Origin: Mytilus trossulus
Lineage: Eukaryota
DNA length: 64,000 bases
Direction of reading: 5' to 3'
Assembly: GCF_036588685.1 (NCBI RefSeq)
Contig: NC_086375.1
Coordinates: 58,342,001 to 58,406,000 of the forward strand
How positions within the stretch are numbered: position 1 is the first letter of the stretch; each line of letters begins with the position of its first letter. Positions 1 to 64,000 of this stretch are shown in pieces. Both the position numbers and the translations under genes were made by a program. The notes under the pieces were generated by a model. The model was given only the letters and a program-made list of their open reading frames with translations. It had not been told where the DNA came from and searched no databases.

Positions 1-354
1 ATGAATAAGTTTATGTCAGTCATTAAAGCTTATACAATGACTAACTTAATGCAAGTCGTGACTGTAAACAATTTATATACATTTCTCACAAAAAAAATTA
101 TAGTTTTATAGATACAATGTAAACTGATTGTAATAGAATGGCATAATGTGAATCAAATATCTGATATCTATCTATCTATCTTGATCTTCTGCGCCATGTT
201 GTTTATGAATACTTGGAATGTAATAGGGCTGATCTTTGGTCTAATTAATAATATCACACAAAACTACATCTAAAACTGTTCAGTAGTTATATAATTACAA
301 CCTTCTTGATGGTTCATCAACTTATTATGATCTTGTTTGTTTGACTAGATATTC

Positions 355-449
355 ACAACATAGTCATCAGCAATGTCACGATGGAAACAGCTCTAGTATA
401 CAACATAGTCATCAGCAATGTCACGATGGAAACAGCTCTAGTATACAAC
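355..449. repeat. Exact 45-bp tandem duplication spanning the FIBP stop codon
   Basis: acaacatagtcatcagcaatgtcacgatggaaacagctctagtat at 355-399 and 400-444. Confidence 0.95.
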
Positions 450-3400
450 TGCTCATAGTATTCATGTATCTGTCCCATACAACTTGTAATAATGGTTGAT
501 ATCTAGAAAAGAAAGAAAACCTCAAAATAAACAAGAAATCATACACCAATACTCATGTTCAGCAAAAAATATGGATCATTTACAGAAGTTTTAGGTAAAA
601 TCGTTAGAAAATATACAGACACCTATTAAGTAATCTTGACTGTTCTATTATCCAGATATTTTTTTTAATTTATCAACGTATAAACATATATTTCTTTGAT
701 TGCAATTACTAAAAATAATAATATTAAAGCATATGTGAAGCAATTTCAATCATGTAGGGATATATACTGTCAAGATTTATGAATACAGATGACTTTCAAT
801 ATTATTTTATTCAAATAACCGTTGTTGCATTTTATGGGATTGTGGTATTTTTTTCTGTTCTAAACCTTGGTTCTATAATAGTTTTTAAAACCTCTTTAAA
901 GGAATTTATTTGGGGAATAAACTGGAACAAGTGACACACACACATTTTATGATAAGTTTGATACGTTTGTGACTGACTTGGTCCAGTTATACCCCCAATA
1001 AATTTCTTTAAAAAGGTGTTTAGTCCTTATAATTCTTTAAAATTATCATACATGAATTGTATTTTTGTGTCAATGACCTGGCCTGGCACATGACTATATG
1101 TTTTGGTTGAAGCATGTGCTCTGTGGAATTTAATATCAAATGAAAAATGATCTACAAAAATATCTTATCATTATTTAAATGAATGTTCATTATTTAAATG
1201 AATGTTTTGTGTGTATCATTTAATTTAAAGATAAACCTGAGGTGAAAAAAACATATTTTTAATGTCAAGCAGGTTTGAGTTAATATTATCACTGCCAACT
1301 TGTTTACACTGGATACAAAATATAGTTCCATCAACTACTTCTAACACAAAATAAATTACTTCAAAAGACACTACCAGAAGACCTTTTTACCAATCAAATA
1401 AGTGTGTTCCCTAATATGCAAATATAAATAAGAATCATGAACATTTACACAAAACTTAATCCAAAATCAGAAGTAATTCAATTATGAACTAATGTGTGAT
1501 CCTATCTAAAATGTTTAAACCTACTTCATGTATTCCATATCTTTAGCTGTAGCTTGGTAAGCAGTAACAAAACTTTGCAGATCTTCTCTACTCCATCTGG
1601 CTTGTTGACAAGGTTCCACAATCTAGAATATATACAGATTATTCAACTATTACTGGCTAGAAATAATAATGCTGTAATATACAGTCTTCCACTGCATCAA
1701 GTGTGAAACAATATGTCTCCACATAAGACAGTTAAATTTTCAAATTTTAAACTCAAGGCTTGTCTATCGTTTTAATCTCTTTTAAACTAAGTCGAGTGTA
1801 TGAATATCATAATGCATAAGATTTGTTTATCTACTGAATTTTATACCATATGTTGACAAGCTTTTACACTGATCTTCACATCTTATGTATAAAGTTTTAA
1901 CGATTTGTGCAACAATACTATTAAAAGATGGTAATATACGAAGATGATGTTATAAAATCTTGTTCAAAAGTTAAAATTATTGACACTGACAGAGGCTATT
2001 TGTTCTGCTAAATTGAAATATTTGTCAACAAGATTTTATAACTTCATCTTCTTATATTACCATCTTATATCAAAACCATTGCACAAATATTTAGACTTTT
2101 ATAATGTTTCCCTTCTATACACAGTTCTATCTATTTTAGACAATCGGTTACATATTAGATTTGCTGATTGGTCCTTTTTATAGACTTCTATGAATATAAT
2201 ATATATATATAATTAAAACTTTTGCAATATCCTTTTGGAAGGCATGTGCCATACAAGGTGATTACATTTTTGTCCATTTGTCTCTGTTGAATAGTTTTCA
2301 CATTGGCAGTTATGCCACATGTCCTTATTCTATTTTTGTTAAACATAGTTTTACATAATTGACCAGTCTGACACTTTCACAACATATATGTGTGGTATCA
2401 GATAAGTTTTTGGTAAAAAAGCATTATCAATATTGTGTTATTACAGTGTGCATACAAGTGAAACATTTAAGACAATGCGTTGAGCAAAGTGGTCCTGCAT
2501 TTGTTTATAAATTCCTTTCACTTTCTATTATACTCATAATTTCTTTATAATAAATAAAATAATACAGCAAATTAATTAATATGTTTACTATTTTCAATGA
2601 TCAACTACAACTTATTTTCTAAAATTTTACACACTTTATTGTAAAGTACAGGGCAGAGGGTTCTATGAAGGGACTCAGATTAGCAATGATATTAATGCTT
2701 TCTTTTAATAACTTACCTTTTCATATATGTCAATAAAGATGTCCCTAACTTCTCTGCTGTGATTCAATCCCATTGCGATGTTTATTATGGACTTTGATAT
2801 ATTCTGAAGAAAAAAAATTTTTTGTTAATAGGCTTATAAGCGAGTACAGCTTTGTATGCCCCAGCTCCTGAAAGTTGGGGGCATATTGTTTCACCTCTGT
2901 CTGTCTGTCTGTATGTCCATCCTTCCATCCCATTATGGGTATGAAGCTATTTGAGATCACTCCCCCTACAGTATGAATGCTAGGAAGTTTTCACTTTGCT
3001 GGCTGTGTGTACATATGTTAAATGTGTACATGTGGTTAGTGTTTCCATTTTTGTTAATATTAACTTTTTTGGGAGATAGTTAAAATTTGTTATTTTTTGG
3101 GAGTATTTACTTGCAGAAGAAGTGCATACAGTTTCCAGATACCTCCTCCTATAGATAACCAGACTTTATGCACTCCAATGCTAAACTTTAGGTATTTAAA
3201 AAAAAATAACTTTGCATCTGCTTGAGGGTATCATATGTATCGCTCAGACATAATAATATCTCTAGAAAGTTCTACAATGACTTTGTTATAATACAGTACA
3301 GTTACTCCGAGTGCAGGAATTTCATGTTGCATTGCAGACCTGTTGGTGACCTTCTGCTGTTGTCTGTTCTTTGGTCAGATTGTTGTCTCTTTGACACATT

Positions 3401-6400
3401 CCCCATTTCCATTCTCAATTTTATACAAGTTTCATAGTGGAGAGCAAGGGGATCACTTTGTCCAGTTTTCTAATGTTATAAGTCCCATTAAGCAAAATGT
3501 TATTAACATTTAAGGAATGACTGTATTATATTTTCTGTCTATGAAGAAATAGCATAAACAATTTGGTGCACACTGAATAACACGTGTAGCAGGTTGATTA
3601 ATAGTGTGCACCACATTTTTTATGTTATTTCAAATAGACAGAGAAATATTACAATCATTTCTTATAATTTTATTCCAAATTCCATTTTAAATCGTAGAAA
3701 ACCATGAAAAAACGTTGATGACGTCACAGTCACATGACTAAATTATGTCTATTAGGTGATTACAAAAAAACGTCAGCCAATCAGAAGACGTGTTACATCC
3801 AAAATTAAATTATTATGATTTAAATCATTTAAAAACATGGTGATGATGCTTTGAACTGATGAAACATAAAAATTTGAATCTACCTGAATATTTTAATAAA
3901 CCATACCAATCAATTTACTTTTTTTAATAACATTGTGTTTTTCTTGTTGTGTCGTTTTCTAGCAATTTTTAATTATGTAATAGTGTCATTTTCTGTTCCA
4001 AACCTCAATGGAACCTCAATGGAATACTGTTTTAGATATTGATCGAAATTATGCCCACAATTCCTCTACCCCACCAGTGATTTATAATAACTTTTGAAAA
4101 GTCTTATTATTCATATATTTCACAAATATTTCAAAGTGGTATTTACGGATAGCTTACAGAATACTCTTTCAAATAAATGCAATGTTAGTATTATACAACA
4201 ATTGTGTATTCAATTATCATGTTAACTATGTCTACTAAATTTTACAAGAAATTTCTACTTTTAATTGAAATTAGCTTCTTCATGGTTTCTTTGAGAGGGT
4301 TGATTTTATTATATGTTGTTCCTACTTAAAAATGCATATAAATAAAAAAAAATATGGCATTCATTTTAAAGATTAATCTTTTATCTATCTATATACACTA
4401 CTTTTATTAATTTATATGCATTTTTAAGAAAGTAACTGCATTTTAAAGGTTGGAGATTTGAAGTAAAAAAATCTTTGTATAGTGCTACCTATTAAATAAT
4501 TGAGTTGGATCACCAAGTTCTCACCTTAAAGTTATCTTCCAGATCTTGCAACGCCCTCCTTGAAATACTAGACCTCAGTGCTTGCAGAACAAAACTATAA
4601 ATAAAGAGTATCCATTCAATCTATGTTATAGGTTTAATAGAACAGTGTTATTTTTCACTTATACATTTTAATTTTTAATTCAGGATTCAAATAAATGTGT
4701 GATTTATTAATAAAACATCAGTGCCCCTAAAATATTGAAATCAGTTGAGGCAACCTTGAATTATCATATAACATGGAAGTGTAGACTGACAGATGGAGTA
4801 TATAATAAATAAAATGCAATACAGACTAGTTTGCAAGTTACTATTAATTATTGCCAATTATTACCAATTTGTTAAAATAAAGACAAAAAACATTTAACAC
4901 ATAACATATGGAATACATGTATTATCCCATCTATGGAGATTAAAGTATTAAACAAATCTTAATATTTTTAAGGGCTTCAACCTTCTGTGTTCTTCTATGC
5001 TTTCTTTTTCAAGTAAAGGCTTTAAATCTCTAAGATCCTGTAGAAATTTACGATCTAAATCTACATCCATATCTCGATGGCTTTTACATTCTAAAATACA
5101 AATAAGGCAGCAAATATCAGTTCAGTTATTCATATATATTTGTATTGTTCATACATTTTAGAATGCATAAAATTTTACATTGCTAAATTATCAGGATTAT
5201 TACAAGATTCTTTAAAGGATGGACAAAACAGCTAGTTGATTAATTGTTGCCATGTCAAGCAATACGCAGTTACATTATTCATAATAACAAAAACCTTGCA
5301 ATAATTTCTGAATTTACAGTGGTAAAAAAAAATTATCTTTTCAAATTAAACCACAATATAAGCAGTGAGATATTAAGGTAGTGGTAAATATGGACACTAT
5401 AGTATGATCTACATCTCTTACCATCAGCACTATATGACCAGTTTGTTATCATCTGATTTGCACATTTTATAAATGTAAGTAAAGAGTATTGGCTTAGTTT
5501 CTTCTTTCCAGTTTCAAATCTGTTGTTGGCAATAAATACTAAAGCAGCATACTTTCTGTAACAGCAGAAAATGGAGGTTACATTAAAGAGGGTTGTAAAG
5601 AATTGTTTTCTTGCAAAGTGTTTTGCCATTTTTATTTCACGTGCAGTTATGAAAAAGGTTTGCTATTCACTGTGTTTCGTGAAATCAGTAAAAAGATCAA
5701 CGGGCAAGGCATTTTTAATTGTTCGTTCATCCTGAAATGGCAATATTATTTCGTGTTCTTCCATGCAGATACCCCCCTTTTCGCTCCTCATTAAATATAG
5801 CTTTGTCTGATAGAACTAAGTCTGGTCCCAAAATCCAGGCTTGTATTTTCAGGGCTTTTTTTAAATGTCAAAATTTCATAGTTTCTTTGTCCCATTTCCC
5901 AAAAAGCAAATCAAATCAAATCAATACATACTGGCTGCTCTGGGTATTTATCGGTAATTTGTATATTTACCCTTTGATCTTACTGCCTAATATTTTCAAG
6001 TATCAACGTACTGGCTGTATCACTGAAAATATTAGGCAATACATTGTGTGACGTCATAACATTGTGTGACGTCATAATTACCGATAAACAGAATAATAGG
6101 TAGTTTCATTTTTGATACTGACTATATCATGTTGAATATCTCAACTCGCCCTAATGGGCTCGTCTAGATATTCCACATGATATAGTCAATATCAAAAACT
6201 CAACTACCTATTATTCTATATATATTCATAAAATCAAAAGTACATAAAGTATTAAGTTTGCTGTTTGATGTTAGCCAAGGCTCCATGCTGAAGGTCATAA
6301 TAAGAACTATAATTTCTAAATTTTTTATACATTGCGGCTTGAATGAAGAGTTGTCTCATTGGCACTCATAACACATCTTATTCATATCAACACGACTATC

Positions 6401-9400
6401 AACCATACTCTATATAAACAGCTATATTTATAATGGTATCTAATGTATTACAACAAACAATTACCTTGCTAAATCAGCAGATATCTGGTAATGTGTCTTT
6501 ATATTGTCTACCAAGGATCCCAGCATTTCTTCTACAGTCTTAAAAACTCTTTTCAAATTATCAAACTGAAGTAAGATAGCAAATAATTTTCAAAAAAAGG
6601 CAATATTTGGGATATGTTTGCCTTATAATGGATTGACTGACCAAATCAAATTATTTATAACAGTGACTGAGAAACTCTCTTCAACAATTTTAATTTATGC
6701 CTCCAAGTTTTTGAAGGTGTGTATCATTAGGACAAAACAAGAGAGTCTTGAAAAGGTCTTACTTTAGGTTTACTATTACAAATTATGACTTGGATGGAGA
6801 GTTGTCTCATTGGCACTCATACCACATCTTCTTTTATCTCTTTTATACATTGTAAGGAGAATCAAAGTGTTGTCAGGTCTTTGTAAACAACACGTACATG
6901 TACACAAGATCTGGATTTTTTTCTTAGATTGATACCAAGCAGTAAAACCCTATCTTGATCTCGAGTTTTGTCTAAGATTTTTTTTTTTATATAGAATTGC
7001 TTTATGATATTTTACAAATAAGTATTGTACTTTTTATTTTGAAATGCTGAGAAGAAAAATCTCACTATAAGTTTTAATTTACCTGTCTTCTACATTTTTT
7101 TATACTCCTTCTTGTTTTTTCACTGACATCATCTAAATCTTTCCTATTTCTTCCAGATAGTTTCTTTCCAATAATTTCTCTGATGACAACTTCATCAAAC
7201 TGGTAATACCTTAAACATATAAACAGTTACATAATTAACAAGTGAAACTGCGAGCTACTGCTCACTGATGGTACCCCACTGAGTATAAAGACTTAGGCAA
7301 GGTTTATGATTCACTTAGTTCTTGTTGCATGCAAATGTATGAAGGATGATAGTCTAAGCTATGAACCTGTGACAATATCAACTTTCACAGCAGCTATCCT
7401 TTAATAATACACATCTATCACATCTTTTACAAAATAAAATTTAAAGCAGTCACTCACCCAAGGAAATTAGGCCAAGGACAAAGGACATATTCCCAATAGA
7501 AACTTTAAAGCATAAGGCATCTGTATTATAAATATTCAGTATGAATGTTAGTCTACCTTCTAAAATATACAGCTTATCATCTGCTTATGTAAATAGCCAA
7601 AGCCATTACAAGTTTATTTATGAGGGTCCCTATGTCTTGCATTCTGTGACAAATGAAAACAGAATACCACAAGAATTGCCTATCAAACAAGGGACTAAAC
7701 TAAATGTAGTGCATGACATTTAAAATACTGTTGAAATAAACATATTAAAATGCCAAAAATTTAGTTTATATCATGCTTTGAATACACCAAAAGGGGTCAA
7801 AAGAAGTCTTAAATTGTGCAAAATTGTTAGATTTTCAATAGATTAAAAAAAAAAATTGGGAAGACAATTAAACAATAGATTTTTAAGAAAAAATATGAAA
7901 AAAATTGGTCCTGAAAATGTGATTTCAGAAGATAAAATATTGCCATGTGATTCATTTTCATGCTAAAAAAAATCAAAAAAATCACAACACATTTCCTAAT
8001 AAAAGTTATATTTGTTTCTGAATTACCTCCCCTTACATTGTAAAGTAAAAAAAAATTAATGACTTGAATCAAACAAAATTATTCTGTATTTAAATAAAAA
8101 CAGTCATCAAATATAATCATACATATGGTTCCTCCATTTAAATAAACACATTTCAAATGAATTACATTCCTCTCATTCGATTAAATCTCTTGTTTTCGAT
8201 TATATATATTCCAAGATGGTGAAGGCAACTTAAATCTGAAGGCCAACAATTTTAGAATGACAAGATTGGAAAAGTATCAATATAGAAAAAAAGCTTACTT
8301 TTACAAATCCAAATATAATTTCTGATGTAAATTGATCCAAGAAATGAAGAATATTGTTTTATTTTTTGTCTATTATTTTTTGCATAATCCTAAGGTTTGT
8401 TGTCCTCTTTGAAATATTTCACATTTTGTCAAGTGGCCCTAGCTATGTAAAATTGTATAAGTGTGAAAAAGATATGGTCTAAAATCTAAATATAACCTGT
8501 TTAAAATATACAGAAAATAATTACTTTTCTATAAGAAGTGTTTGTGCTTCTGCATCAATTTGATGAATTTGTTGGTCTGCAAGGTGTGTTGGATTTTTCA
8601 ATATTTTCTCTAGATGATTAAAGAGCCTGTAGTGGTCATGAACCTCACTCACAATGTCCTCAATTGTGACCCAAGGACAATGCTGTAACTCTCCTTTCTG
8701 TAAGACATGAGCAGCATCTACATCTGTAAAAAAAATTCAATTATTTAAAACATAATTTTCTACATTTTTATTTTTTTACAGAAAAGTTGAAAATAGTTAA
8801 ATGACTTTGAAAAACAATACCAAATATGTCTAAAGCAATTATAAATGATAGACGAATGTGTCCGAGGACATGAGGGACCTGCTGAAGGTTGCTTACAATA
8901 CTAAAGTAAGAGTTGGTGAAAAAAAAATCCAATTTATAAAGGAACATAATTCTACAATTCTATAAGTGACTCACTGCCTCAAATTGAACTTTTGTTGCAA
9001 GTTTTGGTACTTATCTTGCTAATGAGGTTTTAAAAATTTGCTTGAGGTTAGAGTGCAGCTGGGGCGTAAATATATCAAAAATAGATTCAATGTTTACTCT
9101 CTCTGAATTTAGTTTCATTTATACTAGAACACACCCGCGAAATCGCGGGCATTCAGAGCGTAGTTTAAAGTATGTAAAGTGTTGTTGGAAGAATTTTGTA
9201 AAATATTGAATGACTGGAGAATTTCAGCAAAAGTATCATAAGTCATAGGTTATGGGGGACATGAAAATGCTTTTTTATGCCTCCTCCTTTATTTCCAATT
9301 TTTCCATTTTTGGTTTTCTATCAATTTCAATATGAACATACATTTAGTATGTTATGAAGTAAGGAGCCCAGAGGCAAATTTAGGGGAGGGGCCCGGGCCC

Positions 9401-11756
9401 CCCCTTTTTGGGAAAAAATTTGGTTGCTTATATAGGGAATCACTGAAGCGTGACTGAAGTGGGCCCCCTCTTAGGTCAGTCAGTGGGCCCCCACTTATGA
9501 AAATTCCTGGATCCGCCACTGGAGCCTGTAATTCAGTGGTTGTTGTTTGATTATGTGTTACATATTTGTTTTTCGTTCATTTTTTGTACATAAATATGGC
9601 CGCTAGTTTTCTGGTTTGAATTGTTTTACATTGTCAGTTCGGGGCCTTTTAAAGCTGAGTATGCTCGTTGTTGAAGCTCGTACGGTAACCTATAGTTGTA
9701 AATATCTGTGTCATATTGGTCTCGTGTGGAGAGTTGTCTCAACATGGCAATCATACCACATCTTCTTTTTTTTGGTAATCAATGAATTTTGTAAAAGATT
9801 TAAAGACTGGATAATTTCAGAAAAGGTATCAAAAAATCACATGCTTATCTGTATATTATGAACACTCATTACTATATAAATATAGTGTATTTACTTTTGT
9901 AACGGAGGGGGTCGGTGACGACACCTTCCGGGACGTGTAGCGGCCAGTACTTTGCCCCTATTCGACCATTGGGATACCTGATATCAGATTATGGCTGAAC
10001 AACAGAGAATGAATCAAACGAAACTATATTTTATTAAAAAATGTACAATAGTTGCATGTATTAAACAAAGTCGGATATAAACAGGAGTCAAAAAACTTCT
10101 TAAACTGAAGTTCAAAAATAGAGTAATTTCAAAGGTAAAATGAAAATGAAGTGTTCCCAGAGTTAGTCTTAAAAGTAGATTAAATTTGCTTCGCGTTGTG
10201 CTTTAATGTAGTGAAATTTGCACCTTAAACTTAACTCTGGCGAACAGCACCGAAATAGTCGCTAACTCTAAACTCAAAAGTGCTTACTCTAAACTCAAAA
10301 AGTGAAATGATACAGTGCGCCGAGTATTTGAAGGCCTGTGCAAGGCCGACTCTGACGGACCGACAAATGATAATGGAAACTTGTCATTAAACAGGGTGAC
10401 TTAAATGTCTTTAACTGAAACGGTACTGAAGAAAAGTTGAATAAATGAATATTCATAAATCATTATAAAAACATCGAAAGTTAAATACTAAAACAGTTAA
10501 ATTAACCATCCTTACTTTTATCTTACTGTTTTTAAATAAAATTAAACTTAAAATAAACATTTGAATACTGAATTATTAATTTGTCCAAATTAAGGGGAAT
10601 TAACCTAGGTACATCAAGGCACATCTATTACACTTTCAATTCTAAGTTTACTAATAGATCCATAGTGGTCATTGGTATAGTATACACACCCTCTCTATTT
10701 TATAAACTCTGTGACTGCCGTGGATAGTAAACTTGAAAATGATAGCAGATAGAATTCTGCAAATACACTTTATTCTTTGTATATGTATGTTCAAAGTATA
10801 CAGAAAAAACGCAAACTGGAAGTCTAATCTGACTTATAATTTCGTTCAATGACGGGACAATATCCGGATGCCTTTTTTCTCGTTTTTCTCCAAAAATAAC
10901 TCAATCTGAATAATCATATGAATGGATAACAAATGGCACTATGCACTGTACCTATAGGACACAGAGGCGTGTTGATCAATTTATTGTGGAAAGAAGAGAA
11001 GCGACACCAAAAATGAGGTCTTCTCGTTTAATAGTATAGATATATATATTGACTTTCATGTTTTTCCTGTCTAGCCTTTATAGCCTTCCATACGGTATGG
11101 GGGTTTCTCATTGTTGAATGATTATCTATAATTGCTTACACCCACTTCATTTGAATTAATGATTGAACTTCCATGAATAGTTGTCTCATTGGCAATTATA
11201 CCACATCTCCTTATTATCTATTCTAATTCTAGACAGCTTGACATACATGTATGTCAGAATGAAGTCTTAAGCTGTGTTTAAAAAATAGGGATGGTTCTAC
11301 AATGACCAAAAACAAATTTTCAACCACTGATTATTTCACTATGCTTTTGTAACATAACTGACTTCTGTTCAGCAGAGAAAATTGTTAAGATATAAGTAAT
11401 GGACATTGACCTATAATCATGATAATGATTTACTTTTTGTGGCTTGGGTTGACATTTGTCTCATCAGCACTCATACTCATGGACATACATCATGTGTAAT
11501 CTAACAATTGTAACATTAGTTCCATAAACTTTGATAATATTAAGCAGCATATATGTAATTATTTATAAGTGGGAAGTAAGTTTTAGAAATGGTCTATATA
11601 TATCGAAAATGTAGTTTTTAATTCTTTTCATTTTTCCTCCCATTTAAAAATATTATCTTTCTATACTCTTTTACCTGATAATCCATTTAGCCATAGATCA
11701 TACAGCTCAAAGTCAATTATGGTGAAGTTTCCAACAAACACATCTAATGTTGCCAT
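421..11756 (-). CDS. FIBP: Acidic fibroblast growth factor intracellular-binding protein (FIBP), 10 coding exons, 362 aa
   Basis: Manually spliced minus-strand exons: 11756-11675, 8723-8525, 7209-7083, 6565-6465, 5555-5422, 5090-4982, 4594-4525, 2803-2717, 1622-1525, 502-421. All introns are GT..AG, phases are consistent and the total is 1089 nt. Translation [27 protein letters not shown]...[28 protein letters not shown]...[14 protein letters not shown]...[14 protein letters not shown]...[18 protein letters not shown] matches recalled FIBP motifs. An acceptor at 11777-11778 implies an upstream 5'UTR exon. Confidence 0.96.
885..1020. repeat. Imperfect foldback / MITE-like inverted repeat in the last FIBP intron
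   Basis: acctctttaaaggaatttatttggggaataaactggaacaagt is mirrored by acttggtccagttatacccccaataaatttctttaaaaaggt. Confidence 0.7.
9369..9521. mobile_element. Small GC-rich MITE nested in the Helitron
   Basis: Imperfect TIRs cagaggcaaattta / ggatccgccactg, flanked by the direct repeat gagcc (9364-9368, 9522-9526). Confidence 0.65.
9898..10632. mobile_element. Solo LTR (735 bp) nested in the Helitron
   Basis: TGTAA...TTACA termini flanked by a 4-bp TSD cttt (9894-9897, 10633-10636). Confidence 0.8.
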
Positions 11757-13194
11757 AACAAAACTTGAAATAAATCCTGAAAAATATGAATGATGTTTTA
11801 AAAATGTAAAATCTATATCTTCACCTGGCCCTAGCTTGTCTGACAAAATATATAGCCATTGGGTGTCAGAGTAATCTCAGCCTACTCAATGTCTTAGATC
11901 ACTACAACTACTCTTAGGTGCTTCACATAATCAAATATATTTCAAAATAAACCATGATATGTTGATTGATTGTTGGTTAGCTTAACATACAGTGGCAAAT
12001 ATTTCATGCATGTTCAGGACTGCATAGATATACTGTTCCCAGCTCCAACATAATAACAGATTGTACTTAAAAAATTATGTTAGACCACTGACTTTTGTGT
12101 TGTGTTTAGATATTTTTAACTGTTTATTTAGAGACATGATAGTCGTATACTTGAGTGACGGGTCAAGTGACAATAGCTTTGCTATGTCGTAGATGGAGAT
12201 GTAATGGAAGTAGCTTCATGACAAATTGAAATAACAGTGAACATGATGCAAAATGACGTTTAGAGGTAATTTTTGGTGATTGATGATAAAATGTAAACTT
12301 TCTTTTGGACAATATTAAAAATCAACTGATTTTGAAGAATGAATTGAAATGTTTTTGATTTGAGTGTTTCGATAATTATTTCAATATTTGAGACCTCTGT
12401 CAAATCACTATAAGGATATTTTGACTTACCATGGTAATATTTTAACCAATTTGACAGTAGATCCGGGGTCTCATTAGGGGAAAACAATAATTTGACTTTA
12501 ACGTGTCACTCTTACAAAAAAACGGCAATCCTGCATCACGCTTATAAAAAAAACCAAAAAAAAACCAATGAGACCTACTAGAACGGTAGCCAAATATGAC
12601 TGATTGATGACCAACTCTTAAGGGAATTACTACCCTCATAAATTATACAAGTCAAAGTCAGTGGCTGATCCAGATTTGTTTATACACATGTATTCAATAT
12701 GAATTGAATTCGATTCCTTACTTGGAAGAAGAAGAAGAAAAGGGGGAGGGCTTCAGTCATGCTTCAGTGATTCCCTCTCTAATCAACCAACCCAAGCCCC
12801 CTGGAACACCCATTCAAGTTTGTCTGGCTGTGAGTATTACAGTCAGTTCATCATAAATACATCATGCATTGAAACTAACACTTTAATAGACTAGTATCAG
12901 ATAAATAGTGACCCACGGCCCCAGCAAAACAGCCGTTGGACGTCAGAGTAATCTCGGACTTATAGTGACAGTGTGAAAGTTCGGATAAAAATCAACAAAT
13001 GGAGATTATCTTCTTCTCTTCTTCTTCTTCTTTAAGGTCAACAAGGCTTCAATACTGAAGAATACATGTTGTTGCGCATGCGTGATTGACAAAAATTTAT
13101 ACAAAATTTATAAAAATATTTTTATAACAATTGGAGTGTTTGTATTTACAGATTGTGATTAAAAAAATATATGTACATGTTTTGTTTGAATTTG

Positions 13195-15340
13195 TTTATT
13201 TGAAGCTAGAGAGAACAGCTGGTGTTAGCTGATCTCTGAAGCTGTCAACAGTGGTGGTTTCAATTACAGTTTGTGGTAGTAAATTCCATTGAATAATTGT
13301 TCACTGGAAGTATGACCATTTGTATGTGTCCTTGGAAGTTTGGATGTGTCTGTATGTCTGAGTATGATTTTGACTTGTTCTGCTGTCTTTTTGTTCAAGA
13401 ATATGCGATGGAATGGCAACAAGACAATGTATTACTTTATAGAATAAAATGAGTCTGGTTTTTAAGCGTCTCTCAGCTAGTGGTGGCCATTTCAACTGAT
13501 TTAGCATGTTTGTGACACTGCTCTTGTAGTCGTAGTTGTTGTGTACATAACGAGCAGTGCGTCTCTGTACCTTTTCTAATTGTGTCTGTTGTTCTTTTAT
13601 ATGAGGGTCCCAGACACTACAACTATATTCCAGTTTGGGTCTTACTAGTGCCTGGTATGCTCTTGATTTTGTTTCTGTGTTAGTAATTTTTAAATTTCTT
13701 TTTAGAAAACCTAGTGATCTGTTCCCATTTGATACTACAAAATGTATGTTGTCTATATGTTTGTTCCACTTTAGATTTGATTGTAAGGTAATGCCTAAAT
13801 ATTTTGCTGATGTAACTGATTCGAGAATATGATTGTGGAGGATGTAATTATGTCGGTAGTTATTTTTCTTTTGAGAGATGGACAGGTTTGTACATTTATC
13901 AGGGTGAAATGCCATAAGCCAATCTGACTCCCATCGAGCTGCTGAGTCAAGGTCAAGTTGTAGCTTATGATTCTGTATTCTGTAGGTGTCGCTGTTGACA
14001 CTGGATTGTCTCCCTTGTAATTATTGAAATTTCGCGTGTATATATTTCACTCTGGTAAACACCTCACTTGTACTTTAAAATATATTCTTTTAGGTGGCAA
14101 CTGTGCTTAACATATTTTGACAAAAATTAAAAATATACATTTATTAATTAAGAGGAAAAGAGATATTTTTAAAAATAAATAAAATAATATTTCATTAATC
14201 AAAACGGCGCGACTTGCAAATAAAGACACCCAACAAACGCATTAGTGTTTCATTAGAGACGGAGACATTGTCGTTTTTTTCCATTGACAATAAAAGTTCT
14301 AAATCAATATGCAACGATCCTGTGTTAAAGTATATCTCATGTATAAGTTTTTGTCTTGCCTCTTCATAGTTTGCACAAAATAGTAAATAATGTTCCACAG
14401 TTTCTAATTGAGCACAATCACACTTGGGGTCAATATTTTGATTGATTTTGTTAAGGTAATTTTTTAAATAATATCCGGATCTTAAATTTCTGATAATTTT
14501 TGCTGTTTTATGATCTGGATAATCAAATGTTGATTTTTTGCTGACAGTCTGATGAAAATTGTAATAAAATCTTCCTGTATCACTATTATCCCATCTATGT
14601 TGCCACTTTTTATTTACTAAAACACTTGCTGCTGTTTTAATATCTTGTTTAGTCACTGTAATATGAGCTTCTTTTTGAATTTGATTTGCTTCTTTGGCTG
14701 CCTCTTTAGCTAGTTTATCAGCTATTTCATTTCCTCTAACATCAGCATGTCCTGGGGTCCAATCAAAATTAATTTTAATTCCATGATTATTTTGTATTGA
14801 TTTAATTAGAGAGATAATTTCATGTGAAGTGGATCTGTGATTTACAATTTTCCAATTTAAAGTTAAAATTCCGATGGCTGACTGACTGTCCGAAAATATT
14901 TTTACTTCTTCTATAATGGTTTTATTTTCAATTCTGCTAACATAATCTAATACTAATTTTATTGCAACAAGTTCTGCCAAAAGAATTGAACCCCTTTTTG
15001 AAACGGGTTGTTTGAGTTCTATTTCTTCATTGTTGACAATTAAAATTGCCCCTGCTCCACAAGGTCCTGGGTTGGATTGGCAAGAGCCGTCTGTAAAAGC
15101 AACAACTGTTGATGGAGATACTGTGTTAAGTTTGTTTACTATTAAATTTTTTCCTGTGATTTCTTGTTCTTTAGTTCTGTTTTTTGAGGAACCAAGAGTA
15201 CGCCAAATTATATTCTGGTGGAGATTTTGATGCTTGTAGACCTTGAAATTGATATTCTGGCTCTTATGACAATCATCTTGTGTTTTTATTTCCCTTTAAA
15301 TTATGCTGTCATCAGCAAAGAGTCTAAGTTTACTGTGTTC
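13195..15340 (-). mobile_element. 5'-truncated non-LTR retrotransposon RT C-terminus (CR1/L2/RTE-X-like), split by a second LINE
   Basis: LRLFADDS...TQDDCHK at ~15330-15263 continues as HKLQLDLDSAARWESDWLMAFHPDKC...KYLGITLQSNLKWNKHI...YQALVRPKLEYSCSVWDPH...LEKVQRR at 13970-13301. Confidence 0.9.
13971..15262 (-). mobile_element. 5'-truncated RNase H-encoding LINE (I/Nimb/Proto-like) inserted into the other LINE
   Basis: Open frame with RNase H motifs AFTDGSCQSNPGPCGAG, AELVAI, IFSDSQSA, WTPGHADVRGNEIADKLAK and a C-terminal CDC...ETVEHYLLFC knuckle (stop at 14195). It has a short repeated tail (acagaat)2 and a 7-bp TSD cttatga at 13964-13970 and 15263-15269. Confidence 0.92.
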
Positions 15341-18300
15341 TAGATATTCCGGAAAAGGACATCTAAAAGGACAGCATAAGATTCTCTTAATACCGACCTA
15401 CAAATTTGTCTTCAATAACTACATCACATTGCAAAGAACAGTTTGGTTCCACGGGAACTATCGGTCTTCTTTTATAAGTTTGGTAATTAGTTGTATCACG
15501 GGAGATAATCCAATTCAGTATCAGTCAAGTTTTCTCCCTTGTCATCCGAATTTTCACATGGAATAACTTCAAATCAAATTAACAACAGCGAAATAACCAT
15601 TACTTGGATCTGATGGGGGGGGGGGGGGGGGTCCTATTTTTACCTCGGTGACAGCAGTTACGCTAGAATCATAGGTTCTTGTGGACAGGAAAATTTTTTG
15701 AACTCCCCCCTTTTTTTTTCTTTTTTTTTCTTAAATTTCGATTATTTTTTTGGCTTTTCTGTATTATTTGAACATGAATATACCAGACATATCTTTTTTA
15801 TAATATATCAGTGACTACTGTGGATAGTAAATTTGTAAATGATAGTAAACAGACTATCATCAAGTTCTATTATATTTATAAATGTTCATTTCAATATAGA
15901 AAAAAAAACCGGCAAAAATTATCAAAATTATTAGTACCCCAAAAATATAAAAAAAATGAGTAGGAAGGCTTAAACAAATATCATGTCACAAGAACCTATG
16001 CTTATTATTGAATTTCTATGTTTACATGGTTTATAAATATTTAATTTTATTATTCCGCCGAAGTATCTCAATATTTTTGAGCTTATTCAAATTTTGCCAC
16101 GCAAGTATAGATTCTCTTGTATCATACTTCAAATTTGCATAAACATGTGAAACCAAGTCATTCACGTATACATGCCAAATTGTGTGTACTGTGTGCAACT
16201 TGAAAAGTAAAATCACACAAATTCTTAACTCAGAGAAAAATCAAAACGGAAAGTCCCTAATCACTGATTGGCAAAATCAAAAGCTCAAACATATCAAACT
16301 AATGGATAACAACTGTCATATTCCTCCTGACTTGTTACAGACCATTTTCTTATGTAGAATATGGTGGATTAAAACTGGTTTTATCACCAGCTAAACCTCT
16401 CACATGTATGACAATCACATTGATGGGATAAAATTCCATAGGTAAAACTGTAATAAACAGGGGTACAGCATTCAACATTGTGTTAATTATAATCTTTATT
16501 GTAATATGTGTTGTTAATATTTTTTGTGTTATAAATATGTGTTTATGTTTGGTCAAAAGCTCTAGATCTTTCTTGTGATGTTTTATAAATGCCGAATCCA
16601 AATCAACTGTTCTTATCTTATGTTATAAGTGTTGTCGGTACCATGATCAGGCTTTTGCTCTCACATAGCCGAACAACAGAAACCAATTTTTAACACAAAA
16701 CCTTTAATCAAGTTTAATTTAACATCAGTGCTGTATTTTCGAGTTATTCAAGGATAAAACTGACGAACCAATTTGAGAACCCTGATTTCTTGCTATCTTT
16801 AACCATTATAACATTTATATAATAGTTTATTGTAAATGTTTAATCTGCCATGACTTTATCGAGAATTGTCATACATTGAAGTGACGGCATGTTTGAAAAG
16901 AAGGTAATTTGTTGCGTCAACAGTTTTCGCACTGGACCGTCGATCTTGTCTTGATTATGACCATAAATACAATATCGAGATTCAGGACTTTTACTATCCG
17001 TTATTTCCGCGAGAAACAATTCCTGACATACAAAAAGACTTTATAGATGGGGAGAAATTACGGAGGTGTTGGTAAAGTTATAGCATCCTGGTGTAATTGG
17101 AATGTTGATACAGAAACATTCAGTCACATATAACTCACGATTGGAAAGTTATAATTGTATATGTCATACAATTTGTCATGTAACTTGCCTGTATGAAGAC
17201 ACATATATATATGTTTAAAAATTAAGCATGAATAACGTCTATATCTCTGCTGAACAACTGATGTCTCATTAGCACACTGAATTATCGTCTATTTAGTTCT
17301 TTCAAATGCATTTCGAAATAATAGTTGCCACGTGAATATAAGAAATACATACGTATTTGCAATTTGGAAAGGACGTAATAAATATTAATACCAAATACGC
17401 ATCCTTTCTCATGTTGACAAACATGGCATTACTTTCAGGCAAATCGTTGCTTTATGTTTCTGTTATTATGAGAGAAAAAAATTATAGTAATAGCAGTTTT
17501 TTTTTGTTAAATTATTCACAACCTTTTTCAGTCTCGGGACAACTTAGAAATTAAAAACTTACATAGACACGCCCTAAATCCCTTTTGGGTGTTCTGTATT
17601 TTGAGCCTTCAGATGGCTGTATAATGAGAACTAAAACATCGCTCCTGACACAGACATTTCAAAATAGATGTTTTATGGTTGTTTGTATTGACGCAAATTC
17701 TACATATTTTTTTTATCCATAGATTGAGATATACAAGTTAGCATATGCATACATAGTTCTTTTAAAAAGATTGATGTAAAAGAAGGCCGCAAAGCATACA
17801 AATGTATACAAAGCTCGCCGAACTTTTTATTTGATTTTCAAATTCTTAAGATCAAAATCCAACAATCATATAAACGTTAACGCTACGTAACCAGAGATCA
17901 TTTCTTAGGAACATTGATTATCAATTACCATGTAGCTGACTTGATGGTATGAAAGAAAACATGTGACAAAATCAGTTAAAGAAAAGAGACCACACACCAT
18001 TTTCCTCGATTCTTTTAATTTTGATGTATATGATATAAACCCTATACTGTTTTACGATTACTTAATTTTTTTATCATTTAAATTCTCCAACACCGTTGAC
18101 ATTTCTTTTCTACACAATATTATCGACTATTCCTAGCGTGGCTTCATCGATCGAGTTTGTAGAATATAAACTGACAGAGTCTGGAGGCAAATTATCAATA
18201 CTTGATTGATTGGTTCCAAAGTGGGAATTTTATGACAGGTCGATGACGTCGATTAAATGGAAGAAACTTGTATTCTTGGATTCCACATAACATCGCGGAA

Positions 18301-18785
18301 TTAGATATTTTTGTGAGGTAAGTGAAAATAGCATTAGCCATTCTATTTTTACTAATTAAATGTGATTGTGACAAATACACTTAATAGCGACAATTTAATA
18401 AGTGTTGGGCAGCCTGTGTTGTGTTCTAAATACTGATTTTCAGTGTAACTTAGGTCAGATTAATTAGGAAGTGAGTTTTTACGGATTGACTTTAGGGTAT
18501 AGGTATGAATTGTTGCATACTATCTGGAAAATGTTTTGCTTATTGTATATAAAGCACATACATACATAGTCCTTTTATTTGCTGAATGTTTGAACTGTAG
18601 ACCATTTGCACATCTATTAATTTATTAAAAGGATTTATTGTACCTAGTTATACGTTACTCTTCATTATTTTCAGCATGCAAGAAAAGATCAATTGAGAGA
18701 AGACAATCTGTTATAAAATTGTACTAGCAGTTCTTTTGAGAACTGTATGAATTTATTGATGAATTGAAGATATAGACTGTTAAAC

Positions 18786-21339
18786 ATGTTGAGAGCTGTG
18801 TTGACTGCAGTTTACATTATATCTGGTGTCCATATATTTTTGGGGATTCTCAGTGTTTGTCTAGGTGTAGTGTCCAGTATTCGTTCAGAAGTGTGGCTTG
18901 CACACAGTGTGTCTCCAATATGGAGTGGAGGGTTTGTAAGTATGCAATTTAAAACAAAATTGGAACGTCTTAAATTATAATTTGTCACAAATAAGCAACA
19001 CCCCCAAAAAATCAAAATAAGCACACACGCAATTTTGTTTGGTTAAACGTAAACTTTAACTTTAGGTTGTGTGTAGCGGGTATTCGGATTTAAAATATAA
19101 TTATGTCGTGCGTTTTAACATCATATCTAAACAAATACAAACTGCAATATTAATTAGTCAACAATACTCAATCTCTTGAATGCCAGCATGTTTGGGAATC
19201 ATATACCAAAAGCAAATATTGAAGATGCATTCATAAAATGAAAAACCTTTCCACGCTTTCACTTCAAGTTTTTATGTGTACATGTATTTGTGATGACTGT
19301 ATTTTGTAGGTTTTACAGTAATTGTATATATTTTAAAATTTAGTTTATTGTGTTGTATTTTATATATTATATGACTTATATTAATGAATTAAAGGTATGA
19401 GTATATTAATTACAGATTGTAATTAATTGATTAGTATATTTATATATACTTTGTTCATTTTATTTGCGTATTTGACAGTTGGACTTATTGACATACGACA
19501 TTGTCTACAGGTTTGGGTAACTTTGGTTTGACTCTAGTTTACTTCAAAGTTCTTTTTGTGGTTCATTGGACCGTACACTTTCTTTATTTCCATTGGTCAT
19601 CATGTTTTGGCGCTATATTTCTTTTGTTCTTTTATGCTGGTCATCACTTTCTATATACTGGTGGACATATTCATATGTGCTTGATATAATTATAAGTCTG
19701 AACTTATATTCTTTCTTAGTTTTCTATATTCTGTATTCAGGTATATTTTAAGTAATCCTGGGAGTTTGTGAATTAATGTCCAATAGAAAATTCAGGAGGC
19801 CTTTGCACCTCATGCGAGGGTATTTTATGATACTTTGTAATTATCCTGAGTTTGTCCAGAAATAAAAGGAACCACCTCTAAAGAAAAGTATTGCGTTTTA
19901 TTAGCCGTAGAAAGTGCTACTTAATATTGATCAATATTTTACTTTCTGTTTCAGTTCATTATCACAGGAATTATAGGGATTTTATGTGCTAAAAGGAAAT
20001 CGTCATACGTGGTAAGGTAATATAAAATGACCAAAATTATCGTCAAAGACAAAAAAAAAAGAGGGACGAAAGATACTAAAGGGACAGTAAACTCAAAGAT
20101 TGAAAATAACTGACAACGCCATGGCTGAAAATATAAAGACAAACAGACAAATATTAATAAAAGTTCAGAAGACAAAACATAGAAAACTAAAGACTAAGCA
20201 ACACGAAACCGCAAGTGTTTGGAATACATATATCTAAACCAGAAACAGTCAGGCGACAACTACATGATCGATCTTTGGTGGTTAATATAAAAAAGAATAT
20301 GTAGTAGAATTACCAATGAGGCAAATTCTCACAACAGACCGAATGTCACAGAAATTAACAACTATTTGTCACTGTATGAACTTCAACAATGAGCAAAGCA
20401 CACACCACTTTCAGCTATTCTGTTATGGTCTGTTTTCATTGGTGGAGGAAGCCACCAGGAGACCTGCCGGAAAACAATGTAAATTTCGGGATGCATAAGT
20501 ACCTAGCCGCCTCACTAAAAGTATATTACCAAAAATGAACTTAACAGTAAAAAAAAGATATACAAAGAAAACCACAGACTTTCGGCAGGAAAACTTGCAA
20601 TCCTAGCCAGTTAAGATTGAGTGGACCACACATGTCACTAGCAGGGCTCGAACCTACAATATCAGTTTTTACAGGATAGTGACACAGTAGATAGACTGTA
20701 TATTAACATATTGTGTCAACTAATTTCAATTTTTGTTTACACTTCCCATTATACTTTCTTCATAGAAACGATGCATTTGATATCCATTTATCAAGTTAAG
20801 AAACAAGATTGATAACAAGGCTTCGCTTTAATTACATTCACTTCATTAAAATCCCCATTTTGGCAAAGAATGAAAACAATGCAATCAATTTTACCGTACG
20901 AAATTCCATGATTTCGTATTCGTTAACTTGATGCTTCTATGAGTCAATACTATTGAAAACCTTATAATCTAAGCAATTTTGTATCCTTTCTTTATATTTT
21001 TAGATCATGAGCTTTATAGCACTGTCCGTAGTATCCATAGTTACAGCCGTGGTCAGTATTCAGCTTCTTCGTCTTGGACTAGTGAACCATACGACAGATG
21101 GGCACACTTTTCAGAAGGAAAACAAAGACATTTTAATACTGATAGCGTTGGCCGTAGCAGGAACAGAATGTCTTGTTTGTATACTATCATCTATTCTTAG
21201 CTGTAGAGTAGCAAAAATAGCGAAAGAAGAAATGTTCAAACAAAGAGAGGGAATGTTTTATGTCAAGGTACTTGGTCAAAAAGACATAGTCGTTGTTACC
21301 AAACCTTTGCTTACAAGAGATGAAAATACAGCACTTTGA
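18786..21339 (+). CDS. TMEM196: Transmembrane protein 196-like (CD20/MS4A-like tetraspan), 3 coding exons, 180 aa
   Basis: Exons 18786-18935, 19955-20011 and 21004-21339, GT..AG, all phase 0. Four hydrophobic segments; SPIWSGGF|FIITGIIGILCAKRKSSYV|IMSF...LSSILSCRVAK...EMFKQRE resembles recalled TMEM196 (SPVWSG...GILCAKKKS...LSSWLTCRLA...MFSERE). Candidate UTR splice sites near 18318 and 18674; AATAAA at 21549. Confidence 0.88.
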
Positions 21340-24189
21340 TAAAAAAAAAGCGTCAAGAGAAATAGAAGTTTGTATTTATCGCATTACATTATCGAAATTA
21401 CAACAATCAAGATACTAATTTATCAATTTAATATAACTTTGCGTATCACTTAAACTTTCCAACACGAAATCAAATGATGTGTTTATATATTGTAGACATG
21501 AAACATATGGAATGGATTGTTTAATCTGTTAAGATTTGCAAACAGCACAATAAAGTTTAATGTTGTAACATTCATATGCATTTTATTTATCCAATCTAAT
21601 ATTCTATCAATCGCTTGTTTAACCCATACTCTATATACGTTACTACATTTCATTCAGTTTTTATTTTGTATTTTGTGAACAATCCTTTCTGTGTCTATAA
21701 ATCCACACTTATCTATGAATATCCTGGTTTGTAACAACATGAGCAACACGATGGGTGCCACATGTCGAGCAAGATCTGCTTACCCTTCCGGATATGATAT
21801 ATGTGAATATCCGTTTCACAGGTGATATCGTTGATGTTTCCAATGTCGTAACTAAACTCCCGTCCGTTCCCTTTCCACGAATGTGACATACCGAATTTAC
21901 CGGGTTTGCAATATACTAGTAATAAGCAACACGACGGGTGCCACATGTAGAGCAAGATATGCTTACCCTTCCGGAGTAGGCTGTCATCCCCCAAGTTTTT
22001 GGTTGGGTTCTTGTTGCTTAGTCTTTAGTTTTCTTTGTTGTGTCTTGTGTACTATTGTTTGTCTTTTCCTTTTTGGCCATTGCGTTGTCAATTTGATCTA
22101 TGAGTTTGAACTTTCAGTAAAGAGAACCATACGAAAAAAAATAATCTTGGAATTTGAAAAAAAAGAAACACTTAAGTTTCAAAAACATTATCCCAAAAAC
22201 TATAAAAGTCGCGAAATGGAGATTTTCCTGATAAAAATGGTGTCACACTGGTTCCAACGAATAGTCTATACTTTCGAATTGTTGAGAGATTGTCCAAAGA
22301 AGACGTGTAAGTAAGTATTGAATTTTCCTGATTATTTTCATTTTTATGAGGACAAACAGTATTGTTGTTGTAAATAATTAATGCCAACAATTATATATAT
22401 ACCCAATTAAGTCTTTTTATTTGCAAGGTCCATGCACACTTCTCCTTTGTAAGCTTTAATTGTATATCTTAATCATTCTTTAACTTTATTGCTTAAATTA
22501 TCATTGCAGTAGGATTCTATAATGTTAATTTTACAATACCTTTACTGCTTGCAATTCCTAATCTATGTTCTAATATGGTTATTCTGATGTATAGGTCGTT
22601 GATAAATTAAGAACTCACATACAACATTGGAGTTATCATCTTATATTGAAAAGTTTGTTGTTAAAACTTAAATTTCCTTGACTTTTTTTAAAGGATGATT
22701 CAAATGAAGTCAACGACGAAGTCCAATCACAACTTGACACAGAGGAAACAATTTACAGAGAAGAAACAACAGAAACAACTGATTTACACGTAGAAATACA
22801 ATCACAGTTCTTTTACAATGATGCCTTTATAAAAGACGAAGAAAACAGTTTTGTATTCATTTCGGATTAACAAGCACCATTATGCAAAGTTCAAATGTTG
22901 TAATTATTTATTTTAAGTTAAGACCCGTTGTCCTAATCAAAGTGTTCGTTAACCATAAAAACTTGTTGAAATTTGTTTTAGGGATTTGATAATGATAACC
23001 GCTAAAGAAATGTTTGAACAGAAACTTTGGACGGACTTCGTTGAAATAAAATCTATTTAAAAAAAAACCTTTTCTTTGTCCGGAATAAGCCAATGCTTAC
23101 ATTCTGTACTCCGTGCATGTTTTCACGGAATTTTGTTTGTTTTCTTAAAACAAATATTATAATATGTAGTAATTTATTGTATTGCTATATATAATTCAGA
23201 TCAGTTGTAAGCAAGTTACATTATGCGAGACATAGAGATATATAGAGACACACAAAATAATGTACGACATTTAAAAAGTATGTGGTACTAAGAGATGTGG
23301 TATGATGCCAATGATACAATTATCCACCAAAGTTTAAACGAAGTAGATTTAAGCAATTATAGGCAGTTGTACGACCTTGAGCAATGAGAAAAACCGTGTA
23401 GTCGGCTATACAAGGCCTCTGCATGAAAATTATGAAACAGTTTAATTTAGAAAACTAACGGCTTTAATACTGAATATCAACAATTTAGGAAAACAACTAT
23501 GATAGATATGAACCAACGATAACCACTGACCTATGGAATACTTCAGCACATAGAGAATGTGGTGGGGTTGCACGTGTTTGTATGCGTCCAACCATCCACC
23601 TAAACTAGGACAGTATTACAGCACAACATAAGAACACATTATAAGAATCAGTTGAATTTTAAGGGTTCAGCTCATCTGATCAATTCAAATCAGAAAACAT
23701 ATAACTAGATCACAGAATGGACGTGGCACAGTATTTATGTATCACTAACAACACAAACTGAAGGTACTCGTGGTTTTAACAGCTAGCTCAAAGCCAATAA
23801 AAAATGATACAAAAACATCAGGTATTTACGACTAAAATATAAATCAGTAACCATCCAACATCCAATGGATGTAAAGAGGTCTTTAACAGTCAGTGAAAAC
23901 TGGACCTTGCGGGAATTAAAATATAGGTATCGACAAATAGTAGTTTCGTGAAAGTGTGACTTAGATGGAGAGTTTTCTCGTTCATTTGATGTGTAACTGT
24001 TTGAGCTTTTGTGTTTTTGTCATTTGTTGAGGGTATTTCAGTTTTGAATTTCCCTCGGAGTTCAGTTTTTTTTTATTTTACTTGATACCACATTTCTTAT
24101 ATTCATCGTGTATTGTTTGTGTAGTTGATACGGAATATTTATAAACAAGGTCTTGGTCGCTTTTTTTAGAATAGGGATAAGACATTCTT

Positions 24190-25070
24190 TGGTTCTTTGA
24201 CATAACCGTGGATTCGAAACATTTTGCTGAGACACTAGTGACGTTTTTTTACGGGTGAGTAGCAGCTGCTAGCTCTTGAATACCGAATGAGTAGTAATGG
24301 AAATATATACCCCATATGTGCAGGTGAAGTTGGTATATTGATACTAAGGGGGGAGGAGGACTGATTATTTCAAAATTACAATCGGCTCGTTTGTCATAGA
24401 TTCTAGTACTTAGTTGACCGCTTGTTTCCAACTCCAGGTAATTTAAAAATGAGACAGAGAGAGCCGTGTCTCTTGTTCCTTTAATTCTATTTCTGGAAGA
24501 TATTTTGTTGGAACTTAATCAAAAGCATTTTGATTGCTATTGAAATGAGCATCATCATTATATCTGATTGCGAAATTAGAAGTACTTTCTTCTTTAATCT
24601 TCTGGTTTTTGACAAGGGTCTAAAGAAACTCTGACTAATACAAAAATTAGAATAGGCCGACAAGGAGAGGGGCACAGCTCGTTCCCATCGTAATGCCAAC
24701 AATTTGTTGAAAGTAGTCCATGTTGTCAAAATTAACTCCAGCAAACTGGTAATTTGTAGCATGTTTTACATTTTTGTTCACTATTAAAAAAATATGCCGT
24801 AGTGTATCCAAAAGTTATGAATTTATAACGTATGTTTTCCTTTTTATGTTAAATAGCATTGTGAAATATTTCTTGTGGACGATTTTTTTTCATTTTGTAA
24901 GGGGAATGGTGTTATACAGGGTTTTAAAAAATAAAAATTTATTAGATAGAACTTATTTCAGAAAAAGAAATTATCCAGAAGTTCATTAGGTTTTATGGTA
25001 GAACCTACATCTGATAATCCTACTACGCAAGTAAACGGGTTTACAGTATTTCTGAGGACCCTCTTTTATT
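24190..25070 (-). mobile_element. Decayed Penelope-like retroelement RT fragment
   Basis: Frameshifted FQQIVGITMGTSCAPLL motif and SGQLSTRIYDKRADCNFEI, typical of Penelope-like RT. Confidence 0.7.
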
Positions 25071-25436
25071 ACAGACAGAATTTTTGCCAATCTTAAGGAC
25101 AATTTCTTCGTCGAACATGCAGATGATCAGGCAATGTACCGTTGTTAGTATTTTGTGAAGTTAAGGTATCCAATGCAAACAACTAAAAGAAATATATTAC
25201 TGCATGCAGTGTTAGCCATTATTTCCCTAAACATGTATTTATATAAAAGTATAAGTTAAATTATACATAAGTATGGACATATTCAAGCACACCTTTAACA
25301 GTGACGAAGCACGAGTTTTTTTTAATGATCAGGTTTTCAGAAGCACTGCATAAGCCAGTCCAGTTTTTTATTTACTAAAACATAGAATGCATTTGAATTT
25401 ATTTATCGAGGGCTTTCTATGCATTAACAATTTTCC

Positions 25437-26219
25437 ATGTATCACTGTAGCTAGTTATCTGGAGAGTACAGCTATATTCTACCATTTAAGTATTCATTCA
25501 TACTAAAACATAATCATGTGAAATTCCATCATACCAAGTAGATAGGCCCAACTTTACCAACTGAGGTAGAATGGTGGAAATTCATAGCATGAAACATATA
25601 ATTCTTATTCTTGTATATCAAAACTCTAAACTAATATACAAATAAAAAATAATGAAATAACGAAATATATTACTAGTATATACTATATATAAAAAAGATA
25701 TGCAAAAATACAAAACGACAGATATCCAACAAGTAAAATTTCACAGTGGTACTCGCCAATTTTGTTTCGTGCTCCGAAATATTTTTTTCCACATATTCAA
25801 CCATGTACGTCACATATCCTCTGATGGATGTCCACTAGCTTAGAAAACGTATACCTTATATTATCACCCTTCTTCCTTTTTATATGAACTGTGAATTAGA
25901 TAAAAAGACATGGATTATAAGGCCTATATGCGATACAAGTAAAATAGAGCAAGAATTATATGTCCCATATGTAACTCATGCGTGCTTAAGTGTAAAACTC
26001 GCATTAGTACGAGTACAACGTATATAGTACTAGAAACAGCGGCGGGGTTGGCTTGCATGCATTATAAATTAGTGGAGAGTAGAACATAGACTAGATTTGC
26101 TTACTGTCCCTCAATGAATGAATAAATGCGTAAATGGTAGTAAACATAGTACACACAACATATAGTGTAGAACTAGTATATAGCTGTACTCTTCTGATAC
26201 ATAGCTACGGTGACACATG
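25437..26219. mobile_element. ~780-bp non-autonomous TIR element
   Basis: catgtatcactgtagctagttatctggagagtacagctata at 25437 is mirrored by tatagctgtactcttctgatacatagctacggtgacacatg ending at 26219. Confidence 0.65.
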
Positions 26220-27659
26220 TTTCTTTGGACTCCGAGTAAATTTTGAGGTGAAAACGCCATTTTAGGCAAGGGTACACATGAACCTTAAAAAAGCGTATAA
26301 AATGTTTTGTAAGAGGCAAGACAGCATCTAGCTATGACAACAACAGTTTACATTCTGTACAGCAATAATTATTTTTTCTTGACTCAGTCCAAAACATTTT
26401 TTCCCAGAAAATGTGCAAAAAAAAAGAGGAGAAATGAGTTAAGTGAAAGGTTACTTCGCATCCTTTTTATACTGCGGTCAAAATTTGAGGAGGTTGAAAG
26501 TTATCTAGGCTGTTCTCAATTTCTGGAGATACTTTGAGAGGAAGTTTTAATTTCAGTTATCGTTATTTCAGATATTTTACAAAATATGAATGATTAATTT
26601 ACTATTTAATTAAAAACTGCCTAATATTTATATATGCTATTATACACTACAATGCATCACAGCGGTTGTAAATTCAACCACTATCAAATTTTTTTTGCAA
26701 GAATGGATGGAAGACTTTTTGGTTATATTGTTTTTATATTGAGCGCATTTCTGTATCTATATATAATTATCTATTATCTGATCTTCAACATTTGCCCCCT
26801 CTGTTCACATATCAATCTGTTATTCAAATTAATATCGGATTTTAAGAGATGATTTTTTTTTCTTCATCAGTTTTCATAGATATTATATGTTCATTGACAT
26901 TTTTTATACAGTGGGAATGACCTGCATATATATTATATGGATGAACGAATTTTGTGTATCAGGGTTATTTTTCTGGCTAGCGATTTTTTTCGGTTCTTTT
27001 GATCTCATTATGATCGCACACAGCGAACATCATTTCTAACTCTAGTACTTTTTACATTGTTTTGAAATCGTTTGACATATTAGTGTTTTCGTTTTCAGGT
27101 CTTCTTGAAACTGTATTGACATTTGTTGATATAGATGCTAGTTATTATTTCTGTTTAGAGAGTAATCAATCGAATTTGTGTTTTTTTCGGCGTTCACAAG
27201 TGCTTTGTAGCGGAAACCGGTGAATAAATGTGATGGGTTTTGAGCAAATTTTATATGAAGGTCTCTTCTTGGATTGTGCTCCATGTTTGTGTGCATTAAG
27301 CCATAGTCGTGACTTTTCCTGACCATGATAGTTATTGAAAAGGAAAACAAATCATTTTCAGGTGAAAACAAAAATACTAATTTTCATTCTTTTCTAAAAT
27401 TTAAAGCACATAACCTATGAGACCTAAAATGAACAAAATGAAATACCCTAAGTTTGTAATTTGTCATCAAAACAAAGAATGTGTGCTTGAATTACAAAGT
27501 ATCAGATAAAGGCCGAGTTATATGCAAATTTATTCTTTTTTTAATAAATGAGATACAAAATCTGACATCACGAGCGACACATTATAATTTGTTGAGGAAA
27601 ACCCCTTTTTTAAACCAAACAGCGGCATACTACTGTTGCCTTTATATATTCATCTTTTC

Positions 27660-28370
27660 TACTAATCCATCAGATTCAGGTCTATAGGGACAAGTACGGC
27701 AATTGTCATCAAGGAAAGCTTTAAGTTTGCTGTTGTTTTTTTCCCTATGTCACCATATTGTCCAAGCATTTCTACAAAGTCTTCATTTTCTTCTATCTTA
27801 TCTTTTAGTTCTTTCTTTCCAAGACTCATGGTATACTTAACCAATTTCTTCGGCAGATGGAATTTCTGTCACCCTCCTCTATCTATATACGTAATCAGTC
27901 TCTGTGGATTTTCTCTTCCTCTTAACAACATGTCCAGTTTCTTCGGATGGTAATTGTACGGCCCTCTTACTGTCATAGGAGTTCGAGCGTTGACGCCATA
28001 TGATGGTGGCAACATCTTTTGCATTTTTTGTACTTGTTATTGTACCAGATGATACATCTGTTACAAACTGTGTAGCCCATGGTTCTGGATCATGTGCCTC
28101 CCCCTTTGCCATCCAGAATGCCAATTTCTTGTTCCTTGTAATTTCATTTTTTTTGATATTTTCTTTGTAAGAAGAGTCTGTAAGCTGCTTAAGAGGTCTT
28201 GTTATGGCACATATGTTTGCCTGCTCTAGATTATCTTTTGATCAGTTCATGAAGTAATTTTTGTTGTGTCTAGTTACAATTATGTGTACTCTGTCTAAAA
28301 CAGGCATTTGCTTAGGAAAGTCTGAAATAGCTGTGTAATACCAGCCATATCAAAATTTGTTTAATGATGA
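27660..28370 (-). pseudogene. Decayed coding sequence of unknown family (mirror copy at ~58225-60370, +)
   Basis: About 200 codons readable across one stop and one frameshift: ISDFPKQMPVLDRVHIIVTRH...KKLAFWMAKGEAHDPEPWATQFVTDV / LPPSYGVN...PYNYHPKKLDMLLRGR...QKFHLPKKLVKYTMSLGKKELKDKIEENEDFVEMLGQYGDIGK. Confidence 0.5.
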
Positions 28371-28724
28371 CCTAAGAAAGAATAATGGATATTCGGTCTA
28401 GCCGACACATCATTCAAACCCGCCATCACTTACATGGAATTAGTAGAGATGAGAGATGCTGCTACGCTATTACCAATAATTGAAAAGGCAGTAAAACCTG
28501 ATACCATCATATATTCTGACCAGCGGAAAGCATACTGTAATATACAAACAGAACTTAAACTACAACATGCAACAATCAACCACTCAGTGAATTTTGTTGA
28601 CCATGAAACATGGGTACACACACAAACCATTGAATCCTACTGGGCCAAGGCTAAATACAAGTTCAAAGTAATGAAAGGTGTATCATCAGACCTTCTTCCA
28701 AACTATCTAGATGAAAGAATGTGA
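28370..28724 (+). mobile_element. Merlin / ISXO2 (IS1595-family) DDE transposase remnant
   Basis: RDAATLLPII...PDTIIYSDQRKAY...HATINHSVNFVD..T.VHTQTIESYWAKAK...YLDE are IS1595/Merlin motifs. Confidence 0.88.
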
Positions 28725-29199
28725 AGAGTTCCACATATACATATATATATAAACAGAGTTTATTTTTGAACAAACAAACGATTCCAAAGATTCCACAATA
28801 CCCTGACGGGATGCAAACTACATTGAAAACAGCTTTTCGGGGGTTAAACCAAGAATTAAGACTTCAGATAAAAAAAAAATCTTAATGTCAAGGTCATTAT
28901 TATGCCAAACTCAAACCATCAACTAATTTGGTATAAAACTATTATAAGGTCACCGTTTGAAACCTGAGGTGTAAGGTTATCCTGTACCATACATGTTTTC
29001 CATGTCATTTGCTGATCGGATTTTATAACCTGTATAGGCGCTACAAATAGTGAATCTGTTTCTAACTGACAATTGTCACTGTTTTTAGCCGACACAAGAT
29101 CTTTGTTCGTACAATCAGGACAAGCTTCTCTCTTTCATTTTTCAAAGGGGCGCCTGATAAACCATAAGCATTTGTGTGCAAACTACCACATCGATGTTC

Positions 29200-30460
29200 C
29201 AAAACCATTTTATAAGTATCCAATGAACGTATCCAACGGGCTTTTATACCTTCAGGAATTTTGATTTTTTTTCAGCCAAATCAATGAGGCGTGATCGGTC
29301 CTGACCTTAAAATGTTGACCTAACAAATAATGTCTAAACTGCTTACCAATTGTGACTTCCTGTTAGTAGTACAAAATTTTCTTTGTAAATCACTAAAAGT
29401 TTTACTGATATATGCAATAATTTGTCCTCACCATCTTTGATTTGTGACAAAACGGCATCTATACCATTGGCACTTGCATCAGTATCTTATACATAATCAC
29501 CGTCCTCCCTAGGACAAATCAAAATAGGGACCGACATCAATATCTCCTTCAATTTATCAAAACCTTTTTGAAAATCGTCAGACCTCTTAAAATTTCTAGC
29601 TTTCTTAGTTAACTCCGTGAGAGGGGACTCAATCTCTGAAAAGTTTGGAATATATTTCTGGTAATACCAAGCAAGTCCCAGACAACTTCTGATCTCGGTT
29701 AAAAAGGTTGGAACTGACCAATTTGTTTACAGTCGTCTCAACTTTACTTGGATCACAACTGACATATGTATTAGATACTACATGACCAAAGAACACACCT
29801 TGAGTTTGAAACATTGTACATTTACTTGGTTTCAGTTTCAAATTAGTAGACTTAAATCTTTGAAAAAGCAGTCTCACATTTTCGAAAGTCTTTTCAAATG
29901 TTTCTCCAAAAATAATGCCGTCATCTAAATAGCATAGACAGCGTTCCCATTGATAGCCTTTTAAAACTTTCAATTAGACATTTGAAAGTTTGGGGTGCTC
30001 CACTGAGACCGAAAGGAAGTACTTTAATCTAAAAAAAGACCCTTATATGACGTAAAAGCAGTCTTTTCTTTCATGTCAGGTGACATTTCACATTGCTAAT
30101 ATTCAGACGTTAATTCAATTGTACAAAAGACTATTTCCCCGGAAAGTATCTATAGACTCATCTAGTCTGGGCAAAGGATATGCATCTTTTTTTGTTATTG
30201 CATTTAATGGAAGAAAATCAACACAGAACCTAAATGAGTATTCTTTCTAGTGACTAGGAATATAGGACTGGACCATGCACTTGAACTTGGATCTTTTGCA
30301 TCATTTTCCAACATTTTGTCTATTTGTGTTTCTATAGTTTTTCTTTGAGTCAAAGGAACAACAAGTATAGGTTAAGCATCTCTCTCGTGTCAATGGAATG
30401 TTTTACAATGCAAGTACTACCAGTTTTCCATCAGGACTTGTAAAACTATCCTGGAATTCA
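29200..30460 (-). mobile_element. Decayed Gypsy/Ty3 LTR retrotransposon pol (RT-RNase H)
   Basis: CLCYLDDGIIFG...NLKLKPSKC, DTDAS-like and VRTDHASL-like motifs, with several stops and frameshifts. Confidence 0.9.
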
Positions 30461-31262
30461 ACTTTTATTATTTTTTGTCGAGCCTTCGACTTTTGTCGAA
30501 AAAGCGAGACATAGCGATCCTACATATCAAGCTTTACAGGTTTAAATTTAGACTGAAAACCAAACGGAATCGCATGATCAACTCCTTAAGTAACGAGACG
30601 ATCAAGGGATACCACCTAGGGTAACAGCATCTGTTGCTAAGCATGCATTATATATTCTTTCACGAATATAAAGTTATAAACAGCAAGAATGAAACCTCGA
30701 TCGAAGAAATGCGAAAAACGGTACTAATTTCAGATTAAAAGAATGGACATGTGGGATGAGTGGCCAAATATACGTTTTTTTATTGTTTAAGTATAAAAGA
30801 AAAGTGATACAATGTTTTCAATTTTTTCAGCAGAGAGCATTTTATCTGAAATGAAGGCAATTATTTACCATAAAAAAATGGTCCTTGAAAACCACCATGA
30901 TTGAAAACGTTTTTGACTTTGTTATTGGTATGGAAAAAGATATACTAATGTAAAAGTCAAGATTGCATACTATATCTACCGTTTTATTGACAAAAAAGTA
31001 TGTTTTTGTCATGTTAAGGTGAATAACACAAAGGTAAGGTACCGATTACAGGTGTGTGTACATGATGTTTATTAATGTCTCTCTGTAATGGTAATTTCCC
31101 TATGACCATTTCCCAACTTAAAAATAAACTCGTTTATCATTTTGACAAGACAGGAAAAATATATCAAACTGTCCATTATAACACGGAAACATATTTTTTC
31201 CCGTTTAATTGCGTCGTTGAAATATTTCAAAATTTCATAAAAGGATGATATTGTTTCTTTTT

Positions 31263-31360
31263 TATATAAATAACTTTTTTGTTTTTTGGAAGTGCAGACC
31301 TACTTGGCCCTTTTGATAGAAAAAACCATTATATAGAATAAAGAAGAGAAACATGTGAGT
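31263..31360 (+). promoter_or_regulatory. TATA box and non-coding exon 1 of peptide gene A
   Basis: TATATAAATA at 31263-31272 and donor acat|GTGAGT at 31355. The mirror copy keeps TATAAATA (55396-55403) and acat|GTAAGT (55317). Confidence 0.65.
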
Positions 31361-31634
31361 TCATTTTTAAATATAAAGTTAATGCCATCAATGAAGTTTA
31401 CAATCTCGATTGTCTTTTACCTAAGGGAACAAAGGGGTGGAGTTGGGTGAACATACTTAACATTATTTTAATTGGCTTTCACACATTTCTGTAAAAATTC
31501 GGTACTTTTTTTTGGGGGGGGGGGGGTCTCACAAAATTTGTTATAAAAAATCTTTTCATGTGAAAACATCTATTTACTCTTCCGGATTCAATCGTGAAGG
31601 TCATTTTGATTTAAAAAAAAATATTTTTCAGAAA

Positions 31635-31859
31635 ATGAAGAGTGTACTTTTTATTACTGTTATTGCTGTGACATTATTGTGTGTTGTAAATGGACGGGGT
31701 GGTTCTCCTGGTGCACCAGGAAGACCAGGAGAACCAGGACGACCTGGAGGAACTGATTGGGGGTTTGAAACTACTACTACTTGGCCTATTGATGGAGGCT
31801 GTGGAGGAGAACCTGGTTACCCCGGAGGCCAGGGAGGGAGAGGAGGAAGAGGCTGTTGA
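31635..31859 (+). CDS. Small secreted Gly/Pro-rich peptide precursor, copy A (74 aa)
   Basis: MKSVLFITVIAVTLLCVVNG|RGGSPGAPGRPGEPGRPGGTDWGFETTTTWPIDGGCGGEPGYPGGQGGRGGRGC*. Signal-peptide-like N-terminus; acceptor ttttcag (31631) 3 nt before the ATG; donor GTATGT (31868) 8 nt after the stop; acceptor at 32432; AATAAA at 32507. GC-rich island in AT-rich DNA with an intact paralogue. Confidence 0.9.
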   Translation: MKSVLFITVIAVTLLCVVNGRGGSPGAPGRPGEPGRPGGTDWGFETTTTWPIDGGCGGEPGYPGGQGGRGGRGC

Positions 31860-31892
31860 GGTTCAAGGTATGTGTTCGTTAGAATTAGAAAT

Positions 31893-32080
31893 TATTTACA
31901 ATATATGTTCTATATATTGTAAATAATTTCATGTTAAACTTTTAAACATGTTTAACTTTTTTTATTCGTAACATTTGTTCTATAAAACATTTTAAACTTT
32001 TTTATTCACAATACTTGTTCTAGAAAACATGTTAACCTTTTTTTTATTTACAATATTTGTTCAATAAAACATGTCAATCT
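31893..32080. repeat. AT-rich minisatellite in intron 2 of gene A (mirror at ~54629-54790)
   Basis: Repeated ttttttattcacaatatttgttctataaaacatgtt-like units of about 36-40 bp. Confidence 0.75.
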
Positions 32081-32699
32081 TTTTTAACCTCTGATAATGA
32101 AAGTCTTTTATAGCTGACTATGTGGTATAGGCTTTGCTAATTGTTGATGGCCGTGCGGTGACCTATATTTGTTAATTTCTGTGTCATTCTAGTCTCTTGT
32201 AGAGATTTGTCTCATTGGCAATCATACCACTACTTCTTTTTTTATTATGCGATATCAAAGATTTGAATAGCTTCTATTGATAAGTACAAAGTGGATTCAA
32301 AACAGAGAAAAAAAACACATTATAATGAAGTATTGAACAAAGGTACCATTTAGGTACTTGTATACATTGATTACTTTATAATTTTGCAAATAATATCAAA
32401 CCTGTTCCATTTATTAAGTTATTTCTTTTCAGAATTATTGGTTTCCCCGTCAATAGGGCTATTAGGAGATAGAAAAAGAGTTACCAAAAAGAATTTTGTA
32501 GTTTTTAATAAAAATATTTCAAATACAGCAATCTTATCAATGCATGCATTTTCACTATATGTAAGCGTCAACGTCATTTATAGATTTAACTTTGAGCACT
32601 AATTATGATATTTCTTTAAGAGAATATCTATAATTTTGGAGAAGATGATGCTTCGTTGATTATTGACCTCCAGTGGGAAATTAAATGCATATTCAGGAC

Positions 32700-32975
32700 G
32701 AAAATGTGACACGAATACAATCCATGCTTGTATTGGTAATAGACTGACACACTACGCCTTCTTTTCATAGCTAGTTCACAATTTAACAGTTCTAAAAAGA
32801 CATGTCGACTAAACGGAATCATTATTGTGACTCCAAGACGAATAGTTTTTGTTTTTCCCTGTAATTGCAGCGTGCAAAGCGGGAGGTTCAATTTTTTTCT
32901 CTCAAGTATTTGGTTTTACCTGGCCAAGGAGGATTGAATCCACGACCTCCCACATATGAAGCGAGCATGCTACAT
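32700..32975 (-). mobile_element. tRNA-derived SINE-like remnant (mirror at ~53555-54020, interrupted by an insertion)
   Basis: Minus strand reads tagcatgctcgcttcatatgtgggaggtcgtggattcaatcc, resembling a tRNA anticodon/T-arm with a B-box-like motif, followed by a non-tRNA body. Confidence 0.5.
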
Positions 32976-34394
32976 TGATAGACTGGAATATTAAAATTAT
33001 CAAACAAATCAATACTTTCATATCGTTTTTGTGATATGTTTTTTCCGAAGCTAACTGAAGTCTTAAAATACTTGATATAATATTTAAGGGATGAAGTGGC
33101 TTTTTTTTGGTGATGTGGAGGGAGGAGGGCGTGGTGCTTTAACGTACTTGCACAAAATGTATGACACTTTTATAAGAGTTTTTTACAAGGATATATGATG
33201 TAATCTGTTTTAAGGCGCTCTGTTGTTCTAATTTTATAAGTGAAAAACACAACAGCGACACCATCACAAAAATAGTCCTTAAAAAATACCAAAAAGACAA
33301 ATATCAGTGCTCGAAAATCTTCATAATAAAAATGTACTACGGGAATCGAATATCTAACAAAAACTGGTGATACCAGGTGTTCTTGAAGGGATTAAATGCA
33401 CCGTCCTTTTGCCCATCAGCCTCATCATTACTCATTATATCTGATATGGAACTTTGCAAAAAGTGTTTTATTTTTTATTTGCCCATAGGAAAACATTTCA
33501 ATTGTATGAATTCCATATAACTACAAATACTAAACAGTTTGTAAGTGTGCACTGTTAGTATCCACTATAATACCGACGTTTTGTTGAATTGTCAATCCGT
33601 CAAATTCAGTAAATATATACATGTCGATCAAATAGTCTAGCATTTCTAGGAGGATGGTTGAACGATAACAAACATAAATCGAACAACAAATGTTAAAAAG
33701 GCCAAAATAAGTACAATTTTGAAGAGCAATGAGAGCCAAATATGCAAGAGGTCTTTGTTTTCAAGCTTTTTCAGCTATATTAATTCCAATTATATAACCA
33801 GTCTTGTTGATCTTTTGTCTTGTAAAAGATGTTTCTTGTTTAAATTTTCACATTCGGTGGAGCAGAATCAGCTAACCATACCCCAGCTCTCGAGATAACT
33901 TCCGGTAATAAGTGCGGTTTGTGTTGCTAAGTCCATAGCTTTCCATGCTGTGTTTTTTATACTGTTGTTTCATTTGTCTTTTGGTCCTTATTTGTCATAG
34001 CGTTGTTATTCGAATTATGAAACTTGTACTCTCAAGCTTGACAGTGCACGTGGTTACAAAGCAAACGGTCGAAATCAACAATGACTTTTTATATCCAGTA
34101 AAAATTCTTAATATATTAGTTAAATAACTGCGACTAATTTCAAATTGGTACTGTCTAACTTTAGTGTTTTGTAAGTAATTGTTTTGCTTTGTATCGATCT
34201 GATGAGTCAAACCCTCTTTGAATTATTTTAATCGCCTTTTTGTCTTATCCTGTTACATCACTAACACATGTTTTGGGAGGATGGTCACCTGCAACCACTC
34301 ACAATCCAGGAAAGTAAGGAGCCAGTTATCCAGTGGGTGTCGTTATTTGCACCAACATGGGACGATTGGTTTTCTTGTTTGATACATTTTGTCA

Positions 34395-34617
34395 AGAGAA
34401 GACAAGACAAGACAATCTCTAAATACAATTTATTACAACTTAGGCACACGTATGGTGCTACAAGAGGATAACAATTATACATTAACAATTACATATATAC
34501 GTATACAATTACAAGCAAGACACACAATAAATTAATAATTGATATCATACAATAAAACTGAAATATATTTAGTTGATTTGTTTGCAAAATTCTTAATTGC
34601 AACGTAATTAGAAATTC
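34395..34617 (-). mobile_element. Left-arm-specific 5'-truncated LINE 3' end
   Basis: Absent from the right arm (empty site near 50335-50345). Flanked by tttgtca at 34388-34394 and 34618-34624; the minus strand ends AATAAA...(tgtct)n. Confidence 0.7.
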
Positions 34618-35289
34618 TTTGTCATGTTTGGTCCTTACATATTAATATTTTGTATGGTTTTGCTCATTGTTGAATGTCTTATGGTGACCTATATATCTAC
34701 AAATTTGGTCTCTGGTAAATAGTTACCTCACTGACTATCATGTTACATTTAGTACTTAATGCCTGTTGATTATTGATAGAAGGAGAACAATGATCACTCG
34801 GTCGCGTTCATTTTTTACTTTACAACAGAGGACATGTCGATTTAGAACAGTTAAGTCAATGTCAACAAAATCATTCTTATCTACTTTTCCTTTTCTATAA
34901 GATTAAAAACAAAATGATGAAAACGTCCAATAATATCACTGCAAGTCTTCCAGACTTTGAATGATAACTTTTATTTTTAATTTTTTTGTAATTGTATTTA
35001 AAATGTGACCTTTTAATAATGGGCTTTGAAGAGGAATGTGGTAAGATCGTAACTTCGTAGGATGAACCGAAAACTAAAAAAAGAAAAAAAGAAACTGCTT
35101 TTATCATTATTGAAGTTTGCACGGTGACATTAAGCTATTACCCTCATGTTCATTGATCTAAAAATTAAATCTTTCCATATTTTTTTTTCGCCCATTGCAC
35201 GGACTGTCAAGATTTCGAATCATGACATATATGTTGCATCCAAATCAATCATGAATGAAAAAACATCGGTATCACATTTCGTCAATACG

Positions 35290-36330
35290 AAAATTTGAGA
35301 CACCGATGACGTTTTACAAGGTCTGAGTAGCAGCTGCAATCTTTAGAATATCGTATGAATTGAAAATTGTATACGTCATACGCCAGTGAAGTAAGCACAT
35401 TGATGCTAAGATGAGCAAACTAAAACTTGCAAAATTGACATCGTCTCGTTTGTCATAGATAATAGTACCGAGATGACCGTTGTTTTCAAATTCGAGGTTA
35501 ATGTTTAGAAATGAAGCTGTGAATGTCGTTTCGTAAATCTCGAGTTCAGTAAGATATACTAGTATTAATGGCTAAGGGAAAGAACATCATCAATATACCT
35601 GAATGAGAATTTAAATAATCTAGCTTTTTTATCTTCTTTTTTTACAAGTGTCTGATGGAACTCCGAATCATGAAATTTAACAAAAGGAAATTGGTTTCTG
35701 ATTTCAAGGATGTGTGTTTTGTCGATAAAAAGAGTGAAACGGTTCGTGAAAAAATATCATAGTGTAATAACATATCTCCTTATCTTGCATGGCTCATGTA
35801 CTTGAAATATCATTAAAAACATCTTATTTAGTTGTCTTCCATTATTTAATTTTTGTTATAGAGGATATGTAGTAAATTATGTGTATAATCGTTTTTAGTG
35901 TAACGTTGACAGGCGTTGATAGGACGATACTTGATGAAGGCGTGACAAACTATAACTTTCCTCCAATCAACTACTAGTATCCCATTGAACACAGTGAATT
36001 AAGCGTTGGGGGTGACACGTGATGTTTCATCTCACAGGCATGGTCATTCATATCATTTTCAAAGTAAGGTTGACATTGACAAGTTGCTTTCAGACGCTGA
36101 CACGAGGTTATGTGTAATTCATTCCAAACCTAATTTGTTGCACTTCATAGGTGTAAGGTATTTTTTTTCTTCTTTCATATATACAACTTCCATTTTCTTG
36201 TGTATAATTAAGATAATAAGAATAAAATCAGTTCGCGAGATCTTTTTTAGAGCTGCGGTCCTATGGAAATTGTCTGTTTGATGCATTTACAAAAGAGTTT
36301 TCAACTGGTGAAACTATTATAAAGAATATC
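35290..36330 (-). mobile_element. Decayed Penelope-like RT
   Basis: FRYIDDVLSL and GHLGTIIYDKRDD motifs on the minus strand, heavily frameshifted. Confidence 0.75.
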
Positions 36331-38659
36331 ATTTATCATATATCATCCATTTATTATAAACATTTGTATTGAGTACTATGATTGTGTTTATACATCTAGT
36401 ACAAGATATTCTGATATATTTGATGAGTTGTTATCACCAGTATGAAGCGTCCTCGTGTTTACTATGTATGCTACCTTTTGAATTGGGTAAACAAACTCGT
36501 CGTTCCCGTAATCTCTAGCTGTATATTTAAGCGTTTTTTTTTAAGCGTTCCCATGTTTACAATTGTACTACCAGTTACGTTTAGTAAATCCTCATCTTTT
36601 AATTGCTAGCTTTTTATCTACGCGTCCACATGTTTACAATATATGCTGCCATTTACATTAAAGGAAACAGTACCATGAATCCTTAAGTCTGTAGATGTTC
36701 ATTTATAAACAATATAAAACGTCTTCCTATGTTAACCATAAAGCTACCTTTTGCATTAAGTATACAGTTTCATCGCGCTTTTCATCTATAGCTGGGTTTT
36801 TTTTACATTATGAAATATCCCCATGTTTACATTAAAGCTACTCGATTAAGTAACTTGTAATAATTCATCTTGTGACTATACACTTCCATAAAATATATTT
36901 ATGTAGATAGATAGTAAATGTAGGCAGCAGTTGTTTACCGATGTTTAAATCTCAATCGATTAAGAAGACAAATCTAGTAGCAAACATTAAATGAGGAAAT
37001 CACGTTTACTTCATCAGGGACAAGACCACTGTGTCTTAACCACACCGGCAAAATTTGATCGAACTCGATGGTATCTAACATCCGGCACAATGACGGAACA
37101 TTTAAAATAGACAGAAGAAAGATAGGTTTCTCTTTATTTTCTTATTTTTTTTTTATGATATCGAAGAATATATATAGATATACAACTATTTTCTATTGTG
37201 ATATGCAATATTTTCTACAACCGTTCTATATTAACGGAGAAATAAGTAAAAATGAACGTCAAAATGACGAGTGCAGTGAACCTTGCCTCGAAATTGTTTA
37301 ATTTCTCGTTAAATTGTTCACATTGTACGAAAAGAAAGGTTCTCTTTCTCCTCATCTCGAGACAGTTAAATTTTAGTATTTGGATTGCCAAGCTTTTTAA
37401 ATTAATGAAATTTAACTGTTTAGAGTGGAGAAATATCGTAATACACGAGTTACAGTGGAGGAATCTGTTTCTCTAATGATATTTGTCCTTTCTTTTCAAA
37501 GATTTGAAGAAAGTTGTATATTTTTATGTTACGTCATCAGACATTGTCGCCTTTTTTCATGATGCACAATAGGAAAATTCAAAAGAAACAAAGAACATTT
37601 AACGTCACATTCAAATTTCGACCAATCATTTGCCGCGAACAGATTTTCACTAGTGAGGAGAAATATTTTTCTCACACCGATCAAGAAATGTGAAAATAGC
37701 ACAAGAATTACAGATTTTGCATTCAGCATTTTTGTTATACATTCAGTATCTTTAATCCCAAGTTCACTGAGTAAAACGTTTTGGAATTTTGGGTCCTTTA
37801 TGCTCCTGAGCTTTGTACTTGTTTGGCTTTATAATTTTTTTGATCGGAACGTCAGTGTTAAATTTTATGAAGACGAAACACGCGTCTGGAGTTTTAAATT
37901 ATAAGCCTGACACCTTTAATAACTATAAGATGCAAGCACTCACTGCAATATTGGTTGTTACACCCAATACAACACAGTTGCATTGCGTATAACGTTTTTG
38001 ATATGTCCGTCAGTCTGTCAGACATGATCTTGCCTTCAAAACTCAATTGAAACAACACAATAACATTTCATGAATATTTGTACATGCAGATGATAGGGAT
38101 ATATGTGCATATCGACAAAAATAATGATTAAATATTTAATCAAAAAGAATTTTGGCCTAAATACCACCGCAACAGTTTGTCACTGCCACCCCACAAAACA
38201 GAATTTTACAGCACTTTGTAGTTAGTGAGGACACTATATGTAGATGTGCATATCCAAAGGAAAATTTTATAATATTTTAATGAGTTATAAGTCTTTGAAT
38301 TCCAGTGATAACGGGGGGGGGGGGGGCATGTGGTATGTTAGTGTGCTTACACACAGGTTTTGTTTTCTTATTTTAGTAAGAGGACAACCTCAAAGCAATT
38401 GATATTGAAATTCAAAAACAAAAAGTACAAGTCAAGTTGCTTTTTTTGTATGCAATCCGGTAAAGGACATCCATCCTTGTTGGCGTAGAGAGCGGCTTAC
38501 TCTATATCAGAAGGTTATAGACTATGATCGTGTTTACTAGTAGAATAAAACATACTATACTGGATGACACGTCGCCAAGGATAAAAAGGTGCCAATCGGG
38601 TGTTGTCACCGATTTTATCAGGTGTCAGCAGGATCACCTTACTGTTGCATTTATTTATA

Positions 38660-39580
38660 CTTGCTGCGAGCTTGAGTCTAGAGCGGCATAACTTCATATC
38701 AGTAGGTAAGGTACTATGAGTATGTTAACAATGCTTGCGAGATGGTATCTAGTGTAAAAAGACTTCATATCAGTAGGTCAGGTACTAGGGACATGTTAAC
38801 GGTTTTAGTTGGTTACCCCGATTTTGTTAATTGTCTATGGATTTATGAGCGGTATACTACTGTTGCCTTTATTAAACAATGACTGCAAGATGGAATCTAG
38901 AGCAGCATGATTTCATATCAGTTAGTCAGGTACTAGAAGCATGTTAACGATGACTGCAACATGGAGTCTACAGCGGCATGACTTCAAAGCAGTAGGTCAG
39001 GTACTTTTTGCATGTTTACAATGACTTCCAGCTGGAATCTAGAGTGATATAATTTCATATCAGTAATAGTTAGCAAAAGTACCAGGATTATAATTAAGTA
39101 CGCCAGGCGCGCGTTTCGTCTACATAAGACTCATCAGTGACGCTCAAATCGATTATTTATAAAGTAAGTCAGGTACTAGGAGCATGTTAACAATCACTGC
39201 AAGATGGAGTCTAGAGAGAAATTACTTCATATCAGTACGTAAGGTACTATGTACATGTTAACAATGACTTCGAGCTGGAGTCTAGAGCGGCCTGACTTCA
39301 TATCAGTATGTTATGTATTAGGGGCATGTTAACAATGACTGCAAGATAGAGTCAAAAAAAAGAAATGACTTTATATCAGTAGGTCATGTATTAGGGGCAT
39401 ATTAACATTGACTGCGCGATTGAGTCTAGAGCTGAATAACTTCATATCAGTAGGTCAGGTACTAGGAACATATTTGCAATGACTGCGAGCTGGATTCTAG
39501 AGTGAAAAGACTTCATATCAGTAGGTCAGGTACAATGTGCATGTTTACAATGACTGCGATCTGGAGTCTAAAGCGGCTAG
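38660..39580 (+). repeat. ~71-bp tandem repeat array (~11 diverged units) interrupted by two short insertions
   Basis: Unit gacttcatatcagtaggtcaggtactaggagcatgttaacaatgactgcgagctggagtctagagcggcat; period 71 (e.g. 39368, 39439, 39510). Confidence 0.9.
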
Positions 39581-40299
39581 AACTTTGCTCAGTGCTTGAA
39601 GCACTAAACGCATGCTCGAAATATGAAATCCAGCATTTTGATTGGTTGATTTTTAAAAATGAGTACAAAAACTGACTCGAAAGTTTTATGACCACAAGGC
39701 CTGAGCATAAGGTTAAGTACTATGAGCATATTATAATGGCTGTGAGCTGGAGTCAAAAATCGGCACGACATCTTATCATAAAGTTAAGTACTACAAATAT
39801 AAGCATGCTTACAATGGTTGCGACCCAATCACTCCCGTTAGTGGTTTAGTATCACACCATCATAACATATATGAGAAGAACATGACCTGTATTACACCAA
39901 AAACTGGTTTTAGAATAATTGTGTTTATTTGCGATTCAAAGCTCTATGAGTGAATCAATATTGATATCTTTCAATTGCTGTCTCATTGGCGTTATCCCAT
40001 TTCTAATTTCAAATACCTTTATGGTTACAATTTATTTTACAAATATAATACAATTAGTGATTGACAGTTAGTTAAGGATTTAATACTTCATAAACTCATC
40101 GAATTAAAACCATCCAAGCGCTAGAAAAAAAACCCAGTCATTATGTTCTCTTACGTCTGAAAAGAAAAGAAAAATGTGATATCTTTGGTTTTCGCCAGTT
40201 GATAAGTTCAACGAATATACATGTAAACTACAAACAAAAATCAAATATTCCAAAGCCAAAAATATTATGATTTAATATCTAATATATTCACACATTTCC

Positions 40300-41335
40300 T
40301 TTTTAGCTCACCTGGCCCGAAGAGCCAAGTGAGCTTTTCTCACCACTTGGCGTCTGTCGTCCGTCGTCCGTCGTCGTCGTCGTTATCTTTTTACATTTTG
40401 AACTTCTTCTAGAGAACCACTGAATGGAATGAACCCAAACATGGCATGCATGTTCCTTATGAGGTGCCGAACAAGTGTTTTTACTTTGTAGCTGATTCAT
40501 CATCCAAGATGACCGCCAGCTGGGGACTTAGTTTAACATAGGACCCTATGGGAAATGCATACACAAGACTTCTCTTAGAGAACCACTGAATGGAATGAAA
40601 CCAAACATGGCACGAATGTTCCTTATGAGGTGCTGACTAAGTGTTGTTACTTTGTATCCGATCCATCATCCAAGATGGCCACCTGCGGGGGACTTAGTTT
40701 TACATAGGACCCTATGGGAAATGCATACAAATGAATTCTTTTATAGAACCACTGAATTGAATGAAACCAAACATGGCATGAATGTTCCTCATGAGGTGCT
40801 GACCAAGTGTTGTTACTTTGTAGCCGATGCATCATCCATAATGGCCGCCTGCGTGGACTTAGTTTAACATATGACCCTATGGGAAATATATGCAAGTGTC
40901 TTCTTTATAGAACCACTGAATGGAATGAAACCAAACGTTGCATGAATGTTCCTTATGAGGTGCTGACCAAGTGTTGTTACTTTGTAGCCGATCCAATATC
41001 CAAGATGGCCGCCAGCAGGGGGACTTAGTTTAACATAGGACCCTATGGGAAATGCATTCAAATGCTTCTTTTAGAGAACCACATAATGAAATAAAACAAA
41101 ACATAGCATGAATGTTCCTTATAATATGAGTTGCTGACCAAGTGTTGTTACTTTGTAGCCGATCTATCATCCAAGATGGCCGCCAGTGGGGGAACTTTTG
41201 AATGAAATCGAACATAGCCTGAATGTTACTTTCCTTATGAGGTTGTGTTGTTACTTTTAGCCAAATTTTATATTTTTTTATATGATTTAAAAACCCAAGT
41301 AGAATCAGGTGAGCGATACAGGCTCTTGAGAGCAA
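40300..41335 (+). mobile_element. Helentron-associated non-autonomous element (HINE/DINE-1/pearl-like) with ~5 internal 166-bp tandem repeats
   Basis: Subterminal inverted repeats ttagctcacctg / caggtgagcga, a (cgtc/gtc)n microsatellite, 166-bp period (40411, 40577, 40743) and a 3' hairpin ggctcttgagagc. Confidence 0.85.
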
Positions 41336-41838
41336 AAAAGGACAAAGAAGAAAAACAACGTTGCATCGTGACACTATTTTTTCAACCTGTATTCTACCTA
41401 AGGTTGATATCATAAACTTGCATTAAGTTTTGGTGTTAACGGCAAACTTTTGGCCTGTTCCATTAACATCATATTTATTTGCCCTTATGAATAAACCCTT
41501 TGAATGCAATGCTCAAAAACGTTTTAAAGCATTTTACTTTTGAATTTTTTACTCGACAACTTACTTACAACAACAACAAAAAACATAAAAAAAACCACAG
41601 GTTCGATTGAAACTTAATTTTAGAAATTATTGGACGTTTAAAATCAACATGTAACGATTGCCTATGTTATCATAAAGATACTCGTTCTCCTTTTAAAAAG
41701 AAGGGAACGTTTGATTGCCTGGCAAAATATTTTCAGTATTTTGAGAAAAAGAATTTCGTTGTTTGTTATTTCATTGTAACAAGGAGTAGCATATGACACT
41801 TTGGAAAATCGTTTTTTAAATGAATATGTTAACCTCAT

Positions 41839-41997
41839 TCATTTTCTTCTGCCTCCTCCTCCGAAATCACCAACGGCTCCTCCTCTTTCTGCACCACGAC
41901 CTCCAGGGCTGAAACTTAAACCAGTACCACGACGACCAGGTGTTGCAGATGTTATTTGTAGTATGGCAGTCAATAGAAGAAATAGAAAGTACAACAT
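41839..41997 (-). CDS. Small secreted Gly/Arg-rich peptide precursor C (52 aa) in the palindrome spacer; not in the ORF track
   Basis: Manual translation MLYFLFLLLTAILQITSA|TPGRRGTGLSFSPGGRGAERGGAVGDFGGGGRRK*. Hydrophobic signal ending TSA; acceptor aaatcag|G directly before the ATG; candidate donor ATGAG|GTTAAC 5 nt after the stop; candidate acceptor ttttgccag at 41719-41720; TATA-like TTTAAATA at 42178-42185. Confidence 0.82.
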   Translation of the reverse strand: MLYFLFLLLTAILQITSATPGRRGTGLSFSPGGRGAERGGAVGDFGGGGRRK

Positions 41998-42934
41998 CCT
42001 GATTTTAAACCTTGAAAAAATAACTCAAAATGTAACACTTTGGATTGATATTACCTAAATGAGATAATACACTTACAAAAAAAAAAAAATTTAACTCCAG
42101 TTGTCAAAACAAAGGTTCATCTGTGAACTAACCGTCATCGGAACAGATTTGTTGTCTGTGATTTTGCTTTTTTCAACTATTTAAACACCTTACAAGTGTA
42201 CACTATATGAACATTTGATAAAAGAAGGAACAATTGGTAGAGTAGCTTTTCTGTACATTACATCAAAGTTATATGATTCAATTGATGTTATACAGCGTTG
42301 AAAACACACAATTCCTTTTCGGGGTTCGTGTTGTGTGCAATCTGTAGTTTTCTATGTTCTGTTTAGAACAAAGTTGTTTGTTGTTTTGTGTCATGGTTTT
42401 GTCAGTTTATCTTCATATTTTAATTCTGAATGTCACTTTTGACCTTTCGCCTTTCTGTTGTCCTAATCTGTAGTGTTCTAAAGATTGATAAATTTATTTG
42501 AATTTGATACTTCTATATTAGAATGTAGAAAAAGTTTTTCCTTCTTGATGGTTTATGTAACAAGCAATATTTGATGAATATAATTAATCTGTAGTTAAAA
42601 AAAAAGAAGATTTTCCTTCAACATGAAAGAAAGAATTTTGTTTTCTAACTAAGTTGGTTTCGAGTTGTGTACGATTTTGGCTTAAATATTTTTGTTCAAC
42701 TAGATGTGGATGATTGTCGAGTAAAAAATTCTAAAGTAAAATGCTTTAAAACGTTTTTGAGCATTGCATTCAAAGGGTTTATTCATGAGGGAAAATAAAT
42801 ATGATGTTTATGAAAAAGGCCAAAAGTTGGCCGTTAACACCAAAACTTAATGCAAATGTATGATATCAACCTTAGGTAGAATACAGGTTGAAAAATAGTG
42901 TCACGATGCAACGTTGTTTTTTTCCTTGTTTTTT

Positions 42935-43937
42935 TTTTTAAATCATATAAAAAATATAAAATTTGGCTAAAAGTAACAACACAACCTGATAAGGAAAGGA
43001 ACATTCAGGCTATGTTTGATTTCATTCAAAAGTTCCCCCACTGGCGGCCATCTTGGATGATAGATCGGCTACAAAGTAACAACACTTAATCAGCAACTCA
43101 TATTATAAGGAACATTCATGCTATATTTTGTTTTATTCCATTCTGTGGTTCTCTAAAAGAAGTCATTTGAAAGCATTTCCCATAGGGTCCTATGTTAAAC
43201 TAAGTCCCCCTGTTGGCGGCCATCTTGGATGTTGGATCGGCTACAAAGTAACAACACTTGGTCAGCACCTCATAAGGAACATTCATGCAACGTTTGGTTT
43301 CATTCCATTCAGTGGTTCTATAAAAAATATAAAGAAGACACTTGCATATATTTCCGATAGGGTCCTATGTTAAACTAAGTCCACGCAGGCGGCCATCATG
43401 GATGATGCATCGGCTACAAAGTAACAACACTTGGTCAGCACCTCATGAGGAACATTCATGCCATGTTTGTTTTCATTCCATTTAGTGGTTCTATAAAATA
43501 ATTCATTTGTATGCATTTCCCATAGGGTCCTATGTAAAACTAAGTCCCCCGCAGGTGGCCATCTTGGATGATGGATCGGCTAAAAAGTAACAACACTTGG
43601 TCAACACCTCATAAGGATCATTCGTGCCATGTTTGGTTTCATTCCATTCAGTGGTTCTCTAAGAGAATTCATTTGTATGCATTTCTCATAGGGTCATAGG
43701 GTCCTATGTTAAACTAAGTCCCAAGCTGGCGGTCATCTTGGATGATGGATCGGCTACAAAGAAACAACACTTGTTCAGCACCTCATAAGGAACATTCATG
43801 CCATGTTTGGTTTCATTCTATTCAGTGGTTCTCTAGAAGAGGTTCAAAATGTAAAAAGTTAACGACGACGACGACGGACGACAGACGCCAAGTGGTGAAA
43901 AAAGCTCACTTGGCTCTTCGGGCCAGGTGAGCTAAAA
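42935..43937 (-). mobile_element. Mirror copy of the HINE-like element, lacking the 3' hairpin end
   Basis: Reverse complement of 40300-41290; ends caggtgagctaaaa at ~43937. Confidence 0.85.
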
Positions 43938-44649
43938 AGGAAATGTGTGAATATATTAGATATTAAATCATAATATTTTTGGCTTTGGAATATTTGATTT
44001 ATGTTTGTAGTTTACATGTACATTCGTTAAACTTATCAACTGGCGAAAACCAAAGATATCACATTTTTCTTTTCTTTTCAGACGTAAGAAGAACCTAATG
44101 ACTGGGTTTTTTTCTTCTAGCGCTTTGATGGTTTTAATTCGATGAGTTTATGAAGTATTAAATCCTTAACTAACTGTCAATCACTAATTGTATTATATTT
44201 GTAAAAAAAAATTATAACCATAAAGGTATTTGAAATAAGAAATGGGATAATGCCAATCAGACAGCAATTGAAAGATATCAATATTGATTCACTCATAGAG
44301 CTTTGAATCGCAAATAAACACAATTATTCTAAAAACCAGTTTTTGGTGTAATACGGGCCATGTTCTTCTCATATATTTTAAGATGGTGTGATACTAAACC
44401 TCTAACGGGAGTGATTGGGTCGCAACCATTGTAAGCATGCTTATATTTGTAGTACTTAACTTTATGCCGATTTTTGACTCCAGCTCACAGCCATAATAAT
44501 ATGCTCATAGTACTTAACCTTATGCTCAGGCCTTGTGGTCATCAAACTTTTGAGTCAGTTTTTGTACTCATTTTTAAAAATCAACCAATCAAAATGCTGG
44601 ATTTCATGTTTCGAGCATGCGTTTAGTGCTTCAAGCACTGGGCAAAGTT

Positions 44650-45720
44650 CAGCCGCTTAAGACTCCAGATCGCAGTCATTGTAAACATGCACATAGTACC
44701 TGACCTACTGATATGAAGTCATGCCGCTCTAAAACTCCAGCTCGCAGTGATTATAAACAAGCTAATAGTACCTCACCTAACAATATGGTGTTATGGCGCT
44801 CTATACTCAACCTCGCAACCGCCATTGTAAACATGCACATAGTACCTGACCTACTGATATGAAGTCAGTTCACTCTAGAATCCAGCTCGCAGTCATTACA
44901 AATATGCTCCTAGTACCTGACCTACTGATATGAAATTATTCAGCTCTAGACTCAATCGCGCAGTCAATGTTAATATGCCCCTAATACATGACCTACTGGT
45001 ATAAAGTCATTTCTTTTTAGACTCTATCTTGCAGTCATTGTTAACATGCCCCTAATACATGACCTACTGATATGAAGTCATGCCGCTCTAGACTCCAGCT
45101 CGAAGTCATTGTAAACATGTACATAGTACCTTACGTACTGATATGAAGTCATTTCACTCTAGACTCCATCTTGCAGTGATTGTTAACATGCTCCTAGTAC
45201 CTGACTTACTTTATAAATAATCGATTTGAGCGTCACTAATAAGTCTTATGTAGACGAAACGCGCGCCTGGCGTTCTAAATTATAATCCTGGTAAGCTTGA
45301 TAACTATTACTGATATGAAATTATGCCACTCTAGATTCCAGCTGGAAGTCATTGTAAACATGCAAAAAGTACATGACCTACTGCTTTGAAGTCATGCCGC
45401 TGTAGACTCCATGTTGCAGTCATCGTTAACATGCTTCTAGTACCTGACTAACTGATACGAAATCATGCTGCTCTAAATTCAATCTTGCAGTCATTGTTTA
45501 ATAAAAGCAACAGTAGTATACCGCTGTTCAAAACTCATAAATCCATAGAGAATTAACAAAATCGGGGTAACCAATTAAAACCGTTAACATGTCCCTAGTA
45601 CCTGATCTACTGATATGAAGTCTTTTTACACTAGACACCATTTCGCAGGCATTGTTAACATACTCATAGTACCTAACCTACTGATATGAAGTCATGCCGC
45701 TCTAGACTTAAGCTCGCAGC
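44650..45720 (-). repeat. Mirror copy of the 71-bp array with two extra units
   Basis: Reverse-complement units with the same interrupting insertions; extra ~146 bp at ~44720-44865. Confidence 0.9.
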
Positions 45721-48659
45721 AAGTATAAATAAAGGCAACAGTAAGATGATTCTGCTGACACCTGATAAAATCGGTGACAACACCCGATTGGCACCTTTTT
45801 ATCCTTGGCGACGTGTCATCTAGTATAGTATGTTTTACTACAAATCACGATCATAGTCCATAACCTTCTGATATAGAGTAAGCCGCTCTCTACGCCAACA
45901 AGGATGGATGTCATTTATCGGATTGCATACAAAAAAAGCATAGAGGGAAATCTCTCAGTATATATTTTTTCATAGATACATTTGCATCAATCAATAAGGT
46001 CGAGAAATTGTCTTAATAATCAGAGCAAGTTCATCGAATAAACTCAATGACATCATAGATACCACAAATAAATGTGTCTACGCCAGACGCTAATGGAAGA
46101 ACCGCAATGATTAAAATAAAATACACCGAAAGTGGTTTCATCGAAACGCTGGACGTTTTGATCGACAACATATTCATTGAACTTGATGGATTTGGGCAAT
46201 CGGTATTCAAATTCATTACTTATTGTGCACTTTTTATGGCCGACTTGACTTGTACTTTTTTTTTTAATTTCAATATCAATTGCTTTGAGGTTGTCCTCTT
46301 ACTAAAATAAGAAAACAAAACCTTTGTGTAAGCACACTAACATACCACATCCCCCCGTTATCACTGGACAAACAAATAAACAGATTTCTAATTTCTAATT
46401 CAAAGACTTATAACTCATAAAAATATGATAGAATTTTCCTTTAGATATGCACATCTACATATAGTGTCCTCACTAACTACAAAGTGTTGTAAAATTCTGT
46501 TTTGTGGGGTGGCAGTGACAAACTGTTGCGGTGGTATTTAGGCCAAAATTCTAAGGGGGCGTATATTTTAGATTAAATATTTAATCATTATTTTTGTCGA
46601 TATGCACATCTACATATGTCCTTATCATCTGCATATACAAATATTCATGAAATGCTATTGTGTGGTTTCAATTGAGTTTTGAAGGCAAGATCATGTCTGA
46701 CAGACTGACGGACAGATCAAAAACGTTATAAAGAATGCAACTGTGTTGAATTGGGTGTAACAACCAATATTTCAGTGAGTGCTTGCATCTTATAGTTATC
46801 AAAGGTGTCAGGCTTATAATTTAAAACTCCAGACACGTGTTTCGTCTTCATAAAATTCAACAGTGATGTTCCGATCAAAAAAATTATAAAGCCAAACAAG
46901 TACAAAGCCCAGGAGCATTAAGGACCCAGAATTCCAAAACGTTTTACTCAGTGAACTTGGGATTAAAGATACTTAATGTATAACAAAAATGCTGAATGCA
47001 AAATCTGTAATTCTTGTGCTATTTTCACATTTCTTGATCGGTGTGAGAAAAATATTTCTCCTCACTAGTGAAAATCTGTTAGCGGCAAATGATTGGTCGA
47101 AATTTGATTGTGACGTTAAATGTTCTTTGTTTCTTTTGAATTTTCCTATTGTGCATCATGAAAAAAGGCGACAATGCCTGATGACGTAACATAAAAACAC
47201 ACAAATTTCTTCAAATCTTTGAAAAGAAACAGTTAAATTTAACTAATTTAAAAAGCTTGGCAATCCAAATACTAAAATTTAACTGTCTCGAGAGGAGAAA
47301 TATCGTTACACACTGGTTGCAGTTGTGAAATCTATATTTCCAATGGTTAATGTCATATTTCTGAGCTGTACCATACTAACTGCCCGTCGTACGGCGTTTA
47401 CATATATCAATTAAAACGTTATCAAAGTTCGTTTCTTAAATCACTGGCGTCACGCTATCGCACGGTTTTTCGTTCATTTTTTTGCACATAAATCAGGCTG
47501 TTAGATTTCTCATTTGAATTGGTTTTCCGTTGTCATTTCGGGGCCTTTTATAGCTGACAATGCGGTATGGCTTTGCTCATTGTTGAAAGCCGTACGGTGA
47601 ACTATAGTTGTTAATTTCTGTGTCATATGGTCTCTTGTGAAGAGTTGTCTCATTGAAAAATCATACCACATCTCCTTTTTTATATTTGATTTGTTAATTG
47701 GATACTAGAAAAATTGTCTAATCCGTATGAATTAACTGTTTACAAACCACGGATTAGATTACTAAAGATGTATTTAGCAAAACCTTTTTGGAATTTCGGG
47801 TCCTCAATGCTCTATATGTAAGTACTTTATTTAGTTTTTAATACTTTTTTATTCGAGAGTCAATCCAGATTTCCATTTATTTACTGGTTGTGACATTTTG
47901 ACATGATGCATCACGGAATGCATGAGACGCGTTTCCTGACAACACACCCGGTCTTGTCGCTGATGAAGTAAACGTAATTTCCTCATTTAATGTTTGCTAC
48001 TTGATTTGTCTTCTTAATCGATTGAGATTTAAACATCGGTAAACAACTGCTGCCTACATTTACTATCTATCTACATGAATATATATTATGGAAGTGTATA
48101 GTCACAAGAAGAATTATAACAAGTTTATACTTAATCGAGTAGCATTTATGGTAAACATGGGGATATTTCATACTGTTAAAAAACCCAGCTATAGATGAAA
48201 TGCGCGATGAAACTGTTCACTTAATGCAATAGGTAGCTTTATGGTAAACTTAGGAAGACGTATTATATTGTTTATAAATGAACATCTACAGACTTAAGGA
48301 TTAATGGTACTGTTTCCTTTAATGCAACTGGCAGCATATATTGTAAACCTGTGGACGCGTAGATAAATAGCTAGCAATTAAAAGATGAGGATTTACTAAA
48401 CGTAACTGGTATTACAATTGTAAACATGGGAACGCTTAAAAATTTAGATATATAGCTAGAGATTACGGGAACGACGAGTTTGTTTACCAAATTCAATAGG
48501 TAGCATACATAGTAAACACGAGGACGCTTCATACTGGTGATAACAACTCATCAAATATATCAGAATATCTTGTACTAGATGTATAAATACAATCATAGTA
48601 CTCAATACAAATGTTTATAATAAATGGATGATATATGATAAATGATATTCTTCATAATA

Positions 48660-49680
48660 GTTTCACCAGTTGAAAACTCTTTTGTAAATGCATCAAACAG
48701 ACAATTTTCATAGGACCGCAGCTCTAAAAACGATCTCGCGAACTGATTTTATTCTTATTATCTTAATCATACACAAGAAAATGGAAGTTGTATATATGAA
48801 AAAAGAAAAAAAATACCTTACACCTATGAAGTACAACAAATTAGGTTTGAAATGAATTACACATAACCTCGTGTCAGCGTCTGAAAGCAACTTGTCAATG
48901 TCAACCTTACGTTGAAAATGTTATGAATGTAATGCCTGTGAGATGAAACATCACGTGTCACCCCAACGCTTAATTCACTGTTTTCAATGGGATACTAGTA
49001 GTTGATTGGATGAAAGTTATAGTTTGTCACGCCTTCATCAAGTATCGTCCTATCAACGTTTGTCAACGTAACACTAAAAACGATTATACACATAATTTAC
49101 TACATATCCTCTATAACAAAATTAAATAATGAAAGACAACTAAATAATATGTTTTTTAATGATATTTCAAGTACATGAGCCATGCAAGATAAGGATATAT
49201 GTTATAACAGTATGATATTTTTTCACAAACCGTTTCATTCTTTTTATCGACAAAACACATATCGTTGTAATCAGAAACCAATTTCCTTTTGTTAAATTTC
49301 ATGATTCGGAGTTCCATCAGACACTTGTAAAACAAGAAGATAAAAAAGCTAGATTATTTAAATTCACATTCAGGTATATTGATGATGTTCTTTCCCTTAG
49401 CCATTAATATATCTTACTGAACTCGAGATTTACGAAACGACATTCACAGCTTCATTTCTAAACATTAACCTCGAATTTGACAACAACGGTCATCTCGGTA
49501 CTATTATCTATGACAAACGAGACGATATCAATTTTGCAAGTTTTAGTTTGCTCACCTTAGCATCAATATGCTTACTTCACTGGCGTATGACGTATACAAT
49601 TTTCAATTCATACGATATTCTAAAGATTGCAGCTGCTACTCAGACCTTGTAAAACGTCATCGGTGTCTCAAATTTTCGTA
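48660..49680 (+). mobile_element. Mirror copy of the decayed Penelope-like RT
   Basis: ttcaggtatattgatgatgttctttcc (FRYIDDVLS) at ~49369; reverse complement of 35290-36330. Confidence 0.75.
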
Positions 49681-52600
49681 TTGACGAACAGTGATACCGA
49701 TATTTTTTTTTTGTTCATGATTGATTTGGATGCAACATATATGTCATGGTTCGAAATCTTCTTGACAGTCCGTGCAATGGGCGAAAAAAAATATGGAAAG
49801 ATTTAATTTTTAGATCAATGAACATGAGGGTAATAGCTTAATGTCACCGTGCAAACTTCAATAATGATAAAAGCAGTTTCTTTTTTTCTCTTTTTTTAGT
49901 TTTCGGTTCATCCTACGACGTGACGATCTTACCACATTCATCTTCAAAACCCATTATTAAAAGGTCACATTTTAAATACAATTACAAACAAATTAAAAAT
50001 AAAAGTTATCATTCAAAGTGATATTATTGGACGTTTTCATCATTTTGTTTTTAATCTTGAAGAAAAAAGGGAAAAGTAGATAAGAATGATTTTGTTGACA
50101 TTGACTTAACTGTTCTAAATCGACATGTCCTCTGTTGTATAGTAAAAAAAGAACGCGACCGAGTGATCATTGTTTTCTTTCTATCAATAATCAACAGGCA
50201 TTAAGTACTAGATGTAACATGATTGTCATTGAGGTAACTATTTACCAGAGACCAAATTTGTAGATATATAGGTCACCATAAGACAGTCAACAATGAGCAA
50301 AACCATACAAAATATTAATATGTAAGGACCAAACATGACAAAATGTATCAAACGAGAAAACCAACCGTCCCATGTTGGTGCAAAAAACGACACCCACTGG
50401 ATAACAGGCTCCTTACTTGGCTTTATTGTGAGTGGTTGCTGGTGACCATCCTCCCTAAACATGTGTCAGTGATGTAACAGGATAAGAAAAAAGGCTATTA
50501 AAATCAATCAAAGAGGGTTTGACTCATCAGATCGATACAAAGAAAAACAATAACTAACAAAACACCAAAGTTAGACAGTACCAATCTGAAAGTAGTCGCA
50601 GTTACATAAACTTGTTAACAGCCTAAATAACTTTAATATATTAAGATGTTTTACTAGAAATAAAAATCCATTGTTGATTTCGAATTTTCGATTTTCAACA
50701 ATGAGCAAAACCATACAAAATAGTAATATGTAAGGACCAAACATGACAACGAGAAAACCAACCGTCCCATGTTGGTGCAAAAAACGACACCCACTGGATA
50801 ACAAAATGATGTATATCGCTTTCATATTCATTTGTTAAAATTTACTGGTTGCAATAGCATTAAGTGTTCTATATTATAAGGATGTTCTTATCCCGTGCAT
50901 AAAAACAATGCCGTGTTTGTCATAACCTTTTCAACTTTTGATCTTCAGTGCTGTACAACTTTGTACCGTTTTCACGTTCGATCTTTTATATCTAGGCGTT
51001 ATGTATTCAGGTTTAGTTTTCTGTAATTTTTATACTTCAGTTTCTTTATGTATATCTCTTTCATATTCATTTGATAAAATTTACTGTTTGCAATAGCATG
51101 AATTGTTCTATATAATAAGAATGTTCTTATCCCGGGCATAAAAACAATGTCGTATTTGGCGAAACCTTTTCAACTTTTGATCTTCAGTGCTGTACAACTT
51201 TGTACTTTTTTCACTTTCGATCTTTTATATCTGGGCGTCACTGTGGACCAGGCGCGTTTTTGGCGTATTGAATTTTAAACCTGATGCTTTTTGTCATCTA
51301 TTAATCATGTTTTTCTTTGTCTAATATGTTCTCCTATTTATTTGTATTGTAGTCCTGTAATATTATGTTGTCATTTCAATATTATATTTAACTTTGCCAT
51401 TAAAGTGCGAGGTTTGGCATGCCATAAAACCAGGTTTAACCCACCACTTTTATTCCCCTTTAAAAGTGTCCTGTACCAAGTCAGGAAGATGGTCATTGTT
51501 ATATTGTTGTTCGTTTCTCTGTGTGTTGCATTTTAACGTTGAGTCGTTTGTGTTTTCTCTTATTTTTGAGATATTGAGATAAGACGTGGCACGGTACTTG
51601 TCTATCCCAAATTCTTGTATTTGGTTTTCATGTTATATTTGTTATTCTCGTGGTGTTTTGTCTAATGATTGGTCAGTTTCTGTGTGTGTTGCGTTTCGGT
51701 GTTGTGTCGTTGTTCTCCTCTTATATTTAATGCGTTTCGCTCGGTTTTGGTTTGTTACCCCGATTTTGTTTTTTGTCCATGGATTTATGAGTTTTGAACA
51801 GCGGTATACTACTGTTGCCTTTATTTACCAATCTGAAAGTAGTCGCAGTTACTTAAACTTGTTAACAGCCTAAATAACTTTAATATATTTAGATGTTTTA
51901 CTAGAAATAAAAATCCATTGTTGATTTCGACCGGTTGCTTTGTTACCACGTGCACTGTCACGCTTGAGAGTACAAATTTCATAAGTCAAATAACAACGCC
52001 ATGACTAAACAAGAACTATCTTTAAAAAAAGATATCCGACGTATTAAAATTTGAGTATATGCTTACAACTATCATTTCGATAACCTTTAGAAGCACAATG
52101 ACTTAATGATGCAGGACCTCTTTAATAAAATCTCCATCTGAATGTAACTACAAGAAATTCATTACTAAGTCTGATTATATTAAGGCAATAATATATAAAA
52201 AATATTGTGATGACACCTACAAATTTTATTTGTCAAAAAATCCAGTACAAATAACAAGAAACAAATATACATTGATTACTGTTTACATTAAACTTAATTC
52301 ATGGTTAACAAAGCTAGAAACTATTGGTAGTAGTATCTTTCTGTTTACATTCGCCAAAACCCCGCGGAAATCTCATATGCATAGGTGCGTTCTAAAAGTC
52401 ATGTACGTTTGAACAACAAAGTTTACATTTAAAATTATAACATTGTCCCGAATAAATAGCTGTCATGGATGCAAAGAGCTATTGGAGAAACAATTAGTTT
52501 AGTAAAAATACAATTCTTTGTAAGATCTAGTTCAAATATTTATAGTTTTTCACTTGCTTTCCATCATGATATAATTTTCGAGACGTTTTTTCAAACACAA

Positions 52601-53562
52601 CCAAATCACCCACCATGACAGCATTTTGTCCAATCACAGAAAGGATTTTCGAGCATGCGTATTCTGTTGCCATAGTCAAGCGTCCTCAAGTTCAAAGGGC
52701 ACACACCGAACTATACCGACTACGTCGGAAAAAGGACTAAAAGACAAATGAAATAACAGTTTACAAAACACAGCATGGAAAGCTATGGACTAATCAACAC
52801 AAACCGCATTAATTACCGGAAGTGATCTCGAGAGCTGGGGTAGGGTTAGCTGATTCCGTTCCATCGAATGTGAAAATTTAAACAAGAAACATCTTTTACA
52901 AGACAAAGGATCAACAAGACTGGCTTTATAATTGGAATTAATATAGCTGAAATCTTTCCTACAGGCAAAATGAAAACAAAGACCTCTTGCATATTTGGCC
53001 CTCAATTCTCTTCAAAATTGTACTTATTTTGGCCTTTTTAACATTTGTTAATTCGAGCGTCTCTTATGAGTCTTTTGTAAAACAATTACCTCAGGTCGAC
53101 ATCCACTAAAATACAGGCTACTGACTGTTGACAGACATTTAGAATATTGTCTGTTTGTGAACGTTAAACCATCCTCCTAAAAACGCTAGACCTTGTGATC
53201 GACATATACACATTTACTGAATTTGACAATTCAACAAAACGTCGGTACTATAGTGGATACTAACAGTGCACACTTACAAACTGTTTAGTACTTAAAGTTA
53301 TTTGAATCGGAATTCATACAGTTGAATAAATCTTTTCCTTAAGGCAAATAAAAAAAAACACTTTTGCAAAGTTCCATATCAGATATAATGTATAAAGATG
53401 AGGCTGATGGGCAAAATGACAGTGCAATTGAAACCTTCAAGAAGTTATTTTAACAAGTATTTTAAGACTTCAGTTAGCCTCGGAAAAACCAAATCACAAA
53501 TACGATATGAAAGTATCGATTTCTTTGATAATTTAAATATTCCAGTCTATCAACGTAGCATG

Positions 53563-53746
53563 TCCAGGCATATATTACCGTAGCCGTATTTGGCACAACC
53601 TTTTGGAATTTTGGATCCTTAATGCTCTTCAACTTTGTACTTGTTTGGCTTATAAACATTTTGATATGAGCGTCACTGATGAGTCTTATATAGACGAAAC
53701 GCGCGTCTGGCGTACTAAATTATAAACTTGGTACCTTTGATAACTA
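53563..53746. mobile_element. Right-arm-specific short interspersed repeat insertion
   Basis: Splits tagcatg|tcgcttcatatg, which is uninterrupted in the left arm (~32953-32972). Same family as copies at ~37780-37925 and ~39066-39165. Confidence 0.75.
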
Positions 53747-54818
53747 TTCGCTTCATATGTGGGAGGTCGTGGATTCGACCCTTGGCCGGGTAAAATCAAA
53801 TACTAGTACTTGAGAAAATAAATTGAACCTCCCGCTATGCACGCTGCATTTACAAGGGAAAACAAAAACTATACGTCTTGGAGTCATAATAATGATTCCG
53901 TTTAGTCGACATGTTTTTTTTTAACTGTTACATTGTGAACTTGCGATGCAAGAAATGCTTAGTGTGTCGGTCTATTACCAATACAAGTAGTGATTGTATT
54001 CGTGTCACATTTTCGTCCTGAATATGCATTTAATTTCCACTGAACTTCAATCATCAATCCAGCATCATCTTCTCTAAATTTATAGATATTCTCTAAAAGA
54101 AATATCATCATTTGTGCGCAAAGTTAAATCTATAAATGACGTACACGCTTACATGTAGTGCAAATGCATGCATTGAAACGATTGATGTATTTGCAATATT
54201 TTTTTATTAAAAACTAAAAATTCCTTTTGTTAACTCTATTTTCATCCATGTGTGGACCAATAATTCTGAAAAGAGATAACTTCATTAATGAAACAATTTG
54301 ATATTATTTGCAAATCTTATGAAAAATCAATGCATACAAATACCTTTATGGTCCATTTTTTCAACACTCGATTAAAATGTGGTTAATTTCTCTCGTTTTA
54401 AATAATTCCACTTTGTAATCATCAATAGTAGCCTTTCAAATTCTGGTATATACGTATTGTAAGACTTACATTATAAGATAGTAAAATAGGGGCCCTTAAT
54501 AGCTGACTATAAACGGTATGGGCTCTGCTCATTGTTGAAGGCCGTACGGTGACCTATAATTGTTAATGTCATTTTTGGTCTTTTGTGGATAGTTGTCTCA
54601 TTGGCAATCATACCACATCTTCTTTTTTATAACATGTTTTATAGAACAAATGTTGTAAATGAAAAAAAGTTTTACATGATTTATAGAACAAATACTGTGG
54701 ATAAAAAGAGTTAAACATGTTCTAAAAAACAAATAATGTGAAATAAAAAAGTTTAACATGTTTTGTAGAACAATTATTGCTACTAATTTCTGCTTTTAAA
54801 GAACACATACTTTGAACC

Positions 54819-55049
54819 TTAACAGCCTCTTCCTCCTCTCCCTCCCTGGCCTCCTGGGGTACCAGGTTCACCTCCACAGCCTCCATCAATAGGCCAAGTA
54901 GTAGTTTCATATCCCCAATCTGGTCCTCCAGGTTGTCCAGGTTCTCCTGGTCCTCCTCGTGATCCTGGTGCACCAGGAGAACCACCCCGTCCATTTACAA
55001 AACACAATAGTGTCACAGCAATAACAGTAATAAAAAGTACACTCTTCAT
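54819..55049 (-). CDS. Small secreted Gly/Pro-rich peptide precursor, copy B (76 aa)
   Basis: MKSVLFITVIAVTLLCFVNG|RGGSPGAPGSRGGPGEPGQPGGPDWGYETTTWPIDGGCGGEPGTPGGQGGRGGRGC*. Acceptor 55053-55054, donor 54810, acceptor 54266-54267 and AATAAA 54203-54208 are all conserved with copy A. Confidence 0.9.
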   Translation of the reverse strand: MKSVLFITVIAVTLLCFVNGRGGSPGAPGSRGGPGEPGQPGGPDWGYETTTWPIDGGCGGEPGTPGGQGGRGGRGC

Positions 55050-56184
55050 TTTCTGTAAGAAAATTATTTTTTGGAATCAAAATGACCTTCACTATTGAAT
55101 CCGGAAGAGTAAATAGATGTTCTCACCTGAAAAGATTTTTTATAAAAAATTACGTATTTTACTAGATTTACAATGCATCAATGTGTGAAAGCCGATTAAA
55201 ATTATATAAAGTATGTTTACCAAATTCCCTTCCACACTTTTATTCCCTTAAGCAAAAGTCAATCGAGGTTGTAAACTTCATTGATGGTATTAACTTTATA
55301 TTTAAAAATAAACTTACATGTTTCTCTTCTTTATTCTAAAATATTTTTTTTTTCAAATAGGCAAAAGAAGTCTGCACATCCAAAGAGTAAAAACTTATTT
55401 ATATCAAAAGGTAAACAATATTAGGACATCCTTTTGTGACATTTTGAAATATTTCAACGACGCAATTAAACAGGAAAAAATATATTTCCGTGTTATAATG
55501 GACAGTTTGATAAAATGTTCCTGTCTTGTCAAAATAATAAACGAGTTTACTTTTAAGTTGGGAAATGGTCATAGGGAAATAACCATTACAGAGAGACATT
55601 AATAGCCATCACATACAAACACCTATGTAATCTGGTAACTTACCTTTGTGTTATTCACCTTAACATGACAAAAACATACTGTTTTGTCGATAAAACGGTA
55701 GATATAGTATGCAATCTTGACTATTACATTAGTATATCTTTTTCAATACCCATAACAAAGGCAAAAACGTTTTCAATCATGGTGGTTTTCAAGGACAATT
55801 TATTTTATGGTGAATAGTTGCCTTCATTTCAGATAAAATGCTCTGCTGAAAAAATTGTATCACTTTTCTTTTATACTAAAACAATAGAAAAACGTTTATT
55901 TGGCCACTCATCCCACATGTCCATTCTTTTAATCTGAAATTACTACCATTTTTCGCATTTCTTCATTCGAGGTTTTATTCTTACTATTTATAACTTAATA
56001 TTCGTGAAAGAATGATGCATGCTTAGCAACAGATGCTATGTTACCCCAGTTGGTATCCCTTGATCGTCTCGTTACTTTAGAAGCTGATCATGCTATTCCG
56101 TTTGGTTTTCACTCTAAAGTTTGAACCTGGGCTTGATATGTAGGATCGCTATGTCTCGCTTTCTCGATAAAAATCGAAGGCTCG

Positions 56185-57450
56185 ACAAAACATAATAATT
56201 GTTGAATACCAGGATAGTTTTACAAGTCCTGGTGGAAAACTGGGTCGTACTGGCATTGTAAAACATTCCATTGACACGAGAGAGATGCTTAACCTATACG
56301 TGTTCCTCCTCAAAGGGTTCCTTTGACTCAAAAGAAAAACTATAGAAACAGAGATAGACAAAATGTTGGAAAATGATGCAATAGAGCCAAGTTCAAATGC
56401 ATGGTCCATACCTATATTACTAGTCACTAGAAAGATTACTCATTTAGGTTCTGTGTTGATTTTCGTCCATTAAATGCAGTTACAAAAAAAGATGCATATC
56501 CTCTGCCCCGACTAGATGAATCTTTATATACTTTCGGGAGAAATAGTCTTTTGTACAATTGATTTAACGGCTGGATATTAGCAATGTAAAATATCACCTG
56601 ACATGAAAGTAAAGACTGCTTTTACGTCACATAAGGGTCTTTTTCAGATTAAAGTACTTCATATCGGTCTCAGTAGAGCACCTCAAACTTTCAAACGTCT
56701 AATCGAAACAGTTTTAAAAGGCTATCAATAGGAACGCTGTCTATGCTGTTTAGATGACGGCATTATTTTTGGAGAAACATTTGAAAAGACATTCGAAAAT
56801 TTGAGACTACTTTTTTAAAGATTTAAGTCTACCAATTTGAAACTAAAACCAAGTAAATGTACTATGTTTCAAATTCAAGGTGTGTTCTTAGATCATGTAG
56901 TATCTAATAAAGATGTCAGTTGTGATCCAAGTAAAGTTGAGACTGTAAAAAAAATGGTCAGTTCCAACCTGTTTAACCGAGATGAGAAGTTGTCTGGGAC
57001 TTGCTGGGAATTACAAGAAATATATTCCAAACTTTTCAGAGATTGCGTCCCCTCTCACGGAGTTGACTAAGAAAGCTAGAAATTTTAAGAGGTCTGACGA
57101 TTGTCAAAAAGGTATTGATAAATTGAAGAAAATATTGATTTCGGTCCCTATTTTGATTTTTCCTAGGGAGGACAGTGAATATGTATTAGATACTGATTCA
57201 AGTGTCAATGGTATAGATTTTATTTGTCACAAATCAAAGATGGTGAGGAAAAATTATTGCATATAGCAGTAAAACTCTTAGTGATTTCCAAAGAAAATTT
57301 TGTACTACTAATAGGTAGTCACATTTGTTAAGCAGTTTAGACATTATTTGTTAGGTCAACATTTTAAGGTCAGGACCGATTACGCCTCTTTGATTTGGCT
57401 GAAAAATTTCAAAAATCCTGAAGGTATAATAGCCCGTTGGATAAGTTCAT
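56185..57450 (+). mobile_element. Mirror copy of the decayed Gypsy pol
   Basis: IEPSSNAWSIP...[22 protein letters not shown]...KLKPSKC...IPNFSEIASPLTELTKK...YVLDTDSS. Confidence 0.9.
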
Positions 57451-57869
57451 AAAATATGTTAGAGAGAAGCTTGTCCTGAGTGTACTAACAAAGATCGTGT
57501 GTCGGCTAAAAACAGTGACAATTGTCACTTAGAAACAGATTCACTATCTTTAGCGCCTATACAGGTTATAAAATCCGATCAGCAAATGACATGGAAAAAA
57601 TGTATGGTACAGGATATTCTTACACCTCATGTTGCAAACGGTGACCTTATAATAGTTGTATACCAAATTAGTTGATGGTTTGAGTTTGGCAAAATAATGA
57701 CCATGACATTAAGGTTTTTTTTTTATCTGAAGTCTTAATTTATGGTTTAACCCGCCGAAACGTTGTTTTCAATGTAGTTTATATCCCGTCAGAGTATAGT
57801 GGAATTTTTGGAATCGTTTGTTTTTTCAAAACAAAATTCTGTATTACATGTATATTTGTGAAAATATAT

Positions 57870-58225
57870 GGAACTCTCCACATTCTTTCATCTAGATAGT
57901 TTGGATGAAGGTCTGATGATACACCTTTCATTACTTTGAACTTGTATTTATCCTTGGCCCAGTAGGATTTAATGGCTTGTGTGTGCACCCCTGTTTCAGG
58001 GTCAACAAAATTCACCTAGTGGTTGACTGTTGCATGTTGTAGTTTAAGTTCTGTTTGTATATTACATTATGCTTTCCACAGAATATATGATGGTGTCAGG
58101 TTTCACTGCCTTTTCAATTATTGGTAATAGCGTAGCAGCATCTCTCTTCTCTACTAATTCCATGTAAGTGATGGCGGGTTTGAATGATGTGTCGGCTGGA
58201 CCAAATATCCATTATTCTTTCTTAG
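57870..58225 (-). mobile_element. Mirror copy of the Merlin / ISXO2 transposase remnant
   Basis: NFVDPETGVHTQAIKSYWAKDKYKFKVMKGVSSDLHPNYLDERMWR; reverse complement of 28370-28730. Confidence 0.88.
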
Positions 58226-58570
58226 GTCGTCATTAACCAAATTTTGATATGGCTGGTATTACACAGCTATTTTCAGACTTTCCTAAGCAGATGTCTGTTT
58301 TAGACAGAGTACACATAATTGTAACTAGACACAAAAACAGTTATTTCATGAACTGATCAACAGAACAACTAGACCAGTCAAACATATGTGCCATAGCAAG
58401 ACCTCTGAAGCCGCTCACAGACTCTTCTTACAAAGAAAATATCAAGAAAAGTGAAGTAACAAGGGACAAGAAATTGGCATTCTGTATGGCAGAGGGAGAA
58501 GCACATGATCCAGAACCATGGGCTACACAATTTGTAACAGATGTATCATCTGGTACAATAACAAGTATAA

Positions 58571-60020
58571 ACTAGATTTGTAATTGCTAGCAATAACGGA
58601 TGGCACCCTCCCCCTCATTGCCAGGTGAGCGGCAGCCATTTTGAAAATTCCAAAGTCGAAGAATGCATTTACAGATGGCAAGTAACATTTTTGCCAAGTT
58701 TCATTAAGTTTGAAGCATTTTGAAATTTCTGATATTTTAGCTGTTTCCATGGTAACGGCAGCCATTTTGAAAATTCCAAAGTCAAACTGGAAAACAGCAC
58801 ATGCCAGTTAACATTCCTGTGGAGTTTCTTCCAGTTTGGAACACTTTGATTTTTTTCGCATTTGTGCTGTTTCCATGGAAACGGCGGCCATCTTTTACCA
58901 TTCCATAGCAAGGTGCACAACTTCAAATGGGGTTCCTCATTATAGTTGAGTTCCATAAACATTGGTCCGTTCAATTCTGAGAACTCGCGCGGACAAAATG
59001 TGTGGAAGAAAAATAAAAATAAGAAACTAGATTTGCCATTGCAAGCAATAGCGGATGGCACCCTTCCCCTATTGCCAGGTGAGTGGCAGCCATTTAGAAA
59101 ATTCCAAAGTCATAAGAGTGCTTCTACACATGCAAATTATCACTTTTGTGAAGTTTCATTAAGTTTGGAGCATTTTGAAATTTTGGATTTTTTTGGTGTT
59201 GCCATGGTGGCGGCGGCCATTTTGAAAATTCCAACTTCAAAATGCAACTCTGCACATATCAGTTACCATTCCTGTAACGTTTCATCCAGTGAGTAGCACT
59301 TTGATTTTTTTTAGAAAATTTTGAACATTTTTGCTGTAACCATGGTTACAGTAGATAATTCCAAAATTCTAAAAGCAGACATCTCATTGCCACATGTCAT
59401 GTTATATATCAATACAGTTTTATTCCATTTGGTGCAAATTTTTTTGAGAAAATGCAGAATTTATGCATTTTTCCATAGGGTCAATGCAAAACTTGCTCCT
59501 TGTTTCCATGACAACAGCGGCCATTTTGGACTATCCAAATATTGTTTTGACATCTTAGGTTACTGGGTAACATTTTCATAAAGTTTCGTCTAGTTGGGTC
59601 TTATAACGAAAGAGTTAGCATTTTTGATATTTTAGTTGTTTCCATGGTAACGGCAGCCATTTTAAAAATTCCAAGACCAAAATGCAGCTCAGGCTATGCC
59701 TATTACTATTTCAGTGAAGTTTCATCCAGTTTGGAACATTTTGAATATTTTCGGATTTTTGCTGTTTCCATGGAAACGGCAGCCATTTTGACCATTCCAA
59801 AGTCAGGTGCACAACTTCACATGCTGGTCCACATTATGGTATAGTTCCATCAACAATGGTCAACTCAATTCCAAGAAACTGCGTGGACAAAATGTGTGGA
59901 AGAAGAATAAGGAAAAAAAGAATCGATGAATAACAATACGTCACCCCAACTCCGTTGAGGGTGCCATAAAAAAGAAACGTAGAATAACAATATGTCACCC
60001 CAACTCCGTTGAGGGTGCCA
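58571..60020. mobile_element. Right-arm-specific ~1.45-kb Helentron/HINE-like insertion with internal tandem repeats
   Basis: Empty site at ~28021-28040 in the left arm. Repeated ccatggtaacggcagccattttgaaaattcc units, a duplicated head (58571, 59027) and a duplicated terminal hairpin caccccaactccgttgagggtg. Confidence 0.8.
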
Positions 60021-61452
60021 TAAAAATGCAAGATATGCTGCCACCATCATATGGCGTCAACACTCAAACTCCTATGACAGTAAGAGAACCGTACAATTTC
60101 CATCCGAGTAAACTGGACATGTTGTTAAGAGGAAGAGGAAATCCACAGAGACTGATTACGTATATAGATAGAGGAGGGTGGCAGAAATTCCATCTGCCGA
60201 AGAAATTGGTTAAGTATACCATGAGTCTTGGAAAGAAAGAACTAAAAGATAAGATAGAAGAAAATGAAGACTTTGTAGAAATGCTTGGACAATATGGTGA
60301 CATAGGAAAATAACCACAGAAGACTTAAAGCTTTCCTTGATGACAATTGCCGTACTTGTCCCTATAGGCCTGAATCTGATGGATTAGCAGAAAGGATGAA
60401 TATATAAAGGCAACAGTAGTATGCCGCTGTTTGGTTTTAAAAGGGGTTTTCCTTAACAAAGTATAATGTGTCACTCGTGATGTCAGATTTTGTATCGCAT
60501 TTATTAAAAAAAGAATAAATATGCATATAACTCGGCCTTTATCTGATACTTTGTAATTCAAACACACATTCTTTGTTATGATGACAAATTAAAAACTTGG
60601 GGTATTTCATTTTGTTCATTTTAGGCTTCATAGGTTAATATGTGCTTATAAATTTAGAAAAGAATAAAAATTAGTACTTTTGTTTTTATCTGAAAATGAT
60701 TTGTTTTCCTTTTCAATAACTATCATGGTCACGAAAAGTCACGACTATGGCTTAATGCACACAAAAATGGAACAAAATCAAAGAAGAGACCTCCATATAA
60801 CATTTGCTCAAAGCCACCAACAGTCATTAACTCAAAATCCATCACATTTATTCGTCAGTTTCCGCTACAGAGCACTCACTCACACACAAATTCGATTACT
60901 CTCTAAACAGAAATAATAACCGGCATATATATCAACAAAAGTCAATACAGTTTCAAGAAGACCTGATAAGGAAAACACTTATATGTCAAACGATTTCAAA
61001 ACAATGTAAAAAGTACAAGAGTTAGAAATGATGTTCGCTGTGTGCGATTATAATGAAATCAAAAGAACCGAGCCAGTCAGAAATCGCTAGCTAGAAAAAT
61101 AACGCTGATACACAAAATTCGTTCAACCATATAATATATATGCAGGTCATTCCCACTGTATAAAAAATGTAAATGAAAATATAATATCTTTGAAAACTGA
61201 TGAAGAAAAAAAATCATCTCTGAAAATCCTATATTAAATAACCTATTTTATTTGGTATCCATGATATTACTTTCTGTCCTATCATCATTTCCTTGAAAGA
61301 GGGTTCTACTAATAGGACATCTATTCATTAAAGCTTCTAGTATGTAATATTGAAGTCATGTATTTGAAGATTGTGGCGTTCGTTTGATGCGTTTGAGCTT
61401 TTAAAATTGCCATTTGATAAGGGACTTTCTATTTTAAATTTTTCTTGGAGTT

Positions 61453-62787
61453 CTATGACGTGGAATCGGGGTCATCAATATCAAATAAAGCATATGCTTA
61501 ACTCTTTGTAGAATATGCTAAATTCATTTTAGGATATGCAAAAATCCTTTAAAGATATGCTAAAATCATTTAAGGATATGCTTAAATCACTTAAGGATAT
61601 TCAGATTAATAACTCACGTATACTAAATTGAATTAAGCATACCCTTAATTCCATGAAATATAAATTGTCCCGCGCCGAACTTTTATGTAGAGATTATCCT
61701 GCTTTTGTATTTTCTCCAGTTTTGAATACTGACATTTTTCGGGTTCAATATTAAGGTGCTAGCCCCCTCCCGTCAAATCAAAAGGTAGCTCACTCAATAA
61801 AGCAAGTTGACATTTACTGCAGATCTTTGACATCTTAAAATCGATCACTGTTCAGTTAACGTATTCAATCCTGCAAATAGAATTCAAAATTCAACACAAG
61901 GAAGATGTTCTGTGCGACTTTTTCTGTTAGACTTTAAAAATAAGCAGCGAAAATTATCTGATCATCCATTTATTTGGGATTTGTTTTTTATTATGGGGAC
62001 GAAGTCCCCAATTACGGTAGAAAAATCAATAAAAAAAAAAAAAAAAAAAATAATCGGGAAAATTTCCCGAAATTTTCATTGTACTAATGAACTCAAAATC
62101 GTTAACTTTTTTTTTCAGATCTACTTCCTGTTCCGTTTTCCCCCGCATTTGCGCAGATAACTGTCTTGTTTGCATGAGACTTTGATTTTTTTTTTATTTA
62201 TCAGTCTAGTAAAATATAACATTGGATCTCAATACAAATTCAATTTTAATAATTGTTTGATATGAATAAACGTTACCTGATGAAAGCGTTTCTTTTGTTT
62301 ACATCGAATATGACGTCATAACTTAAAGAACGTCACAGCTAATTCCCTAACAACAGAACCAAAGTCGGGAACGTTACGTACGGTATTTCGGTTTCTTTTA
62401 TCATCATGATTGAATTAAAAAATATAATACACACGACTTCGTCCCCATTCACAGGTTATGCCTGCCTCATATTAGTTAGAACCGCACGCAGCAACTTTCC
62501 AACCAACAAGTTAAGAAATAGAGATTTTCATTGGAGAACACAATAAAATCAGTCATATACTAATTCATTCAACATATTTTTAACCGAAATTTGTAAATCT
62601 GATCTTTTATTTGTGGAGTCTGACCTTGATTCCGCGCAAACATATTTGTAACAATTCAGCATATGCTAAAATCAGTTGAGCTTATGCTAAAATCAATTCA
62701 GCTTATGCTAAAACTATTAAATCATACCATTTAAAGAGTTTAGTATATGCCAAAATCGATGATTATGACTCGGAGTCCGCGCCATAC
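61453..62787. mobile_element. TIR element with internal ~22-bp repeats and a nested repeat (~61985-62480)
   Basis: tatgacgtggaatcggggtcat vs atgactcggagtccgcgccata; atatgctaaaatcatttaagg-like units at ~61510-61600 and ~62660-62750. Confidence 0.55.
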
Positions 62788-64000
62788 AGTTTGGTATTTT
62801 TGTTATTTTTACTTTTTTCGATTAGTTAATCAAGTTAATTTTTAAAATAAATTATTGTTATATTGAAGAGTTGCGTGTGTAAAAGGTGGAGAAATCTCAG
62901 CCAACAATATGATCGATAGAATTACAAATTCATCACGCTTTCTTACTAATTTAAGCCATTAGCTCCCCAGAATATGATATTTAAATTACGAACTCCCTTC
63001 ATCTAACTCAAATTAACGCCCAGTTTTTCTAAAGTTTTCCAGTAGTACCCCTGCTTCAATTATAATTATGTGTCCGGTCCCTAAATAGTTATAATAAGGT
63101 ATTAAAAACAATATGATGTCTAAGATATATCAAATTTTAAAAGGATCAATACTGTTACATGCCAGAGAAAACAGAAAACTGTCTGACGAGGTTTTTGAAA
63201 ATGAACATGAACGAGCGCTATAAACAGTATTAAATTTGAGAATCATCATTTTTTTCTCATCAGTTGACTGATAACGGAATCAAAATATAAAACATATTCA
63301 GAATTTTCAGAATGATATTAGATAAAAAAAAAAATATAAGTCTTATTGAACATGTGTGAACTCAATCTAACCAATGTTGTCAACAAACAAAAATATCTTG
63401 TTCATTTCAGTTCCAGAACACTTTATATTTGACTCAGAGACGTCTTTGACAAGATACGATTTCTCCCATCCGAAATTAGATGTGATATATAATCCCCAGA
63501 TTTTTTTTCAGTAACTTGGATATTGATGGGAGAAATCAATCGTCCACCTATTTGTCCTATCGTTGAATCCTCCTGAACCATTTTTTGTGAATAATTTGAC
63601 ACTCACAGATTATTATTATATGAAGGTTTTTTTTACCCTCTTATTTCGGTTCGCTGTTCTTTTTTACAAGTTGTAATTTGGCGCTAAAATTACTTACCCA
63701 GCTTGCACACTACACTAGACTTTTATAATAAAAGAAATACTCCTTAATCTCTCAATACTCTTTATTGACACTTTGTAAAAGAAGAGGGACGAAAAATATC
63801 AAAGGGACAGTCAAACTCGTAAATCTAAAACAAACCGACAACGCCATGGCTAAAAATTAAAAAGACAAACAGAAAAACAATAGTACACATGACACAACAT
63901 AGAAAACTAAAGAATAAACAACACGAACCCCACCAAAAACTAGGGGTGATCTCAGGTGCTCCGGAAGGGTAAGCAATAAGATTTGTGATGCCATTAAGCA

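Follow-up and report, generated by a model that had tools for sequence, protein, structure and literature searches.

A probable inverted segmental duplication within a larger cluster of predicted glycine-rich secreted-peptide genes in Mytilus trossulus

Organization of the locus

The window analysed was a 64,000-nt stretch of Mytilus trossulus DNA (NC_086375.1, 58,342,001-58,406,000), and all coordinates are positions within it. A repeat search of the window returned 25 collinear inverted pairs, far above chance, and the self-BLAST chain ran inward from 26829/61237 to 41559/42714, giving two arms around a spacer, with three short open reading frames (ORFs) and a large amount of repetitive DNA.

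26829..41559: left arm of the inverted duplication, 14,731 bp (self-BLAST)
41560..42713: unique spacer with gene C, 1,154 bp (self-BLAST)
42714..61237: right arm, 18,524 bp, lengthened by arm-specific insertions (self-BLAST)
45410..46242: right-arm-only insertion (arm comparison)
47298..47949: right-arm-only insertion (arm comparison)
50605..51880: right-arm-only insertion (arm comparison)
52017..52728: right-arm-only insertion (arm comparison)
58572..60021: right-arm-only insertion, 1,450 bp (arm comparison)
31635-31859, + strand: gene A coding sequence (CDS), 74 aa (ORF)
41839-41997, - strand: gene C CDS, 52 aa, ending GGGG-RRK (ORF)
54819-55049, - strand: gene B CDS, 76 aa (ORF)
28386..28721, + strand: ISXO2-like DDE transposase fragment (DDE_Tnp_IS1595, PF12762, E 8e-15)
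29632..29973, - strand: reverse-transcriptase fragment (RVT_1)
56949..57263, + strand: RT_RNaseH_2 match, within the right-arm mirror of the RVT_1 fragment
40402..41193: 166-bp tandem array in a dispersed element, inner end of the left arm
43034..43840: mirror of the 166-bp tandem array, right arm

The arms differ in length because of the insertions confined to the right arm. Genes A and B are convergent. These results bear out the first-pass annotation, which had described a 34-kb palindrome with arms of about 14.7 and 18.5 kb around a spacer of about 1.15 kb and had placed the three micro-ORFs at exactly the positions given here. It had also regarded the other recognizable content as transposon debris, in agreement with the DDE_Tnp_IS1595, RVT_1 and RT_RNaseH_2 matches; the element carrying the 166-bp array is present in more than 150 copies genome-wide, satellite-like arrays and high-copy dispersed repeats also lie within the palindrome, and no further ORF of at least 110 aa was found within the structure.

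In a whole-genome search, the only full-length match of the left arm was the right arm, and no second copy of the spacer was found across the 1.3-Gb assembly. The locus thus has the features of a genomic palindrome, namely two collinear inverted arms, two genome copies only, and a unique spacer. Divergence between the arms was 4-12%, with K2P distances of 0.07-0.12 for the outer part, falling to 0.036-0.043 mid-arm (34618-38437) and rising again to 0.056-0.07 innermost. The lower mid-arm divergence would be best explained by arm-to-arm gene conversion.

Two haplotypes joined head to head during assembly, with A and B as alleles, could in principle produce such a structure. Mussel genomes are described as showing high heterozygosity and many hemizygous blocks (PMC10138031), which would favour such an error, as does the single spacer copy, owing to which the assembly offers no independent haplotig for comparison. 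The sequence, however, is continuous, with zero runs of N. Arm homology begins sharply, exactly at 26829, and the arms stop at defined points against unrelated unique flanks on both sides, within a 94-Mb contig, whereas a head-to-head haplotig join would run on instead of ending. A unique, gene-bearing spacer also separates the arms. Finally, the arms differ from each other by several kilobases of insertions in addition to their divergence, while contigs of DNA run X2, from an independent animal, matched the left arm at approximately 98-99% over 31773-35487. An assembly artefact is therefore very improbable, and the structure is read as an authentic inverted segmental duplication around a unique 1.15-kb centre. 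The overall reading, in which it forms part of a larger, lineage-restricted cluster of genes for very small secreted Gly-rich peptides, is given a probability of roughly 0.6.

Gene structure and the wider cluster

Exons and introns were assigned from RNA contigs for gene A, by homology to A for gene B, and by prediction for gene C.

31250..31354, + strand: gene A exon 1 (5' UTR), RNA contig (X4 record 17, 0 differences); its 5' end is the contig start, hence a minimum extent
31355..31631, + strand: gene A intron 1, 277 nt, GT..AG, ending 3 nt before the ATG
31632..31867, + strand: gene A exon 2 with the entire CDS, RNA contigs; predicted GTATGT donor at 31868
54811..55052, - strand: gene B exon 2, homology to A; acceptor and donor intact
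55318..55419, - strand: gene B exon 1, homology to A; GTAAGT donor at 55317
41834..42010, - strand: predicted gene C exon 2; acceptor and AG/GT past the stop conserved with paralogue C'
42076-42011, - strand: predicted gene C intron, about 66 nt
42077..42140, - strand: predicted gene C exon 1 (5' UTR), GTAAGT donor; 5' end approximate

Gene A is a real, transcribed and spliced gene. The splice joint 31354>31632 was present in RNA contigs from two studies, X4 and X6; the X2 DNA contigs read through both exon borders, and the joint was absent from them. The exon was also found at 97% in RNA contigs of X14, which carries another, third, species label. The X6 and X14 contigs depart from the genome at 31865-31867 with tails that could not be placed, and no 3' exon was found within 30600-36500. 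An in-frame 9-nt population variant adds one P-G-R unit. The first-pass annotation had named a lack of transcripts as grounds for rejecting the three genes, an objection that falls for A on account of its spliced transcript.

Genes A and B are paralogues that arose by inverted duplication of a 15-kb TE-rich segment carrying one gene, as the fold-back origin proposed earlier for them had implied; each of the diverged inverted arms holds one copy. Exon 2 is 94.8% identical between the two and the intron 89.8%, all indels are in frame, and the stop position is kept (TGA vs TAA). The dN/dS ratio was 0.46 for A-B, with a dS of 0.11, which nearly matches the neutral divergence between the arms, and 0.33 and 0.28 for A-D and B-D, respectively, D being a more distant member described below.

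Gene C is a second gene type that was already present where the palindrome formed around it. Its older paralogue, C', is located 8.3 kb beyond the right arm, and the exon 1 block, donor, short intron, and acceptor are conserved between the two, with decayed flanks. The ancestral ATG of C has been lost and an ATG regained two codons downstream, leaving the signal peptide intact. Both genes have weak donors past the stop (GTTAAC in C and GTATAC in C'), and the dN/dS ratio between them was 0.52.

It could be argued that only A works, that B and C are silent or decaying, and that the cluster consists partly of chance ORFs in low-complexity DNA rich in Gly codons. The RNA evidence is limited to A (reads were examined at gene A), none of the listed RNA contigs is of the B type, as they match A with 0-2 differences, C is without its ancestral ATG and has weak splice signals, and poly-Gly tracts can remain open by chance. 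Against this, the start codon, reading frame, and stop of B are retained, as are its signal peptide and each of its four splice signals; its exon is conserved above its intron, and the A-B dN/dS ratio is 0.46. C has its regained ATG, an intact signal peptide, and a ratio of 0.52 against C', and a public run contains an intact ORF (P0001) 81% identical to C. Moreover, 70 kb of sequence contain seven ORFs that combine a signal peptide with a Gly-rich region, and the 100 kb on the left side contain none, a pattern not due to chance. The argument is accordingly considered improbable.

The cluster itself comprises at least seven genes of the signal-peptide plus Gly-rich type over 70 kb. Four of them are just to the right of the window, C' and three more within 40 kb beyond it, and a second sub-cluster that includes D and F' is situated 340-400 kb away; a search of the 100 kb on the left side turned up no ORF of this type. 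The proposal that the palindrome organizes a three-gene cluster could not be upheld, since C', its three neighbours, D, and F' all lie outside the arms; the palindrome is a local duplication of one gene within a larger, lineage-restricted cluster.

Most members share a common design, in which a 5'-UTR exon is followed by an intron whose 3' end lies 1-13 nt ahead of the ATG, the entire prepropeptide CDS is contained in one internal exon, and, for the most part, a donor follows 3-8 nt past the stop. Under one fixed rule, which had been adjusted once, the acceptor was found in nine of ten members, a consensus-like donor in six, and both in six, against a background of approximately 1-2% for both. 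E103 and F' have no obvious donor past the stop.

Predicted peptides and their possible role

On the basis of their typical N-terminal signal peptides, the products are predicted to enter the secretory pathway, and the predicted mature peptides are 34-84 aa long. The Gly content of the predicted mature regions of A, B, and C was 39, 41, and 38%, close to the 38-39% of the earlier estimate. C, C', F76, F', and G82 are strongly cationic, with 38-81% Gly, a charge of +4 to +7, and a pI of 11.8-12 (F' 10.95). Gly with basic residues at their C-terminal end is the combination on which carboxypeptidase trimming and amidation usually act, and these genes would yield cationic, amidated, Gly-rich secreted peptides; in F76 and F', a poly-Gly tail is paired with a basic head that contains Cys. 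The pI of A, B, D, and E103 is 4.9-6.3, and these peptides are not cationic. In the predicted mature A, B, and D peptides (54-58 aa), two stretches of 5-7 G-X-Y triplets, in which Pro occurs chiefly at Y, are accompanied by a Trp/Thr linker, and a pair of conserved cysteines could close a C-terminal loop of 18-21 residues; the peptides would be near-neutral G-X-Y peptides with a disulfide-looped C-terminal stretch. A trimer prediction for three copies of mature A scored 0.02 and counts neither way.

No Pfam family was matched even at an E of 1, no named homologue was found in sets of 5.8 billion and 1.8 billion proteins, and HMMER searches of the 1.8 billion representatives gave profile matches to collagen-type repeats only. 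A protein atlas returned no useful match (the nearest cluster has PF01391, at a weak score of 0.75), and no motif described in the literature matched the peptides. The first-pass annotation had recognized no named family and had inferred an uncharacterised secreted-peptide locus; this stands, as does the expansion to A and B by inverted duplication, and the three-gene palindrome cluster has to be given up.

The composition of glycine-rich antimicrobial peptides (secreted, small, Gly-rich, and cationic) is shown by C, C', F76, F', and G82. A, B, D, and E103 depart from it in charge, and the near-neutral A, B, and D are atypical of antimicrobial peptides. An extracellular effector of the host-defence or mucosal type is the role we favour, at somewhat less than even odds; some other role, or none, is rather unlikely.

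For the C-type genes, a neuropeptide- or hormone-like signal acting on receptors was also considered. The C precursor is short, has an internal RR, and ends in a Gly-Arg-Arg-Lys amidation signal. The internal RR is, however, not conserved in C', identity between the neighbouring paralogues is just 65%, homologues are absent outside the lineage, and the genes sit among other clustered genes of biased composition. Such fast evolution, lineage restriction, and setting, together with the non-conserved RR, are atypical of neuropeptides and make signalling quite improbable.

Under the effector reading, the locus may tentatively be proposed as the first bivalve superfamily of glycine-rich secreted peptides, mussel-restricted, with at least 12 genes in two sub-clusters on one chromosome and a myticalin-related design with the whole prepropeptide on a single internal exon. 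Within it, the C, C', F, and G types would be cationic, amidated mucosal antimicrobials and A, B, and D a hitherto unseen type of collagen-mimetic, disulfide-looped peptide, and arm-to-arm gene conversion in the palindrome would keep the evolution of A and B concerted. Glycine-rich peptides are described in a 2025 paper as previously unreported among the defence peptides of bivalves (PMC12294457).

Comparison with known systems

The arrangement of the locus, with inverted arms, a short unique spacer, and a duplicated gene borne on the arms, resembles that of primate sex chromosomes, on which gene-bearing palindromes undergo arm-to-arm gene conversion, and the uneven identity of the mussel arms is suggestive of the same process. 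The primate arms are, however, more than 99.9% identical, whereas those of the mussel are 4-12% diverged, do not exceed 15-18 kb in length, and consist largely of TE debris, and conversion between them is inferred.

Structural matrix components of the shell, periostracum, or byssus, which glands of the foot or the mantle edge would release and which would be incorporated into an extracellular material, are a less likely but still plausible identity for the peptides. The G-X-Y runs of A, B, and D, their Pro mostly in Y, the position at which Pro is hydroxylated in collagens, and the cysteines flanking the second run recall collagens (PF01391), including cnidarian minicollagens and nematode cuticle collagens, and the collagen-type repeats were the only profile matches. 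The near-neutral charge of A, B, and D also speaks for a matrix role. There are, however, just two runs of 5-7 uninterrupted triplets rather than one long run, a trimerization domain is lacking, and PF01391 itself was not matched at an E of 1. Bivalve shells already contain Gly-rich secreted matrix proteins with basic ends, the shematrins and KRMPs, which, like the mussel peptides, have a Gly-rich body between a signal peptide and a basic C-terminus, and the layout of F76 and F' resembles the basic Cys head and Gly-rich tail of KRMPs. These proteins are far larger and rich in both Gly and Tyr, the usual cross-linking or DOPA residue, of which the mussel peptides contain 0-1 each. Searches of the 5.8-billion and 1.8-billion protein sets revealed neither a shematrin or KRMP homologue nor homology with any deposited sequence. 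The C-terminal Gly and basic ends are, in addition, classic amidation signals of bioactive peptides (PMC5577615). A matrix role is placed below that of an extracellular effector.

Antimicrobial peptides of comparable composition occur in arthropods and nematodes. Gly-rich antimicrobial peptides include the acanthoscurrins, ctenidins, and armadillidin, and C. elegans has the nlp-29/cnc clusters. Like the mussel genes, these encode small secreted precursors with extreme Gly content, often cationic and in some cases amidated, the nematode genes forming tight clusters of rapidly diverging paralogues, and the GGGW-type ending of E103 is reminiscent of NLP/CNC peptides. They show no detectable sequence homology with the mussel peptides, whose antimicrobial activity is putative.

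Close counterparts are also found in the myticalins, a group of linear cationic antimicrobial peptides from Mytilus gills (PMC5577615, PMC12294457), with which gene structure was compared by description; no named myticalin was returned by the protein searches. The myticalin precursor is tripartite, with a signal peptide, a cationic mature peptide, and, after a dibasic site, an anionic C-terminal extension (PMC12294457) encoded across a phase-1 second intron in a three-exon design, whereas the ORFs described here all end directly behind the mature part or the basic residues that close it, lack an extension, and have an uninterrupted CDS, the predicted second intron starting 3-8 nt past the stop. 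Myticalins are also enriched in Pro, Arg, Trp, Ser, or Thr and not in Gly, and A, B, and D differ further in being non-cationic with two cysteines. The pI above 11 and Arg content above 10% typical of myticalins were found in C, C', F76, and G82 (F' 10.95) and not in A, B, D, and E103. Both groups are nonetheless lineage-restricted, multigenic, and clustered within kilobases. In both, exon 1 is purely 5' UTR, the ATG follows closely on intron 1 (approximately 300 nt in myticalins, 277 nt in A), the signal peptide and whole mature peptide are encoded on one exon with a second intron, predicted in the genes described here, almost directly after, and a terminal Gly with basic residues is read as an amidation signal.

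Structure and origin of the palindrome

The window is part of a 94-Mb contig of the 1.3-Gb assembly, and no N residues were found across it. A repeat search returned 25 collinear inverted pairs within the window, and self-BLAST showed that these chain inwards from 26829/61237 to 41559/42714. The inverted arms around a spacer described in the first-pass annotation were thus recovered, and the right arm is the longer because it carries insertions that self-BLAST found to be missing from the left.

Features of the palindrome (window coordinates)
26829-41559, left arm, 14,731 bp
41560-42713, spacer, 1,154 bp
42714-61237, right arm, 18,524 bp
45410-46242, insertion in right arm only
47298-47949, insertion in right arm only
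50605-51880, insertion in right arm only
52017-52728, insertion in right arm only
58572-60021, insertion in right arm only
40402-41193 and 43034-43840, mirrored tandem arrays, units of 166-174 bp
38875-39576 and 44660-45498, mirrored tandem arrays, units of 71 bp
31944-32086 and 54630-54773, mirrored tandem arrays, units of 40 bp
53670-53713, +, hammerhead ribozyme motif, type I (Rfam RF00163)

The possibility that the arms are a mere mosaic of dispersed repeats was rejected, since full-length matches were arm-to-arm only. The mid-arm piece 34618-37027 matched at full length, genome-wide, only itself and the other arm (95%); its 375-bp core alone resembles an old dispersed repeat (~72%). The sole full-length match of the outermost arm piece in the whole genome was likewise the other arm (90%). 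The outer homology begins precisely at 26829, the 429 bp to the left being unique, and no second copy of the spacer was found in the assembly. The centre is rich in repeats. Several features make a head-to-head mis-join of two haplotypes very unlikely: no break interrupts the sequence, each arm stops sharply at its outer end against an unrelated and unique flank, and a unique spacer bearing a gene keeps the arms apart. The arms are moreover 4-12% apart and differ by kilobases of insertions, whereas X2, an independent DNA run that carries another organism label, has contigs ~98-99% identical to the left arm over 31773-35487. The inverted duplication is very probably real.

Arm-to-arm K2P divergence was uneven: the outer half (26829-34394) gave 0.07-0.12, the interval 34618-38437 gave 0.036-0.043, and the innermost, repeat-rich part gave 0.056-0.07. 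The pattern fits either an origin in two steps or gene conversion confined to the inner portions of the arms. The drop between the first two intervals falls where the right arm has ~2 kb of extra insertions. Tandem arrays with units of 166 bp and 71 bp occupy the inner arm ends. They sit within an element with more than 150 dispersed copies genome-wide, and the element with the 166-bp unit, which forms these inner ends, may have supplied the inverted homology that started the fold-back. The hammerhead motif scored 34.5 bits, the gathering score being 34, and is contained in a 185-bp insertion (53563-53747) found in the right arm only; it may belong to a ribozyme-bearing repeat, either a retrozyme or a Penelope-like element. 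As structural variants go, the palindrome is ordinary; it is of use as a dated case of growth in such gene clusters.

Peptide genes of the palindrome and expression of gene A

An ORF search recovered the three micro-ORFs where they had been placed earlier. Besides fragments of ISXO2-like transposase, RT and RT-RNase H, no ORF of at least 110 aa was found elsewhere in the structure, in agreement with the earlier description of everything else recognisable there as transposon debris.

Coding sequences within the palindrome (window coordinates)
31635-31859, +, gene A, glycine/proline-rich peptide of 74 aa, left arm
54819-55049, -, gene B, glycine/proline-rich peptide of 76 aa, right arm
41839-41997, -, gene C, cationic glycine-rich peptide of 52 aa, spacer

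The A and B peptides are 92% identical and C is unrelated to them in sequence. Alignment of A and B identified a TTTTCAG acceptor 3 nt ahead of the ATG, a GTATGT donor 8 nt past the stop, and a GTGAGT/GTAAGT donor ~280 nt upstream. In five small probable-RNA runs (one organism label, two studies), 12-19% of the sampled words of 31300-32200 were present, the exon making up ~27% of that interval. Record 17 of X4, a probable RNA run, matched 31250-31354 with zero differences and was joined straight to 31632-31861. This joint (31354>31632) removes 277 nt with GT..AG ends and was present in both X4 and X6, from two studies; it was absent from the DNA run X2, whose contigs 31471-31802 and 31773-32083 cross both exon borders. 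Intron 1 of gene A is proven by the occurrence of the joint in RNA runs of two studies and by its absence from the DNA run. An intron following the stop is supported, not proven: a contig of X14, a probable RNA run with a third organism label, matched 31687-31867 at 97% and then left the genome exactly at the predicted donor (17 unaligned letters), and record 25 of X6 left it at 31865 (59 unaligned letters). The 3' exon was not found within 30600-36500.

The first-pass annotation had allowed that the genes might lack transcripts, a doubt that the spliced contigs in X4 and X6 remove for gene A, which is almost certainly a real expressed gene. The RNA contigs listed were of A type, with 0-2 differences, and the B exon differs from that of A at 12 of 232 aligned positions and by two in-frame indels. 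Genes B and C are each probably functional. Two population variants of gene A were observed in public runs: T40P (31752 A>C), shared by each of the four runs aligned, and a 9-nt in-frame insertion behind 31714, adding one P-G-R unit, in X6 (RNA) and X2 (DNA). Alternative-frame ORFs of 78 aa (31690-31926, +) and 90 aa (54725-54994, -) overlap the A and B coding exons; they are very acidic, open in both arms, and probably a by-product of GGN/CCN/GAA codon bias.

The wider cluster, its exon design and selective constraint

Further genes were sought by a six-frame genome search, and both flanks of the window were scanned over 100 kb, on the right as far as 58.51 Mb.

Relatives beyond the window (C3, contig NC_086375.1; C11, contig 11; L, excised genome loci)
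C3 58411561-58411737, -, C', 58 aa, 8.3 kb past the right arm
C3 58423117-58423428, +, E103, 103 aa
C3 58433970-58434200, -, F76, 76 aa
C3 58443491-58443739, +, G82, 82 aa, 81% Gly
C3 58744595 (L046:1501-1722, +), F', 68% identical to F76
C3 58774465 (L003:1486-1719, -), D, 77 aa, A/B-type, 58-67% identical to A and B
C11 11769807-11770010 (L004:1432-1638, -), A-like signal and G-X-P block fused to an 8-Cys tail
C11 8328554-8328703, second contig 11 copy, with in-frame TGA

The first four genes (L019-L022) lie 5.5-38 kb beyond the right edge of the window, and all four encode a signal peptide followed by a mature part of 42-81% Gly. F' and D form a second sub-cluster 340-400 kb downstream, and P0006, a 47-aa fragment from a public run, is a counterpart of L004. 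The locus is thus a 70-kb cluster with no fewer than seven unannotated genes, plus a second sub-cluster, and belongs to a previously undescribed family. The 100 kb that precede the window yielded no signal-peptide ORF rich in Gly. Micro-ORFs that share the acceptor signature and encode a signal peptide, but are not Gly-rich, gave no convincing further member in 100 kb on either side. The left flank within the window holds an exon-like match to the FIBP family (5336-5662, -; PF05427, E 1e-15), a LINE-type RNase H/RT remnant (13304-15295, -), and a weak CD20-like match below the cut-off (18786-18980, +; E 0.0015).

In every cluster gene the CDS lies within one exon. In A, B, D, F76, G82, and L004 the ATG is preceded at 1-9 nt by an acceptor, and the stop is followed at 3-8 nt by a consensus-like donor. 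C and C' share the layout of these six with weaker sites, and E103 and F' have the acceptor without the donor. Splice signals were counted by one fixed rule that had been adjusted once, so the contrast with the 692 ORFs between 40 and 120 aa long in the scanned 264 kb is indicative only: the acceptor was present in 9 of 10 members (12% of background ORFs), the donor in 6 of 10 (15%), and both together in 6 of 10 (~1-2%). A 3'-UTR intron with the stop so near the exon junction would not be expected to set off nonsense-mediated decay. Genes of this type escape standard annotation, and the shared exon design offers a practical rule for locating more such genes.

Pairwise substitution rates
A-B, dN/dS 0.46, dS 0.11
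A-D, dN/dS 0.33, dS 0.71
B-D, dN/dS 0.28, dS 0.71
C-C', dN/dS 0.52, dS 0.35

The dS of A and B agrees with the neutral divergence of the arm around them. All four splice signals are intact in B, and identity between A and B is 94.8% in exon 2 and 89.8% in intron 1. C and C' have in common a conserved block in the 5' UTR, a donor of the form GT(A/G)AGT, a ~66-nt intron, an acceptor, and AG|GT right past the stop, with decayed flanks. The ancestral ATG, kept in C' and in P0001, is gone in C (ATG to ATC; 41997-42005, -, compared with L019); the shift is compensated, as C starts two codons downstream at a new ATG (ATT to ATG). P0001 and P0003, from public runs, are intact 54-aa counterparts of C, the former 81% identical. 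The split of C and C' predates the palindrome, given their dS of 0.35 against 0.11 for A and B. Contrary to what had been suggested, the palindrome does not organise the cluster; further genes lie outside it, and it accounts for the A/B pair only.

Predicted products and comparison with known families

Product properties were inferred from sequence, and all members have a typical signal peptide. The mature peptides of A, B, and D are 54-58 aa long (pI 4.9-6.3, 39-45% Gly, 15-17% Pro), each with two runs of 5-7 uninterrupted G-X-Y triplets in which Y is mostly Pro; in A and B the runs are separated by a Trp/Thr linker. An invariant Cys pair, one residue where the second run begins and the other at the extreme C-terminus, could close a loop of 18-21 residues. 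The mature peptides of C and C' have 34-38 aa, pI 12, a charge of +4 to +7, no Cys, and the C-terminus G-RRK. F76 and F' have a basic head with a conserved PPC-x-PWP-x-C loop and then a poly-Gly tail ending in KK or R, and G82 has a KR site, then 81% Gly with GK at the end. Such predicted ends, C-terminal Gly plus basic residues, would be the usual substrate of carboxypeptidase and the amidating enzyme, and myticalin termini have been read likewise as an amidation signal (PMC5577615, PMC12294457).

The first-pass annotation had not recognised the peptides as a named family, and this was upheld. Pfam gave no match for nine peptides even at an E of 1, protein sets of 5.8 billion clustered and 1.8 billion representative entries contained no named homologue, and an ESM Atlas search gave no usable match. 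Homologue searches with A returned no candidate, those with C only the unnamed Logan ORF P0001, and those with E103 only unnamed ORFs of genomic Logan contigs; an exhaustive HMMER profile search built on A, B, D and L004 yielded collagen repeats of a generic kind and P0006. Among 15 billion proteins the cluster products occur only as unnamed ORFs of raw assemblies. Within the literature library searched, neither four diagnostic peptide motifs nor topic searches led to a description of these peptides.

The locus is of the kind formed by clustered, fast-evolving genes for secreted low-complexity peptides. Mussels are unusually resistant to infection, and cysteine-stabilised molecules make up almost all of their known defence peptides. 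According to a 2025 survey, no bivalve had ever yielded glycine-rich peptides, which in arthropods form a major antimicrobial class (PMC12294457). The products may be secreted peptides of host-defence type (probability roughly 0.4). The locus offers a concrete candidate set of at least seven unannotated genes, one of them proven to be transcribed and spliced, with peptides of synthesisable length. Some other role, or none, is rather unlikely, and a part in signalling is improbable.

The closest design is that of the myticalin gene, which likewise has exon 1 as 5' UTR, intron 1 ending ahead of the ATG, signal and mature peptide in a single exon, and an amidation signal. However, the anionic C-terminal extension and the phase-1 intron inside the CDS that define myticalins are both missing here, so the genes are not myticalins; common ancestry with them is possible. 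The glycine-rich antimicrobial peptides of arthropods and nematodes are like the cationic members in composition alone. A role as matrix components, like that of shell-matrix proteins, is a serious functional rival, somewhat less likely as we judge it than host defence; in that case no smaller collagen-like or poly-Gly matrix components would be on record for any mollusc. A collagen reading fails the Pfam model, a predicted complex of three copies of mature A (score 0.02) counting neither for nor against a collagen-like trimer, and the shematrins and KRMPs, the glycine-rich shell-matrix proteins of bivalves, are larger, Tyr-rich, and without similarity to the peptides described here.

What the first reader, a model, noticed from the sequence alone, without database searches (positions are those of the whole stretch)
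31635..31859. Peptides A/B have an unusual design: two short Gly-X-Y blocks, a Trp/Thr linker and a terminal Cys
Seen: (GSP GAP GRP GEP GRP GGT)-DWGFETTTTWPID-GGCG-(GEP GYP GGQ GGR GGR)-GC-stop. There are two Cys in the mature region, one being the last residue, and net charge is about 0 (A) or -1 (B), so these are not classical cationic AMPs. Established: Gly-X-Pro triplets favour polyproline-II helices, and Pro in the Y position is a prolyl 4-hydroxylase substrate. Inference: 5-7 triplets are marginal for a free collagen triple helix, so the peptide could be a disulfide-stapled PPII hairpin/bundle or a disulfide-polymerising micro-collagen. The Thr run is a candidate O-glycosylation site.
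Basis: partly seen in the sequence, partly recalled or inferred. Interest (0 to 1): 0.75.

Follow-up and report, generated by a model that had tools for sequence, protein, structure and literature searches.

The report
Mollusc collagen-like mini-peptide gene pair
A mollusc genome, probably a mussel's, carries two spliced, transcribed copies of a tiny glycine/proline-rich gene with no known relatives, whose product is predicted to be secreted and likely serves as a disulfide-linked building block of an extracellular material, although a defence role is almost as likely.

Summary
A (31635-31859, +, 74 aa) and B (55049-54819, -, 76 aa) are paralogues in a ~35-kb inverted duplication. Public contigs show two GT..AG introns, both in the UTRs, with the stop kept, so this is no exon of a longer collagen. 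No relatives turned up in Pfam, PDB or two very large protein collections, and no paper holds WPIDGG. Block 2 starts at Gly55, so both cysteines lie inside it, six triplets apart. Alleles differ by whole triplets and never lose a register glycine. No triplet has Pro at X, so a free triple helix is unlikely: even (Gly-Pro-Hyp)6 melts at 10 C. Best reading (0.40): a flexible, PPII-prone secreted peptide cross-linked through its cysteines into an extracellular material. Rivals: non-lytic defence peptide (0.28), stapled micro-collagen (0.15), monomeric PPII bundle (0.12). New here: a third, unrelated, cationic Gly-rich peptide ORF with an amidation-like tail at the centre of the duplication. The scan did not record this sequence before, but unchecked notes describe a similar peptide cluster 335-370 kb away. 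Fold and function are untested.

The parts
31250..31354 (+). Gene A exon 1, 5'UTR only (5' end not mapped; 31250 is where the contig starts)
   Evidence: X1 contig 31250-31354 joined to 31632
31355..31631 (+). Gene A intron 1, 277 nt, GT..AG, ends 3 nt before the ATG
   Evidence: joint seen in X1 and X2, two studies; ends
31635..31694 (+). Predicted signal peptide, 20 aa
   Evidence: hydropathy peak 2.95 over 11 residues; 58 of 60 nt identical to B; cleavage site inferred
31701..31754 (+). Block 1: six Gly-X-Y triplets (residues 23-40), five with Pro at Y; seven triplets in B and in the X2/X7 allele
31755..31796 (+). Acidic linker, residues 41-54, two Trp, Thr run on an (ACT)4 repeat, net -3
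31797..31859 (+). Block 2: six triplets from Gly55 plus terminal Gly-Cys and stop; Cys56 and Cys74; first half Gly-X-Pro and acidic, second half Gly-Gly-X and basic
31868..32432 (+). Gene A intron 2, 565 nt, GT..AG, in the 3'UTR, 8 nt after the stop
   Evidence: one contig of run X2, 49 nt on the short side; splice ends conserved in B
32433..32512 (+). Gene A exon 3, 3'UTR, to a candidate AATAAA at 32507 (3' end not mapped)
54819..55049 (-). Gene B coding sequence, 76 aa; introns predicted at 55317-55053 and 54810-54266 by homology to A
   Evidence: a 117-nt contig of run X5 matches B with no difference
41839..41997 (-). ORF C, 52 aa: hydrophobic leader, 34-aa tail with 38% Gly, net +5, ending Gly-Arg-Arg-Lys; candidate acceptor AG just upstream of the ATG; expression not tested
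26829..61237 (.). Inverted duplication, arms about 26.8-41.6 kb and 42.7-61.2 kb, 83-95% identical in the long non-satellite blocks, carrying A and B; C lies in the spacer

Best explanation
A and B are real, spliced, duplicated mollusc genes for a ~5-kDa glycine/proline-rich peptide that is predicted to be secreted, likely stays flexible with polyproline-II segments instead of forming a free collagen triple helix, and likely acts as a disulfide-linked building block of an extracellular material (mucus, adhesive or matrix). Shown: gene structure, transcription, retained stop, duplication, triplet-wise variation. Inferred steps: (1) cleavage after Gly20 and export; (2) partial hydroxylation of X-Pro-Gly prolines; (3) block 1 as a PPII rod, block 2 as a PPII hairpin or rod bounded by Cys56 and Cys74; (4) the cysteines, one of them an unhindered terminal thiol, first close block 2 or link chains head to tail; (5) basic ends (+2, +2) and an acidic, aromatic middle (-4; Trp, Trp, Phe/Tyr, Tyr) add non-covalent cohesion.
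For: Spliced contigs with the stop; B-exact contig. Signal-peptide-like leader plus 39-41% Gly meets the sensitive SilkSlider setting for structural proteins (28-residue window, 35% Gly; PMC4944945 passages). Both Cys, both Trp and all register Gly are unchanged between A and B and at the 6 of 6 single-base allelic differences listed. pN/pS A vs B is 0.44 (7 of 159 vs 6 of 60 sites), no sign of diversifying selection, though not significant (Fisher p 0.20). Net charge 0/-1. Pro at X in 0 of 12 (A) and 0 of 13 (B) triplets; (Gly-Pro-Hyp)6 melts at 10 C and each replacement of Pro at X costs 2-15 C, roughly additively (PMC7824840). X-Pro-Gly prolines are partly hydroxylated even in a non-collagen PPII protein (PMC10235112 passage).
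Against: No tissue, stage or proteome evidence: the runs are coded and contigs cannot rank expression. The peptide is shorter than SilkSlider's standard 80-residue window, and that paper lists immune gene families as false positives. The conserved leader, triplet-number polymorphism, myticalin-like exon layout and the cationic neighbour C fit a defence locus as well. Two Cys can simply close a ring and leave nothing for polymerisation. Conservation is weak evidence: coding 14 of 222 vs non-coding 258 of 2,552 mismatches (p 0.077), and 9-nt indels are expected from slippage in a 9-nt repeat.
Confidence: 0.4

Rival explanations
1. A non-lytic defence peptide of a Gly-rich peptide locus: it binds or entangles microbes, or works with the cationic neighbour C, at a mucosal surface.
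For: Same three-exon layout as myticalins, with a ~300-nt intron just before the ATG (277 nt here; PMC5577615 passage). Leader 58 of 60 nt identical while X/Y residues and triplet number vary. ORF C is Gly-rich, net +5, with an amidation-like tail; 0 of 30 composition-matched resampled windows gave such an ORF at >30% Gly. Unchecked scan notes describe a cluster of such peptides 335-370 kb away.
Against: Net charge 0/-1; no dibasic site or anionic extension; intron 2 outside the coding sequence; pN/pS below 1. C is not detectably related to A (E 5.1) and its expression is untested.
Confidence: 0.28
2. A micro-collagen: three chains form two short triple helices, stabilised by hydroxyproline and inter-chain disulfides; the spare thiol at each Cys ring links trimers into polymers.
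For: Pro or Arg at Y in 9 of 12 triplets of A (10 with Pro40) and 11 of 13 in B; these are the two best Y residues if Pro is hydroxylated (PMC7824840). Register kept in all variants. A single Cys per level links only two of three chains and leaves a free thiol. Myxozoan Ncol-4 minicollagens have only 4-6 triplets (PMC7981951 passage).
Against: Blocks of 6-7 triplets with no Pro at X and Gly at X in 4 of 12 and 5 of 13; variants drift towards Gly-Gly-Pro (R30G in B, R36G in run X6). No trimerisation or six-Cys domain. The linker length differs by one residue between A and B.
Confidence: 0.15
3. A monomeric PPII mini-bundle: about four short antiparallel helices (two per block), Cys56-Cys74 closing a 19-residue hairpin, the Trp residues packing on the prolines.
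For: Springtail antifreeze proteins use helices of 3-4 Gly-X-X or Gly-Gly-X repeats with disulfides; helices with more neighbours are richer in Gly, matching the Gly-Gly-X half of block 2 (64% Gly). The Cys pair cannot bond within an extended chain (18 residues, over 50 A at 3.1 A per residue), so an internal disulfide needs a hairpin.
Against: All bundles listed in the parts read of that survey have six or more helices. Block 1 has no loop between triplets and tolerates an extra triplet. AlphaFold2 gave mean pLDDT 56 and 53, pTM 0.14 and 0.13, on alignments of 1 and 2 sequences, which is weak evidence. No Ala/Thr-rich ice-binding face.
Confidence: 0.12
4. A degenerate myticalin or a frame-shifted gene whose real product is the acidic +1 reading frame.
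For: The +1 frame is open through exon 2, acidic, and crosses intron 2 in phase 1 like the myticalin anionic extension.
Against: All 10,000 synonymous-codon shuffles keep that frame open with the same D/E count, so it is a by-product of Gly/Arg codon use. It ends at different places in A and B, has no leader, found no relative, and 6 of 6 allelic changes are non-synonymous in it.
Confidence: 0.03

Closest known systems
Myticalins (Mytilus linear cationic AMPs; PMC5577615, PMC12294457)
   Same: Three exons, UTR-only exon 1, short intron 1 just before the ATG, leader and mature peptide in exon 2, conserved leader with variable mature part, duplicated genes.
   Different: Myticalins have pI above 11, over 10% Arg, no Cys, a Lys-Arg site, an anionic extension and a phase-1 intron in the coding sequence; A/B are neutral, have two Cys and stop before intron 2.
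Cnidarian minicollagens (PMC7981951)
   Same: Small secreted proteins with a short Gly-X-Y stretch and cysteines available for disulfide networks.
   Different: Minicollagens have one block of typically 12-16 triplets, polyproline flanks, a propeptide and six-Cys domains at both ends; A/B have two blocks of 6-7, two Cys in all, and none of the other parts.
Springtail PPII-bundle antifreeze proteins (HhAFP 3BOG, GrAFP 7JJV; PMC10235112, bioRxiv 2023.11.25.568672)
   Same: Small, secreted, Gly-X-X and Gly-Gly-X repeats, disulfides, X-Pro-Gly sites.
   Different: Six or more helices of 3-4 repeats separated by loops, with an Ala-rich flat face; A/B have Pro at nearly every Y of block 1 and a 14-residue Trp/Thr linker. 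No sequence or fold match.
Silk-like structural proteins of animal materials (PMC4944945), including shematrins and KRMPs
   Same: Leader plus a Gly-rich, low-complexity region, lineage-specific.
   Different: A compositional class, not a family; A/B are shorter than the standard 80-residue window and have strict triplet register.

Membership tests
Myticalins | Three exons, intron 1 in the 5'UTR just before the ATG | tested here: met
   vs PMC5577615 passage
Myticalins | Second intron in phase 1 inside the coding sequence | tested here: not met
   intron 2 lies 8 nt after the stop, 233 nt from the ATG (phase 2 in that frame)
Myticalins | Mature peptide with pI above 11, no Cys | tested here: not met
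   pI 6.3 and 4.9, two Cys
Myticalins | Lys-Arg site and anionic C-terminal extension | tested here: not met
   none in A or B
Myticalins | Conserved leader matching the family consensus | tested here: inconclusive
   compared by eye with the consensus in section 2.1: Met-Lys start and Leu15-Cys16 agree, length 20 vs 23; no alignment was run
Minicollagens | Central collagen block, typically 12-16 triplets | tested here: not met
   two blocks of 6-7; short exceptions of 4-6 exist
Minicollagens | N- and C-terminal six-Cys domains, polyproline flanks, propeptide | tested here: not met
   two Cys in the mature peptide, no polyproline
Collagens (Pfam PF01391) | Match to the collagen repeat profile | tested here: not met
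   0 Pfam families for A and B at E up to 10
Collagens (Pfam PF01391) | Stable triple helix | not testable with these tools
   needs CD and ultracentrifugation; length and sequence argue against it
PPII-bundle proteins | Gly-X-X / Gly-Gly-X repeats with disulfides | tested here: met
PPII-bundle proteins | Folded two-layer bundle of six or more short helices | tested here: inconclusive
   room for about four helices; low-confidence models, no fold match
Silk-like structural proteins (SilkSlider class) | Signal peptide and at least 35% Gly in 28 residues (sensitive setting) | tested here: met
   39-41% Gly over 54-56 residues; criterion; leader judged by hydropathy only
Silk-like structural proteins (SilkSlider class) | Presence in a biological material | not testable with these tools
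   no proteome could be searched

The most novel reading that the evidence does not exclude
A and B encode the smallest natural self-contained polyproline-II fold, a ~55-residue, disulfide-closed PPII mini-bundle halfway between collagen (Gly-X-Pro) and glycine-rich bundles (Gly-Gly-X), and with the cationic peptide C they form part of the first glycine-rich defence-peptide locus in a bivalve, a class that a 2025 paper says is unknown in bivalves.
Probability: 0.12. Interest if true: 0.8.

Novelty: new variant of a known kind. Interest (0 to 1): 0.45.

Why it matters
The peptide is short enough to synthesise whole, so the open question of how few triplets, and which staples, give an ordered PPII or collagen-like assembly in nature can be tested directly, with natural six- and seven-triplet variants as a built-in series. 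If structural, it is an unreported minimal disulfide-linked component of a mollusc material. If defensive, it bears on the statement in PMC12294457 (passage) that no glycine-rich antimicrobial peptides are known in bivalves; ORF C is the better candidate for that. Without tissue or activity data it remains one of many lineage-specific secreted low-complexity peptides.

Tried and rejected
No whole genome was held, so copy number and the distant cluster could not be checked. Word-indexed search of 5.8 billion proteins, 40-130 aa only: no candidate; longer and shorter lengths were not searched with that tool. phmmer over 1.84 billion representatives, no length limit: 8 hits, of which I read 4, all large unrelated proteins matched through short Gly-X-Pro stretches. 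AlphaFold2 monomers low-confidence; fold searches on the A model empty and not meaningful at that confidence. Three-copy complex prediction: no answer, score 0.02, neither for nor against. Run X4 showed no cover of the coding sequence on B, only part of intron 1; small-share runs say nothing about tissue or habitat. The bacterial promoter scan was irrelevant and at chance. The +1-frame and exon-of-a-long-collagen readings were tested and rejected. Paper searches found no description of this peptide; the library lacks most subscription journals, and supplementary proteome or transcript tables of mussel papers were not searched and may list it.

Full report
Observation. Both start with a 20-residue hydrophobic leader (hydropathy peak 2.95; cleavage after Gly20 is my inference). 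The mature peptides are 39% and 41% Gly with net charge 0 and -1. Five consecutive Gly-X-Pro triplets arose in 0 of 20,000 shuffles; six Gly-X-Y arose in 1,128 of 20,000. Block 2 starts at Gly55, so it has six triplets and both cysteines (56 and 74) sit at X positions inside it, exactly six triplets apart.

Organism. The neighbouring TMEM196 exon has molluscs as its best named relatives (Tegillarca 80%, Haliotis 77%). No call of mine names the genus; 'mussel' rests on unchecked scan notes for the same genome.

The gene is real. Seven public runs from four studies hold part of the stretch; six are only guessed to be RNA, but spliced contigs show RNA origin for X1 and X2. Laid on A (4 of the 7 runs): intron 31355-31631 (GT..AG) is skipped in X1 and X2; one X1 contig runs from exon 1 to 31861, past the stop, with two other letters; one X2 contig skips 31868-32432 (GT..AG), 8 nt after the stop. 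Intron 2 rests on that one contig and on conserved splice ends in B. A stop so close to the last junction should escape nonsense-mediated decay (50-55-nt rule, recalled). Laid on B (4 runs, one of them laid before): one 117-nt contig of X5 matches B exactly; X3, X5 and X6 also hold contigs whose differences from B look A-type (judged by eye); X4 shows no coding cover. The reading 'exon of a longer collagen' is refuted.

Variation. X2 and X7 carry one more triplet (9 nt); all four runs laid on A have Pro at 40; X6, another organism label, has E33R and R36G. A and B differ by a 9-nt and a 3-nt indel and at 13 codons including the stop (TGA vs TAA); no change touches a register Gly, Trp or Cys. 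pN/pS is 0.44, p 0.20; coding versus non-coding mismatch is 14 of 222 versus 258 of 2,552, p 0.077. So constraint is suggested, not proven, and in-frame indels are also what slippage in 9-nt and 3-nt repeats gives. The Thr run is (ACT)4 in A and (ACT)3 in B.

Surroundings. A and B lie in the arms of an inverted duplication of about 35 kb. A scan of both strands for short ORFs with a hydrophobic leader and a Gly-rich remainder returned three: A, B and a 52-residue ORF C at 41997-41839 (-) in the spacer between the arms. At more than 30% Gly, 0 of 30 locally resampled windows gave any such ORF; at more than 15%, 4 of 30 gave one. C has net +5 and ends in Gly-Arg-Arg-Lys, like an amidation signal (established processing rule; PMC12294457 passage). 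It is not detectably related to A, has no Pfam match, is not in the exact look-up, and its expression could not be tested. Unchecked scan notes describe about a dozen tiny Gly-rich secreted peptide genes 335-370 kb further on, one of them with an unbroken Gly-X-Y run; look-ups by sequence for A and C found nothing in other windows.

Relatives. None found. The 4 of 8 phmmer hits that I read are large unrelated proteins matched through Gly-X-Pro stretches. No paper in the library holds WPIDGG; searches showed no description (listings only).

Mechanism. A free triple helix is unlikely: (Gly-Pro-Hyp)6 melts at 10 C, each loss of Pro at X costs 2-15 C roughly additively (PMC7824840, passages and section 2.1.1), and no triplet here has Pro at X. 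Against this, Pro or Arg fill Y in 9 of 12 and 11 of 13 triplets, the best residues for a helix if Pro is hydroxylated, so a stapled micro-collagen is not excluded. Gly at X (4 of 12, 5 of 13) and drift to Gly-Gly-Pro resemble layered PPII assemblies (bioRxiv 2023.11.25.568672, parts 1-3 of 4), but the bundles described there have six or more helices and there is room for about four. The two cysteines cannot meet in an extended chain, so they either close block 2 into a hairpin or join chains. AlphaFold2 gave no confident fold (pLDDT 56 and 53). I therefore commit to a flexible, PPII-prone, disulfide-linked component of an extracellular material (0.40), in line with the Gly-content rule of PMC4944945 (passages), with non-lytic defence close behind (0.28) because of the myticalin-like layout, the conserved leader and ORF C. 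Everything after transcription is inferred.

Comparison. It shares the exon layout of myticalins but fails charge, Cys, dibasic site, extension and intron-2 position (PMC5577615 passages, section 2.1, supplement part 1 of 2; PMC12294457 abstract and passages). The acidic +1 frame, which crosses intron 2 in phase 1, looked like a myticalin extension but is reproduced by 10,000 of 10,000 synonymous shuffles. It fails the minicollagen definition (PMC7981951 passages) and matches springtail antifreeze proteins only in repeat type (PMC10235112 passages).

Verdict. A real, apparently undescribed small gene pair with an unusual, synthesisable design; new variant of the known kind 'secreted Gly/Pro-rich low-complexity peptide'. 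Fold and function are open. Interest 0.45.

Noticed in passing
window 41997-41839 (-): ORF C: 52-aa leader-bearing, Gly-rich (38%), cationic (+5) peptide ending Gly-Arg-Arg-Lys in the single-copy spacer of the inverted duplication; a better antimicrobial candidate than A or B. Expression untested.
   Followed up: partly
window 26829-61237: Inverted duplication of about 35 kb, arms 83-95% identical, spacer about 1.2 kb.
   Followed up: partly
window 18786-21339 (+): Two coding exons of a TMEM196 gene, well conserved in molluscs.
   Followed up: partly
window 28386-28724 (+): ISXO2-like (IS1595 family) transposase fragment, Pfam PF12762, E 8e-15, duplicated in the other arm.
   Followed up: no
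window 29300-30400 (-) and 56300-57300 (+): Degenerate reverse-transcriptase fragments just upstream of A and B (PF00078, E 5e-7 for one piece).
   Followed up: no
window 38600-45800, 58600-59900, 61460-62750: Tandem arrays with units of about 71, 166-173, 126 and 21 nt.
   Followed up: no
window 32105-32245 and 54510-54630: A high-copy short interspersed repeat sits in intron 2 of both A and B, apparently in opposite orientation relative to the gene.
   Followed up: no
window 54846-54860 and 54934-54935: In runs X5 and X6 short contigs of higher depth overlap parts of the B coding sequence; they may be further paralogues or unrelated collagen-like transcripts.
   Followed up: no

What the first reader, a model, noticed from the sequence alone, without database searches (positions are those of the whole stretch)
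41560..42713. Hidden 52-aa prepropeptide gene fills the palindrome spacer and ends in an amidation signal
Seen: minus-strand ORF 41997-41839, below the ORF-track cutoff and masked by an antisense Pro-rich shadow ORF. It has an 18-aa signal and the 34-aa peptide TPGRRGTGLSFSPGGRGAERGGAVGDFGGGGRRK (13 Gly, 6 Arg + 1 Lys, 2 acidic, net +5). Established: Gly followed by basic residues is the convertase/carboxypeptidase/PAM amidation signal. Inference: it is either a linear cationic Gly/Arg-rich antimicrobial peptide or, after cleavage at both GRR sites, the neutral 25-mer GTGLSFSPGGRGAERGGAVGDFGGG-amide. The candidate promoter, introns and 3' exon all fit inside the single-copy spacer.
Basis: partly seen in the sequence, partly recalled or inferred. 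Interest (0 to 1): 0.85.

Follow-up and report, generated by a model that had tools for sequence, protein, structure and literature searches.

The report
Unannotated mussel glycine-rich secreted peptide gene
A tiny, unannotated mussel gene in the middle of a large DNA palindrome most likely encodes a secreted glycine/arginine-rich peptide with a C-terminal amidation-type tail. It belongs to a very small family with a conserved signal peptide. Its function, perhaps antimicrobial, has not been tested.

Summary
The 52-aa minus-strand ORF is at 41839-41997, inside the 1154-nt spacer, under an 85-aa Pro-rich antisense ORF. It is the only one of 166 ATG-ORFs of 40 aa or more in the window with both a hydrophobic N-terminus and a G-basic-basic end.

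It is more than chance:
- A paralog 28 kb away (65% identity, 12-nt in-frame indel) and three Logan-derived proteins (P0001, P0003, P0008) share the signal peptide and end in RRK-stop.
- P0008 keeps 18 of 21 signal residues but has a very different mature part.
- GT/AG signals are conserved on the minus strand.
- One contig of a related animal joins a foreign exon to the conserved acceptor 13 nt upstream of the ATG.

Corrections and weak points:
- The 5' acceptor is at 42012-42011, not 41998.
- The first GRR site is absent from the paralog, so the 25-mer is not a conserved product.
- The processed 30-mer carries only about +2 to +3.
- The ancestral start (MKI) is mutated here, and the ATG used lies two codons downstream.
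- dN/dS of 0.61 is not informative, and P0004 is frameshifted.
- No RNA evidence exists for this genome.

Best reading: a real, lineage-restricted secreted-peptide gene, possibly for host defence. The scan had not reported it on other DNA.

The parts
41839..41997 (-). Complete CDS of gene C (52 codons plus TGA at 41841-41839) in one exon
   Evidence: Homologs of the same layout appear.
41944..41997 (-). Signal-peptide-like region MLYFLFLLLTAILQITSA (18 aa), with predicted cleavage after Ala18
   Evidence: The best 10-residue Kyte-Doolittle mean is 3.0. The segment is the most conserved part of the family, with 18 of 21 residues identical between P0001 and P0008. The cleavage site is inferred from the -3/-1 rule. 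SignalP was not available.
41842..41943 (-). Gly/Arg-rich propeptide of 34 aa. The last four codons (41853-41842) encode G-R-R-K, a substrate-type tail for carboxypeptidase and PAM
   Evidence: GRRK-stop is also present in the paralog, P0001 and P0003. P0008 ends LRRK-stop.
41998..42010 (-). 13-nt 5'UTR part of exon 2. It holds ATC AGG, the mutated ancestral Met-Lys codons
   Evidence: The alignment with the paralog shows ATG AAG ATT against ATC AGG ATG. P0001, P0003 and P0008 start MK.
42011..42076 (-). Putative intron 1 (66 nt): donor GTAAGT at 42076-42071, acceptor AG at 42012-42011
   Evidence: Donor (GTAAGT/GTGAGT) and acceptor (caAG|G / caacAG|GG) are conserved with the paralog. The X1 contig leaves the genome exactly at 42011. 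Use of this particular donor is not shown.
42077..42158 (-). Putative 5'UTR exon 1, with a TATA-like TTTAAATA at 42185-42178 upstream
   Evidence: Inference only. The block 42077-42129 is conserved with the paralog and to 42138 with the locus behind P0004. The transcription start is not determined.
41719..41833 (-). Putative intron 2 in the 3'UTR (115 nt), starting 5 nt after the stop codon
   Evidence: AG|GT is conserved 5-6 nt after the stop in the paralog. The acceptor context TATTTTGCCAG|G is identical in the paralog. The paralog carries about 750 extra nt inside this interval. No RNA evidence.
41606..41718 (-). Putative 3'UTR exon 3. Its end and poly(A) site are unknown
   Evidence: Conserved with the paralog to about 41688 and with the P0004 locus to 41606. 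Inference.
41560..42713 (.). Spacer of the large palindrome. The gene model occupies about 41606-42185. A 66-nt high-copy repeat lies at 42543-42609

Best explanation
Gene C is a real, small, lineage-restricted (Mytilus) gene. Its whole coding sequence lies in one exon (41997-41839, minus strand), bracketed by a short 5'UTR intron ending 13 nt before the ATG and probably by a 3'UTR intron starting 5 nt after the stop. It encodes a prepropeptide with three parts: an 18-aa signal peptide, a 30-aa flexible Gly/Arg-rich peptide, and a terminal Gly-Arg-Arg-Lys. Inferred processing: signal peptidase cuts after Ala18; a carboxypeptidase E/D-type enzyme trims K, R and R; peptidylglycine alpha-amidating monooxygenase turns the exposed Gly into a C-terminal amide. 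The product would be TPGRR...DFGGG-NH2. The gene belongs to a tiny family with a conserved signal peptide, a fast-diverging mature part and an invariant RRK-stop. That is the pattern of secreted defence effectors, so the most likely role is an extracellular host-defence (antimicrobial or mucosal) peptide. Shown here: the ORF, its homologs, the conserved splice signals, and one spliced-looking contig in a relative. Inferred: secretion, amidation and function.
For: The ORF and its composition are. Only two copies exist in the 1.3-Gb genome, so it is not a transposon ORF. The paralog at G000:C3:58411582-58411728 is 65% identical, has a 12-nt in-frame indel, and shares signal peptide and GRRK-stop. 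P0001 and P0003 (54 aa, 81% identical) and P0008 (65 aa) come from other assemblies and share signal and RRK-stop. Between P0008 and P0001 the signal is 18/21 identical, but the mature part matches at only 14 of 33 aligned positions, plus gaps. GT donor and AG acceptor are conserved on the minus strand on both sides of the CDS. The X1 contig (94% identical over 41877-42011) switches exactly at the acceptor to a sequence that in genomic copies is followed by GTAAAA. This is a GT-AG junction, not a transposon end. The neighbouring small secreted-peptide gene A has the same layout of CDS in one exon between tight introns. Myticalins also have a 5'UTR intron just before the ATG and a Gly before basic residues that is read as an amidation signal (PMC5577615, PMC12294457).
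Against: There is no RNA evidence from this genome. The only run found is labelled RNA by guess, and it gives one 176-nt contig of depth 5 from a divergent animal, whose 5' exon is transposon-derived and absent from this window. dN/dS against the paralog is 0.61, not significantly below 1 by my rough test (p about 0.2), and the antisense frame scores 0.44. The ancestral start codon is mutated in this copy, leaving a signal peptide with no basic n-region. P0004, a paralog-like copy elsewhere, is frameshifted before GRRK. No intact paralog-like protein was found in the 5.8-billion-protein set. The processed peptide is only weakly cationic and not amphipathic. P0008 lacks the Gly before RRK. There is no match in Pfam, Rfam or the ESM Atlas.
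Confidence: 0.6

Rival explanations
1. The ORF is a non-functional relic: a decaying or never-functional ORF in a duplicated about 530-nt block. It stays open only because the Gly-rich (GGN) composition has few stop codons.
For: dN/dS is 0.61 and not distinguishable from 1. The antisense shadow frame is open too. The ancestral ATG is lost in this copy. A frameshifted relative, P0004, exists. No RNA from this genome. No annotation anywhere.
Against: Neutral decay would not keep the signal peptide at 86% identity while the mature part falls to about 40%. It would not keep RRK-stop in four diverged sequences, nor a replacement in-frame ATG with A at -3 two codons downstream. It would not keep GT/AG signals at four positions. 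The X1 junction uses the acceptor.
Confidence: 0.2
2. It is a secreted structural or adhesive mini-protein (byssus, mucus or shell matrix) rather than an immune effector.
For: The mature part is Gly/Arg-rich and disordered. The neighbouring genes A and B encode small Gly-X-Y collagen-like secreted peptides. From my own knowledge, mussel foot proteins include small polymorphic Gly/Arg-rich species.
Against: The mature part of gene C has no Tyr, so no DOPA chemistry. It has no Cys and no repeats, and it is only 30 aa long. There is no sequence similarity to A or B.
Confidence: 0.08
3. It is a neuropeptide or hormone precursor that yields an amidated signalling peptide, for example the 25-mer between the two GRR sites.
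For: Signal peptide, dibasic sites and a C-terminal Gly-basic amidation motif are the classic neuropeptide grammar.
Against: The first dibasic site is not conserved in the paralog. The mature region is hypervariable between family members. The family is found only as a few unnamed sequences, with no conserved relatives in 1.8 billion representatives. Neuropeptides are normally conserved across molluscs.
Confidence: 0.07
4. The plus-strand Pro-rich ORF (41801-42058) is the real coding frame and the minus-strand ORF is its shadow.
For: It is longer (85 aa), also open in the paralog (68 aa), and its dN/dS is 0.44.
Against: It has no ATG start in the window (TTG). Start and stop positions are not conserved with the paralog. 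It has no signal or other feature. All conserved splice signals and the X1 junction are in minus-strand sense.
Confidence: 0.02

Closest known systems
Myticalins (linear cationic gill antimicrobial peptides of Mytilus; PMC5577615, PMC12294457)
   Same: Same genus. Both are cysteine-free linear peptides behind a signal peptide. Both have a short 5'UTR exon with the first intron just before the ATG, and one exon that carries signal, mature peptide and basic site. Both have a Gly before basic residues read as a CPE/PAM amidation signal. Both have a second intron shortly after the basic site, small clustered hypervariable paralogs, and pseudogenised copies.
   Different: Gene C has no anionic C-terminal extension: the stop codon follows RRK directly, so intron 2 would be in the 3'UTR and not a phase-1 coding intron. 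Its mature part is Gly-rich (13 of 30) and only weakly cationic, whereas the paper reports myticalins with pI above 11 and Pro/Arg/aromatic-rich composition.
Arthropod glycine-rich antimicrobial peptides (e.g. armadillidin, PMC5031766; serrulin, PMC6784228; hyastatin)
   Same: They are linear, Cys-free, Gly-rich and modestly cationic. Some are C-terminally amidated, they are secreted, and they are intrinsically disordered.
   Different: There is no detectable homology. The arthropod peptides usually carry repeated GGGF(H/N)R-type motifs and His/Tyr. Gene C has no internal repeat and a lower charge. [quoted passage not shown]
Genes A and B in the same window (31635-31859 + and 54819-55049 -)
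   Same: They are small secreted Gly-rich peptides with the whole CDS in one exon bracketed by tight UTR introns. They lie in the same 33-kb palindrome.
   Different: There is no sequence similarity. A and B have Gly-X-Y collagen-like blocks, Trp/Thr linkers, Cys residues and no basic amidation tail.

Membership tests
Myticalin family | Tripartite precursor: signal peptide, strongly cationic mature peptide, anionic C-terminal extension after a dibasic site | tested here: not met
   The stop codon follows RRK directly, there is no extension, and no GT lies before the stop that could splice it out. The definition is from PMC12294457.
Myticalin family | Three exons and two introns: intron 1 in the 5'UTR just before the ATG, and intron 2 a phase-1 intron inside the CDS | tested here: inconclusive
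   An intron-1-like acceptor lies 13 nt before the ATG and is conserved and used in X1. The putative intron 2 lies 5 nt after the stop, so it is not in the CDS. Neither intron is confirmed by RNA from this genome.
Myticalin family | Detectable sequence similarity, chiefly of the signal peptide, to known myticalin precursors, and location in the myticalin gene cluster | not tested
   The papers' held text and the supplement parts I read gave no full precursor sequences. I opened only part 1 of 3 and part 1 of 4 of the two supplements.
Glycine-rich antimicrobial peptides (functional class) | Secreted, Cys-free, at least about 25-40% Gly, net positive charge | tested here: met
   The predicted 30-mer has 12 of 30 Gly, 4 Arg against 1 Glu and 1 Asp, and no Cys, behind a signal-like N-terminus.
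Glycine-rich antimicrobial peptides (functional class) | Demonstrated antimicrobial activity, or induction by infection | not testable with these tools
   This needs synthetic peptide MIC assays and expression data.
C-terminally amidated secretory peptides | Gly directly before C-terminal or cleavable basic residues in a protein that enters the secretory pathway | tested here: met
   GRRK-stop is present in gene C, the paralog, P0001 and P0003. P0008 has LRRK-stop, so the motif is not universal in the family. The chemistry itself was not tested.

The most novel reading that the evidence does not exclude
Gene C and its relatives are the first glycine-rich, C-terminally amidated host-defence peptide family of bivalves. 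They would be an unannotated class, variable in presence and absence, that evolved the same exon layout as myticalins (or branched from them by gaining a stop right after the basic site). If so, mussels have a linear antimicrobial peptide type until now thought to be missing from the group.
Probability: 0.25. Interest if true: 0.7.

Novelty: new variant of a known kind. Interest (0 to 1): 0.5.

Why it matters
Mussels are a model for hyperdiverse innate-immune effectors that vary in presence and absence between individuals. The group that curates their antimicrobial peptides states that no glycine-rich peptide is known in any bivalve (PMC12294457). A real gene of this type would add a new effector class. 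It would also show that sub-60-aa single-exon genes escape current mussel annotation, since neither this protein nor its paralog is in the 15-billion-protein collection. It gives a concrete synthetic target, a 30-mer amide, for activity tests. If it proves to be a relic, it is a useful caution about Gly/Pro shadow ORFs.

Tried and rejected
That position is coding in the paralog and in P0001, and the conserved, used acceptor is at 42012-42011.
- X1 loose end as a transposon insertion boundary: rejected. Homology among element copies runs through the junction, which sits at a GT.
- The X1 5' exon in this window: absent at up to 3 mismatches. It has about 607 copies genome-wide.
- dN/dS as proof of coding: uninformative, and it cannot separate the two strands because third positions coincide.
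- Transposon ORF: rejected, since only two copies exist.
- Relation to genes A and B: none.
- Pfam, Rfam and the ESM Atlas: nothing.
- Paralog as query in the 5.8-billion-protein set: nothing.
- P0008-type gene in this genome: absent.
- Myticalin comparison: one typed mature peptide hit only an unrelated Pro/Arg ORF.
- The run search and read laying are capped at one call each and gave only run X1.
- BLASTP of the P0004 tail against the window ORF missed the 3' homology. tblastn showed it.

Full report
**Observation**

Its tail has 13 Gly, 6 Arg, 1 Lys and 2 acidic residues. An 85-aa Pro-rich plus-strand ORF (41801-42058, TTG start) overlaps it in the frame whose third codon positions coincide. 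GC rises to 56% over the ORF against 22-33% around it.

The ORF lies in the 1154 nt between inverted arms 41378-41559 and 42714-42895. Among 166 ATG-ORFs of 40 aa or more in the window, 9 start with a signal-like hydrophobic stretch and 1 ends in G[RK]2-3. Only this ORF does both. Only three ORFs reach 20% Gly: this one and genes A and B.

**Context**

Matching inverted segments run from about 27.4 kb to 41.56 kb and from 42.71 kb to about 60.6 kb. Identity is about 98% near the centre and about 92% at the outside.

- Each arm carries an element with 4.8 tandem units of 166 nt.
- The flank of that element, 41200-41333, is high-copy in the genome, while 41334-41559 is unique to the two arms.
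- The spacer is not entirely single-copy: 42543-42609 is a 66-nt high-copy repeat.

**Relatives**

The 1.3-Gb assembly holds exactly two copies. The second lies 28 kb away on the same strand (G000:C3:58411582-58411728, locus L014). It encodes a 58-aa protein starting MKILFYLFLLMTGILHMTSA and ending GRGSGRRK-stop.

- DNA homology with the window spans 41791-42129.
- A separate 3' block, window about 41688-41775, is also homologous. In the paralog it is displaced by an insertion of about 750 nt.

Public protein sets hold only unnamed Logan-derived relatives:

| Protein | Length | Features |
|---|---|---|
| P0001, P0003 | 54 aa | 81% identical, MKILYFLF... to ...GGRGRRK |
| P0008 | 65 aa | Signal nearly the same (18/21), mature part very different with two Cys, ends GLRRK |
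| P0004 | 183 aa | Read-through ORF of genomic DNA, collinear with window 42138-41606, frame shifts in the GGA run before GRRK |

Neither the window protein nor an intact paralog-like protein is in the collection. The family is therefore unannotated.

**Which strand, and is it a gene?**

dN/dS between the two genomic copies is 0.61 (11.5 synonymous and 21.5 non-synonymous changes). That is not significantly below 1. The antisense shadow frame gives 0.44, so this test decides nothing.

The following points do discriminate:

1. The signal peptide is far better kept than the mature part.
2. RRK-stop is invariant in four diverged sequences.
3. The only indel between the two genomic copies is 12 nt, in frame.
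4. Splice signals are conserved in minus-strand sense:
   - GTAAGT/GTGAGT at 42076;
   - caAG|G / caacAG|GG at 42012-42011;
   - AG|GT 5-6 nt after the stop;
   - TATTTTGCCAG|G at 41720-41719.
5. In run X1, a 176-nt contig that is 94% identical over 41877-42011 leaves the genome exactly at the acceptor.
   - It continues into a sequence found about 607 times in this genome.
   - In genomic copies that sequence lies about 75 nt inside a transposon end.
   - There it reads ...ATGGCGACGGCAGATATAG|GTAAAATC, and homology among the copies continues past the junction.
   - The junction is therefore GT-AG and not an insertion boundary.
   - This is best read as a spliced RNA in which a transposon-derived 5' exon is joined to exon 2.

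That contig shows the acceptor is functional in a relative. It does not show expression in this animal. The transposon piece is absent from the window, the run is labelled RNA only by guess, and depth is 5.

- The acceptor at 41998 is wrong. In the paralog and in P0001 those bases are the Met-Lys codons.
- In the window the ancestral ATG AAG ATT has become ATC AGG ATG. Translation must start two codons downstream, with A at -3, and the signal peptide loses its Lys.
- The first GRR is GGR in the paralog, so the neutral 25-mer is not a conserved product.
- After trimming of RRK and amidation, the 30-mer carries 4 Arg against 2 acidic residues.
- In P0008 the residue before RRK is Leu, so amidation is not universal in the family.

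**Mechanism**

What is shown is the sequence grammar. The rest is inferred from established secretory-pathway biochemistry, which is cited for molluscs in PMC5577615:

1. Co-translational entry into the ER through the 18-aa signal, with cleavage after T-S-A.
2. Trimming of K, R and R by a carboxypeptidase E/D-type enzyme.
3. Amidation of the exposed Gly by PAM.
4. Release of a disordered Gly-rich peptide.

A conserved signal, a hypervariable mature part, clustered paralogs and broken copies elsewhere form the pattern of mussel defence-peptide families. I therefore rank a host-defence role first.

**Comparison with known families**

Myticalins share the genus, the linear Cys-free design, the 5'UTR intron just before the ATG, one exon for signal, mature peptide and basic site, and the Gly-basic amidation motif. 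Gene C fails their defining tripartite structure because it has no anionic extension. It also differs in composition.

Arthropod glycine-rich antimicrobial peptides are the closest functional analogues, but they are not homologous. PMC12294457 states that no glycine-rich peptide is known in mussels or any bivalve.

Pfam, Rfam and the ESM Atlas gave nothing.

**Limits**

- The run search and read laying are capped at one call each.
- SignalP was unavailable.

**Verdict**

| Claim | Probability |
|---|---|
| Real secreted-peptide gene | about 0.6-0.7 |
| C-terminally amidated product | about 0.5 |
| Antimicrobial function | about 0.25-0.3 |

Noticed in passing
window 27400-41559 and 42714-60640: A palindrome of about 33 kb. 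Its arms are 92% identical at the outside, rising to 98% near the centre, around the 1154-nt spacer. It could be a real inverted segmental duplication or an assembly fold-back of diverged haplotypes.
   Followed up: partly
window 31635-31859 (+) and 54819-55049 (-): Genes A and B are arm copies that encode 74-76-aa secreted peptides with Gly-X-Y blocks and a terminal Cys. Gene A has an acceptor cag 3 nt before the ATG and a GT donor 9 nt after the stop, the same tight single-CDS-exon layout as gene C. They show no similarity to gene C and no Pfam hit.
   Followed up: partly
window 40402-41193 and 43034-43840 (flank to 41333): Each arm holds 4.8 tandem units of 166-174 nt. The adjoining 134 nt (41200-41333) match hundreds of places in the genome at 92-98%, so this is a high-copy element with a satellite-like core. 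From memory, it resembles the roughly 160-170-nt ApaI-type repeats of Mytilus.
   Followed up: partly
window 42543-42609: A 66-nt repeat inside the supposedly single-copy spacer, with at least 38 copies at 88-95% identity (the number scored and listed; a lower bound). Run X1 holds it in contigs of depth 47-97.
   Followed up: no
L015:1456-1700 (G000:C2:38305704 region) and about 600 other places: A transposon whose end region holds ATGGCGACGGCAGATATAG followed by GTAAAATC. Copies often occur as inverted pairs 2-4 kb apart. In run X1 this 19-nt ATG-bearing piece is spliced onto gene C exon 2, in frame with the CDS (MATADIGFKIRMLYF...).
   Followed up: partly
L014:1853-2090 and L014:588-1437: The paralog locus carries a tandem duplicate of about 240 nt covering the start of exon 2, intron 1 and exon 1. 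It also carries an insertion of about 750 nt in the putative 3'UTR intron.
   Followed up: partly
P0007 (190 aa, unknown source): Four repeats, each containing NPGGRGAERAG, almost identical to SPGGRGAERGG of gene C (E = 7e-5 in the 1.8-billion library). It may be chance low-complexity similarity or a translated repeat.
   Followed up: no
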